Shown: piece by piece, positions 1-64,000 of the stretch | How the letters are laid out: every line of letters starts with the position of its first letter | How positions within the stretch are numbered: the stretch's first letter is position 1 | Source of the DNA: Ascidiella aspersa | Lineage: Eukaryota | Direction: 5' to 3' | Assembly (NCBI GenBank): GCA_963924565.1 | Contig: OZ004608.1 | Span: 5,828,001-5,892,000, forward strand | DNA: 64,000 nucleotides | Notes under the pieces: generated by a model | What the model saw: the letters and a program-made list of their open reading frames with translations, nothing else | Told to the model about the DNA's origin: nothing | Databases searched by the model: none | Position numbers and translations under genes: made by a program

Positions 1-3000
1 TAAATGTGAAATTAGCAAAGTAAGGCCAAATCGATATCGCTTAATCTTTGAAGCTTCCTGAGACACATTCAAACTAGCAGGGTTGTGTAAAATATTACAG
101 AAAAGTGTTTCATCAACATTAACATCATTGCAGTCTTCCATAGTTCTACAAACGATTAAAACTTAACTTGGCCCCTTTGTTTTGTTTAAATAATTTTGTA
201 TTGCTAAAGGAGGACACTGGTACGTTTCCTGGTTGTAGCCCCTTAGGAAAAGTATGTACCAAGGCCCGTTAAACATTTAAGCACGTATCTTCCAATGATC
301 AGATACAGATTTATAAAATGGGAAAATTTTTGAAGCGTTCATCTACAGCCCCTCCCAATCGTTTCCCTAAACGTCCTACGCTTGAACTCTGTGCGTGAAT
401 CCCTCCGACCGACCCACAGGTTGCTGGGTGGCTTGTTAGTCGGTGCAAGCGATAAAACACCGTAACTAATCGGGCGCGGTACGATAAAAGCCAACGCAGA
501 CTTGCAACAGGCCAAGGCGGGAGGGTTTAAGTCGAATCAACCGCGAACCTAATTCGGCGTTTACTTTCCTTTGCGTTTCGCTGCAAGCGCGTTAACGCAG
601 TTTGCTGCCAAGAGAGCGGAATTTTAAGCGTGTTTTTCGGCCGGGAAAGGGTTACTTTTTACCTTGCAAGTCTGCAGACCCTTTGAGTCGTTAAGGTGGG
701 GTTTAAATAGGGGTTATTTACATTCCAGTGACCGTGCCCGATCGCCGTTCAGGTACAAGGACTTCAGGGCTTCTGAAAAACAACCTCTACCAACTAAGTT
801 GTTGCCTTACTTGTTTCGACATGTATTTTAACATAGGTAACTATGAACGGATCTGTTTTGTAGCTTGATAATGAATTTTAAAGCCAAAAAGATCGAGTAA
901 ATCGACATTATCTTGATAAAGACGTTTCGACTCGTACTTGTATCATAACGATAATACAAACCTACACGTTTACAATGAATTTGAAGTTTAACTTTAAACC
1001 AAGAATTAAGAGCGTATTTTAAGCCAAGAAACGTTGTTTCGGGCCGAATTTGAAAGAATCTTTGTGAAAGATAGCACAACGTTTTCCCTTTGTAGTTTTC
1101 GGCCACAATTGGAACTCAAGAAGTTGATCACCCTGAATTTGTAAGTAGTTGAAGTCTCAACTAACATTTTTATACCAAACTGACATATTCAACAAACTAA
1201 GAAATTTCACTGTCTGTTTTATACGCATTCAAATCCTATAGATTTTAAGAAGATCAACAACTGGAAGTCGATTACACTGGCTTTGTCGCTGTAGTTAAAT
1301 TCCAATCCACTTTTTATGAAACGCCCCTTAACTTAGTTAATTGCTGTAAATTCTATGGCATTTTTGCAACATTGATAAGCTTTAACAAGACCGTGCTTCA
1401 TTCGACCAACAACGGTATCCGATGTGAACGATCGTTAACATTAAAATAAAACTTGTCGGTCAATACTGCCATCCGATTTGCAACTGTTTATATTTATTTA
1501 AACGGCTTCTGACTATAAGTGTGTTCCAAACTTAAAGAATCCTTGAAATGAGAACAAAAACGGAAAGTGAAAATTTACCTAACTGTCTTACTATTTATAG
1601 ACCCAACACACTGAAATCGATGTGGTACCGAAACTTTGCAGTGCTCACCATATCTCGCCTTGGTAATCTAGCAACTCTTTGACGGGTCTGCCAAGTACAA
1701 ATCCCTTCGCAAATATCGCTCCGTGCGGAACCTTAAATTGTCGATCTTTGTGGCTTTTACCACGATCTGAAGATTGCCTAAGCATTGTGTAGCTGTCGTT
1801 TACAGGAAGTGGGACCAAGAAATACAAAATTTTACAAACCTAATGAAAGGTAATAAACTGTTTGCCTGGAGGTCTCTCTGATTCCTTGCTGTTCCTGCAA
1901 TATCCGTGTCGCTGCGATATTTGCTTTTTCATGTTTTACACGAATTTAAGCTTCACCTTGACGAATGAACATCGCTTACTGACTCGTGTTAAAACAAGAC
2001 CTAGGTGACAGCTGTGCAAATAAACTGTAGCGATAAAAGACGAACTCAAGCTCTGTGTAGAGTTAGTATAGAACTTGACGAATTGCAATATAAGAAAAAA
2101 CGATGTTGCCTTGAGAATATACCTCGCATGTAGTATTTACAGCGTTCCTTATGAGATTTCACTTCAACATAATTTTGGGTATGTTGCACTTCTAATTCAA
2201 ACTTTTCAAAACAATATATTGACTTGAAGTTAACGCCTTGGCTTGGACGTTCACTAATAGCTAACAAAACCAGTCGGTCTGTAAAGGATTTTGCTATGTA
2301 AAGACTAAAGTATCTCATCTGCGGTAAGATTTGAACCTACGACCTCGGTCATACCAGCGATTATGGTTAGCCAGAAGGTAGAAATCGTTTCTTTATTTGC
2401 GAATCATGGCTTGCCGATCGCTGCTCCGCTGACGCGTGTATAAACAATAAGACTGTTGGCGAAATATAATTTTTTTTACAAAGTTCTAATGCTGTGTTTT
2501 GCTCAGGTCTTACAACTTTTAGTTTTATTGTCTGAAAGCGGCAAAAATGCGGGTCCACTGTAGGCAATCAGTTACATTGCCGCAGCTTGGCAGTGATCAC
2601 CTCGGCAAGAAATTCGTCCCAGGCGATTGTTTACAACACCAAGGCCTCACACGAACTCGCTTGCCAAAGCTATATACAGTACTGAAAAATCCACCACACG
2701 TACAGCGAAGCGTGATTTATACGCATTCGGATCAATGAAAACGAGTTCTGTCTTAAAATGCAAATCCCCTGCTTTGTTTTTGCGCTTTACGAAACCGCTT
2801 CATGTTTCAACCGCCGAAATCGATTTCGCCGGGGTTTTACATGCGCGATAAAACAAATAAAGCACACCTCGAGCATTTTCCATTCCCTTATTTGCCGATG
2901 CATCGCGCTTCCGGGAAACCTAATGTATTTTAAATTGCCGCCGTTGGTTTACGTCGCGCAGCAAGTTCGTGCAGACCCCGGTAACACCTCGGCCAAAACA

Positions 3001-3004
3001 CTCG

Positions 3005-3215
3005 GCTAATCGACCCCAGGGTCGCTTGATTGATTTGGCCGGATTTGGGCGACTGATTCGCCGTCGTTGGTGGCCGGATTTCCGAGCCCGCTTGAAATCG
3101 AGTTAATCCGCTTAGCTAGGTCGCGTCTTTGCGCTAAAGACGCCCTAGGGCATTGGATCGCCAACTGACCGGATTCGCTGACCGAACCTATTTTGGCCGG
3201 ATTAAACTGACCGAT
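3005..3215. promoter_or_regulatory. Candidate enhancer with clustered ETS-type and K50-homeodomain sites
   Basis: CCGGAT at 3039, 3074, 3169 and 3197; TAATCC at 3104; GGATTA at 3199. Confidence 0.35.
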
Positions 3216-3889
3216 ACTATGTAACAGAATCACTACATTACCCATGCCTTTGCTGTTGTTTGCTGTTTCGTTTGAACCTACAGAAATACTGGAATACGTG
3301 TAGCATTAAACAAGTATTGATTCAAAATCTTGAAAATACAAATTCAAAAACTTGAAAACGTAAATTTTAATTTCAAACCGTATTAAATATCCTGCTGCTG
3401 CCAGGCATTGTATTAATTCTAAAACTGTCGGACGAACAATTTTGGTATGAAATATCACTTGTTACATATTAACATTTCCAGTGTAATTGTTTTTTAATCA
3501 AACAAATTTGCGTTTATTTTAGTAAAGTTGATCCTTACCATTTACTATGAAGCATCAAAATATATACTTTACATTGGAACTCATTGAAGTATAAATTAGC
3601 AAAGTTGTAACAAGTAAAATTTTCAAGGGAGAAACGAAAGTCTGTATTAAATATATTTTTATAATTAGTTTTGCCCTTCGTCATTGCACAAAAACTCTTT
3701 AAGTTGACATCGACTCCATTTTAGTCGTTTGAAAGGCAATTTAGTTGGCCGAAATATTTATAAACAAATAAATGCAGCCTCTAAAGAGGCATGGGTTTAA
3801 ATGGGGGCGTGAGACAGAAGGTTTGGTGGGGTTCGTTTCGCGCCCCATAATGCTGGGGTCAAGTTTGCGATTTCTACCCGTCACGGTTG

Positions 3890-3928
3890 TGACGTCACAG
3901 AAGCCGAGTCGTAGTCTAAGTGACGTCA
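3890..3928. promoter_or_regulatory. Pair of perfect CRE palindromes
   Basis: TGACGTCA at 3890-3897 and 3921-3928 in a GC-rich patch. Confidence 0.4.
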
Positions 3929-6900
3929 TACTTGGTAAATTGCGAAAACGTGCGGGTAAATTATATCAACACAAACGTTTTAAGCATTTTATTTGACAAA
4001 GATTTTTCGAACTTAGCACCAATACAAAGTTGAAACATTTTTATGAAACCCTACAAGATATGCTTCGCAAAATATTTTGTGGAATATTGAAATAAATAAA
4101 TCGGCTAACACTTGACATAAACTTACAGAGCAGCGCAAAACTAAAATCCTGCCCGACTAAGCCACGAATTTTATCAAAAAGGTTTTCCTAAACTATAGTC
4201 GTGTTTACCGAATTGCGCAAAACCTACATTCTGTGCATTATCGATACAACAAAAGCATAAAGCTTAAAAAGAATACACAAGATATCATATTGGGCAAACA
4301 GAAACATGGGTTCATTTATAGTTTAGAAATATATTACACGGCTAAATCGTAGGTAAAATAGGGCAGTTTATCATCAAACCGCCCACACAAAGTTGCATGT
4401 TTATCAAAGATATCTCAGACCATAAGGAAGTTTGTTCAACATGTGGGCACGTGACTCTATTCAATTCACTTAAATCCCAATTAAACATTGACTTTGGCAA
4501 AGGTTTCATTTCGATCGCAATAAAGCTAGACACCCTGACACACAACGAGTATCTAAACCGCAAGTCAAACCTTGCTATTTGCACACCAGGGCCTATTGGC
4601 GCATTCTGCGGGCACTCAGAGCGAAGTCATGGCGCCTCCCTTGCGTATTGCAGAATCGAGTCGCGTACATCCGATGTTACGATACGCAGGGTGTCTAACG
4701 TTTGCGGAATTTTATCTAAGTCTTGCGGGACACGTTCGGCCGGGGCAATCGACGGAATAACGACTGGCGTGACTCTGCGAGTATTTTACGGGCAAAGCGC
4801 ACGAAATGAAATTCCGATTTTCCGCGGAGTGCTGTTGTTAAATCTGGGCACTGGTGCACTGCAAAAGTAAATACACGAACAGTCACACAATCTCCACCTA
4901 GTTTGCTTTTACCTGCACAGCTTTGTGCAACAGTAGCTGGCGTACAAAGAAATTTCGGTTGGTAAGCACATCTAATATTTAATTAAAGGCAAATTAGGAA
5001 GGAAGTAATTCATCTTTTCTTAAATATACTGATTTTGCTTAAACACAGCTGCTGAAGTTGATACACTGCTCAACCTGCAAAATACGATTTCTAGAACATG
5101 TACAAAACATGTACTGTTTTTTAATTTTTTACTAAATTCTATATTAAATAGTTAAGTGTAAAATAAGCACAAATAAACAACTATAAATCGTTTCATGTCA
5201 ACACTGCTTTTCCACGGAAAAAACAAATTTTCGACTTAAAACAACCTTTATCTTCTGTTAGGACGCCTAAACAAACCTTTGACCTTAAGGGTTTTAATAT
5301 CCTTTCCTATTCATTGCGCAACAATTTTCACGGTTCAAACTTAAAAAGAGACAGCTATACTTTAAGCAATCAAGCCTTGACTACAAAACATATCTCCGAC
5401 GTCGAATCGTATAAAGATCTACGGTTAAGCGATAAAGCATCTGCGGGACTTTACGGTCGCCTTTGCGGCCTAAGGCTTTTACCTTTCTCGCTTTCAGATA
5501 GCGAAGTCTCTCACTCAAGTAAAATGACTGAGTGAAATCGCACACAAGCCAGGCGGCGCACAGCCCAGCGCTTCTCAAAGAGACCAGCTCAATTTAAAGC
5601 CCCCGGTCGCGAGACTTAATTGACGCAGACGCCGTCGCTTTGCGTAGGAAAAGGGCGTCGCTTTGAACGTGTGATTTCGCGTTTTCATGCCACAGTGGCT
5701 GTGAATTGTTAAATTTAATTGCTAAATAAACTACCACTATCGCTGCAACAAAGTGGCGGGCAACAGTGCTACGATCAATTATGCACCTGCTTTTATTTAA
5801 TGTTCACATGCTTTGAAGTGACGTATATTCGGTTTTGCTGAGGTCGTGATTTCGAATCCCGCCGCAAGCTACCTCTTTCTGTAGATGTTTTTTCGCACGA
5901 ACTTCTTGAATTAAATATCGGCAAATTTCGGGAACGGGCTTGTAGCGTACTTAAGGCGAAGGCGTGTAACAAAAACACAATCACAGTTTTGTAAATCATA
6001 ATGCCGCTTTATGTTATCCAGCCTAGGTATTATCAAAAATATGGGTAACTTTAGCTTTAATTTCGCCAAACCTGTATCATTCTATGGGCCTATAATTCTA
6101 TGGGCTTATAATAAATAGAACTGATTTGCGGCCCTTGGTAAAACAGGTCAGATGCTACCGCAAAACATATAATAGAATGTGTAGTGCGAATAGGAACAGG
6201 ATGATCTCGCGTAATACAAATGGCTGTAATATTAAACTGGCGTCACCTCCCAATATTTTGCGTGCGAATTGTCGGACACATAGGGGTGCGTGCGGCGTGG
6301 GTAAACGAAAGCTCGCGATTCGTATCGAGTACCCCCTAATAGCGCCCCAAATTACCCCTTTCGTTTATGGGTCAGATCCTGATTTTGCGACAACAACCAT
6401 ATTGCGTGTCAAAGTAATCCAAAGCCTCTGGGATATGACAAGGCTTCGAACAATGGACATGCTGTTCTTGCTGTTTTAACCAGCAATCTTGTCTCGCGGT
6501 GGCCAGATATTCTCTGTAAAAATGAAAAAAAAATTTGGGTTTTAGTAGAAAGTTTTCGTGTTTTCTCTGACGGTAATTATTCCACACAAACTTTTGCAGC
6601 CAGAAAATACAGCCCGAGAAAAAAACACACCCTTTCCAGGTTTGGAGTGATGTATTTATCAAGTTAATCTTTTAAAAAATAATGTTAAATCAAAGAAGTA
6701 CAAATTCGTTTAAAAGATACAGCAAGATCCTCGTACTAGATTCTACTATATAACATTGTGTAGCATTGTACTGTATTGATATACATTAGTAGTTTCGACG
6801 AGATGGACTCTATATGTTCCATTTAAAGGTGGTGAATACAGTTTTGTGAAACCCGCCTTCAGATTTTACGTCTACCAAGACTTGAAATGAATTAGAGCCT

Positions 6901-9900
6901 CCGTTCATTCACTCTTACAAATTAACGCCAATCTTCGATAACCAGAGTCGCACCACAACAATGTGGAACAGCATAATACTCAAAACTAGCAATTCAGGTC
7001 AGACACTACAAAGATCAAAATTTAATGACGATACCATTGCTGGCGAAATATATATATTGATATATATATTTTAAGACCTTTAGATAATGTCCTGAATTAG
7101 ACATATTCTAGATTATTCTGCCTTTAGGAAATTAATGCCGACATTTATCTTGCATTGGTCAGGTTGATTTCTAATATCACATATTCAACACAACAATATC
7201 TCCACATAAATTGAAACCTATATATATATGCTGTTTGTACATCTTGAAACATCCGACAGCCAATAGTCAGGGTTGCTGCTTTAGGTTTAATGGTAAGTTC
7301 GAGTGACAGCCGGTGTCTTTATGAAAATCTGAGAGCGGAAATGTCCGTAGCTTTGACTGGCGTTTCCAACAGCCCCCTCCCCCCAATATACCCACAACCA
7401 ACACGCTATAAACACCATAAATGCCTGTCACACAAACACCGCGACTGGGGGACGGCGTGAATGACTTTGACGGAATGCTGTCGGTCTTAAACCTTGGAAA
7501 GCCGCCTTTATAAACCAAGGAAAGCCTGCAGAAAATCTTATATATTGGCGATCGATTTATTGCTTTTTAACGCTCGCTTAGGTTTTACCACTGCGGATCA
7601 CTTTCTGCATCCTCGAAGTATATAGTCTATTATGACTAAATATCAATATTCATCGCTATTAAATATGAATATATTGCAACATTTACTTTAAAGTGCATTT
7701 GCGGGATTGGTTGCTCACTCTGAGTAACATTCACTATAGTGTATTTATCTAATTTTAAATAGGGTAATCAGGTGGTCAAGATACAATTTGTTTTATAATA
7801 GTGCTACCTTATTACTCTCTTTAAAATATTAGGATTAATATGTTCTTTCTTTTTGGATATAAACAGCTATAGCTTCTCCCGTCATTTCGGTCTTTAAAAT
7901 CCGGCAATGTTTTGCGAAAACGCGTCCGCTTTTAGCGTATTCGACAAAAGCCAAATATTTCGCACATAATCCGGTATTCGTCTTCATAGGCGCTAAAAGC
8001 ACGCATTTGCATTGAAAGTTAGGATGTGGCTTTGCCAATACTCACCCGCCTAAGTCGGAGATTTCAACACTTGGATCAAGCCTGGAATCTAGCGCCCGCT
8101 TCCCGTAAGCCTTTATTGACAGACGAAATCTCAAATAACTCACCAAATGTCAAATGCCAAGTGCTTTCATGGGTTCTGGGTGCTCCTTAGTGGGAAACCC
8201 GGGTACTTTTATTGAGTTTTCGATTGCAGGAAATTGGAAATTAACTTTCCAATGTTCGACGACTTGCTGCCTGACTACACATGGCGTGAAAACTTAGTAA
8301 GTCGAAGGTTGGCCCTTTCAAATTCTTCAACAAGACTTTGGTTTATTTGTAACGTGCTATTTTATCGAGGTTATCAAGTTTTGGGAAACAACATCACGTG
8401 TTTAGGTAGATCGGTAAAATATACGTAACTCGTTTAGCGAGCCAAACATACACAACCTTTTGTGTGCTTTTAACGCGAGACTGTATTGCCAAGTTTAATT
8501 CATACCTTTTTACAAAAACGTCTTTGTTTTATACGTAGTTTTTTTCAAGTGTTTTGATATCTCAACCGCTGAAAAGTCACGAAACAACGTAGCAGCAAAG
8601 AATATTAAAGATGCCGTCAGAACATACAAAGGACTCGATTTAAATCTCCTCAACCAGTGGATCACGAATTTGTTTTATATGACCTACATTTTAACGCCAA
8701 TTTCTGCATGAAAAAGGTACATATTAAAGTGTTTAAGACCTATTTCATAAAAAAAAAATTGAGTTGTATGTGTTCTAAGATTGAGTTGTATGTGTTCGTT
8801 GTGTTAACTGAATTGCTGCCAAATCACCGTATTGTGCGCCCTAAAACAAAATTCTCGGAATAAAAGTACCGCAAGGTAAATAAAGACTGACAAAAACGTG
8901 CTGCAAAGTAAAACAAAACTTGAGAATCACTGCTTTAAAAGGTAGTCCGTGCGCTATTCGACTCGAAAAACATTGTGTGACGACAATGAGTAAGGGTGGC
9001 TTGCGCGTTGGTGAGGCTTAGCTAAGTGCGACATGCAATCTTGCGGAAACTCAGTCAATAAACACACGTCGGTGAGAGCAATACACGCCATTCCACCGAG
9101 ACCCTCGACAACACATGAAATTCTACGCGGTGGGGCTTTGAATTCGAGGCTTGGCCAGTCAGAAACACACTTTTCTTATTAGGGAAAGGTAAAATAGGGG
9201 CACGCGGAGCCAGTATTTGTAAAAGTGTTTCAATTGAATTCGTGTTTTGTGTAGATAACTCTCTATACGATTTTTAGTTTTACAAAAAAAGGAATGATTC
9301 CTGTTTTCTACAGCGAAATTTAGTTTTCTGTTTTTCTTCAAGATGATTGCTTGTTGCCTTGTCGTTTTTCATATTAAGTATAAAGTAGCGTTTACTGTGC
9401 CCCTCTGAAACGATGGGCCTCACACATTATTCTGAAACTAACAACTATACTTCACTAACAACTATATGGAAGGAAAACACCAACAGAGCGCCTATCTGCC
9501 AAAAACATGCACTTCACAAACCAGCTGCATAACTCTCCAAACACAAAAACAAATGACCAACCTCCTTGATAGTTTTTAATCATTACAGAAAAAATTACAC
9601 GAAACTACCCAGCATGCCTTGAACAAACAAACTTGCCACCACACTGCCACAAGCGCAGCACATTGAACAAAGCAGCGTCTCTGCGGGTTTTAAATCATTA
9701 CGCGAAAAATCGAACGCGGCCCGTCTTGACCTACCGCTAATCTACGCCCTTGACAAACAAAGAAGTCAAAACAGCTATACACAACGCAACAATATATAAA
9801 CTGTTGCTACCAGGCATAGTAATAAAAAACAAAAAACAGCTTCCCTGGTAATTGTAATTGTATTTACCAGAGAAGCTGTTTTTTATTTGTACAACGCAAC

Positions 9901-10316
9901 AAGTTTCCACGAAAGCTCCAACTTTGATGTTCCGAGCTTTTTTGACCTTTGTCCACTCCTGCTTTAGCAGCATCATGAAAGCCCACAGCAGAAGGTTGCT
10001 ATATTTAGAGCTGGAAGCGAGACCGCAGACACAATATTTGATCTAGGTGCTGCGGGTGCCGACATTTGCCGCAAACTGCCGCAAGATTCCGCAAGTCACC
10101 ACGAAAGGTTGTGGAGATTTGCGGTATATTTTTGTGATACATGCAGGTGTAAAGGAATATGAAGTTTTCGTTTAGGAACGCAGATATAATTTCAGTGATG
10201 AAATCAAAAAGTTACTTCATAATGGGACGTTTCAAGCTAGTAATTATGAATATCTCGATATTTTACGAAGATCCCCTAAAAAGATTTTTGGTCTTGAAGA
10301 CCAGTGTCGGCATGCA

Positions 10317-10391
10317 ATTTTTAGTTACAATGTACTAAATTGATTTTTAGTTACAATGTACTAAATTGATTTTTAGTTACAATGTACTAAA
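10317..10391. repeat. 26-bp tandem repeat, about 3 copies
   Basis: ATTTTTAGTTACAATGTACTAAATTG. Confidence 0.9.
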
Positions 10392-10812
10392 ATCTTCATG
10401 TTTAAAAAAAGTCGATTTGTTAAAAAATCAAGATGTTAATTAGGATTTCATGGCCAAAAACGCGTCCACGCAACCCAAGGAGTTCACGGACCCCAGTAAC
10501 ACCTGTGACCTTTGCTTTTCGGTTGACAAATGGCTATAAAATGTGATGTTTGGCACCTATACGGTATTTGTGGAAGCAGCAGGGAGACGATAATACTTTT
10601 GTCATTGTCCTACCTAAACATTATCGACCAAAATCGCAAGTGACCGAAGGCCCTTCCACAATGGATGCGACAATATTTGTGAATGGTGAGGTTCAAATTT
10701 GCACTGGGCGAGAAAGTAAACACGAGTACGTCCGATTCGATAAGAGGCGCATCCACAAATTGCGGTTGCTTGGTGTTGGGGTCCAAGTCAAGACAACAAA
10801 GTATAACTACAC

Positions 10813-11182
10813 AAGGGGTGGGCAGCCTTTTCTAGACGCCGGCCAAAATCAAACTCAGAAAGGTCTCTGAGGGCCGTTAAATTTTAACTGTGGGGACTTT
10901 ACGGATATTTATACCAATAGCGGCGACTGTTAATCAAGGTTTAGACCAGGGTATTTTGCGATTAAAAAGGGGTAAAATCTATGTTTTACGCTTGGTTCAC
11001 GACTTTTTACCGTATGTCGAAATAAAATACCTTTACCGTATGTTGAAAAAAATACTTTAACGTATGTTAAATAGACAAAAAGTATGAGGAATGGTCTCGT
11101 GCCCAGTTTGTAAATTAGGTCGCGGGCCGCTTGATTTGCATTGGCAGGCCGGATCTGGCCCGAAGGCCGTAGCCCTCCCCTG
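10813..11182. mobile_element. hAT-type MITE
   Basis: (C/A)AGGGGTGGGC...GCGGGCCG..GGCCCG..CCCCTG; 8-bp TSD AACTACAC/AACTACAA. Confidence 0.75.
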
Positions 11183-11319
11183 AACTACAATATAGTTTGT
11201 TATTTTGCGGACATGGCTTGTGGCCGCGCATCAAAAATGTGCCTCCCAAATTCCTAACACATAATGAGCAAAGGTTGTCTGCAAGCCATTACCGAACACG
11301 GGAGTTTTCGGATTAAAGC

Positions 11320-11664
11320 TAGGGATGTCCGGTATTTCGTATTTTATCCCATACCGATACCGGATATGTTTGGAAAAAGTACCGCTGTTGCAATCCGTTA
11401 CCAAATGACGTCAATATTATGGGCAAATAAGCTAAATTGTTCAAATGTGCATTTGTAATGTTTTCCGGGTTGTTACAAGCAAAGACTGCTTAAACGATAA
11501 ATAAATTGTGTAGTTCCCTTTAGTGTAAATATGCAATAAATTTACAGTTACATTGCAAACCACGGCTAAAAGCTTAAGTTAATTTCATCCGTGTATCGAA
11601 CAAGTTCCCATATACCACTTAGTATAGGGAGTCGGTCCCGATCTGAATTTCTCGAACATCCCTA
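11320..11664. mobile_element. hAT-like MITE (TAGGGATG termini, GATACC repeats); relative at about 33720-34250
   Basis: TAGGGATGT...ACATCCCTA; TSD not recognisable. Confidence 0.6.
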
Positions 11665-14600
11665 TACGTAACGCAGTGCCTTGCTTAACATGCAATACAC
11701 CTATATGTAGAGTGGAATTTGTACTAAGAAGTAAAACAGAAATGATTAAGTCTTCAGTATTTTTTTATAAATTATTTTCTATTAAACCATATTAATAGCG
11801 CATTTGGCATACGATAGTACAGTCGTACCTTTGGTCTGAAGAAACGTGTTTAAAAACAAAGTGTCGTATCCAAATAAGTTATTTATTCAACTGCTAAAGT
11901 TTAGCCAAATCTTCTTTGGCATAAAATAATAAACCCAAGCGTACTCAGATACAGTTGTAAAATAGCGCAAATGCATTAACGTTGTTTTTTTCTTGGCCGG
12001 TGCGTACTTAAATTGGCCCTGAGAAGGAAGGTCCGTGTTTAACGGAATTAAATAAGAAGAAAATAGCAAGGGCACTAGTGCAGTGTTCCGAAAAGCGCCT
12101 ATGTCGATGGAATGCCATTCACAAAATCAACAAAAGTTCGAGGCAAAAGGCACGTGCTGAGCGAAATTGGGGCGTTCCGGGCACCGCCCTATTTGTCGTT
12201 CGACGCTTCTGACATATTCGCATCAGTGGACAGTGGTTCGCAAACTGTGTATGCTTTGCCACGCCAGTTTCTATTGAGAGATGCATGAGCGTGCCCCATA
12301 AATCTTGTAATTTGGCAGGGAACCGATTCTTAGGCATGTAGACAAGCATACGCGACCGACAACACCAAGGTATTCACCGCAGACGTAAAAAAATGGCAAA
12401 TTTAAATTTGTTTATAGCAAAACTTACAGAATTTAATGTCGCATATTTTTATTTGTTAAGAGAGCCGAAAATTAAAAATAAGAACCACTGGCGTAAAGTT
12501 TAGCACTGCCTGTTGTTAGCGGTTAAATGCTTGACAGTTTTAGCAATACATTGCAAGGCATTCATTTCCCATGTTCCCATTTCCATTAGTCCAATTTTTT
12601 TTAATTCCTTCTTAAACTTCTGCACTACATTTAAACTTGGATAACGATTTGCGAAAAAAATTGCTGACCCACTGCCATGAAAGGCCAACAAATCACTGCC
12701 AAGGGTGTAAATCCAGTTCTGAAAGCCGCTGATTAAAATAGATAGCTTGCCAGCTATAGGCCACATACATCCTTGTGGCATATCTCAACAGACTGGTCGT
12801 GTTTTGATGCTGCAAAGCTATAGGTCTTGCCGCCAAAACATTTCAACCGGAAGCTTTACCAGAGAGGGTTAACGTCACGGTGCTCACGTCACAATGCGAC
12901 CCCTGTTCGCGTCACAATGGCGGCTTGTTCGCCGGACGGTGTCAGGGCGATGTCAAGGGGTGAAACCCTACACCAGTCAAGCGAAGGATTGATGAGTGCA
13001 CAGGCAAAGCTGCTGGAACCCTGGCTCTGGCTAGCCGTGACCGGTAATGGGCGACCGCGAATTAGATTAACGACTGAAATTGCGCTTGGGGGACAGAAGT
13101 GCTGAGATATGCAGTAGCAAGCGCGCTAGGGATACTTAAAGGGTAAATATTTGGGCGGGGGGTGATTTGTCTATACTTGGAGGACTCAAAGGCTAAATGC
13201 CTGGCGCATTAATAGGGTAAACGCTTGCGGAAATGGTGGCGTGTTGCACTTTATATGCCATAAAACATATACGTCATACGTGTCTAACTGTCTATCTTTG
13301 TGGTTGATTTGTTAATTGGCCAGCAGGCACACTGATAACAGTTTACACTTATAACATTGTAGTTTGCTTACCTCACATTTTCGGTTGTTTTAATTTTTCT
13401 CATCTGATAAAAACCGTTGCGGCTACGCGAATGCTTGACAATTTTTACTATGTCGTTTGTCGTTTGTCAGTTTAGAATAAGGTATATTAATTGACGATAA
13501 AACATTGCGAACAAAATATTATATCAAAACAAATAAATTTGCTAGTCAACGGTGACCAAGTAAGACGCCTTCCGTAATTCTCAATTTGAAGTTAACCGCA
13601 AATAGCCGTAACACGTAACAAACACATGGGTTATAGACATTAATAATACTCCGATTTTTCCTCACTAACACCCATACTCTTTCTCAGCTATATATTTGTT
13701 GTAAATTGTTCACACGAACCATATTAAGAAGACTATGCATTAACGTGAATTTAAATTTTCTCAGGGATTTGTTACATAAAAGCAATTACGCTGTCCAAGT
13801 CTCTAAAATCAAAGGACTTGTTCTAAAAAAATAATATGAACCAAGTTGAAACTGATTCATCCAGAAAAACACAAATACAACATGACAGTAAAAGCCAAAT
13901 AAAACTGCTATAAAACACGTGGCCATCTACACTAGACTATGTTCTGCCTTTAAAGTTTTGACCCCCTTTATTTCCTGTGATCAACTGATTGCATTTCGAA
14001 TCATTACTTCGCCTCGTTTGACCGGTCGCGTGTTGAGGTCCACAATTGCGTAACATGCCCCTTTTCCGTCGGTCCGTGTTTTTCTCAAGTCGTGTCAGGA
14101 CACGGTTGGTTTAACGTGCCCCCTCTAAGGACGCCAGCTGTTGTTTCGATAGGCCGGAAAATACGGAAACATTCCGTAAAAATAACGCTTGTCCAACGCG
14201 CCAGTCTGAAGAGGTTTTTGTGACTTCCGACCGATTGTATGCCAGCCTTTTTTAGCGAACTTATAAGATAAATATAGAAAATAGTTTCATAGGCAAGACA
14301 CTCTTTAAAATAAACTGGCAAAATATTAAATTGAGTTTGTCGAAAATTCAAAGGTTTTTGATTTTTTCAATAATTTTCTAGTCACTTTGTTTTACTTAAG
14401 GAACTGACGATGTTACTATAGGCGAAATATATATTCCTTTTAAAAATGTTTAATCCTGGTTTTACTCGTTTTGTTTAAACTGAGTTTTATTGTTGATATA
14501 CGCGTCAGCGGAACCGTGATCGACAAGCAGAAACTGCTGCCAATGGCTTTGGATTCCATAGAGTTACGCCTTTTTTTAAATAATATATAATATTAAGGTA

Positions 14601-17187
14601 ACATTATTACAAAAAAATTGGAGCGAACAAGCTTTGAAATCTTGTGAGAATTCTGACCGATCACATGCTGTTGATTATTGCAAAATTCAAATATACCGCC
14701 AGTTTTTCGAAATTTAGTTTCTCAAAGATTTTTGTCAAAGCGAAAAAAGTTTTTTGGGTTCGTGTATATTGCGTACAACTTGTGTGTGACAAGGATGGTA
14801 TTTTCTTAGGCCTAATCCAAACTCTTAACCTTTGCCCCCATTAGCCCAAACCTTTGTAACACACAACATAACTAGAAAAAAATAAATTTAACTTTTTCGT
14901 GACCGCTGTTTGCACTTAAGGGCGCCACATTCGTCAACCTCAGCAGTTCCAACATATCGATCTTTACCGACGGCCAATTTTACCTTGAAGTTAGGTTGCT
15001 TCTCCTAATGCCGTCGTATGTTTGCAGTTCGCGGCAAATCGAATCAGGATTTCTCGCGTTTGCTTTCCTACTTTCGTTCACACGGTTCTTCCCCTAATTA
15101 TGAGTTTGTCAGAGCTGTAGCCTACTCGCATGGAGAGAGTCTCGCTTTTAGCTGCTATTTTTAACTGAAGACTGAGGATGTACGATAATAACAAATGGAA
15201 ATCGGTCCTCGATTATAACATCAGCAAACTTTTCCGTTCCTTTAACTGTGATAACAATTTTGGTCAACTGCCAAGTTTCTATATTTACTTCCAGTCACTT
15301 TTTACATTAAAGTTAACTTTCTATGTTGTAACGCTTAAGTAAATTTTGACTTATTTTTGATATTTTTCAACAGTTAACGACGTAACTTTTGATCGTTCGA
15401 AAGGCCACACTTTGCGCTAAAAATATCGCTTATCAAGATCACAATATAATACAGAACAATGGGTATCGGCTTAAGTCTTTAAAAAGGTATGGCCCAAATA
15501 TAAGCATATTTATAAATGCAAACCTAAAAAACATGTGGCACTGTTGACAAATTATATGTATAATATGAAAACATGCTTCGGCCTAATGCCGTATTTACAT
15601 TTGGCTGGTATTTGGCTTTTAATAAATTAAAATTGTTGCTTATGTTGGAACGTTTTTCTGATTATCATTTTCTTTCTTTATTTTTTTCCTTGCCTTTCTT
15701 TTCAAAATGTTCTAAATACGGGTTTGTTTTGTTTATTGTTTAATTTTAGGAATCCCAATTCTTTTCCAGGATTTAGAATAAGAAAGACGAATTAAAAATA
15801 AAAAGGGTTTATAAAGGAAAAATCCTGAAAATGTGGTTATAAATAAAGGTTTAATGACTTGTTCAATCTGTCACGTTAAAATAAATGCATTTCGTTTTAA
15901 TGCTGCTGAAAGGATTTTTGTTAGAATTGATTTTAAACGCAAAAAGCAGATGGGCCAGTGGACCCATTCAAGCGTAGAGATAGGAGGGTATTTTTAGATT
16001 GTCTGCCGTAAAAAACTCAAGGTATATGGACATTAATAAAGTTCTCTTGGAATTTGCTGTTTTTTGCAACAGTAGTATAGTTTTAGATAACTGCACGTCT
16101 AAAGCTTCTTGGGGACCTGTGTCACGGTAAATGTAGAAAAAAAACTAAAACTAAATAACGAACTTTCAAAGTTTTTGGGTCTCTTCGCAAAACTGATCTT
16201 CAAACCCTTGGCAAAAGCTGAAACACGTAGATACCGTTTTCTAAGTTTTAACTGGTAAAAACGCATTTGTTAAACAAGATGTAATATAAAATGTAGCTTT
16301 AGCCATATTTTGTAAACACACGTTTGCTTTTATTTTATTTAGGCAAATATACCCGCTTTAACCGAAATTGACGTCAGCCCACGAAAAAAATTATAAACAC
16401 ACACAGTTTTTTAAGAAACAATTTGGATTTAATAAGCATGTAAATTATTCCACTCGTTTTTGCAACTACGCATTTTTGAATTAATCAGACATTCCCATTT
16501 TTTCACAATAAATTATAAAATACAGATGCCAGAATTATCGCAACATCGCTTAATGGCAAACAAACTTACATATTTTTACATCTGACAAAAGATGAAATTA
16601 GATAAAGCTTGCAGCAAGGCGTCACGCCAATGACAAGAAAGTGCAAACTATAAATTATTGTAATACGAAAATTGCACTTGCGGACTAACACGGTGAAAAA
16701 TAACACGTTGGCTTAAAACTCTGAAAATTCTCACGTTTTAAAATTATGTACAGTGCGGACTTACAGAACAAAAATATATTTTGATATTTTACGAACTTTG
16801 AAAATAGAACTAGGCTTTAACTAATGATCACGATATACCACTGGGCATAAGTGGTAGACAACTTTTCTTTGAAGTTTTATTGAATACCGGTATATATTAT
16901 TTCTTTAAAGAAGATTAGTAAAAAAATGAACATTTTTTGCCACATCCAACATAATGTTATTTGCACCACATCAAATAGCAAAAAGATGGAAACAAAAATA
17001 GGAAAAATGCTCTAACATTTAACTTCAACCACAAGTTTAATTCATTATAGAAAAAGAAAAACAGATTAAAAAAGTAGCTTCAGTAAAGACAGTTGAACCC
17101 GCTTTTGGGGCAAATAGAGTACAGGCGCTTCTGAGAAAGTATACAGCGTGGGATCGTACTTGTGCTTAATTTACTATTAGTGTAGTT

Positions 17188-17719
17188 CAGGGGGTCACCA
17201 ACGACGGCCAGTTGACCAGATCCGGCCAACCGGGTCAATTTATCCGGCAAGCGAGCTGTTTTCTCATTAAAGTTAATCGCATTTGAAACGTCGATTGTAA
17301 TTCAAAAATAAATGTTCATTAATCTGTGCGGCACTTCATTAGGCTCACTACATTTTTTTGCAGAGTTATTTATATTATAATTAAGTTGATAAAGTTCGAC
17401 AATTAAAATTAGGCCGACCCGCGATTTTAAACCATAACGTTCTGGCCTGGGAACTTCAGTCTTTAAAAGTTATTTGGCCTTTTATGAGAAAAGTTTAGTG
17501 ATGTACACTGTCGCACTACGCACCCTACACGCCATTCACAACTAAAACACTAATTAACTCGCCCTCTTTTTGGTATAAAAAAGAAAAATAAGGAACAACA
17601 TTGGCAAAAAATCAACAAATTTAAACTAAGACGTGACACCTCGTATTTAAAAAAAGAGCTCGCGGGCCGGATGATTTTCACTGGCGGGCCGCATCCCGCC
17701 CGTAGGTTGGCGACTCCTG
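17188..17719. mobile_element. Two degenerate hAT-type MITE pieces
   Basis: CAGGGGGTCACCAAC..AAAAGTTTAGTGA (17188 to about 17502) and a GCGGGCCG..GGCGGGCCG..TTGGCGACTCCTG end at about 17719. Confidence 0.55.
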
Positions 17720-18538
17720 CCCTAAAGTATAATACATTGCTATATAAAAAACAACTTCAAATTCGACATAAATACCAAATCTGAGTCAAAAAAATAATTA
17801 ATTTAGGTCCATAGGAGCTCACATTTTTCCTTCACAAAAAAATTTCACATAAGTGATGCGAGAATTTGAATTTTCAAACGATATCAATTTGTTGGCAGAC
17901 CTTAATTTAAATTTGCTATACACACTTATTTATAAGCGAGTATTGAATCCGACGGCCGTAAACTTGTATATATAACATGCATTTAAAAAAATATGACTTG
18001 CGTTGAACCAAAATTAACTAAAAGACAAAGTTTTGCAGGAAATGGAAACGGGTCAATCGCAATTGCTCCTTTAAACATAACTCATTGCTATCTAAAAATA
18101 AACACAGAATCCGACATAAATACTAAACCCGGGCCAAAAAATAATCAATCCAACAATCAAAAGTCAAAAATAGACTAAGCAATGCAAGAACTGGAATTGT
18201 TTTTTAAAAACGATAGCAATTACTCCTTAAAACCTAAAACCTTGCTATCGGAATTACCACACAGAATCCGACATAAAAACCAAACCCGAGCGACAAAATA
18301 ATGACGAATCATTCCAACTCCGACAGAAAAAGCTTCAAGCTACAAATAATTTCAACTTAGACAATTCCTTTTGTCTGGAAAGACTCCCACTCCAAAACGA
18401 AAGTTTACTTCAAAGTAATACAAGATTCGCACGAACCGCAAATTGTTTTGCATTTTCGCATGATTGAACGTACGGTTAAAATTTTTTTTTTGTATGGTTA
18501 AAATATTTTTTTCGTACGGTTAAAAAATCCGCAGGAGC

Positions 18539-21500
18539 TCACATGAGCTTCACAGTGGAGCTTGTGGGCAGGAGAGGAGCAGAACTAGGTGAAGATTTAG
18601 AAGAAGAAGATGTTGGGAAGAGATCGTGGACGGACTTGGCTCCCTGCATGGTCCTGGGCATTGCGTGGGGTTGGTGCGGGTTTTCGGCGCTCAGGGCAGG
18701 GTAATACTGTCGGTAGCACAGGTAGGCGATGGAAAGGCCGAGTAGGGAGCCGACAACCACGTCTAAAGAAAAAAACATTTAAAACTTGTTTTTGTTCATC
18801 AAAAAAAAAAAATAAATAAATAAATAAATTCAATATTTTTTTAAGTTTCCCACATGATTTTTTTCACATTTTAGGCCAGGAATACAAGGAGGCTGTGGAA
18901 AAGCTTTAAAGTTAACGTATGAAAGGATCAGGCTGATTTTACATACGACCTTAATTTCAAGTATAGTTAGCAAGTAGGCTATGAAAAGGCCCGAAGCGAA
19001 CCTACAGCCTCGTCTGAAAAACAATTCTGTTAAAAATGTGCTGGTTTTTTAATGCTGGCGTATTCATCGAACATTTCGGGGCAGTCGCACAAGCGATTCA
19101 ATATCTTCAAACTAACCCAATCGTGATTGTTATGTCTAAAAAGTTGATAAGAACAAAATAGGCTACTAGTTATAGAATTATTGTTTAATAAGTCGCCAGC
19201 TACATTTTAAGCACATATAGGTGTAGGTAAGGCATAAAGGCAAAATAACCAGCATGTATAACAAAAAACAGTTACAAAGGAACACAGGTGTCATATGTGG
19301 TAACAGTGGCAAAGCCTCATTCTGTACCAGCAGTTTGAGCCTATACACTTAGTTGATTTTTGCTGCGTTACCTTGCCAGTGGTGCATGTAGTCACAGGTG
19401 CGACTAACGCCGACCATGGTTGCCAGTAGCAACGGCGAGAGGCTGACCACCATCCGCCAGGTGGCGCCACGTCCCGCCGGTCCAAAGCACTGAAGCTTGC
19501 CGGCCATGTAGAAGGCACAGAACCCCAGGCTGACAAAGGCGACTATCGGAAAAAAAAAAAGATTGTGATGTCAGAATTTTGAAAATACAATTCTCCCAAA
19601 AATCTAATGCAACTGCAAAATAAAGGAGTAGACAAAAATTCAATTCTTCTCCTTTGCATGTTTTTATATTTTTTTGGCATTATTCATTACAAGTTAGTTT
19701 TACATGATTTTCTATTTTTTGACCATCTTGATTAGAAATGATTTCTTCCATTCAAAAAATACATTGAGTAAATTTACTGGAAGTAATTTTTTGACTAGCC
19801 TATAGTGTCATTCGAAACACTTTTTTGGTGCGGTAGGTGATAAATGAAGAGCGCTTCTTACATGATGAATGGCCACTTGGAAAGCTCTTTCTTCCTTCTA
19901 TAACTGCATCCGGTGATCCAAGGCATTTCAAGTTATAAGTGGATGGTTGTCCGTCAGGTGGGTTACCATCTGGATAACATCTATGTGTCAACATATTGGC
20001 ACAGGTTTAATGAAAGGTTTAGTTAAGCTTTGCTTAGCAAGGCATTCCATAAAGTTTACAAATATTTAACAGCTGTTCTATACTAGGCACAATACAATAG
20101 GTTGAAATCCATACTTTTGAAAATAATATTCAATTTTAAACTTTTTCTACATTGGCAGTGGTTGTCAACGGTTAATCGAAGGTATGTGTCACCACGCCCA
20201 CTATAACAAAACCAAAACCTGTTTCAAAATACACTGAATGCCTCTGGAAAGGTTCTTTCAAAATATTAACATCTCATATTTCATTTAATTAATAAGGAGA
20301 ACAATTTAACCATGACAGAAAAATTATAATATTATTTGATAATTACATTAAACAAGAAAATTGCCTTTAAACTTTTCACCAAGACTTGCCCCTCTATTAA
20401 AAAACTGTCAGAACTGGAGAGATGGCAAAAGTTGTAAAGTTGTACTACAATATTACAAGTAACTTTTGTACCTGAAGTAGAAATCTGGCCTTGGTCTTCC
20501 GACTGACAGCTTTATTGCATTCGTGATAATACCATTGAGGCACAGGGCCAGCGACGATGCCAATATTCCTGGCAGGAAATCATTCTTTTTACCTCCGAGA
20601 ACATCGAATAAAACAATTGTCACAATCGGAGAACACACAGCAACCACCTGAAGTATATGTTAGAGAATTAATTATACATCATTGTAAACAAATATTTGGT
20701 TATTTTCGCTATAACCAATTATATTTAGGTAATATGTTTTATAAAATTTTGGTACAGCTTTGGTCATTTTTTTATGAAACAAAAGTGATTTTAACAAAAT
20801 TTTTTTAGAAAAACAATGTTTTTAAATCAATTAATTATATGTAAACTTTAAATAAATAGTAGCAAAACCAAAAAGCAAATTAATCATTCCAAGATTTTAA
20901 GGCATTAAAGAATAAGTTGACCATCTTTATACTCAAGCATTTCATGCAACAAAATGAATTTCCTAGCCAGATATTTATATAAGTGGAATGTTTCAAGTTA
21001 TGCCAGCATTGTATAAATATACTAAAATTAAAAAAACATTTTTACTACATTTGTAATTATATAATTTCTAGATTTCATACAAACAACTTAGCGGTCGAAA
21101 CAGTAGTAACAGCAGCATGGGGATTTTTGTAAAGCCACCATTCTTCTGGTTGTATCACTCTAATAAAGGGTTGCTGCCATTCTGTATAACTGCAAAAGAA
21201 AATAAACCAGATTTGTTTACTCAAATATACCAGAAAGTGGGTGCACTGCTAGATAAATAGGGGTAACAGATGCACCAAAGCTTATGGTAGACCCCACTGG
21301 TCTAATATAAATAGAAAACTGGAGCACATAGTTGATTTTTTCAGAGAAAAAAAAAATTAAGTTAACTTCTTTTCCACAATGAAAATTTATAATTCTATTT
21401 TTGCTAAAATAAATTGAAATAATACCTTGTTTCTAACCAATAAATGTAAGTAAAAGGAATTGAAACCTTATCCAGCCATATAAGTCACATAAGTGTCTCA

Positions 21501-21960
21501 TATATAACATAGTTAGAAAAAAAAGGACTTTATGAGTTAATTTAAAAATTTGCAATTATTCAGTCTGCATCTGTGATGGCCAGTGTGCATTTTGTTACAA
21601 GTGCACCCAGAGAGTTTTTAAAGCAATTTTTGTGCACTGCACACCACACCTTAATTAGTAAATTGCCACATAAATTTCAAAAAGAAAGGTGGCAGAATTC
21701 CCAAAACTCTTTTACAAGTCACAGGTGTGCAAAAAAACTTGATTGAACACCTCAACATTTGGTGTTGTACACACGAGATTTTGACAAAAAGTACAATAAG
21801 ACGCAGACTTAGCTGGCATGGGCATTGGACAATCATCACAAGACTTACAAAACACGAATTGTAACGATAGTACTTACAAAAATGCTGCCAGGAGACCAAC
21901 TCTAACGAGAATTTCCAATGAAATGAAAGTAATAGTTTGCCTTCCGAACGACCAAGACAT
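18539..21960 (-). CDS. PLPP5: Phospholipid phosphatase PLPP5/PLPP4 (PPAPDC1 family, PAP2 superfamily), 6 coding exons, 293 aa
   Basis: Exons 21960-21878, 21189-21081, 20647-20472, 19980-19862, 19542-19372 and 18762-18539 are all GT-AG with matching phases (882 nt). The protein reads [45 protein letters not shown].., with PAP2 motifs C1 [10 protein letters not shown]2 PSGH and C3 [12 protein letters not shown], then YRQYYP. It is probably co-orthologous to vertebrate PLPP4 and PLPP5. Confidence 0.93.
18979..19013 (-). pseudogene. Decayed duplicate of the 5' part of PLPP exon 6 inside intron 5
   Basis: TTTTCAG|ACGAGGCTGTAGGTTCGCTTC-GGGCCTTTTCATAGCCTACTTG aligns to exon 6 ([15 protein letters not shown]) with a 1-nt deletion. 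In frame it reads [11 protein letters not shown]. Confidence 0.7.
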
Positions 21961-23129
21961 TGTAAAAGCGAATATTAAAGCTGTTTGTGATCCTTCGTAT
22001 TTGATCCTGATTCTAATTTCTTACAGTGAACAAATCTGTTTTTAAACTATCGTTATGCGCAATTGGTCAAGCTTCTCAAATGAAAAATAGATAAAATGTA
22101 GAATGTTTGGAGGACAAGAAGGTAAACAATTGTATTGCCTAAATCCAATGATATTCTATTGATTCATAAAACGGACTATTACAATTTAATTGCATATTAT
22201 AAGGTAGTTAGTTATAAAAAAAACCCACAAAGTTTAAAATCATGATCCTTTCATACCTGACGTACTTAACTTTATCCACGTATTTAAATTTACTGCAATA
22301 ACATATTAATTAATTATTATTATTATATGAGAAATTCGCAATCGTATAGTTATACAAAGAAATATCACTTTGTGTAAGTGTACCAGGATTTAACTAATTT
22401 GAAATTGCATTCAGTACTGATAAAATAACCAAAGTCGAATTATGAAATAAGATGCCTTAAGGGTTATTCCCCATTGACATAGTTCGGTACAAAGTCCATA
22501 GAAATTATACGTGATTTCTATAGAGACTTTGACTGGGATATGTAGTTCTGGTTAATGAGATTTAAACCTCTTTACTCAGGTTAATGAGGAATCAATGAGT
22601 TTAAACGCTTTTTTTACTGTAATATAACTTGGTCCTGATTTTGTAATATTTTATATCGAATGCTATGCCTCCTTCGACAACCAACAAAACAGGGGCTACC
22701 CCTACTTTGCATAGCTGCGTAAATACTCTTTTTATTTTCATGACGTCTTGTACGCTATGTACGCCGTTAAAATAAACTGTTATAAAATGGCATTTCCAAT
22801 GGCGCTATGTCAAACTAGTGATGACTATAAACTTTCTTGAAGGTTTGCAATAAACTGTATAATTCGACGAACAACCAGGCATTTTGTAATGCTTTCCTAA
22901 CAAAATCAAACACCTATCGTATTTTGGAACAGAACTTGATTATAGTTGGAACAGCTATAGTTTGATTATAATTGTAATGTTCAGCTATAGTTGTAACAAA
23001 CATACGTGGAAAGGAGAACACAATTAATAGCATGATGTAACATTACAACCCAGCTAACACACAACGTTTTTTCGACGTTCGGATTTTGTTTTTAAACTAA
23101 GTAAACGTTGTGGGAATGTGTCCAAACGA

Positions 23130-25235
23130 ACGTTAAGAAAATACGTCGAGGCTGTGTTATCAAAACGTAATGTAAAACGTAGCACTAACGTCAAAATTAA
23201 CGTTAAGAAAAACCGCAATGCGACCAAATTTCAACGTCATTTGTAACGTACAAACAACGTTGATTACAGACGTCGATCTTAACATGTTTTACATTATTTT
23301 GGACGACACTTCGAACGTTTGTTGAACGTTATTTTTTAACGTTGAGACGAACTACAATGAAACAAATTTACAACGTCGCAGGTGAAATGCAAATAACGTT
23401 TATTACTGACGTAAAATCTAACATTTTTTAGACCGGTTTAGACGTGTTTTACACGTTTAATTTACGCTGTATATTTAACGTTCCGTAAAACTATAACGCA
23501 ACCAGCTTAGAACGTCATACGTGACGTAGAATTCACGTTCATTTCTGACGTCACAATTAACTTGTTATAGACAAATTTTAACGTAACTTCAAACGTTTGA
23601 TTAACGTTCTTTCGTAACGTTGAAACAAACCAAATGCAACTTATTTCAAAACGTCATAAATCACGTACAAAAAACGTTGTTTACTGACGTCAAAACTAAC
23701 GTCTTTTCAGCCACTTTTGACGTCGTTTAAACGTTTTTTCAATGGTATTCTTTAAAAAAATTGTGGCGCACCACAATGTAACCTGATTATAACGTAAAAG
23801 GTGACGTACGAACAAGGTTAATTACTTACTTTGAGGCTCATAACTTGTTTTAGGCTATTTTGTACGTCAGAGCGAACGTTTTGCTAACATTATTTTTAAA
23901 CTTTGTGACCACCATTGATGTAACTAATTTACAACGTGATACGTAATGTACAATCAACATTAAATTCTGACATCAAAGCTAATTTCTTGGAGACCAGGAC
24001 GCCATTTTAAGCGTTATAATAACGTAAATTTACCGTTTTGACTAACTACAATGTTATATAATTAAAACGTAAAACGTGACGTAACAACAACGTTACCTTT
24101 TGTAACAAGGATAATTTTTTTATGACTATTTTATACACCATTTCTAACGTTTTAATAACGTCATTTCTCAACCTTATTGCAAACCTTAATGTAACCAATT
24201 TAGAACGTCATAGGTGACGTACATGCAACGTTAATTACTCACGTCAAAGTAAACTTGATTTCATTTCATACGTTGTCGTGAGAAACCACAATGGATCAAA
24301 TTTATTAAATCATACGTGACGTACAATCAACGGTGATTTCTGACGTCAAAGCTAACTTATTTAAGACCGTTTTGGATGTAATTTTAAACGTTTTAATAAC
24401 GTTATTTCTTGACGTTGCGACAAACTAAGATCCAACTAACTGACAACGTCACGCGTGAAGTATAAATGACGTTGAATTCTATAAGGTCAAAGCTAACTTC
24501 TTTGACAGCATTTTGGACGTGATTTTAAGCGTTTTAACAACGTTATTTTTTGGTTTGTAACTAACAACAATGCAATCTAATTAGAACTTCACGTGACGTA
24601 AAAACTACGGTAAATACTGACATCGAAGCTTACTTGTGTTTAGAATTCGTCATTTTTAACGTTAATATAACGTTATTTTTCAACGTTATTACAATCTTCA
24701 ATATAACCAATTCAAAACATTATACGTGGCGTATATGCAAAAAGCAATGATAACTGTCGCTGAAGATAACTTATTTGAAACCATTTTAAATGTTATTTTC
24801 AAAAGTTCCAATAACTTTATTTCTTGACATTACGAAAAACTAAAACGCGACCAAATTTGCAACATCTTAAATGATCGTAGTCATTTCGAAGGTTACGGCA
24901 AACCACAATGCAACCGGATTAAAACGTTAAACGTGACGTATACAACAAGGTATATACCTGACATCGAGGTCAACTTGTTTTAGACTATTTTATACATAAA
25001 TTAAAACATTTCATTAATATTGTTTAGCGTTGATACAAACGTCAAAGGAACACAATTAAAACGTTAAACGTGAGGTAGAAACAACATCAATTAGCCTACT
25101 TACGTTGAAGGTAACTGATTTTAGACGAATTTTCGTGTCATACACAGTTTTTTCGACTGAGCTGAAGTACAATCGAATCAAAATGTCATATGTGTCGTAT
25201 AAAAAACGTTGTTTACCGACGTCAAAACTAACTTT
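23130..25235. repeat. Diverged tandem array, about 139-bp unit, about 15 copies, very ACGT-rich (left subterminal array)
   Basis: The anchor (C)TGACGTCAAA.CTAAC recurs at about 23269, 23408, 23547, 23686, 23969, 24240, 24342, 24619, 24960 and 25218. Confidence 0.85.
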
Positions 25236-25908
25236 CCAAGTTTTAATTTTCGTTAAATAGAAATGCTCTCTTTTAAGGAATGCGTCGGGATTATGTAGCC
25301 TATGTACAAAATATTTGATTTTTCTGTAATGTGTTTTGATTAACTTTTTTAGAAAATGTAAAGAAGTATACTTAGTTATGCTTACATAAAATAGAGATGT
25401 GACTTAATTTAAGATAGCATTTTAGTAAGGGTAGCATTGTCTTTACATGAAACAAATCGCATAAAAAAGTACTTAGCGCAGCGACCGCTATAGACGCAGT
25501 TTCCTGGACAGACAAGAATGTCGCTCCCTGCTGCTTTTTTTTCGCGGTTTTCGAACGGCGCGTAAACTCGTGATTGGCCAATATGCGGATGACATCACAG
25601 TCCAGTTTGAACATTTGCTATCAGGACATTGGAATTCAAAATAAGTTTGGCAGCTCAGCGCTAGAGTGCTTGTTAGATATTTAGGTTGTTTTCCTTAAAC
25701 CATGAAGATTAGGGTTACATAAAAAGATTAGGCTTTGTTATCAAATATATTTTCAGGTTAAATAGTCTAAGCTGTATTTGTAGTTTTATTTATAACTTTT
25801 ATTTTAAGTAGAAAAAAAAATAATTTACTGAATAAATGACTTTAAAGCCTCCACTAATTTTCATCTAACATAGAAAAACAAGCTCTATTACCTCTGTGGG
25901 TAATTGCA

Positions 25909-26105
25909 GGCGCTGGTCTAGAATTCTACCACAGTGCACAATATTTGGGTTAGGGTGCGGGTTAGCATTTTGGATTAGGGTGGGTCAAGTATTTAATAAT
26001 AGATACAATAATACTTGACCCACCCTCACCCAAACGCTAACTCGCACCCTAACCCAAATATTGTGCGTTGATTTAATCATTGTGGTAGGATTCTAGACCA
26101 GCGCC
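25909..26105. mobile_element. Fold-back MITE (GG-terminal TIR, 8-bp TSD; Merlin-like) nested in the CMC element
   Basis: GGCGCTGGTCTAGAAT..ATTCTAGACCAGCGCC is almost fully palindromic. Flanks are TAATTGCA / CAATTGCA, with internal GGGTTAGGG / CCCTAACCC. Confidence 0.85.
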
Positions 26106-28004
26106 CAATTGCATTCTACGGCGAGTGAACACCCAAATTTTTTAGACAATTTTAATGCAAATCTTGATCTTTGTATCATGCCAGCGTAAATACCTTGGGT
26201 GTGCATAAAACGCCAAATGAACACTTGAAAATTTATTACTGAAGATCTCGACTAAAGGCTTGATTAAAAGTTCAAGGTGGGATTTGAAGAAGGGTACACG
26301 TTAAAGATATTCCTCATGAACTTGGCTGCTCATCAATATTTACAGGTAAATTAGTGATTAATATTTTCAAGATTTTTGTTAATTATTATATTTATTTGAC
26401 TCTTACTGTTTTGTTTTATGCTTGCAATTGCCCTAGATGCTAACAACAAAGACTTTAAAATGTATCCTGGCTGCGTTTAAATTTCTTTATTTGGGCAGCA
26501 ATTTTTTTCAAAACCTACCAGTGATAGTTATATAATGTCACCACAATTTTAATTTTATATATTTCTGACCAGTCTGCATTCTGTGGACCAGAAGCTACAC
26601 AGCACAAAACGCTATCACACAATAAGTAAAGGCAAAATAAACATAATATGACAGAATTATTGGGAAAAAATTATACCATAGACTAGTACTAAGAATGGTC
26701 TATATTTTTTTAATATAAAAACAAAGTTTAAAACTTGTAAAAAACACTAATATTCATTATTAAATGTTATTAATTGGCAAAAAAATGAGATAAAAATTCT
26801 TGATACTAAATTTTACCAAACAAATTCAGGTTGCACAAGAAAATACATTAACAGTGATATAAAATTTCTGTGCTTGGTTAAATTAGTAAATGGCACATCT
26901 AAATTTTGAAACTATGGTTGAATTGTGTTAGGATTCCAAACGTCTGGATCATAATATTACCAATAGTGAGAACAATTAATCACAAAACACTTTGCTGACA
27001 TGATAAAAAAATCAAAAGCATTAAATAACTATCAGGTTATTTTAAATTTTTTGTTTAAGGCAACCAGTTGGGCATTTATTGTACCATGTAGAAGCACGTG
27101 CATCATTGCAATTAGTTTATTTGGCTTTGTTCATTTCGACTTGGTTTCATAAGGTAAATGAAGTTAAAAGTTATGGTTGTAGTCATTAATCACATTTCCC
27201 AGTTAATGCAGCTTAAACAGATGAAAGTTGGATGGGGTTTTCCTTAGCTTGACAAACACATGAGCCATTTTTATAAGGTATATATTCCCCTGTTCGACCC
27301 TGTAGCCCTAGCAGTCGCTTCCTTATTCCCTAATTTTTATATTATTTGCCAACAGCTCTCTCGATGTATCACACACGCATTCAGATTCGGATTAAACTGA
27401 TGGATTTTCGTTTTACACCGCTGGATTTGTATTGTTCTTATTTTTTCAATATGTTGTTGTTGTTAACGTTACTTTCCTGTTTTAATGTGCATTGTTTTAC
27501 ACATAGTCTGTGAAATGCAAAACTTTTTAAATTTTGTCTTTTAGACTGTGTTAGTGTAATAGAGCAATTTAAGTAACACTATAAAATTCGTGTGTTTTGC
27601 AGGTCCACAGACCAATTTTCTCAGTTTTCTTGTCTTTTTTACAGTTCTTTATTGTCAACATTTTTATACTGCCGTGTTTGTTTTACTTAATACTATATTA
27701 TTTCTATATTTTCCTGGATGGTAATTGTTTAGAAGATTTAGTAAGAATTTGCAAGTGTAAATAATTACAGTCAGATATGTCACAACAAGTATAAGTGTTT
27801 TTAAAGTTCAAAAAAATCATTATTATGTTTCTTTTTTGCGCATTATACCGTAGTTGCGAACGTAATTTGTAACTTCATTGCAAACGTAATTTGTAGGGCA
27901 TGGAGTCCAAACTATTACGCAAACATAACAATGTGAACGCTTTCAATAACCTAGTTTTACAACGTAGTTTCCAACGTCGCATGAACTTTGTCCGGATCAC
28001 ACAT

Positions 28005-28380
28005 TTTTACGTAAAAATAACGTCTGTGATAAACTTATAAATAACGTCGCTGAACATCGTAATTTGCAACGTCCAATCTACGTCGTCTGGAATAGACACT
28101 TCTACGTAAAAACAACGTTCATGATAAACGTATAAATAACGTAGTTGCACAACGTCGCATCTAGGTCGTAAAGTGTCGACGCTTTTACGTGAAAATAACG
28201 TTCATGATAAACGTATAAATAACGTCGCTGAACATCGTAATTTGCAACGTCTAATCTACGTCGTCTGGAGTAGACACTTCTACGTAAAAATAACGTTTAT
28301 GATAAACGTATAAATAACGTAGTTGTACAACGTCGCATCTAGGTCGTAAAGTGTCGACGCTTTTACGTAGAAATAACGTT
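28005..28380. repeat. Near-perfect 178-bp tandem duplication (right subterminal array)
   Basis: AACGTCGCTGAACATCGTAATTTGCAACGTC occurs at 28043 and 28221. Confidence 0.9.
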
Positions 28381-29378
28381 GGTTGCAACGTCTTATCGAC
28401 CAAACTTAAACCAAAAATCTACGTCGCTGCGACGTCAAATTGTTAGCTGGGAAAATACTCAATTACAATTTTGCAAAACCAGAAGTGTGCAACATTTTTT
28501 TATTACCAAACAAACTTACTCTATGAAAACTTATTGATGAACACAACTATCTTATAAACTTATACGATTTATGAGATGATATCACATTTGGTAAAGTGAA
28601 AATCTAATAAAAGTTCTCTTGCCCAACTCAGCTAGAAAACTAGCGTTTTGTTACCGAAAAATTGGTTGTGTAGGATTGCAAAACATCTTAACTATAACTG
28701 TTTTGTTATTATGGTCAGTTAGTCAAACACTGTTATTGTTTTATATAGCCTATATGCACGGTCATATGAGTTATTGACTATATATAGACGAGATTTACAG
28801 AGTTGCAATATTTTCAGAAGCTGTTGGATAGCATATAAGCTATTTATATTATATTGGAGAAATCGCCATTGAAAATCAAAAGCGCACATAGGCAAAGACA
28901 CTCAGTCAACACTTTAGGTTCGAAACTTTGGAGAACAATAGAGAAATTACGTCAGGAACTGATTTCTCTCTAACGAGCAATTCACATTGAAGCCTATGAC
29001 TCTAAAAGTAAATACAGCGTCGGCCTATACACTGTGCGAGAAATTACACAATGGCGGTCACAGAACGACAACTGGAATTGAAACCTAATCTCACAGTAGC
29101 CTATGACGTGCTGGCCGAAAGCTATACAGATTTTTCTAACTGCTGAGCCAACATATTAAGTTGTGATATTTATGTGTTTTTATTCACGGGTGAAAGTTCC
29201 CGAAGACATGATGTAGGTTAAATATCAACGTAACGAACTATTAACAAATTAACGTGAATTCATTTGAGAAGAAAAACTTCAGGTCATCAGATTAAAATAA
29301 AAAAAATACACCATCGTTAAACAGTGTTGTTTTACATAAAATGTCAAACTGTAAAACAACAACAAATTAAAACTTAAT

Positions 29379-29413
<35 letters not shown>
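29379..29413. repeat. (AAC)n microsatellite
   Basis: Read directly from the sequence. Confidence 0.95.
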
Positions 29414-32030
29414 AAATAGACATATTATATTAGACCACATATTTAAAAATATGCTACAGGCGACAAACCTAAACCAAAAATTCAACATTTAATTTTATAA
29501 CAGCAATTGGAATTCACGTAAGGCTTAAATTGGAGTTGAACGAATTCAGTTTAAATTTGAAAAATTAATGTCAGACTTTTGAAACTGTTACAAAGTAACG
29601 ATGGTATCACGGCAATACGAGCCATAACTGTTGAACCAGGAAAATAAAAGAAGTAATAGCAAGTAGTTTTGCTTTTTAAAATAGTTGTATTTTTGACAGG
29701 GTTAGAAACTGGTGGTAGCGTATATTACACAACTGTTAAACAAGAGACGAGTCGGTACAGTAAATAAAAGGCCCATAACGTGTATATTTAATCTGTTGGT
29801 GTTTTGAATCCAAAAGCCCGAATAATGATTATCACGAGTTGGGGCCTATTTTAAACCAGGCGTAACTTCTGGCGGTTAATTTGTTCGCAAAACGTCGGTT
29901 TTCGACGCTCTTTTGTATAATTCGAATCTCCAGGGAGCCCCTCACATAACAGGTTTTCCCCTTGCACACATACATAATTTCGTGAAAATCCTTTTAGTAT
30001 TTCGTGCGTGTGGGAAATAATTTATATTTTTTTATATAATATGCAAAGCAATAAAAGCAATATTTAGATACGAATAATATAGAGATTATAATATACAACT
30101 TATTTTTCAAATTGTTTAGAATTTTGGGCGGCATCACTGGTTTAACGCGAAGCAATTTAATGTCTACAACAACAGTATTTCTCCTGACTAATAAACGTGC
30201 ATCTGAGAAACAGTTCACAAAAAACAGAGCGATATATTTTAGAGTTAGACCGCGGCCGCATATATTGGCTCCAACTCAACGTTTTCCTGTTCCACTACGT
30301 TGTTGCCTGATTCACCGAATTCGCAATGCCTTCTGTCCTGTGAACCTCTGTCAGGCACTTTGGGACTGTCAACTTGTTGTTTAAGGGTGTCACCTTCACC
30401 AGAATATTTTTATGTTTGCTTTCACAAAATAACATTGCCAACATGTGGTTGAAGTCAGTCTTTTTTTTTAGATTTTTTTAAATTAAATTGGAATAAAATT
30501 AGAATTTTTTAGTTTTTCCAAACTAGATTTAAATTATAATTAACCAATTCGTGATAACTAGACATTGAAAAAATAATTTCAACTAGACATAGATGTGTGT
30601 GTATCTTTCATTGAATTCCAACTAGAATTACATTTAATTAATTCACAAACAATGGCAAATATTTCAGTGCTCTAATGTTCCTATTGTTTTCTTTGCACAT
30701 TATTATTGGTCGCCAAACTGTAAAATTCCCATACAAGGCGTTCCGACCAAACACTATTAATTCAATTTTTTGTTACGACAGACTAAAACTGCATTTTTAG
30801 TAAAATTGAAAATAGATTAGAACTAAAATTTCAACTAAAATTGTGAATAATCCACATGCTAAATTTGAAATAACATTAGTCGCATTTTCTCTAGTTCAAT
30901 GAATTGGACAGCTAGAATAAACAAGTTGTCCATGGCTGGCATTTTCACAACGGGGGCAAAATGAATTGGTTATAGTTTGTTAAAAATAATACCCTTAAAA
31001 AATGATTTACTGCATTTCTTACCTGCGCCTTCTTTGGTGGAGCAGAATAATCTTATTTTTTTCGAAATATTCCTGAAAAAAAAAACGTACAATTTTATAG
31101 TCAATGCTTCATCGGCATTTAAAGCAGGCCTGGAAATATTGTTTTGCTGGAATCCATAAATGACATCATCATATCCCTTGAAAAAGTGAACAATGAGAGT
31201 GTAGTCATTTATGATACATCGATAGAGGGAAAGTGCGTTACAATGAAGCAGGGTTGGGTAGACGGGAACCTATTATATAATGGATTTTAATTTCATTGAC
31301 TTCCTCAAGCGCAGGGTTGCCATTCGCCTGAATTTTTCCATAGATATCAGGAATTAAAAACTTTACACGCGCGAAATAATTTTTTACTTGAACAATCAAG
31401 TTTAGGACAAAACAGAACAAAAGGTTGTTTCCTTTCAATAAACTGAAGCACACAATATTTCCATAGTACATGTTATGTGCGAAAAACGGGTGGTGATTAA
31501 ATATGCGGTATATTCGTAGGGAATTTTGACGATTGAAGTGTTAACCCTACACCGGTGTTCTGTCTAAGGCGTTGGTCACAGCCTTTTTAACTTGCGAAAC
31601 CCCCCAGAAAACATAGCAAGGGGGTTAAACCAGGGCTGTGGAGTCGGTTAAAAAAAAAAAAGTCCAACTCCTGTCAAAAACATTATACCATTTTCCGAGT
31701 CCGACTCTGGCCAAATGGACTATTTCGCCAAATCCCGAGTCGGCTCAGACGCTACAGCTAGCATTTCATCCTTTTATGTAACTAAAATAACGTGGATATT
31801 CAGCAATTCACTCATAGGTGTGTCATATAGTTGGTCCACTCACAAAACGTGGTTGCAAAATAGTGCACCTATGTTAATCAACCTTTGCAATTTACAGTTT
31901 GCTGCCTTGTTAGTTTTAAAATTTAGTAATGCGCGTGAGTACGTCGGAGTTGGTACTCAGGCAGTTTTGTATGTATTCTTAATCAACAAGATTAAAACAG
32001 CACCCATCGACTGCTTACCATCAAGGACTC

Positions 32031-32350
32031 ACATTTTGTTATTTTAATAAACATTCTAAAGCCATATTATTTGATCAAATCGACAGATCGCTATTCCTAA
32101 AGGTTTCGGCAATACCTCATGCAATCATCAGTGTAAAAACTTAAGAGACGATAAAAGCGATAAAACATAAAAATAAACAAGGAAAAAGTAACGGGAAAAC
32201 GGCGACGTTATACAATATTTTATCACTTCTTGTTAACTTGAATATTTAGACTAATGATGGTATAAGGATTGCCTAAACTTTTGTGAAAAGCAAAATGTCG
32301 GTTTGATCAAATAATATGGCTTTTGTATTTTTATTAAAATAACATAAATG
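32031..32350. mobile_element. Fold-back element with about 110-bp imperfect arms
   Basis: AAAGCCATATTATTTGATCAAA..CGACA is inverted at about 32296-32323. Confidence 0.7.
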
Positions 32351-32570
32351 CTTGTCGAATGCTAATATAAACAAAATAAAAATTAAACTGTCATAAAAGT
32401 TTACAAAGCTGACTATATATTTTGTTGTTGTTTGTTAGAATAGCCAATAGCTTTATTAATAGCCAATCGTCGACTATATTGTCTTTTAAGGCCGCGTTTC
32501 AGTTTCAATAATGAAACAAGTCGTTGGTCAGAATAAATGACGCGCCGTGGTTTGGTGATCTGGTTTGAAG

Positions 32571-33451
32571 CAGTGTTAGAGCAAGACAATTCCAAGTCAA
32601 GACCTTGTTATCCAAATTGCACGTTCCCGTCCGATTATGAATAGCCCACATAAAAATACCAAACAGGCAATATACAGCAAACAAATTTTTTTTGTGCAAA
32701 AACTAGGATAAATATCCAAACATTTATAAAAAAATTGCCTTAATTAAAACACTTCATTTCACCCAAGTCAGTTAAAACAGGGTTCCCAAACCTTTTTGGA
32801 CCACGAACCACTATTTGCGAATCTGTTTTTTTAAGGACCGCAATACAAAGAAATAAATAAAACCGAATTTTATTTATTTACAAAACTGACAACATCAATT
32901 GGACGGATGCCATTGATTATTTCTGCTTCGTTTCACTAACTTTTGCAGAGGAAAACGGTTGGAATGATCTCAACAAAACCGCTTCCTAATGGCGATAAGA
33001 AAATATAATTACGTCATAGACGAGGAATAAGAGATTTTCTCGTAAACAACTTTTTGACTACAACGAAGGCGCAACGAGTAAGATTTACGATACTGGATAG
33101 CAAAAGCTTTCGGAATCATTAAGTTGTGAATAACTGCGGCAATTATCTTTAAAAAGGGTACGTATAGTGCACAACGTATATCTGTGAGTTTTTAATTTCT
33201 TGTCATATCGCCACAGGCCACCTGTGCGGTCGTCGCGTACCACCAATGGTCCGCGTACCACAGTTTGGGAAACCCTGGTCTAGAAGACCCTAATCGGGTC
33301 ATGGCATTTTGATCAAGACTTTAATCAAGTCAAGTAATTTGAAAACAATGACTTAAGTGAGCTTGTCTTTACTTAAATGCACTGAAGTCTCTGTATTTAA
33401 ATCACTTGTTTGAGGTAAGTTGTGTGGGCAAAATGACTCATTACAACACTG
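32571..33451. mobile_element. hAT-like element (CAGTGTT termini, GACTTG/AAGTC repeats) with a nested MITE; inverted relative at 35415-35836
   Basis: CAGTGTT..AACACTG with flanks GTTTGAAG/GTTCGAGG. Confidence 0.65.
32778..33277. mobile_element. hAT-type MITE, same family as 39218-39728 in the opposite orientation
   Basis: CAGGGTTCCCAAAC..GTTTGGGAAACCCTG; the interior is homologous to the 39.2-kb copy. Confidence 0.8.
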
Positions 33452-34584
33452 GTTCGAGGCAACGAACCTTTACACACAATGAGACGACTCACTTTCTATA
33501 AGCGACGGAAACAGCAAGCAGAGTAACAACTAGGGCTGAAAGAGGAAGAGCAATTGAGATGGCCAAGTCGGCAGAGCTTTGTCTTTCCTGTGTTGCTGGA
33601 GCATTGTAATTCGTGGAGGATTTCGGTGTAGCAAGAAACACAAGTAATAATCAAAAACAAAACTTTACAGTGGAGTTTAATGTAATTTAGATTTCTGAGA
33701 TTTAAAAACTTCCTATTATTCGGGATGTCCCGATAATATCGGATTGGAGCCGATACCAAGTGGTATTATCGGCACTCTTTCGATACCAGCGTGGTATAGG
33801 TACCGAGTCGATACCAATTTAATATAGGTATTAATATAGGTATCCAATTTAATACCAGCCACGATTTGAAATCAAATTCTACAACTTCTATAGTACCTTA
33901 AAAGGTATTTCATTTAAATATTAGAAGGTTAACAGATAAAGGTAATTTAATTCTTCATCAAAAGCAAAGTTTGTCCTAATAACTTGCATAAATTAATCGA
34001 CCGATTCGGTGAGTCTGCGATGGCTTCCGGTGTATTAATGGAAATCAATCGTAAGCACGCTGAAGTAAATTTTAACTTTAAAACAAAAATAAAAATGCCT
34101 TTGGAAGTTTTGGGTACGTCTAATCGTCTATGTTTAATAGGATAATAACGTTATTCGGTATCAGAGAGTATCGCGATACTCTTAGACCAAAATATCAGCT
34201 ATTGGTATCGATATAAGAAGTCGGAAAATTAGAATCAGATATCCATGTAGTTGTCACCCACCTGGGCCAGCAACCTGATCTTTACTACGGTATGTTATTT
34301 AAGCACATTGACTTACTTTTGCGTTTCATGGTTTCTTGTGTGATCTTGTCGTTTCCTCCTGCCTCTTTTGGTTTCACTTCGTCTTTTTCGTTGTAGTGGA
34401 AACTAATGACAGTGGGTCTGATTGGAACAACCGGGAATGCTAGATAAACAAAACATAGTACTTTCTAAATAGCCTATTTGTTTTCAATATGAGGCCCTTC
34501 AGAAATTATAGGTGTTCTTTAAACATCGTCGGTACGGTTTCCTGGAGATACAATTTCCTTAAACTGATAATAGGTGGCTTAAAG

Positions 34585-34912
34585 CAGGAATGTCCAACTA
34601 AAATATGCCGACGTGCCAAATTTTATCTAATAACTTGTCCCGTGCCAAAGTTTAGCAACTATTTTTTGGTAATATTAAAAGCGCTTTTATACAAAAAATA
34701 AAAACTGTATGTATATAGTTTTATAATATCGGAAGTAATTGTTTGTTGTCGTAATTGCGGGGTTTGTTCTGTATTGTGAATAACAATGACAATCGGCTGC
34801 ATAACAAATTAGGTTTTTTGACTATTGGCTGTATTCTTTGGGGGCTTGCGTGCCATTTTTTATTAGGTCGCGTGCCACATTTGGCACGAGTGCCTCATGT
34901 TGGACACCCCTG
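34585..34912. mobile_element. hAT-type MITE
   Basis: CAGGAATGTCCAAC..GTTGGACACCCCTG with CGTGCC subterminal motifs and a degenerate 8-bp TSD. Confidence 0.75.
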
Positions 34913-35414
34913 GATTTAACCTATCTTAATCCTTATCCTTGCATTAGACCGCCCTATTATAAATTACTGTTTCTCTATATAATATAGAAGGTGATTAATA
35001 GCAGAAGTACAATTTAACTTAGTTTCAGCCGTAAAGTGACGCTAAGAAAGTGTTACCTGATGTCGTTGCTTGCTCCGGACATACGATTCCTAACGTCAAG
35101 ACGCAACCCCAAGTTAATTGATCATAATCTCCTATAACACGCCGATACCGAAGAGCGGATGTCAAACTAGCAAGGCAGAGCATGGACAGCGCTAACTTCA
35201 ACACTTTAACGTACAACATCGCACGGTATTACAATTAGGTGAAAATCTATTAAAAAAACTGTATTATTTGTAACGTGACGTCGCATTTCTGCATGCATCC
35301 AACGTTTTACGTCCCTACATAGGAATAATTTTATATCAAAGCTTAGATGCAATAAGGAGCCAGCAATGAAAATACATTTGGTGAAGTTAACTCTTAAGGT
35401 ACGTACCGTACACT

Positions 35415-35836
35415 CAGTGTTGTAATCAAATTAGTCAATTGACTGAAGTGCACTTAAGTCAATGACTTGAGTCATTTTGGCAAAATGACAAGTCATTTGG
35501 GCAAAATATGTTGACTTGGTTATTCGGACAAATTACTTAGGTTGAATGAAAGTGTTTTCATCCAGCACTTTTTTATAGATAGGGTAATTTGTCCCACTGT
35601 TTGCACATCAAACAATTTGCTTACTCTATTTGGCGTTTTTTGATATTTTTAAGTTAAGTTACTGCTCATAATCGGCGTAGGAATTGACTCGGAAATTGAC
35701 TTGCTCTAATTATGACTTGACTGGGACTTGACTTGTGATTTATTCAAAAAGACTTGACCTCGACTGACGTTATTTTACAAACGAGAAGACTGGAACTTAA
35801 GTATTTTTTTATTTTAAATTACTTGTTAACAACACG
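35415..35836. mobile_element. hAT-like element with GACTTGA repeats
   Basis: CAGTGTTG..CAACACG; homologous to 32571-33451. Confidence 0.6.
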
Positions 35837-36442
35837 ACTACACCCGACCTATTTGCAGCGATATTTTGCGTAAATCAAACACAAGCCGTTCTATAACATA
35901 ATAGATGATAGTTGATCAAAGCAGAGTACCAATCGCTCGGTAAATGTCAAGTGTTTATAATACAATCAAACAGAAATATAATACAATCAAATAGAAAATG
36001 TCATGTTAAACACTACACTGTTATACCTGCTTTGGTAAACGATTCCCAAAGAATATGGTATGCTATGTTGAAAATAAGTAAAGTGTTATTAAGTTCAAAA
36101 TGATACCTACTTCTGTATTGGCTTCGATATTCTTATTACGTCCTACTTCAACCTCAAACCATTATGCTCCAAAATATGGCATATATTGCCCTTCTTATTA
36201 ATACGAGTATTCATAGCTTATGGCAACGGCACCATCTACCACTGGCAACTATGCAAGTGCAAAAATACAGCCTTTAAACCCTGGTTATTAAATCTGAAAC
36301 CTTGTTTTTAAATTTCTGTTCAACCAACATGTATGTGCTCGGAAAAAGGTTTTCTTTTGTTTTAAAATCATGGATTTTACAACAAATTTACACGGCAAGA
36401 CAATCGAATATAATATTTGTATTTTGAAGACGTTTATTTAAG

Positions 36443-36488
36443 GTTCATTCTAAAAGGCTGTACCGTTCATTCTAAAAGGCTGTACCGT
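36443..36488. repeat. 22-bp tandem duplication
   Basis: GTTCATTCTAAAAGGCTGTACC x2. Confidence 0.9.
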
Positions 36489-37649
36489 AAAACCAAAAAT
36501 GCACTATGATCCTCGTTTTCTAAGTTTATTCATACCACCACTTGTGCGTAAATGCTATTGAGTTTATATAGGACCTGAACACAACACTAAATGTTATTGA
36601 AACGCTAAATATTTGATAGCCATGCACAAACATCAATTCTCATCCTGCAAAAACAGTAATGCAAGAGCCTATAAAAGCTCACAATCTCAACATTGGAATA
36701 ATCTACATCTTATCAAAGGCTGTTCAACGATGGCGAATAATTTATGAAACTTTCATGCACATTAGTAAGTCACAATGCGGAAGTTTCGGTATACACTTGA
36801 TTCCTATTGTTACATAGATTAGTTGGCGGTCGGTTTCGAAACTTCTTGCTTTATTTAGCGATGTTAAGCATAGCAGAATGCATTGAGGGCACATTCTGTT
36901 ACAGAAATGGTGGCAAGCGAATTTAATTAGATTTAAATAGGTTAAGATTTTTATCTCGAGTGGGTAAGAACGAAATAGCGCCACCCATCAATAAAAAAAA
37001 AATTCGCGCAACGCTTAGGCGGAAAACAAAAAAAATAGAGTCATTAAAAGTAATTGAGGACTGCAATACCTAATCCTAATGCCTATATGTGTACATTATT
37101 AAATGCAATACTTCACACATAAAGGAAGATTTTGCGCTTTTCTGTTATTGTAAGTCAAACACTCGGTTTTATTTCGTTTTGGACGCAGAAAACAACGCCA
37201 AGTTGCGAAAATTAGTACAAACATTTGGGTTGTTATAATTCAATTAAGCGCCGCTCCAGCTGCAAAAGTTTGGATTTTCCCTTATATTTATATTTGTCAT
37301 CATTACCATCTGTCATTTGACTGGAATTATAAGTTAAGCTTGACAACTTAAAAACAATATTAAAAAAAATATTATTATAATACACAATACAAAATAGAAT
37401 CAAACAGTATTAGCAAGTTATTAATATACTAATCGGTTGATCGGATTGTTGTTTGGCAGAACTTTTCTTTCAAACTAGTTTTTAAATGGCAGCCATACTT
37501 GTTTGTAGCAAAATTGTAAGTAGGCCTAAATGATTATGACGTTCTTTAAATACGCGGATCATCGAACGCCATCAGTGCTGTTTATGAATACCAGTCGAAC
37601 AGCTAATAGCTTGACATGTTGCCTCTTATGAAATCTCATATGTTTACAG

Positions 37650-37785
37650 CAATGAAACCTGAACACACATATGTGTGTTTACAACTGAAATCTAGCCCTT
37701 CTGAAGCTGCTTTTTGATCAACGATTAGCTTCAGATGGGCTAGATTTCAGTTGTTAATACACATATGTGTGTTCAGGTTTCATTG
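37650..37785. repeat. 136-bp near-perfect hairpin (MITE-like)
   Basis: CAATGAAACCTGAACACACATATGTG..AAATCTAGCCC..GAAGCT with its reverse complement as about 59-bp arms; diverged half copy at about 58755-58815. Confidence 0.85.
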
Positions 37786-37869
37786 GATAATAATATGGTA
37801 CTGTGAATCCCCTTCAATTTAAGTTGCTTGTACTAACTGATTGAGCAAGCATTGGCGTATGGTTGTTTC

Positions 37870-38020
37870 TCGACTCGTTCCCTAGGCTCAGTTGGTAGAG
37901 CGACGGTCCCGCCTTGACCGGAGGTCGTGAGTTCGAACCTCACTGCAGGCTAGTTTTTCTCAAGCTTGCATCATTGATCGACAGATTCGGTGAAGAGTCT
38001 GCAATGGCTTTCGGTGTTTA
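37870..38020 (+). mobile_element. tRNA-derived SINE
   Basis: A-box-like GGCTCAGTTGGTAGAGC, B-box GTTCGAACC, and a shared tail GATTCGG..TGC(G/A)ATGGCTT. Other copies at 38801, 58583 and 59941; fragments at about 33996-34035 (+) and 2318-2352 (-). Confidence 0.8.
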
Positions 38021-38800
38021 CAGCAAACGTTAATTAAAAATAAATGAAAATTAAGTACGCCGTTAGATGCACAAAGTGCTATAAAACGCTACGTTGCTCG
38101 CAAACGGTATCTGAAACGAATATATCGCTTTTGTTTCATATCGGTTACGATTTAACGATCGTAATATCGGACGAGTGCCCATGGTCACCGGGCATCCATA
38201 ATCTTTGATATACTTTCGCAAACGTAGATTATTAAGAACTTTGAGTAACAGCACTCGTATTTCATAAAAAAACAAACGTTCAACAGTAAGAATTTTTTGT
38301 ATTTTTTTTCTCACATTAGGTGTTTCTTGTTATTCTTCTATTTTCCTCTGATTGCTATTATCCCTCACGCTTTGCCTAAAGGCGCCGTGCTTTTTTCTTC
38401 GATGATGATATAGTAGTCTTGCAGTCTTGTGTTAACTTGTCATTTGATCAGCATTTTAAAGTAAGCTGCAGCTTTTAGGTTTAACAGTAACTGTTTGTTT
38501 AGTAAAGAGTATTCGTTTTGGTAAGAAGCTTTTATGAACTTCTACTCAAGGTCATAAACGTATATCATCAGGTAAGTGTTTTTAAGTTTAGTTGGTTTGT
38601 AAGCAGAATTTTTTCCACCATAGAACTTGTTTTGAGTTAAATCTTTTGTTTTCTGCTAACCTGAAGTTACAACTAATGTTTCTGTAATATAAGCTTTTAT
38701 ATTGTTTCACATTGCAAAATAAAAGCAAGACACATACATATTACGAAAAAGTTGATTCAAAGGGATTAAAAGAAAATATAATTACCTAACAGAATGTTTA

Positions 38801-38955
38801 TCGACTCGCTTCCCTCTAAGCCTGTGTAGCCCAGTTGGTAGAGCGACAGTAGGCCGTGAGTTTGAACCCCACTGCAGGCTATAGTTGTTTTTCTAGCCTG
38901 TCTTGCTTGCGTCATTGATCATTTGATTCAGTTACTGTGCGATGGCTTCCGTTGT
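38801..38955 (+). mobile_element. tRNA-derived SINE (internally deleted)
   Basis: GTAGCCCAGTTGGTAGAGCGAC..GTTTGAACCC; duplicated at 59941-60095. Confidence 0.75.
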
Positions 38956-39217
38956 AATAACAACGACCTTATTATTTTACAATAACACTTGCAATAAGGC
39001 ATTTTGACTAGATTTTAATATAGTGTGTTTATGGTACTTCGTGCTGAACAAGTAGAGTTTATTAACAAAACGTTTAGACATTTTTAGTAAATTCAGTGTT
39101 ACACGATTGAATTATTTCTTAAAAACTAATACAATCAGATCCAAATGCACCACAGACCGTTGCAGATAGCTTACAACTACACAAAAGGAAGGTTCTTACA
39201 TAATGGAGCATTTAGAC

Positions 39218-39728
39218 CAGGGTTTCCCAAACTGTGGTCCGCGGACGACTGCACAGGTGGTCCGTGGTGATATAAAGAAATTTTCACACACGTTGCACAG
39301 TACGTACCCTTTCAAAGATAAATTACACAACATAATGATTTCGAAAGCTTTTGCTATCCAGTATCGTAAATCTCCCTTATTTCACCTTCATTGTAGTCAA
39401 AAAGTTGTTTACGGAAAAATTATCATATTTCTCGTTTATGACGTAATAATATATACTTGTGTGAGAGAGCATTTTCAGCTCCTCCAACATGAAGACAACA
39501 TACAGGTCCAAACTTTCCGTGAACTCTGACTTTCGAGTTTGCCTTTCACAAATAACACCGAGAATTGATGATTTATGCAGAAAGAAGCAATCGCATACGT
39601 CTCATGACGTTGTCAGTTTTGTAAACAAATGAACTTCGGTTTTATTTACGCTTGCTTTGTTTTGCGGTCCGCGAAAAAACAAATTTACAAATAGTGGTCC
39701 GCGGTCAAAAAAAGTTTGGGAAACCCTG
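39218..39728. mobile_element. hAT-type MITE with perfect TSD
   Basis: TIR CAGGGTTTCCCAAACT / AGTTTGGGAAACCCTG; TSD ATTTAGAC on both sides; absent from the paralogous site at about 60347. Confidence 0.92.
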
Positions 39729-40726
39729 ATTTAGACAATTAAACTTTAAATAACACCCTATTTACAACAACGTTAAATGTTAATGATAAAACTTGCCTCA
39801 AATTAAAGGTTATGCATTTCGATCAATGAATATATGTCATGAGCATCGGTAGTCTAAAACCCGAACGTGGTTGATTTTTAAAAGCCGCTTAATGTAGCCT
39901 ATATATTTGAAGATCAAAAAATTTCTAAAAACTAAATATTGCATGCTTATACAGTTTGGGGTTGCATGAATAGCATTCAAATATTCAAGCAATACGAGTA
40001 ATATAGGCATGTTTTTACTTACAATTGATCCAATCGTTAAGTAAGGGAATTTTACGTTCCTTTAAATCACTTCGTGCGCTTGTTTTTTAATTGCACAGAG
40101 GCCGATTTCGGAAACAAAACATCTCTTGCGGAAAAAAGCTCATAATTTTGCCGTGACGCTTATCAAGACTTCCATAGTTCCCATGCGTGGACTTCAACAA
40201 GGCAGCATAAAGATGCGGTAAGCTTATAATCTTTTAAAAATTGAAAAAAGCAATTAAAACAAAAATAATGCGCAAAACACTATGTTGATTAAATAAACAG
40301 CCGAAAAAATAACTAAAGAAATACGAGTAATATATGCATGCTTTAACTTTTCAATTAGTCAAAATCATTTGGAGGACATTTTTACTTTAAAAATACGTGT
40401 TTATTTCTTGAGATCAGTTCTTGTGCTTGTTTTTCAAATTGTACATAGGTCGAAATCTTAAAACATAAAAACTCATAATGTTGCCGCGACGCTCTTCAAA
40501 GGTTATTGAAAATGTTACGATCAAAAACAGCTCCTAACCTTTTACTGATGCACAGTGAGCACATAATGCAAGAAAGTTCTACAAAGGAAATAATGCGTCA
40601 GCAATACAAATCCCACGGATGTTTTGCACGAAGCCTTTTCGGTGGTCAACCAACTGAACAGTTTTATAGCGGTTTTTTAGACAAACTGATATGGTATACG
40701 TGCCGGAGATTACGCTATAGTGTTAT

Positions 40727-43700
40727 TCAGATATTCTTCTTTGCGACACTTTGTGGCTTGGATTTTGGACGCTTTATCACGGCTGTGTACATGTCGTTGC
40801 TGGTAGGTTGGCTGTCGGGAGTTGCAAGGTGACCAGATGCTTCGTCGGCAAAGTTATAGGTTTGTGACGACCCTGTTTCATTTTTTTGTGGTTCAACTCC
40901 TTAAAATCATATAAATGGTATACCGCTGCAATCATAACCGACTTTGCGTGTGATATCTGCACCCTGTTTGGGAATAATTTATCTGACGCCTTGGACCGTT
41001 ATTACACCGAAAGAATTGTTACTTTACACACACCTGACGCAATCTCTAAAGACTTTTTGTAAAAGTGTAAGCACAACAAATTATTCGAAGCTCGTAAATT
41101 TCCGCATTGAAACCTAAAGGGGCGTATTTCATTGCATATGTCTGATTAGGCCGGGCTGGCAACTTATAAAATTCAAACCCAAAGAAAAAGTTATTCCATT
41201 GCCAGCAAAACACAACGTTGAGGAATTACGTTTTTAGTTTACAATTTAAATCGTAAGCACAGACGGAAATTTGCAATATATTGTGTCCTAAGTTGCACAA
41301 TCAGCCTAATCGTGGTCATTTTAAAAGTTTGTGATTGAAATAAAAGGTTTTGGACACGTTAACATCCTCTTTACACTTAGTAAATTAAATATAGGGCACT
41401 TTAAAACCATGAAATCTTTGCAAGTTATTACTTTCACCGTTTTCCACTTTTCTTGGTATCCAAACAAAGACATAACGACTTCTAAAAACAACATGGCTCG
41501 ATTTTCTTACCACGTGTTGCTTCGGAGTAGACCGCTTCCTGTGTGGAAAGGGATACGTTGTCTTCCACCGTGCTGTACTCCACACTCAATCCACCACTTG
41601 TACCTTCGTTTTGCCCATAAGTAGCCGGATTAACTGCGGTGGTTGAGGTTTCCATTCCTGTTATGTTCAGGTGCGAATATTCGTTGTCGTATTGTTGCGC
41701 GCTTTCGAGTTGCAGCGTTGAGTATTCTTGCAGCGGTTCTGGCAACTCGTAATCATTTTCCGCTTCATCCTGGTCTGTACGAGTCGAAATAACTTTTAAA
41801 TGAAGAAACCTATGCAAGATATGAACTTAAAAATAAAAAAAACGAATTAAATATAGTAAAGTTACACTTTTGAATTCTACGGCAGGAGCAAAACAGATTA
41901 CAATTTTGTGAGGATTTCGGTCAACTATATGAGGTGATTGAAGCATAACAACCGGATGTTGCAGTTGGCATACAACAAATATCAAATTCGTAGCAGAAAT
42001 AGGCAGCATTTTATGGACATTCAAATACCTTTTATATTCACAAGGATACCTATGCGTGCACTTTTTGGGACCTTTATTATTCATTCTTGGTCTATATATA
42101 ATGCCTCATATTCATGTAAACACATCCAGGCCGATCGATCGTTCACAAAAGGTCGTTTAGCGGTTAAAATATCTCCCATAATCATGGACTGAAAATACAG
42201 TAAAAAAAAAAGTTAAAAAAAATATGTTTAACTTAGAATAAACCGTTATGTGGTTGTGTTGCAGCTGTTTTAGTCGCCTCCGTCCTTCTACGCTTCCTGA
42301 AATGGAAGCAAAGCACAGATAAACAAACCACGGTAAAGCATTATTAACCAATGCCTTCCACCCACCTCAGACAATGCACAGCAGCAACTACTGCGCAACA
42401 AAGAAGTACAGCTCCCGCGATTGAAGCGGCTAATGTTGTGGTTAGATTTCCTGGGCCTCCAGATGACATGGTTGTGCTGTAGACTACAAAGCAAACACGT
42501 GTAAATCTCTTTTGATAACAATTTGACCATAAACGAGAAAAAGGTATTACTCCTGTTTGGTTGTCAATTAAAAGAAAAACCCAAAAAATTTCGCAGCTAA
42601 AGCCAATTTACGATTAGGCTTACCATACTCTATTTGGTTATTAGGCAATTTTAAATGAACTTATATTTACCTTGCGATCCAGTTTCTGTTGCTATAATAA
42701 AGCTTTCTGTCACATGTGAAGTCACACTGTCGTTGTGGGCCTGGTCTGTAGACCATTTGTGTAATCCGCCTTAAATAGTTATTGGCAATAGTTAAATCAG
42801 TGTTTTTTTTTTACTTGGGGGCGCACCTAGAGGCATTTTAAAACGAGGCGGCGCACTTTTTGAGCGAAGCGGGCGCGAAATATTTGAGCTCTACCTGTTT
42901 TTTTCTTAAATAGGTTGCAATTTTTTATTATATAGGCTTTATAGTATATTTAAAGAGACTCCACCCTTGAGACCAAAATAAGAACAACATTAACTTGGCA
43001 ATAAAAGACAGTTAGGAATAGGGCGTAAATAGGACTAATACCTAATAGTCGTAACAATGACGAAATCGGAATAAGACCTAATTGGACAAAATAAGGCCAG
43101 ATACAACTTTATTTAACACCATACGTAACTATCACCAACTTCCCGAATATTTTCAACCTTATTATTATTAACCCAATTGCTAACACCACCAACTACCCGC
43201 CCATAAGCCCAAACAGAGGCAAAAAAACAGGGCCAAAACAGCGGCTCCCAAATATCGGCAGAAAACGGCCAATGCCAAACAGGTGTCACCCAATCATCCC
43301 ATACCCTAATCATCCCATACCCAGTCTTGGGCGTAATATTGTCCATTTAGTTCTTATTCCGATTAATTTTGGGCTTAGTTTGACATGTTTAGGTCTTATC
43401 TAGACTATTTTAGATCTTTTTCCGTCTGGTCATTGCTGCGAATTTGGCGTTATTATGTCGGTGGTCTTATTACTATGGTATTGTAGATTATCTGATTTAG
43501 ATATTGCTGTTTTGTAGGTCTTATTATGTTTTCACTTGAAAGTACTGTGGAATCAATAAGCTAAGCTTAATTGGAAGGTAATTTCTAATTAGTGTTAATC
43601 CACTGTAAATATTAAAATTGCAGCGACTAGTATATAGTGGTTTGGTTTCCTGAAAAGTTTCCAGATGACATGACTGCGCTAAAGTCTACAAATCAAACCC

Positions 43701-45029
43701 ATTTTTTTTAAACCATTTAGCGGTATTACTCCTGTTTGTTTGTGAAGTACAAGAAAAGCTAAAATTTTCCAGTTTCAGCAAATTTGCTATTACCTCACTC
43801 TATTTGGTTATTAGCAGTTTTAAAAGTTCTTATATTTACCTTGCGATCCAGTTTTTGTTGTTATATTAAAGCTTTCCGTCACGTATGACGTCACGTTGTC
43901 GATATGACCCTGGTCTGTAGACGAATTAGGAAATCCGCATTAAATAGTTAATGGCAATGGTTAAGTCGAAGACAATAGTGAACTTCTTGTAAGTCTTATG
44001 TGTGCTTTACCTGCCTTATTTACCCCGGGCTCCAAAAATTAGGGGTTTAGCATAACAAGTTTGCTGAGCAATAGTAGCACAATTCTTAACATCTGTGCAA
44101 CCTTGTGGGTACGTTTAGTTTTCTCATTTTAAACGTTTATAAAGAAAATGTTTATTGTACGCTTTACGATACCTGAAATGCGTGAGTATTAGCCTGTTTC
44201 GAGACGTTATAGTTAGACAAGGGCGCATTTTTTAACAATACAGATTACATGTTTGTAGCACAATTTAAGCCGCTATCAAAATGCGGAGTGTGTTCAACAC
44301 ATTTACAACAGTCTTGTAGTCCTAAACGTTCAACCTTTGAAAGACCTGTTAAAACGTTGTTGGTTGATAAAGCGTAGACTGTTGTCGCAATGTTTGTAGA
44401 AACTTCATTTTGTGACTCGAGAGTGGTGAACGGTTGTGTTGTTTGTGGTGGAGCTTGTTCTACAAATTAAAGCACGTGATTTGTATAAAGTCAATTTTAA
44501 GTGTAAATAGTCAGACTTACTGGTCGTTCTCTGGCAAATGTATTTTTCTGATCGGCTACATTGTATATCCACCCAAGGATAGTCCTGGTCAGTTTTTTCT
44601 ATCGCTGCACAGTCCTCCAGCCAAAATCCGTCGTTCGGTTCTCCAGCTTTCCAATTTCTATAATTTAACCGTAATCCGTCCAGCCATTCGAATTTGTTGC
44701 CAGTTGCTCTTTTCAATCCGATGTAATATAGTTCTGTAGCTGAAAATACATGCGCAATTACAATACGTCACAACTCACGCACTTCTATGAAACTGTTAGG
44801 AAACATCACCTGTAATAGTTCGCAGTTCTTTCGTTAAAAATGTTTGAATCTTCGACGAGTTGACTTTCGCAAGAGTTCCATTCAATTTAACACAAGCTGC
44901 TAAAGCTTGGTTGAAATCCTTTTTGTTGGTGGTTTCAATGTGGTATTCCAGGTTGTCCAATTGATGCCAAATAGCGAAAGCACTACCAAAAAATGTTAAA
45001 ACAATTGTCACACAAAGCAGCTTATTCAT
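40727..45029 (-). CDS. L1: type I membrane C-type lectin receptor (signal peptide, EPN CTLD, S/T stalk, TM, tyrosine-motif tail), about 436 aa
   Basis: Exons: 45029-44810 (signal + CTLD N-half), 44739-44521 (YIGL..WKAGEPND..C..WVD..C..YICQ), 44459-44346 (weak donor; the alternative GTAAAT downstream is in the same phase), 43914-43840 and/or 42745-42671, 42483-42366 (TM LAASIAGAVLLCCAVVAAVHCL), 42296-42244 (RKRRR), 41774-41511 (YELP, YSTL, YSHL, VEYSTV, VYSEA), 40899-40727 (DMYTAVIK..KNI*). All phases are compatible. Confidence 0.82.
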
Positions 45030-46039
45030 CCTACAGTATATAAATATTCTGTGAGCTGAAAGGCTTTGTAAACTGAATGAGCATTATAATAAAACTCGTA
45101 CGAGTGTTCCACAAAGAGCAACCTTGTGATAACCTCTATACTATAGTTGCATATAGCCTATTGATTTCAGACGAACTGCGAAACCACCTCTTCCTATAAC
45201 TGAGTGAGTGAGTGTATGTGACGCATTACACTTTGCAAGATACTCAGCAATTGTGTGGGACAGTGCCCTGGCGGAACTGTTTATAAAAGCGTGTCAGTTT
45301 CAAATAGATTTTAAAAAGTTCAACAGAGTAAAAGTGCGTTAAAAATGAATTCTTTTTAGACATGAATGAGTGCTGGCTCGCACTGCTTGCTCTTTTGCAA
45401 TGTTCTGATACTCGAAACCTCAGTAGCTGAACGGGGTCGATGATCTTGCAATATTCCACACCATAGAGTTTTTCGTCTTCCACCAGTATATCGGGGGTTA
45501 ACATTAACTCCGGGCCTTGAGCTTGAAGCAATTAAAAAAATTTAGTATTTAATTTTTCTTTGTGCTGTCATATATTTTAGCTCGGAAACATTTAAATTCG
45601 TAGTAACATTGCTATGTTTGTATAAAGCCACCAGGCACAGTTTTACGTTTTGTTAAGCTTATAAATTGATTTTAATACTTCCAATGTTTTAACGACTAAT
45701 GATCGTGGAAATATATATATGCCTTTTTTAAGGTATGTTTAATTGTAGACGTGTTTTGACATGTTTATTTTTATAATTAGAACATGTGTACGACTGCCGA
45801 CTGTCGTACGTTATAAAGCTTGTAACCAAAGTATACAACACACCTGAATTACATAAAAAAACAATATCCGGTGGTAAGATGTTGGTTGACATTTTATTGA
45901 TCTAAAATATCTACTTAAAATGAGTAAATGGTTTTGCATTGTTTACTTCACGCATTATCCTGTTATAAAGTGAATTATCTCTAATGTTTTGGCACGATTT
46001 TAGCACTATCTCATGTTCCAAAACGCAAAATAAAAGAAA

Positions 46040-46545
46040 CCTAAAATCTCGGCACTCCAATATGTTGTTCTATCCGTTTGGTTGCAACATTGTAACTTTA
46101 TAGGGCAGTGTTTCTTTATTTTTTAGTTTTGTTCACCCCTAGTTATCTTCAGACTTAATTCTCATGTTATGACAAAACTGTCTCGTCTATATAAAACAGC
46201 ACAAAATGTCTTACTGCAGAGCTATCGTCCATTTCTGACGATTCACCATTATTCACCCCTTTTGGTTTGTCCACCCTTGCAAAACTGTTATTCACCCTAG
46301 GGTGAACCATCCACCTGTTTAAGAAACATGTTTTAGGGTGTTTGACGGAACTTTCGCCTTTGGCACAAAATACTACGTTTTTTTTAAATACGCCTATCAA
46401 CGGTAAGTGTCGCTTTCTCACTACTAAGAAATCTAATATTTGCGCTGGCTAATTTGCACAGAGCCTGACTTCGGGAAAACTCAGTCAAATCGGCGGGAAC
46501 TTGAGTTTCATTTTGCCGCGACGGCAATAAACAATAATCACTAAA
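46040..46545 (+). pseudogene. Eroded plus-strand CTLD-like exon pair; related relics near 40099, 40449, 47078, 52860-53200 and 60705
   Basis: Short intron 46403-46461 (GTAAGT..CTAAT..TTTGCACAG) joins ..FAFGTKYYVFLNTPIN|EPDFGKTQSNRRELEFHFAATAI in frame, resembling CTLD beta1/alpha1 without the Cys. It is interrupted by a hAT MITE. Confidence 0.35.
46106..46330. mobile_element. hAT-type MITE with TTCACCC repeats
   Basis: CAGTGTTTCTT..AAGAAACA-TG; TSD TTATAGGG/TTTTAGGG. Confidence 0.75.
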
Positions 46546-48396
46546 TTTAAGACATATGTAGTAAGAATAGCAAAGCCAATGCTGAAGTTTAAACGTTTCG
46601 TATATCTCTTTATTTGTTTTCAATATCAGACATATGGATGCTTAATCCAAATGTTGATCATGCTGTTTTATATAGAGCTCATGCTGGTCATTTAGCGTTT
46701 CCACAATGGCTAAACCAAATAGCAAAAGTACTTTGAATCAGATCAAAAACAACAATCGTAGTAAAGACGATGCGCATCATTAACGGTGGTGAAAACAACT
46801 AAATCCCAATCTTAAAAATGTTACTCAAACAAACCTTGCCTACATCTAACCTCATGATAAGCTATTCAAACAGCGTAATGCACAGGGAATGTGTGTAGTA
46901 GAACGATAAGAAGGTTAATTAAGGTAACTTTTAAAAACTCGACGGTAACTCAAAGCGTTTAAGAATCGTTTCACACCGAAACCAAAAAATAAATGAAAAT
47001 AAATGCTAAACAGATTTAGAATTTTGTACGTTAACTTGAAACATAGTTTTTTCAGTCTTCCAATTGACTTTGCACAGAGCCTGACTTTAGGAAACGTAAT
47101 TTATTTCGGACTTACGATGTATTACATATGGCCGTGACGTTGATTAAACCTGAATTTCAACTTTTTTTTAAATTCATTTGCCAAACTTTTCAAAAACACA
47201 GCAAAAGCGAGGATATTCAGAGTTTTTTTCAAAACATGTTTAAAAAAACTTAGCATCAATGGGACATAGTGTAGTGTTGGGTGATTTGTTGACAAAGTCC
47301 TACAATAAGAACGATGGTTGCTTATAGAACACTTTTACTGTGAGTTATCTGAGGTGTGTTGTTAGGATTTTCAACATTTCAAATGTTCTTCTTACGATAA
47401 ACGAAAATCCCATTGTTTCAACTATAATATACACTGTCCTGCTTTGCATATTATTTTCTCAAATAAGAAACAACGTACGTCGATGTTTGCGAACTACTGT
47501 AGTTTATTATGTTAAGTCAGGGGTCAGCAGAGTGAGTTCGAACGGCCCGCTGCAGATTTCCTTAACGATGATAAAGTGCAGTTGAAAATTTGTCGGATTC
47601 AATTACAAATTAACTTTTACTTATTTTTTTAAACTGAATGACAATTGATTAAAACTCAATACAGTTGTATAATTGGTTATAATTTATTCGTTAAGCAAAA
47701 ATCGTGTGAATTAAGTTGGACAGAAAATTTAACTCCGGCTCGCTATCGCCCGACCTTACAGATAATTCGTCCATTTATGTCAAAAGTGGTGGCTCCTGTG
47801 TTAAGCCCTGTAGAGAAATTGGGCTCCATAAATTCTTCAAGTGTTTCTTTAAAAAGTGTAGGATTAAGTTACATCGATTAAAAAATGCAGAATGTTTTAT
47901 CATATTGAAAATTTTATGAGATATAGAAAAATTTACAGTAATTTGTGAAACGTAAGTCACATAGAAAATCGTGTGTTATTTTTTAGTGGCGGAAAATTTA
48001 TAGCAACCCTTTTAAAACTATTTATTGATACAAACTTTTTACAGTAGTTAAACAAACACTTTTTCTTGTAATTCGCGCGATACAAGAGTTGTTTTTTGTG
48101 CTATTTAACAAACATCTGTATACAGTGCGAATAACAGTATTACTCATGAAGCACATTATTTATGAATGTTGTTTTAGATGCTAAGGTCAGGTCTATATGC
48201 GATGGAAAGCGAGTCTAAAGTTTTAGGTAATTACCTTGCACAGAACACCAACTACACGTACAGAAAATATAAAAATGAATTAGTCAGGAAGAATAAAACT
48301 CTCAATTTACGTCCAATATTGTTTATACCGAGAAATTAACATTTATTTTTCTAACTGCTGTAAGGAGGCTTTCACTGGTATTGCATTTGTTTGGGC

Positions 48397-51300
48397 CTAG
48401 AGGTTAAATTGTTCTTGGGTCCTAAACTCGACGTATCCCGGGTCTTTTTTCTCATTTTCCTGGACTGGAAACACTGGGTTGGGTTTCACGTAACCGCCTT
48501 CTTCTTCTTCGTGAGTACATTCTTCTGGACCTTAAAATACTATGGATTATCATGCAATTTGTTAAAAATTGATAAAGTATTTTTTTCTTAGGTTTTCTGT
48601 ATATATTACAAACTTAATAATTTTGGTACATCACTGATTGTTGCTTAAAACGTTTTTTGAATTAAAGCATTTTCATTCTGCAGCGGTATATGAGAATTAA
48701 GGAGACAAGTCATAATTTTAGACGATTAAAATAAAAAATAATTTAGGCTTACTGTTAAATAAACTTATTAACCTGCTTAATTATCGCGTAACAATTCCTA
48801 GATTTGTCGATATACTTTCGTTACATCTTTTATTAGTTTTTTTTATTATAAGTGTTGCATTCAGCGATGAGTGAAATTTCAACAGCTATTCACTTCGAAT
48901 TATTCCCAGATTTATTGAACAGTATTTAAATAATCTAACAAGCAAAGTTTCGCATATTTTAAGGAGTTTAGTCTACTCTAGAGAATACAATAGGAGTTTG
49001 CGAATTTCCGGTGGTAGTTTAGATTGAAAATAGAAACTTTCAGTTTAGAATCGCGTAATAACTATCCATTTCACGGTGTATTTCGTGGCATAGAATTTAG
49101 TCTATTCGACTCATTTCGTATCCGTTCATTTTGGTGCCAACACTAAAAGGAGGACTAGTTATAGTGCACCTAGCATTACGTTTACCGTTGGTGTTAACGT
49201 AGATATGTGATGTGCTTGCTATGGGAACTTCGTAGGCACTTTCCATCACCACTTCAGAATTCTTTTTAGGGAATCTAGCAATTTAGGAAATTTTTAACTC
49301 TGGGTAAATGGGCAAGCTATTGATATTAATTACATTTACAATGTCACACAAATCTTTTGTTTATATTAAGGGCAAATTAGGTTAATTTATGTCTTTTTAC
49401 TTTAAAAAATAATAGTTTCATGAGCATCAGCTTATTGAATTTCTATAAATACCCAAAACACGTTAAACATAATAATCATAATACGTTTCGGTTGGCCATC
49501 CTTGCGCTTATTGGCAAAAGTGAAAATCTAAACAGTTGTTTTGTTTATATTAAAACGTTGTCACCCATCTCGAGCAACAGTTTTTATTCGGTTGTATGTC
49601 TTTACTTGCCTTATCTGGTGACGTAGCTGAAAAATATTTATGCCAACGGATGCCAACAAGAGAAGAACAAGAACGACTACCGCTATGGTGAGACCGTGGG
49701 CAGATTCCGTTTTAACAGACCTGTTTTGAGCTATGAATAGAGCAATAGTTAAGTGTAGTTTTCTAGGTAAATTTTATTTCTACAACACCCTTTGTTCTAT
49801 AAGTAAAAAACGTCTTGAGTAGGGTATGACTAAATTTACCACTTTTTATAGAATCCCGGTATACACTTATATATTCCCATTTTGCCAGCATTTTATCATT
49901 AATGCCATTTTTAAACCGCTTTTTGCGTATTGCGTCGCACTATTTTTGGTGGTGGCGCAAAAAGTGTCTTAGCGGCAACATGTTTAGGTCCGTGCTCCGC
50001 AACCTTTTTCACTTACGGTACACCAACAGAGCCTGAACAAATTCGGCGGCACACCTCCGAAATATTTGACGACCGACAATAAGCAACATAAGCAAATATA
50101 TTTCTGGTTTTACGGGTTCTTCTGAAAATATCTTAAGACGGTTGAGGTGCTCAAAGTGCACCCCGTGAAGTAGCTGATAGGAAAACATTGAAGGCTTTAA
50201 ACAGCATATTACAAAAATTGAAATCTGATAATTGGGTTTTGTACTTTTTTGCCTAATTTACTTTTTTGGAAGATGCTGTTTTTAACAATACTTTTTTAAA
50301 GATTATTTTTAACAATCACTGTAATACATTTACTTCATGGGTTTAAGCGTATGGATAACCTTACTTCAAACTTTGGTGTAAAGTAAACGATTACTGTATA
50401 TTTATACTCCTGGTAGTTGTACGAGTTAAATAAACTATTTTATAGCGTTTAAATTTGGCGATTGAACCTTACTTAGGTTTTAAACGAGGTTGAAATATAA
50501 AGGAAAGTTGTTTTTTGTCAAAAGTAGCATTTAAAAAAAAGAAAAAAATAAAGCACATTGAGAAGCATCGTGACACACCTGACGGTTTAGCGGCATAGCA
50601 GTTTGCCGCGGCACACCGGTCACGTGATGTTGTGAAGTGCTTCAAGTTAATTAGTTGGGCTTCCCCAAGGCGCAAAACAAAAGCTAATATTGCATCTAAA
50701 AATAACTCCCTAACTTAAACACGAAGTTAACTCACGTTTTAAAGTATTAACCCACTCCTATTTGGTTGCCGGTTTATGTAACAAAACCGTAGCCCGACCC
50801 AATAGTTTGTGGTAGTTTTCCGGGTTTCTGGTTTTCCAACGTTATGGATTTTGTATTTTATATTGGGATCTATGCATGTTTAAGGAAATCTTAAACAATT
50901 TTATTCTTATATAATTGGTTTAAGATATGTTTTTACTATGCTTATCTTTTTGGCTGTATTAATGACTATTTTTGACCAATGTAAAATTATGGCAAAATCA
51001 CATGAATCAGAATTGTCTTACCTGGTACGCAGCTGGAAACCAAAGTAGTTGGTGCCGTGGTATTAGCTTTGCCCATGGAGACAGAATTCCCGGTGGTCGT
51101 TTGTTTTGCGTTGGTTGTAACTGGAATGAATGGCGAGGAAGTGACAGAGCTCGTTTGCATCACGCTACTTGTCTTAACAAGATCTAGAAGTGAAATATTT
51201 ATTATGGCTTCACTTTAAGACTAAGGCAACTTAACGTGAATATTATATGGAGCTAAATTAGTAACTCGTTTTGTGGTGGTCTGTTGGCTTAAATTTGTGC

Positions 51301-52279
51301 AATGCATGATAAGGTTTAAAGTTTTTATTAAATATGGCAAAACATCGCTTGTATAACAGCCCTATTTGAAGTACAATGTTGGCCTACCTAAACTAGATAA
51401 ACTATAAGTTCGACGCGTTTTTTGAAAGTAGTTTTGTATAGGTATAGCGTCTCTTTTAACGCCTATAGTGAACTTTTACTAAATTGCAATTTTTTCTTGG
51501 TTAATCTAGTTATTTTAATTTTTGCACGGGATATATGGTTATAGTGTTTTAAGTAAAACTTGTTCAATTCAAAATTAGCTGGACGCAATTTGGTGACTTT
51601 TCTCCGAAAATTTTATGGGCACCCTTAAACAGAAATCTCTGATCCTTGCCACATTTTTTCAGCTATTTTGATCTATTTAAATTCTTATAAAGAACTTGTA
51701 GCATTTTCAATTGAGCTGTCTGGTTTCTGTTTGTCTGTTTTATTTAAAAACCAATAAAATGTATTCACTCACCAATAGTTCTTTGACAAATGCAACAAAA
51801 TTGGGTGGTACAAGGAATATCATACCTCAACATACTGTCACTCCAGCTCCTGGCATTTCCCATGGTGACGCAATTCTCACCCTCTCCATGGTTGTCAGGT
51901 TGATTAACTCCCCATGACTTATACACCAAAGCTGTCCCATCCAACCATCGAATCTCACCACCACTTATTCGCTTCAAACCGATGTAAAACCCTTTATTTG
52001 GAACTGGAAATAATATTAAAATGAAATACATAAACCTCAAATGTATCGAAACAGTTTAGAATAAGACATACCTGTTAAGTTTGTTAGAAACGTCTGGATC
52101 TTTGACGAGTAGACTTTGGCAAGTGTCGCATTCATTCCAGCACAAGCAGAACTTGCTCCATCGAAGTCGGTCGAACCATTAACAACAGCGTATTGTAAGT
52201 TGTCCAACTTGTTCCAATCCACAGCAGAGGAATTCGTCGCCAGAAAGAAGCACAGAAATACAATTTCAGTAAAACCCAT
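48397..52279 (-). CDS. L2: type I membrane C-type lectin receptor (QPD CTLD, S/T stalk, TM, YEVP/YVN/GYVKP/GYVEF tail), about 314 aa
   Basis: Exons: 52279-52072, 52003-51773 (FYIGL..WGVNQPDN..C..C..CICQ), 51183-51022, 49730-49610 (TM GLTIAVVVLVLLLLASVGINIF; GC donor AG|GCAAGT), 49274-49186, 48530-48397 (ends QFNL*). Total 945 nt, in frame. Confidence 0.82.
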
Positions 52280-54546
52280 TGATTAGTAAAGCGACTATTA
52301 AACTGTACAAAAAAGTGATTTCAATTTCGGAATTCGTTTAATTCTAACCAGTTTACGTTGTATTTAAAATCAAATGATATTTTAAATCGTGCAATATTGT
52401 AAGTTGAACGTATATATATATATCTAACTGTTAAAAGACAGCTGCAGTTTAGCCGAACTTTAAATACATACCACCAGCAATAAGCCCGATGTATTGTGAA
52501 TACTTATAGAGTTTTTGCGTAGTTATACACAATGAAACAAATCATTATACCGTGGGCTCTTCGTGACTATAGCATGCTACGTCATTGTCTGGTAGGTTGT
52601 TAAAGAGGCGGTATGGCAAACGGCATCAAGCCTACATCGCGCCTAACGTTGCATTATATACGCGTTCATAGCAGAGTAAGTTTTCTAAGTCGCGTATTGT
52701 AAGTCAATACACAGAATGTATTCATGACGAAAACAAATAATAGTTCATGATAAACCGGGACGCCGTTCCGCCTTACTTCGACAACTGCCATATAGTTATA
52801 GTAAAGCAAAAAAAGCGCGACATTTTATTGATTTTGATACATATATGTTATGCTCTATATATGCCCTTATCGGTGGCTTTTCCAGGCAAGCCACCCAAAT
52901 CTCTATATTGCGTTGCGCCTTTGTGCAACCTTGTTGGAAAATATGTGTCATCATACAACAATACAGGAAGGTTAATTTAAGACACTGCAACACAACAAGG
53001 TAATTTAAATTTGAAAGTGTTGAATGTTTTTATCCCGAAAAGTAAACCTTAAGCATTTCATGCCTATAAAGCCAACCTTTGGCGAATATGTACTGGATTA
53101 TAGCTAAAGGATTTTCGTTTAAAAACAAATATATGACTAACTTCGAGGAATTTTATTCGTTTCGGCGGGAAAACGTATCTCATTTTGCCGCGACGATCTT
53201 AAATGTGAATATATAAAAACAATGAGTGTTTATTTATTCTTGATTATTTTGAACTATTCCCTTATGCACACCTTAAACGTGGTTGTTTTGTATTTCCGTA
53301 AAGATCTTAAACGTTAAAAATGTTTTTACATCAACACCGCGTGATAAATAGCTTCCTGTAGTTCACAGTCCTGTTTACGACTTTGATCGTTGCTGACTTT
53401 TATAAATCGCATGTTAAGTCTTAGATTAGTTGTCAAGTCTTAGATTATAAAACAACCGCTTCTCAAACATAAGATTTTCGTAAAGAGTTGTATAAATTTA
53501 CAATGTATGGAAAATTTCCACCTAAGTATACCAATTTGATTTGTAATCGACAGTAACAATTCAATATTGCAAACATAATACATTTTGAGTTTATTTCAAA
53601 ATACACAAAGTGCTTTAATGTTTCGAGATATTTTTGGTATGTTTAGTAAACGTGACGTAAACAAATTCACTATAGGCTATGTCAGGAATGGCCAAGCTTT
53701 TAGCATAATGGGCCGCATTGCCACTTTCAATATTTCGATGGGCCGCAAAACATTTTAAATAAAAGTTGTGACGTCATAAGTTACATCATAAAACAACTCA
53801 ACTTACAAACACCCGCTCTTCGATACTGAACTCATGCGCCAATATGCAAGGGCGAAAAATTGAGTTTACATGCCGTACCATGCCATGGTAAAACACCCTT
53901 GGGCTGATATTAATTCTTAAAACGGCCCGCAAAAACACACATTTAGAAAAGTACACACTTACTTAACAATGACGGAGGCACAAGTTTTCAATGGTTGTTA
54001 AAATGCCACATTAGACGCGAATGTAGTCTCAAAAAATATAAGATTAAGCCTACATCAAATACTGTGCCCTCTACACGTTTTGATGATAGTCGAAACAATT
54101 GTTTTGATTAAAGGCTTCTGAAAACTTTTTAGTAGCGTTTAGCGAAATGCTAATATAAATCAAAATAAACCGACTTCTAAGTAAAACCAAAAACAATTTG
54201 TGTTGGCTAACATTGTGTGGAACTTTAAATTGTTTTTATTTGTAACAAATCACAAAAACAACACTAAACATCAAATTAAAACAAGACCTGAAATTTGAAC
54301 AAAGATTAATAATAACCGAACATAATGATAATGATGTACAAATAATGATGAGTAACAATTAGGACGCGTGATTCACTAGCAATAAGAAAACAAAACAGTT
54401 CAGAATGCTGCGATCATAGCAGTTATCTAAATATATATAAAAATGTTTCAGTAGGGAACGTTGAATGTCTCATTTCACGTAAAATATCTCCCGAGAATTA
54501 ATTTAACCCAACCGTGTTTTATTGGTAATTAATTTGCTTTAGCTGA

Positions 54547-57500
54547 TTAGCATGATTGACCTGGCGACTTGAACTCGACGTATCCCAGGTCTGTTTCATC
54601 ATTTCCCTGGACCGGAAACACGGGGTTGGGATTCACGTAACCGTTTTCTTCGTCTTCGTCAAAACATTTTTTTAGGTCTTAAAATATTATAAATTAAATA
54701 TGCAATTTGTTTAATAAATATAATTTTATGTTGCGTGTTTTACTTTTGTTGGTAACGTAAACATGTCACTATGCCTGGTAGCAACAGCATATTTATGTAA
54801 ACATGTCACGTTCTGCACTACGTGTTTACCGTTGGTGTTAACGTAGACGTGTTTTGGACGAGATGTGCTTGTTATGGGAACTTCGTAGGCACTTTCCATC
54901 ACCACTTCAGAATCTTTTTTGGTAATAATCTAAAAATTAGGGGCTTAGTTATATGTAGCTAAATGGGCAAGCTATATTTATTTTCCTGTTACAGGATAAA
55001 CTACGGTATATAAGTACGTAATATTTGCAAAGCAAAATGAACTTTGGTTTATTTTAAATTGATTTACGTGCTAAGAATGTTATTTAATTTACTAATAATG
55101 TCCAGTTAGTACAGTGCAGTTTAAGATACAAGATTTAAAAAAGGAACTAATTTAATTCTATTAGCACCAGTGTTTTATATTACTAAAGATACTGAAATAT
55201 CAAAAAATGTTTAAAAGTTTCAGTTTTGTAGGCAGTCATTAATATCGTATAGTTGTATGTTTTTTTTGAGTTGTCACACATTAAATAATCTTAGCAACTC
55301 TTGTATTATTCAAGGCTAATTTCTCGTGGGCGTTGAAATTATGCTGTACCAAGAAATAAAAAACACGCAGTATGCAATCACAATTCCAATGTAAACCAAT
55401 GATGGCTACTTGTTTGGGGACGCTAGCAAAATGCCAACGCAATAAAGCAACGCGTGCATAATGCGTGCGCCGTGCATGCTCTAGAGCAGTGCAGTGTCTT
55501 AAAGTGCCACAACTTAACTCAGTGTACGAAATTAGAAATATGGGCAAATCCATGACAGTTTTAATATGGTTGAATGTTTACTTGCCCTTTCTGGCGACAA
55601 AGCTGAACAACATTGACGCAAACTGATGCCAATAAGAGAATTGCAAGCACGATTATCACTATGTTGAGGAGTTGACCAGAATCCTTTTTAACAGGCCTGT
55701 TTTGAGCTGTGAACAAGGGAATAGTTATTTTAATCTGAACAACACTTTATTCTAAACATTCTTCTGCCAATGTTAAACTCTGATGTGTAGTCAATTACCT
55801 ACAGGTCTGGATTAGATTATAATACCGTCCGTGTAATTGTTAGATATTTGATCGCCTGTTAAAATATAATTCTTTATAATAAGCTTTTGTTTGATATAAG
55901 TAGATAAGTATCATAAGTTCAGTTAAACAGAGCAGCTTACCCTGGAGCACGTTAATCTTTATAAATCTTTATAAAGCTAAAATTAATAAAAACGTTATAA
56001 TGCCTGAACATATATTGTTTCGCGAAAATTACGTATAGTTGGGTCTTTGTATTCAAAATTTGTGTTTCTGTTTTAATAGACATAAATTACTCAATAATTA
56101 TATTTTAAACTGTATTTAGATGCCTTGTTTTCGGAATACGCGTAAAATATTGCGTTAACCGTTTCAGTTGCTTGGTTTGGCACTGCGATCGTGTTTAACC
56201 TTTCTACCCACGAAGGTGATGCATCGGACATCGTGGATCTCGATTTATTTTGACTTAAGTGTCGCTTATTTTGTCAACCAACCTTTGCAATTTGCCTGAA
56301 ACCTTAACTTAGAGTTTCACCACAGACTGTATATGCTTTTGTAGCTTTGCCGCGTGGCCAATTATACAGAGTCGTGGCGCATTTAAGTTTTCTTAGCGGC
56401 ATGTTTCGAATGCGCGGAAGTAATTTAATTTTAATAGATTGACTTTGCCCTGGCGTCCTCAGTGCGCAAAAACTAAAGCTCTAAACCGCGTCGCGAAATG
56501 TATATAGTCAATAGTTTAAATGCGAATAGGTTGTCTATTTAATTTGCAATGTTCACTTCTTATTCCTTGTCACAGTCGTTCAATATTGCAAGACCTTGGT
56601 AATTCTACTTCTAATTTTTTCTTTTAAGTTTTCTAGTGCTAGGATATTAACGCGCGTTGCATAAAAGTGAAACATATTATCTTTATTATTACTTGTATAA
56701 GAATCTATTTTGGCACCGGATTTTTGGCCCTGATTGGGTTTTTTGGTGGTAATGGATCGGGTTAAAAAATGGGTTAGACTATTTTACAGGTATATCACTT
56801 CTATTGTAGTCTTATTCGGAACTGTGTTTTATCCCGATTGTGATGTTCTTCTTATCACGGAGTTATAAATGGAATCCAAATTTTCACACATTCCTTCTTT
56901 TTAAATCTATTCAACAAAATGAGAAGAAGCAGATTTGTCTTACCTGATATAGTGGTGGATTCCAAAGCAGTTGGTGCAGTCGTGTGAGCTTTGAAAACCG
57001 TCGTCGTTTGTTTTGCGTTGGTTGTAACTGAAGTAAATGGTGATGAAGTGACCAAGCTCGTTTGCATCACGCTACTTGTCGTTATAAGTTTATCTAAACA
57101 CAAAATGTTGATTGGATTTACGTCAACGCGAACAACTAATGTACATGCTAATTTTATACAAAGAACGTTTAGCTTAAAGTATAGGGTAGTTGTTTCTTAA
57201 AACTGATTTTTGAACATTGTCATTGTTTTAATTTGTTTTGGGGTTTTATTTTTAATGGAATTAAAATTACCGGAGCAGCTGTTTTTTGATTTATATTACT
57301 ATGCCTGGTAGCAACAGTTTATATATTGTCAGTGTTTATTAAATACATGCACCACCTATAGAGAATATAACATTCCTATGAGACTTAATTTTTGCAAAAA
57401 TAAACTCGATAAAAATTCTATACGGCCCAATTTTTATGTAAGTTTTTCAACCTAGAACGTCTTAAACATGCAATTGATGATGGTTCATCTAGTAAGTTTA

Positions 57501-57990
57501 TTTTTTGCGCTTGGTGTGAACGTATAACTTCTTTGCAATATGGCAGCTGTATTTTACGTGGTACTTGTATTACACGATATAACCTATTAGCTTCGAGCGG
57601 GTCTGACATGTTTTATGTACAACTATGGAAGCAATTACCCTCACAAATTATTTTGACCATCATTCAATTTTGATTTCGTTCAGGAAAACAAAAAACAAAT
57701 TTAGCTTCATGTAGGAAAGTAACGCTGGAAATGAAATATTCTCACCACTTGGTCTCTGACAAATGTAGGTTTTCTTGTTGTCGCATCGTATGTTATTCCA
57801 AGGATACTCCTGGCCACTTTTTTCTATTTCTGCACAATCCTCATCCGGCCAAAAGTCGTTTAGAGCACTATAATGCGACTCGTACGACTATAAGGTTTAT
57901 AGCAACCTTATGATAACCTCTTATACTGTAGTTACATTTATCTTATTGCTTTAGAGTCATAGCTTTCCTTAAAGAAACCGCCTCTTCAAA
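54547..57990 (-). pseudogene. L3: C-type lectin receptor with deleted signal/CTLD N-half; stalk, TM and tail exons still open (pseudogene or headless adaptor)
   Basis: The CTLD remnant 57861-57746 (NDFWPDEDCAEIEKSGQEYPWNNIRC..YICQ) is fused directly to sequence homologous to the L1 upstream region (57862-57990 vs about 45079-45195). Intact exons 57093-56944, 55706-55582, 54929-54830 and 54677-54547 are paralogous to L2. Confidence 0.75.
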
Positions 57991-58550
57991 CTTCTTAACG
58001 TTTGTGAAGAAACGCGCTATACAAAACATCAGCATGACCTAACTGAATTGTTTGTCACAATTATAATATTTTTTGACAATTTTGTTAATGGTAACCAAAC
58101 AGATACGATGGAGATTTACTTTTTTCATGTTGCTCCTGTGTTTATATGTCTATGTTTTGCCCTAGGTCACCTGCTCCTATGTTTATCTTTGAACGTGTTT
58201 ACTTGATCTACACAGAAAATCTATTTGGCATCAAATAACGCGAGAAATTCCAACGCGGAACAAAGTCGAACAGAGCATATGATTTTAGAAAAGTTCAGGC
58301 CTGAACATCTAACATTTTTATTTAAGAAAGCAAAATAAAAAGTAACGTCGGCTAAATCTACGCTTCATATTCAGTGGACCACGTTGTTTGCTTAGGTGTT
58401 CCGTGTAGTTGTAATGTCGTTTTAGTTTTGGCTTTGCCAAGTTGTGATTATCTGTTCCAGCATACACTTTTATTTATATATTTATTGGTACAAATCAAGT
58501 TTCTGTTCCGTATACCACAACTATGGGGATGTACGATACTACTCGATCTA

Positions 58551-58716
58551 TGATGCAAGCTGGCCTGCAGTGAGGTTCGAACTTGGTAGAGCGACGGTCC
58601 CGGCTTGACCGAAGGTCGTGGGTTCGAACCTCACTGCAGGCCAGTTGTTTTTCTGGCTTGCACTGCTTGCATCAGAGATGGGCAGATTCGGCGAGTCTGC
58701 GATGGCTTTTCGGTGA
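58551..58716 (+). mobile_element. tRNA-derived SINE preceded by an inverted copy of its own B-box region
   Basis: 58560-58582 is the exact reverse complement of 58622-58644. Confidence 0.8.
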
Positions 58717-59940
58717 ACTATTATTGCGGAAGCCGTAATCGTTGGTCATAAAGCAGCTTCCGAGGAGCTAGATCACAGATGTTATTAAACACATGTATGT
58801 GTGTGTCTTTCATTAGACGCCACTTATATGCTTAAGAATAATAATAGGAAACACTAAAATGTTCACCTACTGATGTACCTGAATAGTCTTTTACAAGTGT
58901 CTCCTTACAGTTTACGTGTTGTTATAATTAAATAAAGTGGCGCTCCAGCAGCAAATTTTAGGATTTTCCCATATATTTGCATTTGTCAGCATTACCATCT
59001 GTCATTTGACTGGAATTATAAGTATAACTTTGACAACTTGAAAACAATTAAAATATTTAGTTTTATAATACACGATACAAGATGGAATCAAAGAGTATTA
59101 GAAAGTTGTCAATATACTAATCGGTTTCTCGGATTGTTGTTTGGTAATACTTAATAAAAAACAAACGTAAAACAGTGATAACTTATCAAACTTAAAAGAG
59201 GACTTTTTACAGTTTAAACATTAAATTATCAAAATTTTATTTGTAGCGTTTTGTATTTCTTTCTCACATTAAATGTTTCGTGTTATTCTTCTATTTCTTC
59301 GCTGATTTCTATTATCCTCACGCTTTGCCTAAAGGCGCCGTGCTTTTTTCTTCGATGATTGTATACAAGTCTTGCAGTCTTGTGTTAACTTGTCATTTCA
59401 TCAGCATTTTAAAGTAAGCTGCAGCTTTAAGGTTTAACAGTAACTGTTTGTTTAGCAAAGATTATTATTCGTTTTGGTAAGAAGCTTTCATGAACTTCTA
59501 CTCAAGGTCATAAACGTATATCATCAGATCCTAAGGTAAGTGTTTTTAAGTTTATAGTTGGTTTGTAAACAATATATTTTCCACCATAGATCTTGTTTTG
59601 ATTTAAACCTTTTGTTTTCTACTAACCTGAAGTTACAACTAATATTCTTTGTGATATGAGCTTTTATATTGTTTCACATTGTAAAATCAAAGCAAGACAC
59701 ATACATGTTACGAAAAATGTAGAGTTGTTGTATAATAATACTGTGTTGTATAGGATTGTTGAGTGCGACCTTTATGACGTATTGCTGTGCCTGTATATAA
59801 CCGCCACTCTTGCAGTACTTGGGCCTGCATTACTTGTGTTCTAATACGTCGCTGTGTGTCACGTACCCTGCCAGTAAATACTACAAAAAAGATAATTCAA
59901 AGGGATTTAAAGAAAACACAATTATCTAACAGAATGTTTA

Positions 59941-60095
59941 TCGACTCGCTCCCCTTAAGCCTGTGTAGCCCAGTTGGCAGAGCGACAGTAGGCCGTGAGT
60001 TTGAACCCCACTGCAGGCTATAGTTGGTTTTCTAGCCTGTCTTGCTTGCGTCATTGATCATCAGATTCGGTTACTGTGCGATGGCTTCCGTTGTA
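59941..60095 (+). mobile_element. tRNA-derived SINE (paralog of the 38801 copy)
   Basis: Near-identical to 38801-38955. Confidence 0.75.
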
Positions 60096-61185
60096 ATAAC
60101 AACGACCTTATTAATTTACAATAACACTTGCAATAAGGCATTTTGACTAGATTTTAGTAGTGTGAGTTATGGTACTTTGTGCTGAACAAGTAGATTTATT
60201 AACAAAACTTTTAGACATACTTAGTAAATTCAGTGTTACACGATTAAATTATTTCTTAAATATAATACAATTAGATTCAAAGGCACAGCAGACCGTTGCA
60301 GATAGCTTACAACTCCACAAACGCGAGGTTCTTTACACAATGGAGCATTTATCAAACTTTAAATAACACCCTATTTACAACAACGTTAAATGTTAATGAT
60401 AAAACTTGCCCCAAATTAAAGGTTATGCATTTCGATCGATGATTATATGTCACAAGCATCGGTAGTCTAAAACCCGAACGTGGTTACTTTTTAAAAGCCG
60501 CTTAATGTATATATTTGAAGATCAAAAAATCGCTAAACTAAATATTGCATGCTTATACAGCTTGGGGTTGCATGAATAGAATTCAAATATTCAAGCAATA
60601 CGAGTAATATAGGCATGTTTTTACTTACAATTGATCAATTTGTTAGGTAAGGGAATTTTACGTTTCTTTGAATCACTTCGTGTGCTTGGTTTTTTAATTG
60701 CGCAGAGACCGATTTCGGGAAAAAAGCTCATAATTTTGCCGCGACGCTTAAATCAAGACATACATAGTTTGTATGCGTGGACTTCAAGGCAGCATAAACT
60801 TGCGGTAAGCTTATAATTTTTTTAAAAAGTGAAAGAAGCTATTAAAAAAAAATAATGCGGAATTAAACACTAAGTTCATTAAATAAATAAATGAATAACT
60901 AGCATTAAAAGAACAAAAAAAATACGGGTAATATTTGCATGTTTTTACATGTTTGGGACAATTGGTCAAACCGTTTGGTTGACAATTTTACTTTAAAATA
61001 CGGGTTCATGTCTTTACCATTTCTTGTGCTTGTTTTTCTAATTGTACTGAGGCTGATTTCCGAAATCATAAAACGATTATCAAGACATATTGAAAAAGGT
61101 ACGACCATAAACAGCTTCTACAGTTTTACTGCGTGGGCACTTCAATACAGCGTGACGTTGCGATCAGCTTATGTCGTACGGGACA

Positions 61186-61249
61186 CCATATAATTCCTGC
61201 ATTAATACGGGGCGCCATATAATTCCTGCATTAATACGGGGCGCCATAT
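61186..61249. repeat. 29-bp tandem duplication
   Basis: CCATATAATTCCTGCATTAATACGGGGCG x2. Confidence 0.9.
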
Positions 61250-61566
61250 TTCCTCCAATGTGAAACAATGGGTAGAAGGTATATTAAGAGCATAATTAAT
61301 TCCACGACGTCCTTCAAGTGCAAGGGTGAGACATAGTCAAGTTAATGCGTAAACGAAAATTGTGCGTCAAAAAAATAAATCACGCTAATTTTCTTACACT
61401 ATTTTTGGTGCGTTAAGGTGGTTGACCAACTGATCAGTATTATGACGTAGATTTTCAGTCAACAGAAAAACTGATATATCGTATATGTGCTTTGGATTAC
61501 GGTATAGTGAATTTCAGATACTCCTCTGTGCGATATTTTGTGGCGTGAGTTCAACGATTCAACGCT

Positions 61567-63948
61567 TTATAACGGCCGTGTATACATGTCGTTGTTGGTA
61601 GGTTGGGTGTTGGAATCTGCAAGGTGACTAGATGCTTCGTCAGCGAAGTTGTAGGTTTGTGACGACTCTGTTTCATTTCCTTGTGGTTCAGCTCCTTGAA
61701 AATCATACATAGGTTATACCGTTGCACTATAAATATGGAAATTTGCGTGCTATCTGCACCCTGCTTGCTCGGAAATTTCCGTATTGCAACGTAAAGGGGC
61801 GTATTTCATTGCAAATGTCTGATTAGGCCGGGTCTGCGGACTAATTGCCAGAAAAACAAGTAAACAGTGTAAAAAGTTTTGGTCAGTTTGATTTTATTTT
61901 TTGGAAAAACTACATATTTAGAGTTCGCGTGTTTTGAGTCAGATGCAAAAAAACAGGCGGGTTATACCATTTTTGTTCGTAAATTGAATTTGGGATCATT
62001 AAAACCACGGAATCTTTGCAAGTTTGTTACTGTTTTCCATTCTACTTGGTATCGCTCCGAAACACATAACTACCTGTAATCATGCTTTCTCTTTAGAATA
62101 TAATCATTTCCATAATTTATTTAATGTCTTACCACGTGTTGCTTCGGAGTAGACCGCTTCCTGTATGGAAATGGATACATTGTCTTCCACCGTGCTGTAC
62201 TCCACACTCAATATACCACTTGAACATTGGTTTTGCCCATTAGTAGCCGGATTAACGGCGGTGGTTGAGGTTGCCATTCCTGTCATGTTCAGGTGCGAAT
62301 ATTCGTTGTCGTTTTGTTGTTTGCTTTCGAGTTGCAGCGTTGAGTATTCTTGACGCGTTTCTGGCAACTCGTACTCGTTTTCCGCTTCATCCTGGTCTGT
62401 ACGAGTCAAAATAATTTCAAATGAAGAACCGACCGGCCTATGCAAGACATAAACTTAAAAATAAAAAAACGAATTAACAATAGTAAAGGTACACTTTTTA
62501 ATTCTACGGCAGGAGCAAAATAGATTACAATTTTGTGAGGATTTGGGTAAACTATATTAGGTGATTGAAGCATAACAACCGGATGTTGTAGTTGGCGTAC
62601 AACAAATATCACATTCCAAACAGAAATAGGCAGCATTTTATATACATTGAAATACCTTTTTATTCACAAGGATACCTATACTTGCACTTTTGGGGGGCTT
62701 CATTATTCATTCTTGGTCTATATATAATGCCTCATATTCATGCAAACTTATCCAGGCTGATCGATCTTTCGCAAAAGGTCGTTTAGCAGTTAAAATGTCC
62801 CACATAATCATGGACTTAAAATACAGCAAAAAAAAAAGTTAAAAAAAATACGTTTAACTTAGAATAAACCGTTATTCGGTTGTGTTGCTGCTGTTTTAGT
62901 CGCCTCCGTCCTTCTACGCTTCCTGAAATGGAAACAGAGCATCGGTAAACAAACCACGGTACACTTTTGCATCAACCGAACCTTCCACCCACCTTAGGCA
63001 ATACACAGCAGCAACTACTGCGCAGCAAAGAAGCACAGCTCCCGCGATTGCAGTGGGTAATGTTGTGGTTAGGTTTCCTGAAAATCTTCCAGATGACATG
63101 GTTGTGTCGTAGACTACAAATCAAAAACGATTTAATCTGTTTTTTGAAACCATTTGGCGAATGGTATTACTCCTGTTTAGTTGTAAATCAAAAAAAAAAT
63201 AAAAAAAATTCGCAGGTTAATCCAATTTCCTATTACAACACTCTATTTAATTAGTAAGCGGTTTTAAATGCACTTATATTTACCTTGCGATTCAGTTTCT
63301 GTTGTTATATTAAAGCTTCCCGTCACATCTAAAGTCACGTTTTCGATAAGAGCCAGGTCAATAGACAATTTATGTAATCCGCATTAAATGGTTGATGGCA
63401 ATGGTTAAATCGTAGACTATAGTGAATATTTCGGAAATCGTAAGTGTGTTTAACTTGCCTTTTTACCTCGGGCTCAAAAAACGAGGGTTTTGGCACTCTG
63501 AGTTTGCAGTTATATTGGGACAAATCCTAATATCTGTACAACATTGTGGGTAGGTTTAGTTTTCAGATCACTCTTCGATTAAATCACGGGGATATCTTAC
63601 ATTTTAAGGTTCATATAAAATGGTTAGTGTAGGCCTAACGATAATTAAAATGCGTAAATATTAGCCTGTTTTGAGATTTTAACCTAGAAAACAAGGTGGC
63701 ACTGTTATATAATATTGATTGTATGTTTGTAGCACAACTTAAGCCGCATATTCAGACATAATCACCTTCAAAATGCGAAATTTGTTCAACACATTTACAA
63801 TAGTCTCGTAGTCCTAAACTTTTAACCTTTGAAAGACCTGTTAAAATGTTGTTGGTTGAAAAAGCGTAGACTGTTGTCGCAAAGTTTGTAGAAACTTCAA
63901 CTTGTGACTGGAGAGTGGTGATAGTTTGCATTGTTTGTGGAGATCGTT
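61567..63948 (-). CDS. L4: L1 paralog, 3' part (stalk, TM, tyrosine-motif tail); CTLD exons expected beyond 64000
   Basis: Exons: 63948-63838, 63328-63284 (shifted acceptor), 63113-62993 (TM), 62922-62870, 62396-62133 (YELP, YSTL, YSHL, VEYSTV, VYSEA), 61694-61567 (ends DMYTRPL*). Colinear with L1. Confidence 0.75.
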
Positions 63949-64000
63949 CTGCGAATAAAATTACGTGATTTTCAGAAAGCTAATTTCAAGTGGAAATAGT

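Follow-up and report, generated by a model that had tools for sequence, protein, structure and literature searches.

Introduction

Can one exon of a receptor tail carry an ITAM-like tyrosine pair and a consensus ITIM side by side, and does such an exon make a dual receptor? The question is raised by a cytoplasmic tyrosine exon of 264 nt (41511..41774, minus strand) in a 64,000-nucleotide stretch of the Ascidiella aspersa genome (contig OZ004608.1, positions 5,828,001 to 5,892,000), which we call the window. A first-pass annotation had proposed a dual Syk/SHP switch receptor with selection acting on the motif tyrosines. Tails with both motif types are already in print for the FcoR receptors of Botryllus (PMC12582321) and the Alr receptors of Hydractinia (10.1101/2022.03.25.485889), and an ITAM receptor has also been described in an ascidian (PMC5465252). 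Because invertebrate tails with ITAM-like and ITIM words have been described, the observation of a single exon is in itself unsurprising. Here, we examine the gene around the exon, its copies and more distant paralogs, and the signalling partners encoded in the genome. Coordinates without a prefix refer to the window, and those elsewhere in the genome (G000) carry a contig label.

Results

The tyrosine exon belongs to a predicted intact lectin receptor gene

Nine exons on the minus strand, from 45029 to 40727, give one open frame of 437-465 residues, the range arising because six in-phase donors (44346 to 44262) are possible for exon 3, all of which keep the frame. The model consists of a signal peptide, a C-type lectin domain spread over two exons, a stalk, one membrane helix and a C-terminal tail. 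Exon 1 (44810..45029) was recognized by hydropathy and by a Pfam Lectin_C match just under the cut-off (E 5.7e-4), and exon 2 (44521..44739) by a Lectin_C match with an E of 9.7e-10. The Ser/Thr-rich stalk is encoded by exon 3 (44346..44459, with an uncertain 3' end) and by two stalk exons of 75 nt, 4a (43840..43914) and its duplicate 4b (42671..42745). Exon 5 (42366..42483) encodes the transmembrane helix, with a 19-residue hydropathy peak of 2.58, and exon 6 (42244..42296) the basic stop-transfer stretch RKRRR. The tyrosine exon is exon 7 and supplies most of the cytoplasmic tail; the last exon, exon 8 (40727..40899), contains YNF and DMYTAVIK (40772-40795), the latter being a possible Csk-type site judged by its sequence. 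The predicted tail has 163 residues, nine tyrosines and 15% Asp/Glu. With all exons open and all splice sites canonical, the gene is predicted to encode an intact type I C-type lectin receptor, and the model supports the earlier placement of exon 7 in a receptor cytoplasmic tail. A complete Ca2+/sugar site comprises EPN plus WND; the lectin domain carries EPN, but WVD where WND is expected. A high-copy repeat occupies 42734-43638 in a stalk intron.

None of the indexed RNA runs contained the stretch. One raw RNA run was sampled to about 6%: exon 7 had no reads and no splice joints, exon 8 had two reads with at least four differences each, and the remaining coding exons had no reads either; nearly all reads in that sample map to the repeat at 42734-43638. 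The bare exon 7 would fit an exon that is skipped, which could happen in frame because its phase is 1-1, or a gene that is silent or decaying, so that the motifs in this copy would be inherited relics. We consider this quite unlikely, as the other coding exons are equally bare in this small sample save for the two reads on the last exon, and the gene itself has open exons and canonical splice sites.

Motif content of the tyrosine exon

Exon 7 has AG/GT bounds, an open frame and seven tyrosines, and its translation agrees with the motifs described earlier: DYELP, EYSTL-x11-YSHL, VEYSTV and AVYSEA. YSTL and YSHL (41668..41724) provide the two YxxL/I words that an ITAM requires, and their spacer of 11 residues lies inside the relaxed rule of 6-12. 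The canonical ITAM spacer is 6-8 residues, and no pattern with such a spacer was found in exon 7 or in 11 representative tail exons. VEYSTV (41566..41583) fits the ITIM consensus S/I/V/LxYxxI/V/L. All five tyrosines that had been counted as motif tyrosines are present; YELP and YSEA match neither the ITAM nor the ITIM consensus. In 100,000 shuffles of the exon 7 residues, the ITAM pattern with a 6-12 spacer arose by chance in 2.1%, the ITIM pattern in 23% and the two together in 1.1%. The switch motif ITSM has the consensus TxYxxV/I; none of the nine tail tyrosines has Thr at -2.

Database searches gave little more. No Pfam family, including the ITAM model, matched exon 7 or its counterpart in the paralog A12, although motifs this short are easily missed. 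None of 86 candidates among longer proteins was homologous to exon 7, and a profile search of 1.84 billion representatives returned a single match (E 9e-4) to an ENEY[GS]KL-rich repeat protein without clear homology. A protein atlas placed the exon in just one unnamed cluster (0.90, low recognition).

The words might also be sorting signals of a lectin uptake receptor rather than SH2 sites. The AP-2 type sorting signal class is Yxx-hydrophobic, which YSTL, YSHL, YSTV and YTAV all match, and lectin receptors are often endocytic. Nevertheless, a single sorting signal would be enough, and nine tail tyrosines together with an invariant Glu before Y17 of the exon suit kinase substrates better, which makes the endocytic reading very improbable.

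A large cluster of lectin receptor genes with several kinds of tail

The search with the lectin exon against the genome gave 150 scored matches from 207 candidates, of which about 130, counted from the match table, fall in a tandem array of 1.7 Mb at C2:5.87-7.55 Mb. Covering most of this interval, we found 93 lectin exons whose core is complete and open; EPN occurs in 41 of them, QPD in 24, and EPN combined with WND in 18. Among proteins, the lectin exon of the present gene had three matches, the only named one being a Clavelina protein at 43%. We regard the cluster as a large birth-and-death family of more than 100 related genes. Some ten related lectin exons form another group on the same contig, at C2:2.39-2.79 Mb.

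Near the window, the genes form repeating units made up of types A, B and C. The tails of types B and C are unrelated to exon 7, so that the cluster has at least two unrelated tail classes, and contain the words YEVP, YVN, YV[NK]P and YVEF, which may be Crk- or Grb2-type sites. The type B gene in the window (48403..52282, minus strand, approximate bounds) has a QPD lectin and a tail with YEVP, YVN, YVKP and YVEF, in which no ITAM or ITIM pattern was found. A type C lectin gene at 54555-57900 (minus strand) apparently has neither exon 1 nor the first half of exon 2. Past the cluster end, exons resembling a PAP2-type lipid phosphatase lie at 18542-19679 (minus strand; weak Pfam match, E 0.042), and degenerate tandem repeat arrays occupy 23197-25232 and 27915-28380.

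Further tails were seen elsewhere in the array. About a dozen lectin genes at C2:6743000-6885000 (plus strand) have a long tail exon with 5-8 tyrosine words (YAKI, YSKL, YSVI, YAAI, YSSI and YTSM). Last exons at C2:6904625, 6914962 and 6923576 (plus strand) carry three to five VANPLY repeats, that is, NPxY or PTB-type sites, and a terminal DLYSQVKK.

Close copies do not reveal selection on the motif tyrosines

Exon 7 has 13 matches across its own genome, all on one contig. The first-pass annotation had inferred selection from a second copy in the window, L4 (A02; 62133..62396, minus strand), in which, as it stated, the five tyrosines are retained while QQYD has become QQND and ATYG has become ATNG. 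In L4, lectin exon 2 lacks one nucleotide (just past the window end), the stalk acceptor is broken and the last exon has gained 2 nt; with two frameshifts the copy is likely a pseudogene, although an assembly error is possible. Exon 7 and L4 differ at 21 of 264 bases, against 41 of 466 in the preceding intron, with a dN/dS of 0.88. When uniform evolution was simulated to the same distance, all five tyrosines survived in 45% of 3,000 runs. Retention in a broken gene whose exon has diverged like its intron is thus at chance level, and we rejected L4 as evidence of selection.

Across 11 close copies, the tyrosines of YELP, YSTL, YSTV and YSEA are kept in all, that of YSHL in eight, that of QQYD in seven and that of ATYG in six. 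By parsimony, motif sites show fewer changes than average, which is not significant (P 0.16-0.35) in a comparison of low power. The claim that the motifs are better conserved than the rest of the exon is therefore not supported here, on the very comparison that the first-pass annotation had named as decisive against it.

The close copies bear in two ways on the reading of the motifs as relics. The lectin exons are intact in only three of the 11 (the present gene, A03 and A08), leaving the ectodomain broken in eight, and the divergence of the exon is near that of the intron. On the other hand, the AG/GT bounds of exon 7 are kept in all 11 copies and in A12, and the mean dN/dS among close copies is 0.52.

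The loss of the YSHL tyrosine in three copies is one event on the tree, and one of these copies has an intact ectodomain. A08, A10 and A11 have no last exon. The three copies without the YSHL tyrosine are also without exon 8 and have a B-type last exon within about 180 nt, and because of this they look chimeric; the likely chimeric tails, joining a type A exon to a B-type last exon, lie at C2:6110456-6111013, 6183287-6183817 and 6260133-6260663. Four short A-like genes (C2:6037843, 6053852, 6176972 and 6253819, minus strand) have tail exons with an early end, in which the first pair tyrosine is lost and YELP is the only intact one of these words. On the opposite strand, a distant copy (C2:6983348-6983590, plus) is interrupted by a frameshift and two stops.

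An open stretch at 42188-42084, containing EYEAL in the intron before exon 7, was considered as an additional exon. It is out of phase with exon 6, missing from A05 and A12 and disrupted in A03 and A04, and was rejected despite being conserved among copies.

Deeper paralogs keep the tyrosine words and vary their geometry

A12 (C2:6.335-6.338 Mb) appears intact, and its counterpart of exon 7 is identical at 40 of 82 residues (49%), with a dN/dS of 0.42, a value that also speaks against relics. It retains EYELP, EYAVL-x11-KYSRL, LEYSTV and VEYSEP. Keeping the five tyrosines and both patterns at this divergence had a P of 0.006-0.047 by the hypergeometric test and 0.005-0.035 by simulation, and keeping both the ITAM and the ITIM pattern had a P of 0.018 by simulation; Tyr and Leu evolve slowly in general. 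The supposedly non-motif tyrosine of ATYG is retained as well, and we did not accept the contrast between motif and non-motif tyrosines against A12 (5/5 vs 1/2) as a real difference. The terminal tyrosine of the tail is Phe in A12.

Distant subfamilies were located partly through the tyrosine words themselves. For subfamilies F, G and H, the exon homology beats at least 999 of 1,000 shuffles, while for I, J and K the homology to exon 7 is not significant or only weak by this measure (for I, 179 and 98 of 1,000 shuffles reach the score). An alignment of seven exons that span several subfamilies leaves only E16, Y17, Y32, S33, L35 and Y82 invariant. A search begun from the 93 lectin exons rather than from the motifs found the word pair downstream of 15 on the sense strand and one on the antisense strand, and terminal words similar to DMYTAVIK after 18 and none, respectively; after 46 of the 93, none of the four sought tail words was found. 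No other part of the tail exon is as well conserved as the pair. Genes bearing it have an EPN head in 13 of 15 cases, and none of the 24 QPD genes has it. We did not accept this link as co-evolution, since relatives share labels.

The two words of the pair are separated by 11 residues in type A and in A12, by 15 in G and H, by 18 in I and by 21 in F, so that three subfamily groups exceed the 6-12 rule. The +3 residue of a pair word is Met in G and H. In subfamily I, the first word, VEYSTL, itself reads as an ITIM, and EYST[LMV] therefore looks like one motif class. The tyrosine of VEYSTV is kept in all 11 close copies and in A12; across subfamilies the ITIM is kept in G, deleted in F and found on a different tyrosine in H and I. 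Since subfamily F has the pair without VEYSTV, the ITIM is dispensable. Conservation in other paralogs, which the first-pass annotation had put forward as a check, thus extends to the tyrosine words, which probably matter because the deeper paralogs keep them, and stops short of the ITAM geometry, given the varying spacer and an ITIM that moves or disappears.

The genome encodes kinases and phosphatases that could read the tail

Genes of the Syk family, a Shark-like gene and an SHP2 gene, the partners expected of a dual receptor, were found in the genome. Judged from SH2-bearing exons, homologs of SHP2, Csk, Src and Grb2 are encoded, the SHP2-like gene lying at C4:19.91 Mb. Two intronless genes with a Syk/ZAP70-like order of SH2, SH2 and kinase domains lie at C1:3416118-3417920 (L072) and C1:31715622-31717440 (L082), and exons for SH2, ankyrin repeats, SH2 and kinase domains make up a Shark-like gene at C5:18934000-18948000 (L178, L179). 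For the Syk-like gene that was tested (C1:3416118-3417920), Syk/ZAP70 was nearest among natural chains. Its predicted protein has about nine residues between the aligned SH2 domains, as compared with about 52 in human Syk, and the short linker recurs in the second Syk-like gene and in all three unnamed homologs. These kinases thus appear to lack most of interdomain A, which helps keep Syk inactive (PMC13344425).

With so short a linker, the vertebrate spacing rule for ITAMs may not apply, which would help a dual reading of the tail. This argument is weakened by the report that tandem SH2 families share a similar three-dimensional SH2 spacing regardless of linker length (PMC12132298), so that a short linker need not alter the spacing preference.

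Discussion

We tentatively favour, at close to an even chance, a tail that acts as a multi-site phosphotyrosine docking platform, likely dominated by SHP2 and Csk, and the x11 pair is probably not a dedicated ITAM. SHP2/Csk-type docking is favoured because VEYSTV is gp130-like, the distance between sites is GAB1-like, YTAV is close to YSSV, and the spacer of the pair varies. In mouse gp130, the same VEYSTV hexamer surrounds pY757/759, a docking site of SHP2 and SOCS3 (PMC12849345, PMC2225448); the residues at +4/+5 after the tyrosine, also contacted by SOCS3, are VH in gp130 and ED here, and the sharing of the hexamer is likely convergence. SHP2 binds two GAB1 sites 31 residues apart (PMC12132298), close to the 34 residues from YSHL to VEYSTV. 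By analogy, the terminal YTAV resembles YSSV, the Csk site of Cbp (PMC3492796).

On this docking model, ligand bound by the EPN-type lectin domain would cluster the receptors, and a Src-family kinase would phosphorylate tyrosines preceded by acidic residues. SHP2 would dock on VEYSTV, perhaps jointly with the upstream YSHL, and Csk may dock on the terminal YTAVxK. Overall, this would damp or tune the signals that neighbouring receptors send through their B-type (Grb2/Crk-like) tails.

A true dual receptor, in which the x11 pair recruits a Syk or Shark kinase and VEYSTV recruits SHP2, the balance setting the outcome, is possible but on present evidence somewhat doubtful. A spacer of 11 has a precedent in Drosophila Draper-I, whose ITAM YxxI-x11-YxxL binds Shark (PMC13148388), and the spacer is unchanged in A12, which keeps both patterns at its distance; candidate Shark-like and Syk-like kinases are encoded. 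The dual model keeps its standing because the pair is best conserved, F does without the ITIM, A12 has the terminal Phe, and Draper shares x11. These points weigh against the docking model, as do the loss of exon 8 in A08, A10 and A11, the 23% chance rate of an ITIM pattern, the absence of reads on exon 7 in the RNA sample and the partly word-led discovery of the distant subfamilies. Against it stand the spacers of 15-21 in other subfamilies, the second pair tyrosine lost in three close copies, one with an intact ectodomain, the missing Pfam ITAM match, and the tails of Hydractinia Alr, in which such words parse as either motif (10.1101/2022.03.25.485889). Draper also differs in its EGF-like repeats and NPxY site and in that binding has been demonstrated (PMC13148388), and the variable spacer within the lectin family sets the latter apart. 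We file the exon 7 tail neither as a canonical ITAM nor as a switch receptor.

The nearest described systems share parts of this arrangement. The FcoR receptors of Botryllus schlosseri are type I receptors from tunicate multigene clusters whose tails each hold several tyrosine words (ITIM, hemITAM, core YxxI/L/V and a C-terminal [A/D]VYxxV), and FcoR3/4 carry both motif kinds, swapped by allele or splicing (PMC12582321). Unlike the present receptor, they are built on Ig ectodomains and partner with fester (PMC12582321), whereas the Ascidiella cluster has predicted C-type lectin receptors and about 130 lectin-exon matches. The Hydractinia receptors Alr1C/D/H/I/L are likewise clustered, with a single tail exon readable as ITAM, ITIM or both under the same two consensus definitions, but are cnidarian Ig receptors tied to allorecognition with an unrelated ectodomain (10.1101/2022.03.25.485889). 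A hemocyte glycoprotein of Halocynthia roretzi is an ascidian membrane protein with ITAMs that is linked to phagocytosis and aggregation; compared by its description, it is not presented with a lectin domain or an ITIM in the available account (PMC5465252).

Our literature search, covering titles and abstract openings outside subscription papers, found no account of such an array of type I lectin receptors in tunicates. Vertebrate NK-complex lectins are type II C-type lectin receptors of immune cells. The CD94-like lectins of ascidians are also C-type lectin receptors of immune cells (PMC5465252); they and the NK-complex lectins are type II, whereas the receptor described here is type I with a stalk and a long C-terminal tail.

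What makes the exon more interesting is its setting: the type I lectin receptors form a very large array that turns over quickly, some of its tails look chimeric and the motif spacing varies naturally, and the animal is likely to be closely related to vertebrates. Should the motifs function, the array offers ready-made variants (spacers of 11, 15, 18 and 21, the ITIM present or absent, the second tyrosine present or absent) with which to probe the distinction between ITAM and ITIM outside vertebrates. A bolder and, in our estimate, unlikely view is that of a module-shuffled complex of more than 100 lectin receptor genes, in which EPN or QPD heads are combined with tail exons, the pair spacer of 11-21 tunes the choice between Syk/Shark and SHP2, and the readers are Syk-like kinases without most of interdomain A. 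Were it true, the array would stand as an independent parallel to the NK receptor complexes of vertebrates and would provide a natural allelic series on how ITAMs and ITIMs separated.

Follow-up and report, generated by a model that had tools for sequence, protein, structure and literature searches.

[quoted passage not shown] These receptors are of type II, with an N-terminal tail, and their activating members possess a short tail and a charged transmembrane (TM) segment pairing with ITAM adaptors. In the tunicate Botryllus schlosseri, the Fester/FcoR clusters encode type I receptors with ITIM/hemITAM tails, whose motifs are swapped among members by means of alleles and alternative splicing; proteins of the ITAM/ITIM pathway were also reported in Botryllus (PMC12582321). 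Two tunicate CTLD receptors of blood cells, BsCD94-1 and CiCD94-1, were proposed as relatives of NK receptors; the former was described as type II, the latter as having no carbohydrate-binding capability (PMC5465252). Layilin and chondrolectin (group VIII) and CD302/Bimlec (group XV) have a signal peptide, a single CTLD, a TM segment and a cytoplasmic tail (PMC514892). Massive tandem amplification of CTLD genes is represented by the expansion in the oyster, also a marine filter feeder (PMC4346834).

The array of genes described here begins in a stretch of 64,000 nucleotides of the Ascidiella aspersa genome (the window). In keeping with a tunicate source, a single exon of the genome matched the GH6 family, barely above its cut-off (28.1 bits); the Pfam cellulose-synthase family had no match there. 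It shares the listed features of organization and turnover with the NK and Dectin clusters, but its receptors are of type I, their TM segments carry no charge, each class comes with a long tail of its own, and the sugar-site motifs EPN or QPD are retained in the heads. Topology and these motifs likewise separate the array from BsCD94-1 and CiCD94-1. Similar to Fester/FcoR, it is a tunicate cluster of type I receptors with exchanged tail motifs, although here the different tail exons are borne by separate genes. Domain order and topology are the same as in layilin, chondrolectin and CD302, but the latter are single-copy, conserved and have tails of their own, whereas the array comprises about 50 lineage-specific genes with tails unrelated to anything found. 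Modular tyrosine-motif tails and a three-gene unit were not found for invertebrate CTLD expansions in a non-exhaustive survey of the literature. With a probability of about 70%, the array encodes some 50 type I CTLD receptors with exchangeable tyrosine-motif tails, signalling from ligand-binding heads; we infer their splicing, ligand, phosphorylation, cell type and immune role.

Four co-oriented minus-strand genes, L1 to L4, make up the initial 24 kb and the left edge of the array, which spans C2 5.868-6.356 Mb (roughly 0.5 Mb) and contains about 50 genes, all on the minus strand. The preliminary description had presented them as a tandem cluster: the four genes are real and exon-level matches bear out their common signal-CTLD-stalk-TM-tail plan, but the cluster is not self-contained. 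In the array, matches to CTLD exon 2 number 49, tail-A exons 12 and separate tail-B ends about 35, and dozens of paralogs show this order of exons; the array sequence was read as 20 alternate 10-kb stretches, with the remaining half known from match coordinates alone. The repeating unit is the triplet A, B, B', of which the window (40.7-64 kb) covers the first 1.3 units. Class A genes have an EPN/WVD head and a tail with YELP, a YxxL pair, an invariant ITIM and YTAV; class B genes have a QPD head and a tail of the YxN/NPxF type with YEVP, YVNT, NPVF and YVEF; in class B', an A-like EPN/WND head is joined to a B-like stalk, TM segment and tail. The tail order A-B-B-A, proposed earlier for L1 to L4, was confirmed, but the two genes taken as B differ in subclass: L2 has the QPD head, and L3 is a B' copy, which makes its composition that of a recurrent class rather than a one-off swap. 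Two phase-1 exons encode the CTLD, and the tail exons, likewise of phase 1, are exchangeable modules. Pfam, structure-relative and homology searches were made exon by exon. Scans of the window for tRNAs and tandem repeats revealed nothing relevant.

The class A gene L1 is intact, and every splice phase is consistent. Exon 1 (44810..45029; this and all exons below are on the minus strand) carries the start codon, the signal peptide and the N-terminal half of the CTLD, and ends in a GT donor of phase 1; its hydrophobic N-terminus has a Kyte-Doolittle (KD) maximum of 1.93, and the exon is kept in paralogs. Exon 2 (44521..44739, phase 1-1) encodes the C-terminal half of the CTLD, in which three of the four core cysteines accompany YIGL, WLDG, EPN and WVD; MRC2, MMR and MBP are its relatives in the PDB (E 1e-10 to 1e-7). 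The stalk is encoded by the Ser/Thr-rich exon 3 (44346..44459, 32% Ser+Thr, phase 1-1), kept in L4 and other class A genes, and by exon 4b (42671..42769, phase 1-1), kept in paralogs. Candidate exon 4a (43838..43936, limits set by protein match) is the upstream copy of this duplicated stalk exon, with a match of 67% between the two (tblastn). It lies within a 350-bp internal duplication (42420-42798 versus 43617-43967, 73% in self-blastn), which also contains a partial copy of the TM exon; two further class A genes, at 6.098 and 6.113 Mb, share this two-copy layout. The L1 intron also contains an interspersed high-copy repeat (42805..43552), outside the gene product; in two DNA runs its word depth is 4,000-40,000, 20-50 times that of its surroundings, as the flanks reach about 100-700. 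An open reading frame at 43113-43346 was rejected as a stalk exon, as it lies inside this repeat.

The TM exon of L1 (42366..42483, phase 1-2, KD maximum 2.58 over 19 residues) has 16 paralogous copies and is followed by a juxtamembrane exon (42244..42296, phase 2-1) with a basic stop-transfer stretch, RKRRR..., kept in L4 and another paralog. Tail exon t7 (41511..41792, phase 1-1, with another in-frame acceptor at 41774) encodes YELP, the ITAM-like YSTL-x11-YSHL, the ITIM VEYSTV, and VYSEA. Terminal exon t8 (40727..40899) encodes TYNF and MYTAV and ends with the stop codon at 40727-40729; it forms a conserved island against L4, the adjoining intron being unalignable, and has 10 matches in the genome. 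An open reading frame at 42084-42212 was rejected as a tail exon, since the frame conserved in it requires phase 0; continued in phase 1 after the juxtamembrane exon, it meets a stop after ten codons. A truncated isoform could result, but is unsupported.

Class B is represented in the window by L2, an intact gene in which all splice phases fit, provided that the TM-to-tail junction uses a GC-AG intron. Exon 1 (52072..52279) carries, as in L1, the start codon and signal peptide together with the first half of the CTLD, and ends in a GTATGT donor of phase 1; exon 2 (51773..52003, phase 1-1) encodes the C-terminal half with QPD and WSD and has 39 matches in the genome at E<=1e-12. Exon 3 (51022..51183, phase 1-1) encodes a Ser/Thr stalk (42% Ser+Thr) and is an alignment island against L3. 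The TM exon (49610..49730, KD maximum 2.91) ends in the GC donor AG|GCAAGT of phase 2 and is in frame with the tail only via this donor, while splicing at the adjacent GT donor (exon end 49606) leads to a stop two codons into t5. The donor region is kept in most of 8 paralogs, and phase 2 is needed by 8 of 9 t5 acceptors; the GC donor is thus the one probably used. Exon t5 (49186..49274, phase 2-1) encodes SAYEVP and IYVNT (YxN), and terminal exon t6 (48397..48530) encodes an acidic run, GYVKPNPVF (NPxF) and GYVEF, followed by the stop codon. L1 and L2 look functional.

The other two genes are defective. In L3, a 437-bp deletion, sized by blastn against three intact B' relatives, one of them 96% identical, removed exon 1, intron 1 and the 5' half of exon 2, so that the start codon, the signal peptide and half of the CTLD are absent. 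The exon 2 remnant (57747..57860, deletion junction at about 57860-57862) is A-like, contains WNN and aligns to residues 39-73 of the L1 exon (tblastn). It is followed by a B-type stalk exon (56936..57082), a B'-type TM exon (55591..55707, KD maximum 3.17), t5 (54822..54920) and the terminal exon t6 (54553..54672). The 5' end of t5 is 1 nt shorter than in the nearest B' relative, so that, if splicing uses the GC donor as modelled, the exon is out of frame. In L4, a class A gene, exons 2 and 1 were located at C2:5892014-5892517, 14-517 bp past the end of the window, and the CTLD exon 2 is frameshifted by a 1-bp deletion in the WLDG motif. Inside the window, L4 contains stalk exon 3 (63842..63952, limits approximate), stalk exon 4 in one copy (63282..63380), a TM exon (62992..63114), a juxtamembrane exon (62865..62918, 94% to L1), t7 (62131..62412) with motifs as in L1, and t8 (61567..61695), which ends earlier than in L1 with ...DMYTRPL and a stop. 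The TM, juxtamembrane, t7 and t8 exons are shared by L1 and L4, the open frames of t7 being 76% identical over 111 aa. The partly deleted head of L3 and the position of the L4 head beyond the window had both been noted correctly in the preliminary description.

Both head exons matched the Lectin_C profile (PF00059, cut-off 22.6 bits), a check suggested earlier, in L1 (21.1 bits for profile positions 2-35 and 30.0 bits for 49-107) and in L2 (19.5 and 40.9 bits), so that the two exons jointly cover the stated parts of the domain in L1. The four core cysteines (one in exon 1, three in exon 2), YIGL and (E/R)WLDG are present. Of the Ca2+ site-2 ligands, EPN (A and B') or QPD (B) is found, and so is the downstream E in E(D/N)C. 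The WND motif is canonical only in B' and in a divergent A copy, being replaced by WVD in A and by WSD, WYD or WHD in B; lectin activity of the A and B heads is therefore uncertain, and glycan binding by the heads may only be presumed. The heads vary chiefly in the loop that follows EPN. Stalk exons contain 31-42% Ser+Thr, a composition of the O-glycosylation type, and the TM segments, with a 19-residue KD maximum of 2.6-3.2, are followed by basic residues. Accordingly, the N-terminal signal segment, the TM segment C-terminal to the CTLD and the basic residues after it indicate type I topology, unlike that of the type II NK/Dectin clusters, as had been stated.

The tyrosine motifs of the tails are conserved among paralogs. 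Twelve copies of t7 were found, all with open frames, and Y14, Y23, Y72 and Y88 are invariant, even in a copy only 48% identical. An ITIM, [S/I/V/L]xYxx[I/V/L], is present as VEYSTV or LEYSTV in all 12 tail-A exons and in no B or B' tail; by a rough estimate, the pattern is expected by chance in about four of ten tails with nine tyrosines. The canonical ITAM consists of YxxL/I, 6-8 residues and YxxL/I, with 6-12 residues in the relaxed pattern; the tail-A pair YSTL-x11-YSHL, with its 11-residue spacing, fits the relaxed but not the canonical form, and its second tyrosine is lost in 3 of 12 copies. Exon t5 has 24 copies in the genome, retains both tyrosines in B and B', and has a median dN/dS of 0.35; t6 has 38 copies in the array with conserved motifs, and the tail-B motifs persist in B and B' copies with identities of 51-93%.

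A tail-A profile built from 11 exons gave no matches among 1.84 billion representative proteins, a set that should include vertebrates, which agrees with the lineage-specific family proposed earlier. With their overall plan (signal peptide, one CTLD, TM segment, cytoplasmic tail), the genes could also be orthologues of layilin, chondrolectin, CD302 or another conserved type I CTLD protein outside immunity. Against the one-to-one orthology with layilin/chondrolectin that the preliminary description had weighed, the array has some 50 tandem paralogs and more than one kind of tail, tail A had no match in that search, and the best CTLD matches are generic carbohydrate-recognition domains; judged on these grounds, such an origin is hardly credible.

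In the mechanism proposed for the signalling receptors, the heads would engage extracellular ligands, whether glycan or another surface molecule, and the clustering that these bring about would lead to phosphorylation of tail tyrosines. The ITIM and YxxL motifs of A tails could then dock SH2 phosphatases or kinases, and B and B' tails could recruit Grb2/Crk-type adaptors and PTB or endocytic machinery, so that similar heads on different tails would give different cellular outputs. The same tyrosines might instead act mainly as sorting signals, Yxx-hydrophobic for AP-2 and NPxF for PTB-type adaptors, in endocytic or phagocytic scavenger lectins like the mannose receptor, DEC-205, CD302 or LDLR-type receptors. 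YSTL, YSHL, YSTV, YTAV and YVEF fit the first signal and NPVF the second, and the nearest solved CTLDs belong to the mannose-receptor family (MRC2, MMR, PLA2R, DEC-205). However, the ITIM context [VIL]-E-Y-S-T-V and YVNT are conserved beyond the need of a bare sorting signal, the tails are long, acidic and rich in tyrosines, and head/tail shuffling in a multigene family resembles that of immunoreceptor clusters, which leaves the scavenger function an improbable, though not negligible, account of the whole. Sorting signals and SH2 docking are compatible with each other.

A paired activating/inhibitory system, suggested earlier for the window, was not supported by its genes. The A tail combines the ITIM with the ITAM-like pair; no Lys, Arg, Asp or Glu is present in any TM segment read, and the hallmark of activating members, a short tail with a charged TM residue for an ITAM adaptor, was not observed. 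Near-identical ectodomains are not found in the window either, where the heads of L1 and L2 are about 35% identical and that of L3 is deleted, but they are found in a B'/A2 neighbour pair 150 kb away, in which promoter and head are 96.6% identical over 1,659 bp, while the stalk, TM and tail exons are unrelated. Activating or inhibitory polarity and an immune function may only be conjectured for the array, and there was no evidence of the decoy isoforms suggested earlier. A bolder and rather unlikely scheme is that ascidians independently turned type I C-type lectins into a functional counterpart of the NK gene complex: heads and promoters that are almost identical and diversify rapidly would be common to A (ITIM) and B'/A2 (adaptor-motif) receptors, blood cells would combine the signals of these receptors on self/non-self glycans or microbes, and shuffling of tail exons would switch polarity.

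In one RNA run of unknown tissue, of which about 6% was read, no reads fell on L1 exons; the only reads fell on the intronic repeat 42805-43552 and ran into unlike sequence, a result that neither supports nor refutes expression. If the genes are expressed, the group of invertebrates most closely related to vertebrates would possess, alongside the IgSF-based Fester/FcoR system known from Botryllus, a CTLD-based complex of many receptor genes, each with a built-in tyrosine-motif tail. The array would then be a further case of unrelated receptor families converging on tandem arrays, shared heads with different tails, and ITIM-type signalling; if not expressed, it would be one more invertebrate CTLD expansion. 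Counting against the signalling-receptor reading are the absence of RNA support and of a cross-species tail homologue as an independent gene model, and the defects in two of four genes, together with the replaced WND position, the chance expectation for the ITIM, the ITAM-like spacing, the non-canonical GC donor and the dependence among dN/dS pairs.

The defects of L3 and L4 and the RNA run would also fit a largely inert recent segmental duplication, most copies of which are unexpressed or decaying, with conservation due to youth and gene conversion. L1 and L4 are about 86% identical, introns included, dS is low in the tails, and some copies about 77 kb apart have identical scores. On the other hand, the alignment of L2 with L3 is confined to four islands of exon size (stalk, TM, t5 and t6, 75-82% in DNA), their introns having diverged beyond alignment; the 48%-identical t7 copy, with every key tyrosine retained, has a dN/dS of about 0.36-0.42 at dS of about 1; and of roughly 100 head and tail exons scored, nearly all have open frames. 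Inertness of the array is very unlikely. Median pairwise dN/dS is 0.29-0.82 by exon, or 0.29-0.57 without the B TM exon, the pairs being not independent and many copies very young.

The genes have evolved as mosaics. In the same gene pairs, dS is 0.3-1.1 in CTLD exon 2 versus 0.03-0.18 in the TM and t7 exons, and in three genes an A t7 exon is joined to a B-type terminal exon. These hybrids, together with the B'/A2 pair, substantiate the combinatorial heads and tails of the preliminary description; its birth-and-death turnover is borne out by tandem amplification, by the two defective copies in the window and by stops scattered in some array copies outside it. Growth and decay of the array are ascribed to duplication of segments, to deletion, and to unequal crossing-over or gene conversion. 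With its phase-1 modules, A-B-B' unit and copies in mid-swap or decay, it is a clean system for the study of head/tail exon recombination. The 3' flank of L1 (37229..40470) is duplicated downstream of L4 at 58583-61073 (81-91% identity in self-blastn), and the amplified unit therefore includes this flank.

The minus-strand lectin-receptor genes L1 and L2 lie in eukaryotic sequence with a GC content of ~35% in the window, and direct reading of the DNA gave complete, phase-consistent models for both. [quoted passage not shown] As read from the DNA, exon 1 of L1 has a phase 1 donor; exon 2 and stalk exons 3 and 4 are 1-1, the transmembrane (TM) exon 1-2, the basic juxtamembrane exon 2-1 and tail exon t7 1-1, and tail exon t8 has a phase 1 acceptor. 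The chain read for L2 is represented by exon 1, exon 2, and the stalk, TM, t5 and t6 exons, the last two encoding its tail. Ser and Thr make up 31-42% of the stalk exons. The N-termini are hydrophobic signal segments, and the TM segments (Kyte-Doolittle 2.6-3.2, 19-residue window) are followed by basic residues, which together indicate type I topology. Database searches were run with one exon at a time rather than with spliced proteins. The nearest solved CTLDs, those of MRC2, the mannose receptor, MBP, CD23 and mincle (E 1e-10 to 1e-7), are generic carbohydrate-recognition domains.

An L1 intron contains a high-copy interspersed repeat (42805-43552; word depth 20-50 times that of its flanks), situated between the two copies, 42420-42798 and 43617-43967, of a 350-bp internal duplication that holds one stalk exon along with a portion of the TM exon. 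The ORF 43113-43346 was rejected as an exon, since it falls inside this repeat. Between the juxtamembrane exon and t7, the minus-strand segment 42160-42212 has a good acceptor and, in phase 1, a stop after ten codons; its splicing in that phase may produce a truncated-tail isoform of L1. This segment is conserved in L4, as is the surrounding intron. No RNA reads were found on the L1 exons in the ~6% of one RNA run that was read, and this absence is the main weakness of the analysis.

The order of tail types A-B-B-A from L1 to L4, proposed in the preliminary description, was borne out: the TM, juxtamembrane, t7 and t8 exons are common to L1 and L4, and the stalk, TM, t5 and t6 exons are common to L2 and L3. 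L1 and L4 lie in a segmental duplicate (86% identical) that takes in their introns and a 3-kb 3' flank. Alignment of L2 with L3 is limited to four exon-sized islands (75-82%) amid unalignable introns, direct evidence that these exons are under constraint. In tail A, a motif scan of t7 detected YELP, YSTL-x11-YSHL, VEYSTV (ITIM pattern) and VYSEA, and t8 carries TYNF and MYTAV; tail B contains SAYEVP, YVNT (YxN), GYVKPNPVF (NPxF) and GYVEF. The tail-A exon profile had no match among 1.84 billion representative proteins, and this tail is therefore lineage-specific.

In class B genes, splicing of the TM exon to t5 preserves the reading frame only with the GC donor AG/GCAAGT (49606-49611 in the window, and in paralogs); the donor region is kept in most paralogs read, and phase 2 is required by 8 of 9 t5 acceptors. 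A protein made with the adjoining GT donor would end two codons into t5 and be tail-less. A GC-AG intron is thus predicted to be needed for the in-frame class B tail.

The cluster of lectin receptors seen at first is confirmed and extends well beyond the window, which spans C2:5828001-5892000 and is the edge of a much larger array. The assembly, searched exon by exon, contains 12 t7 exons (frames open in all 12), 38 t6 and 24 t5 exons, and TM exons of the A type (16) and B type (27). At least 150 matches to CTLD exon 2 were found, nearly all on chromosome C2, including 49 between 5.87 and 6.36 Mb. More large blocks of such matches, on both strands, are present at C2 2.38-2.79 Mb and 6.36-7.54 Mb.

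Ordering of the matches by coordinate, with a tblastn check over 200 kb of sequence, showed that the array is a repeated triplet of classes A, B and B'. Class A combines an EPN/WVD head (CTLD exons 1 and 2) with A-type TM and tail, class B a QPD head with B-type TM and tail, and class B' an A-like EPN/WND head with B-like stalk, TM and tail. L1, L2, L3 and L4 belong to A, B, B' and A, respectively; accordingly, L3, with its L1-type head and L2-type tail, represents a recurrent third class rather than an isolated swap. Outside the window, two more classes were found. In class A*, at C2:6110456, 6183287 and 6260133 on the minus strand, t7 is followed ~170 bp downstream by a B-type t6-like last exon, a case of exon shuffling between tail classes; class A2, in four copies, has an A-type TM and a short tail keeping YELP without the ITIM. 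The tails reach into neighbouring CTLD clusters, as shown by an A-like gene at 6.98 Mb on the plus strand. Match runs with identical scores, C2:6168840-6186720 and 6246014-6263567, lie ~76.85 kb apart, and stem either from very recent duplication of a segment with several receptor genes or from a haplotype duplicated in the assembly.

The heads of L3 and L4, described earlier as partly deleted and as lying outside the window, respectively, proved to be so. Compared with intact B' relatives in three other stretches of the array (a 96%-identical copy in L020, and those in L015 and L018), L3 lacks 437 bp, from exon 1 through intron 1 into the 5' part of exon 2; in addition, the 5' end of its t5 falls 1 nt short of that in the nearest relative. 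Exons 2 and 1 of L4 were found 14-517 bp past the window end, and exon 2 has, relative to a nearly identical paralog, a 1-bp deletion within the WLDG motif that could be an assembly error.

An alignment of 11 t7 exons, a 48%-identical copy included, shows no change at tyrosines 14, 23, 72 and 88, and the YSHL tyrosine is absent from 3 of 12 t7 copies. Tail-B motifs are retained in copies 51-93% identical. Median pairwise dN/dS by exon, calculated from non-independent pairs, is 0.29-0.82, or 0.29-0.57 without the B TM exon. Variability of the heads is mostly in the loop after EPN. In the same pairs of A genes, dS is 0.3-1.1 in CTLD exon 2 versus 0.03-0.18 in TM and t7; heads and tails therefore differ in history, through gene conversion or exon-level recombination. 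Such separate histories show most clearly in a B' gene and an A2 gene that lie 8 kb apart and are 96.6% identical over 1,659 bp, from the upstream region through exon 1 and intron 1 to exon 2; similarity stops in intron 2, and the stalk, TM and tail exons thereafter are unrelated.

The array is thus a CTLD multigene receptor cluster, a known kind, in this case with type I topology, tails that are modular and lineage-specific, and a regular unit of three genes; we assign this reading, as regards anatomy and evolution, a probability of roughly 0.7. The source genome probably belongs to an ascidian, in line with a single GH6 exon match that narrowly exceeds the cut-off; a Pfam search for cellulose synthase found no match. 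Among tunicate membrane CTLD receptors, BsCD94-1 was reported as type II, and the CTLD of CiCD94-1 is said to be without carbohydrate-binding capability (PMC5465252). In vertebrates, the single-CTLD proteins of type I are layilin, chondrolectin and CD302 (PMC514892). In Botryllus, clustered IgSF receptors bear ITIM and hemITAM tails, and ITAM/ITIM pathway proteins are expressed (PMC12582321).

According to the mechanism proposed as most likely, ligand would cluster the receptors at the cell surface, and their tails would then become tyrosine-phosphorylated; A tails would bind SH2 phosphatases or kinases via the ITIM and YxxL motifs, and B and B' tails would bind Grb2/Crk-type and PTB or endocytic adaptors. 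In the chief alternative, the same motifs would serve as endocytic sorting signals. The chances that the tails signal through phosphotyrosine are about even, and an immune role of the receptors is suggested more tentatively. The earlier interpretation as a paired-receptor system is supported in part: under the strict definition, near-identical heads on different tails occur elsewhere in the array but are missing from the window; charged TM residues are absent from every class, and the A tail combines ITIM with ITAM-like motifs.

The minus-strand ORF 18539-18778 has an end that resembles by eye a C-terminal TM region of the phospholipid phosphatase (PAP2/PLPP) type, and probably belongs, as one exon, to an unrelated gene that lies just beyond the lectin array. 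Upstream of the array, gene-poor sequence contains a degenerate repeat block (23197-24740; 62-70%) and a 178-bp tandem repeat (28001-28380; 2.1 copies, 93% matches). An inverted repeat pair, 32773-33282 and 39213-39733 (75-82% identity), probably represents transposable-element copies.
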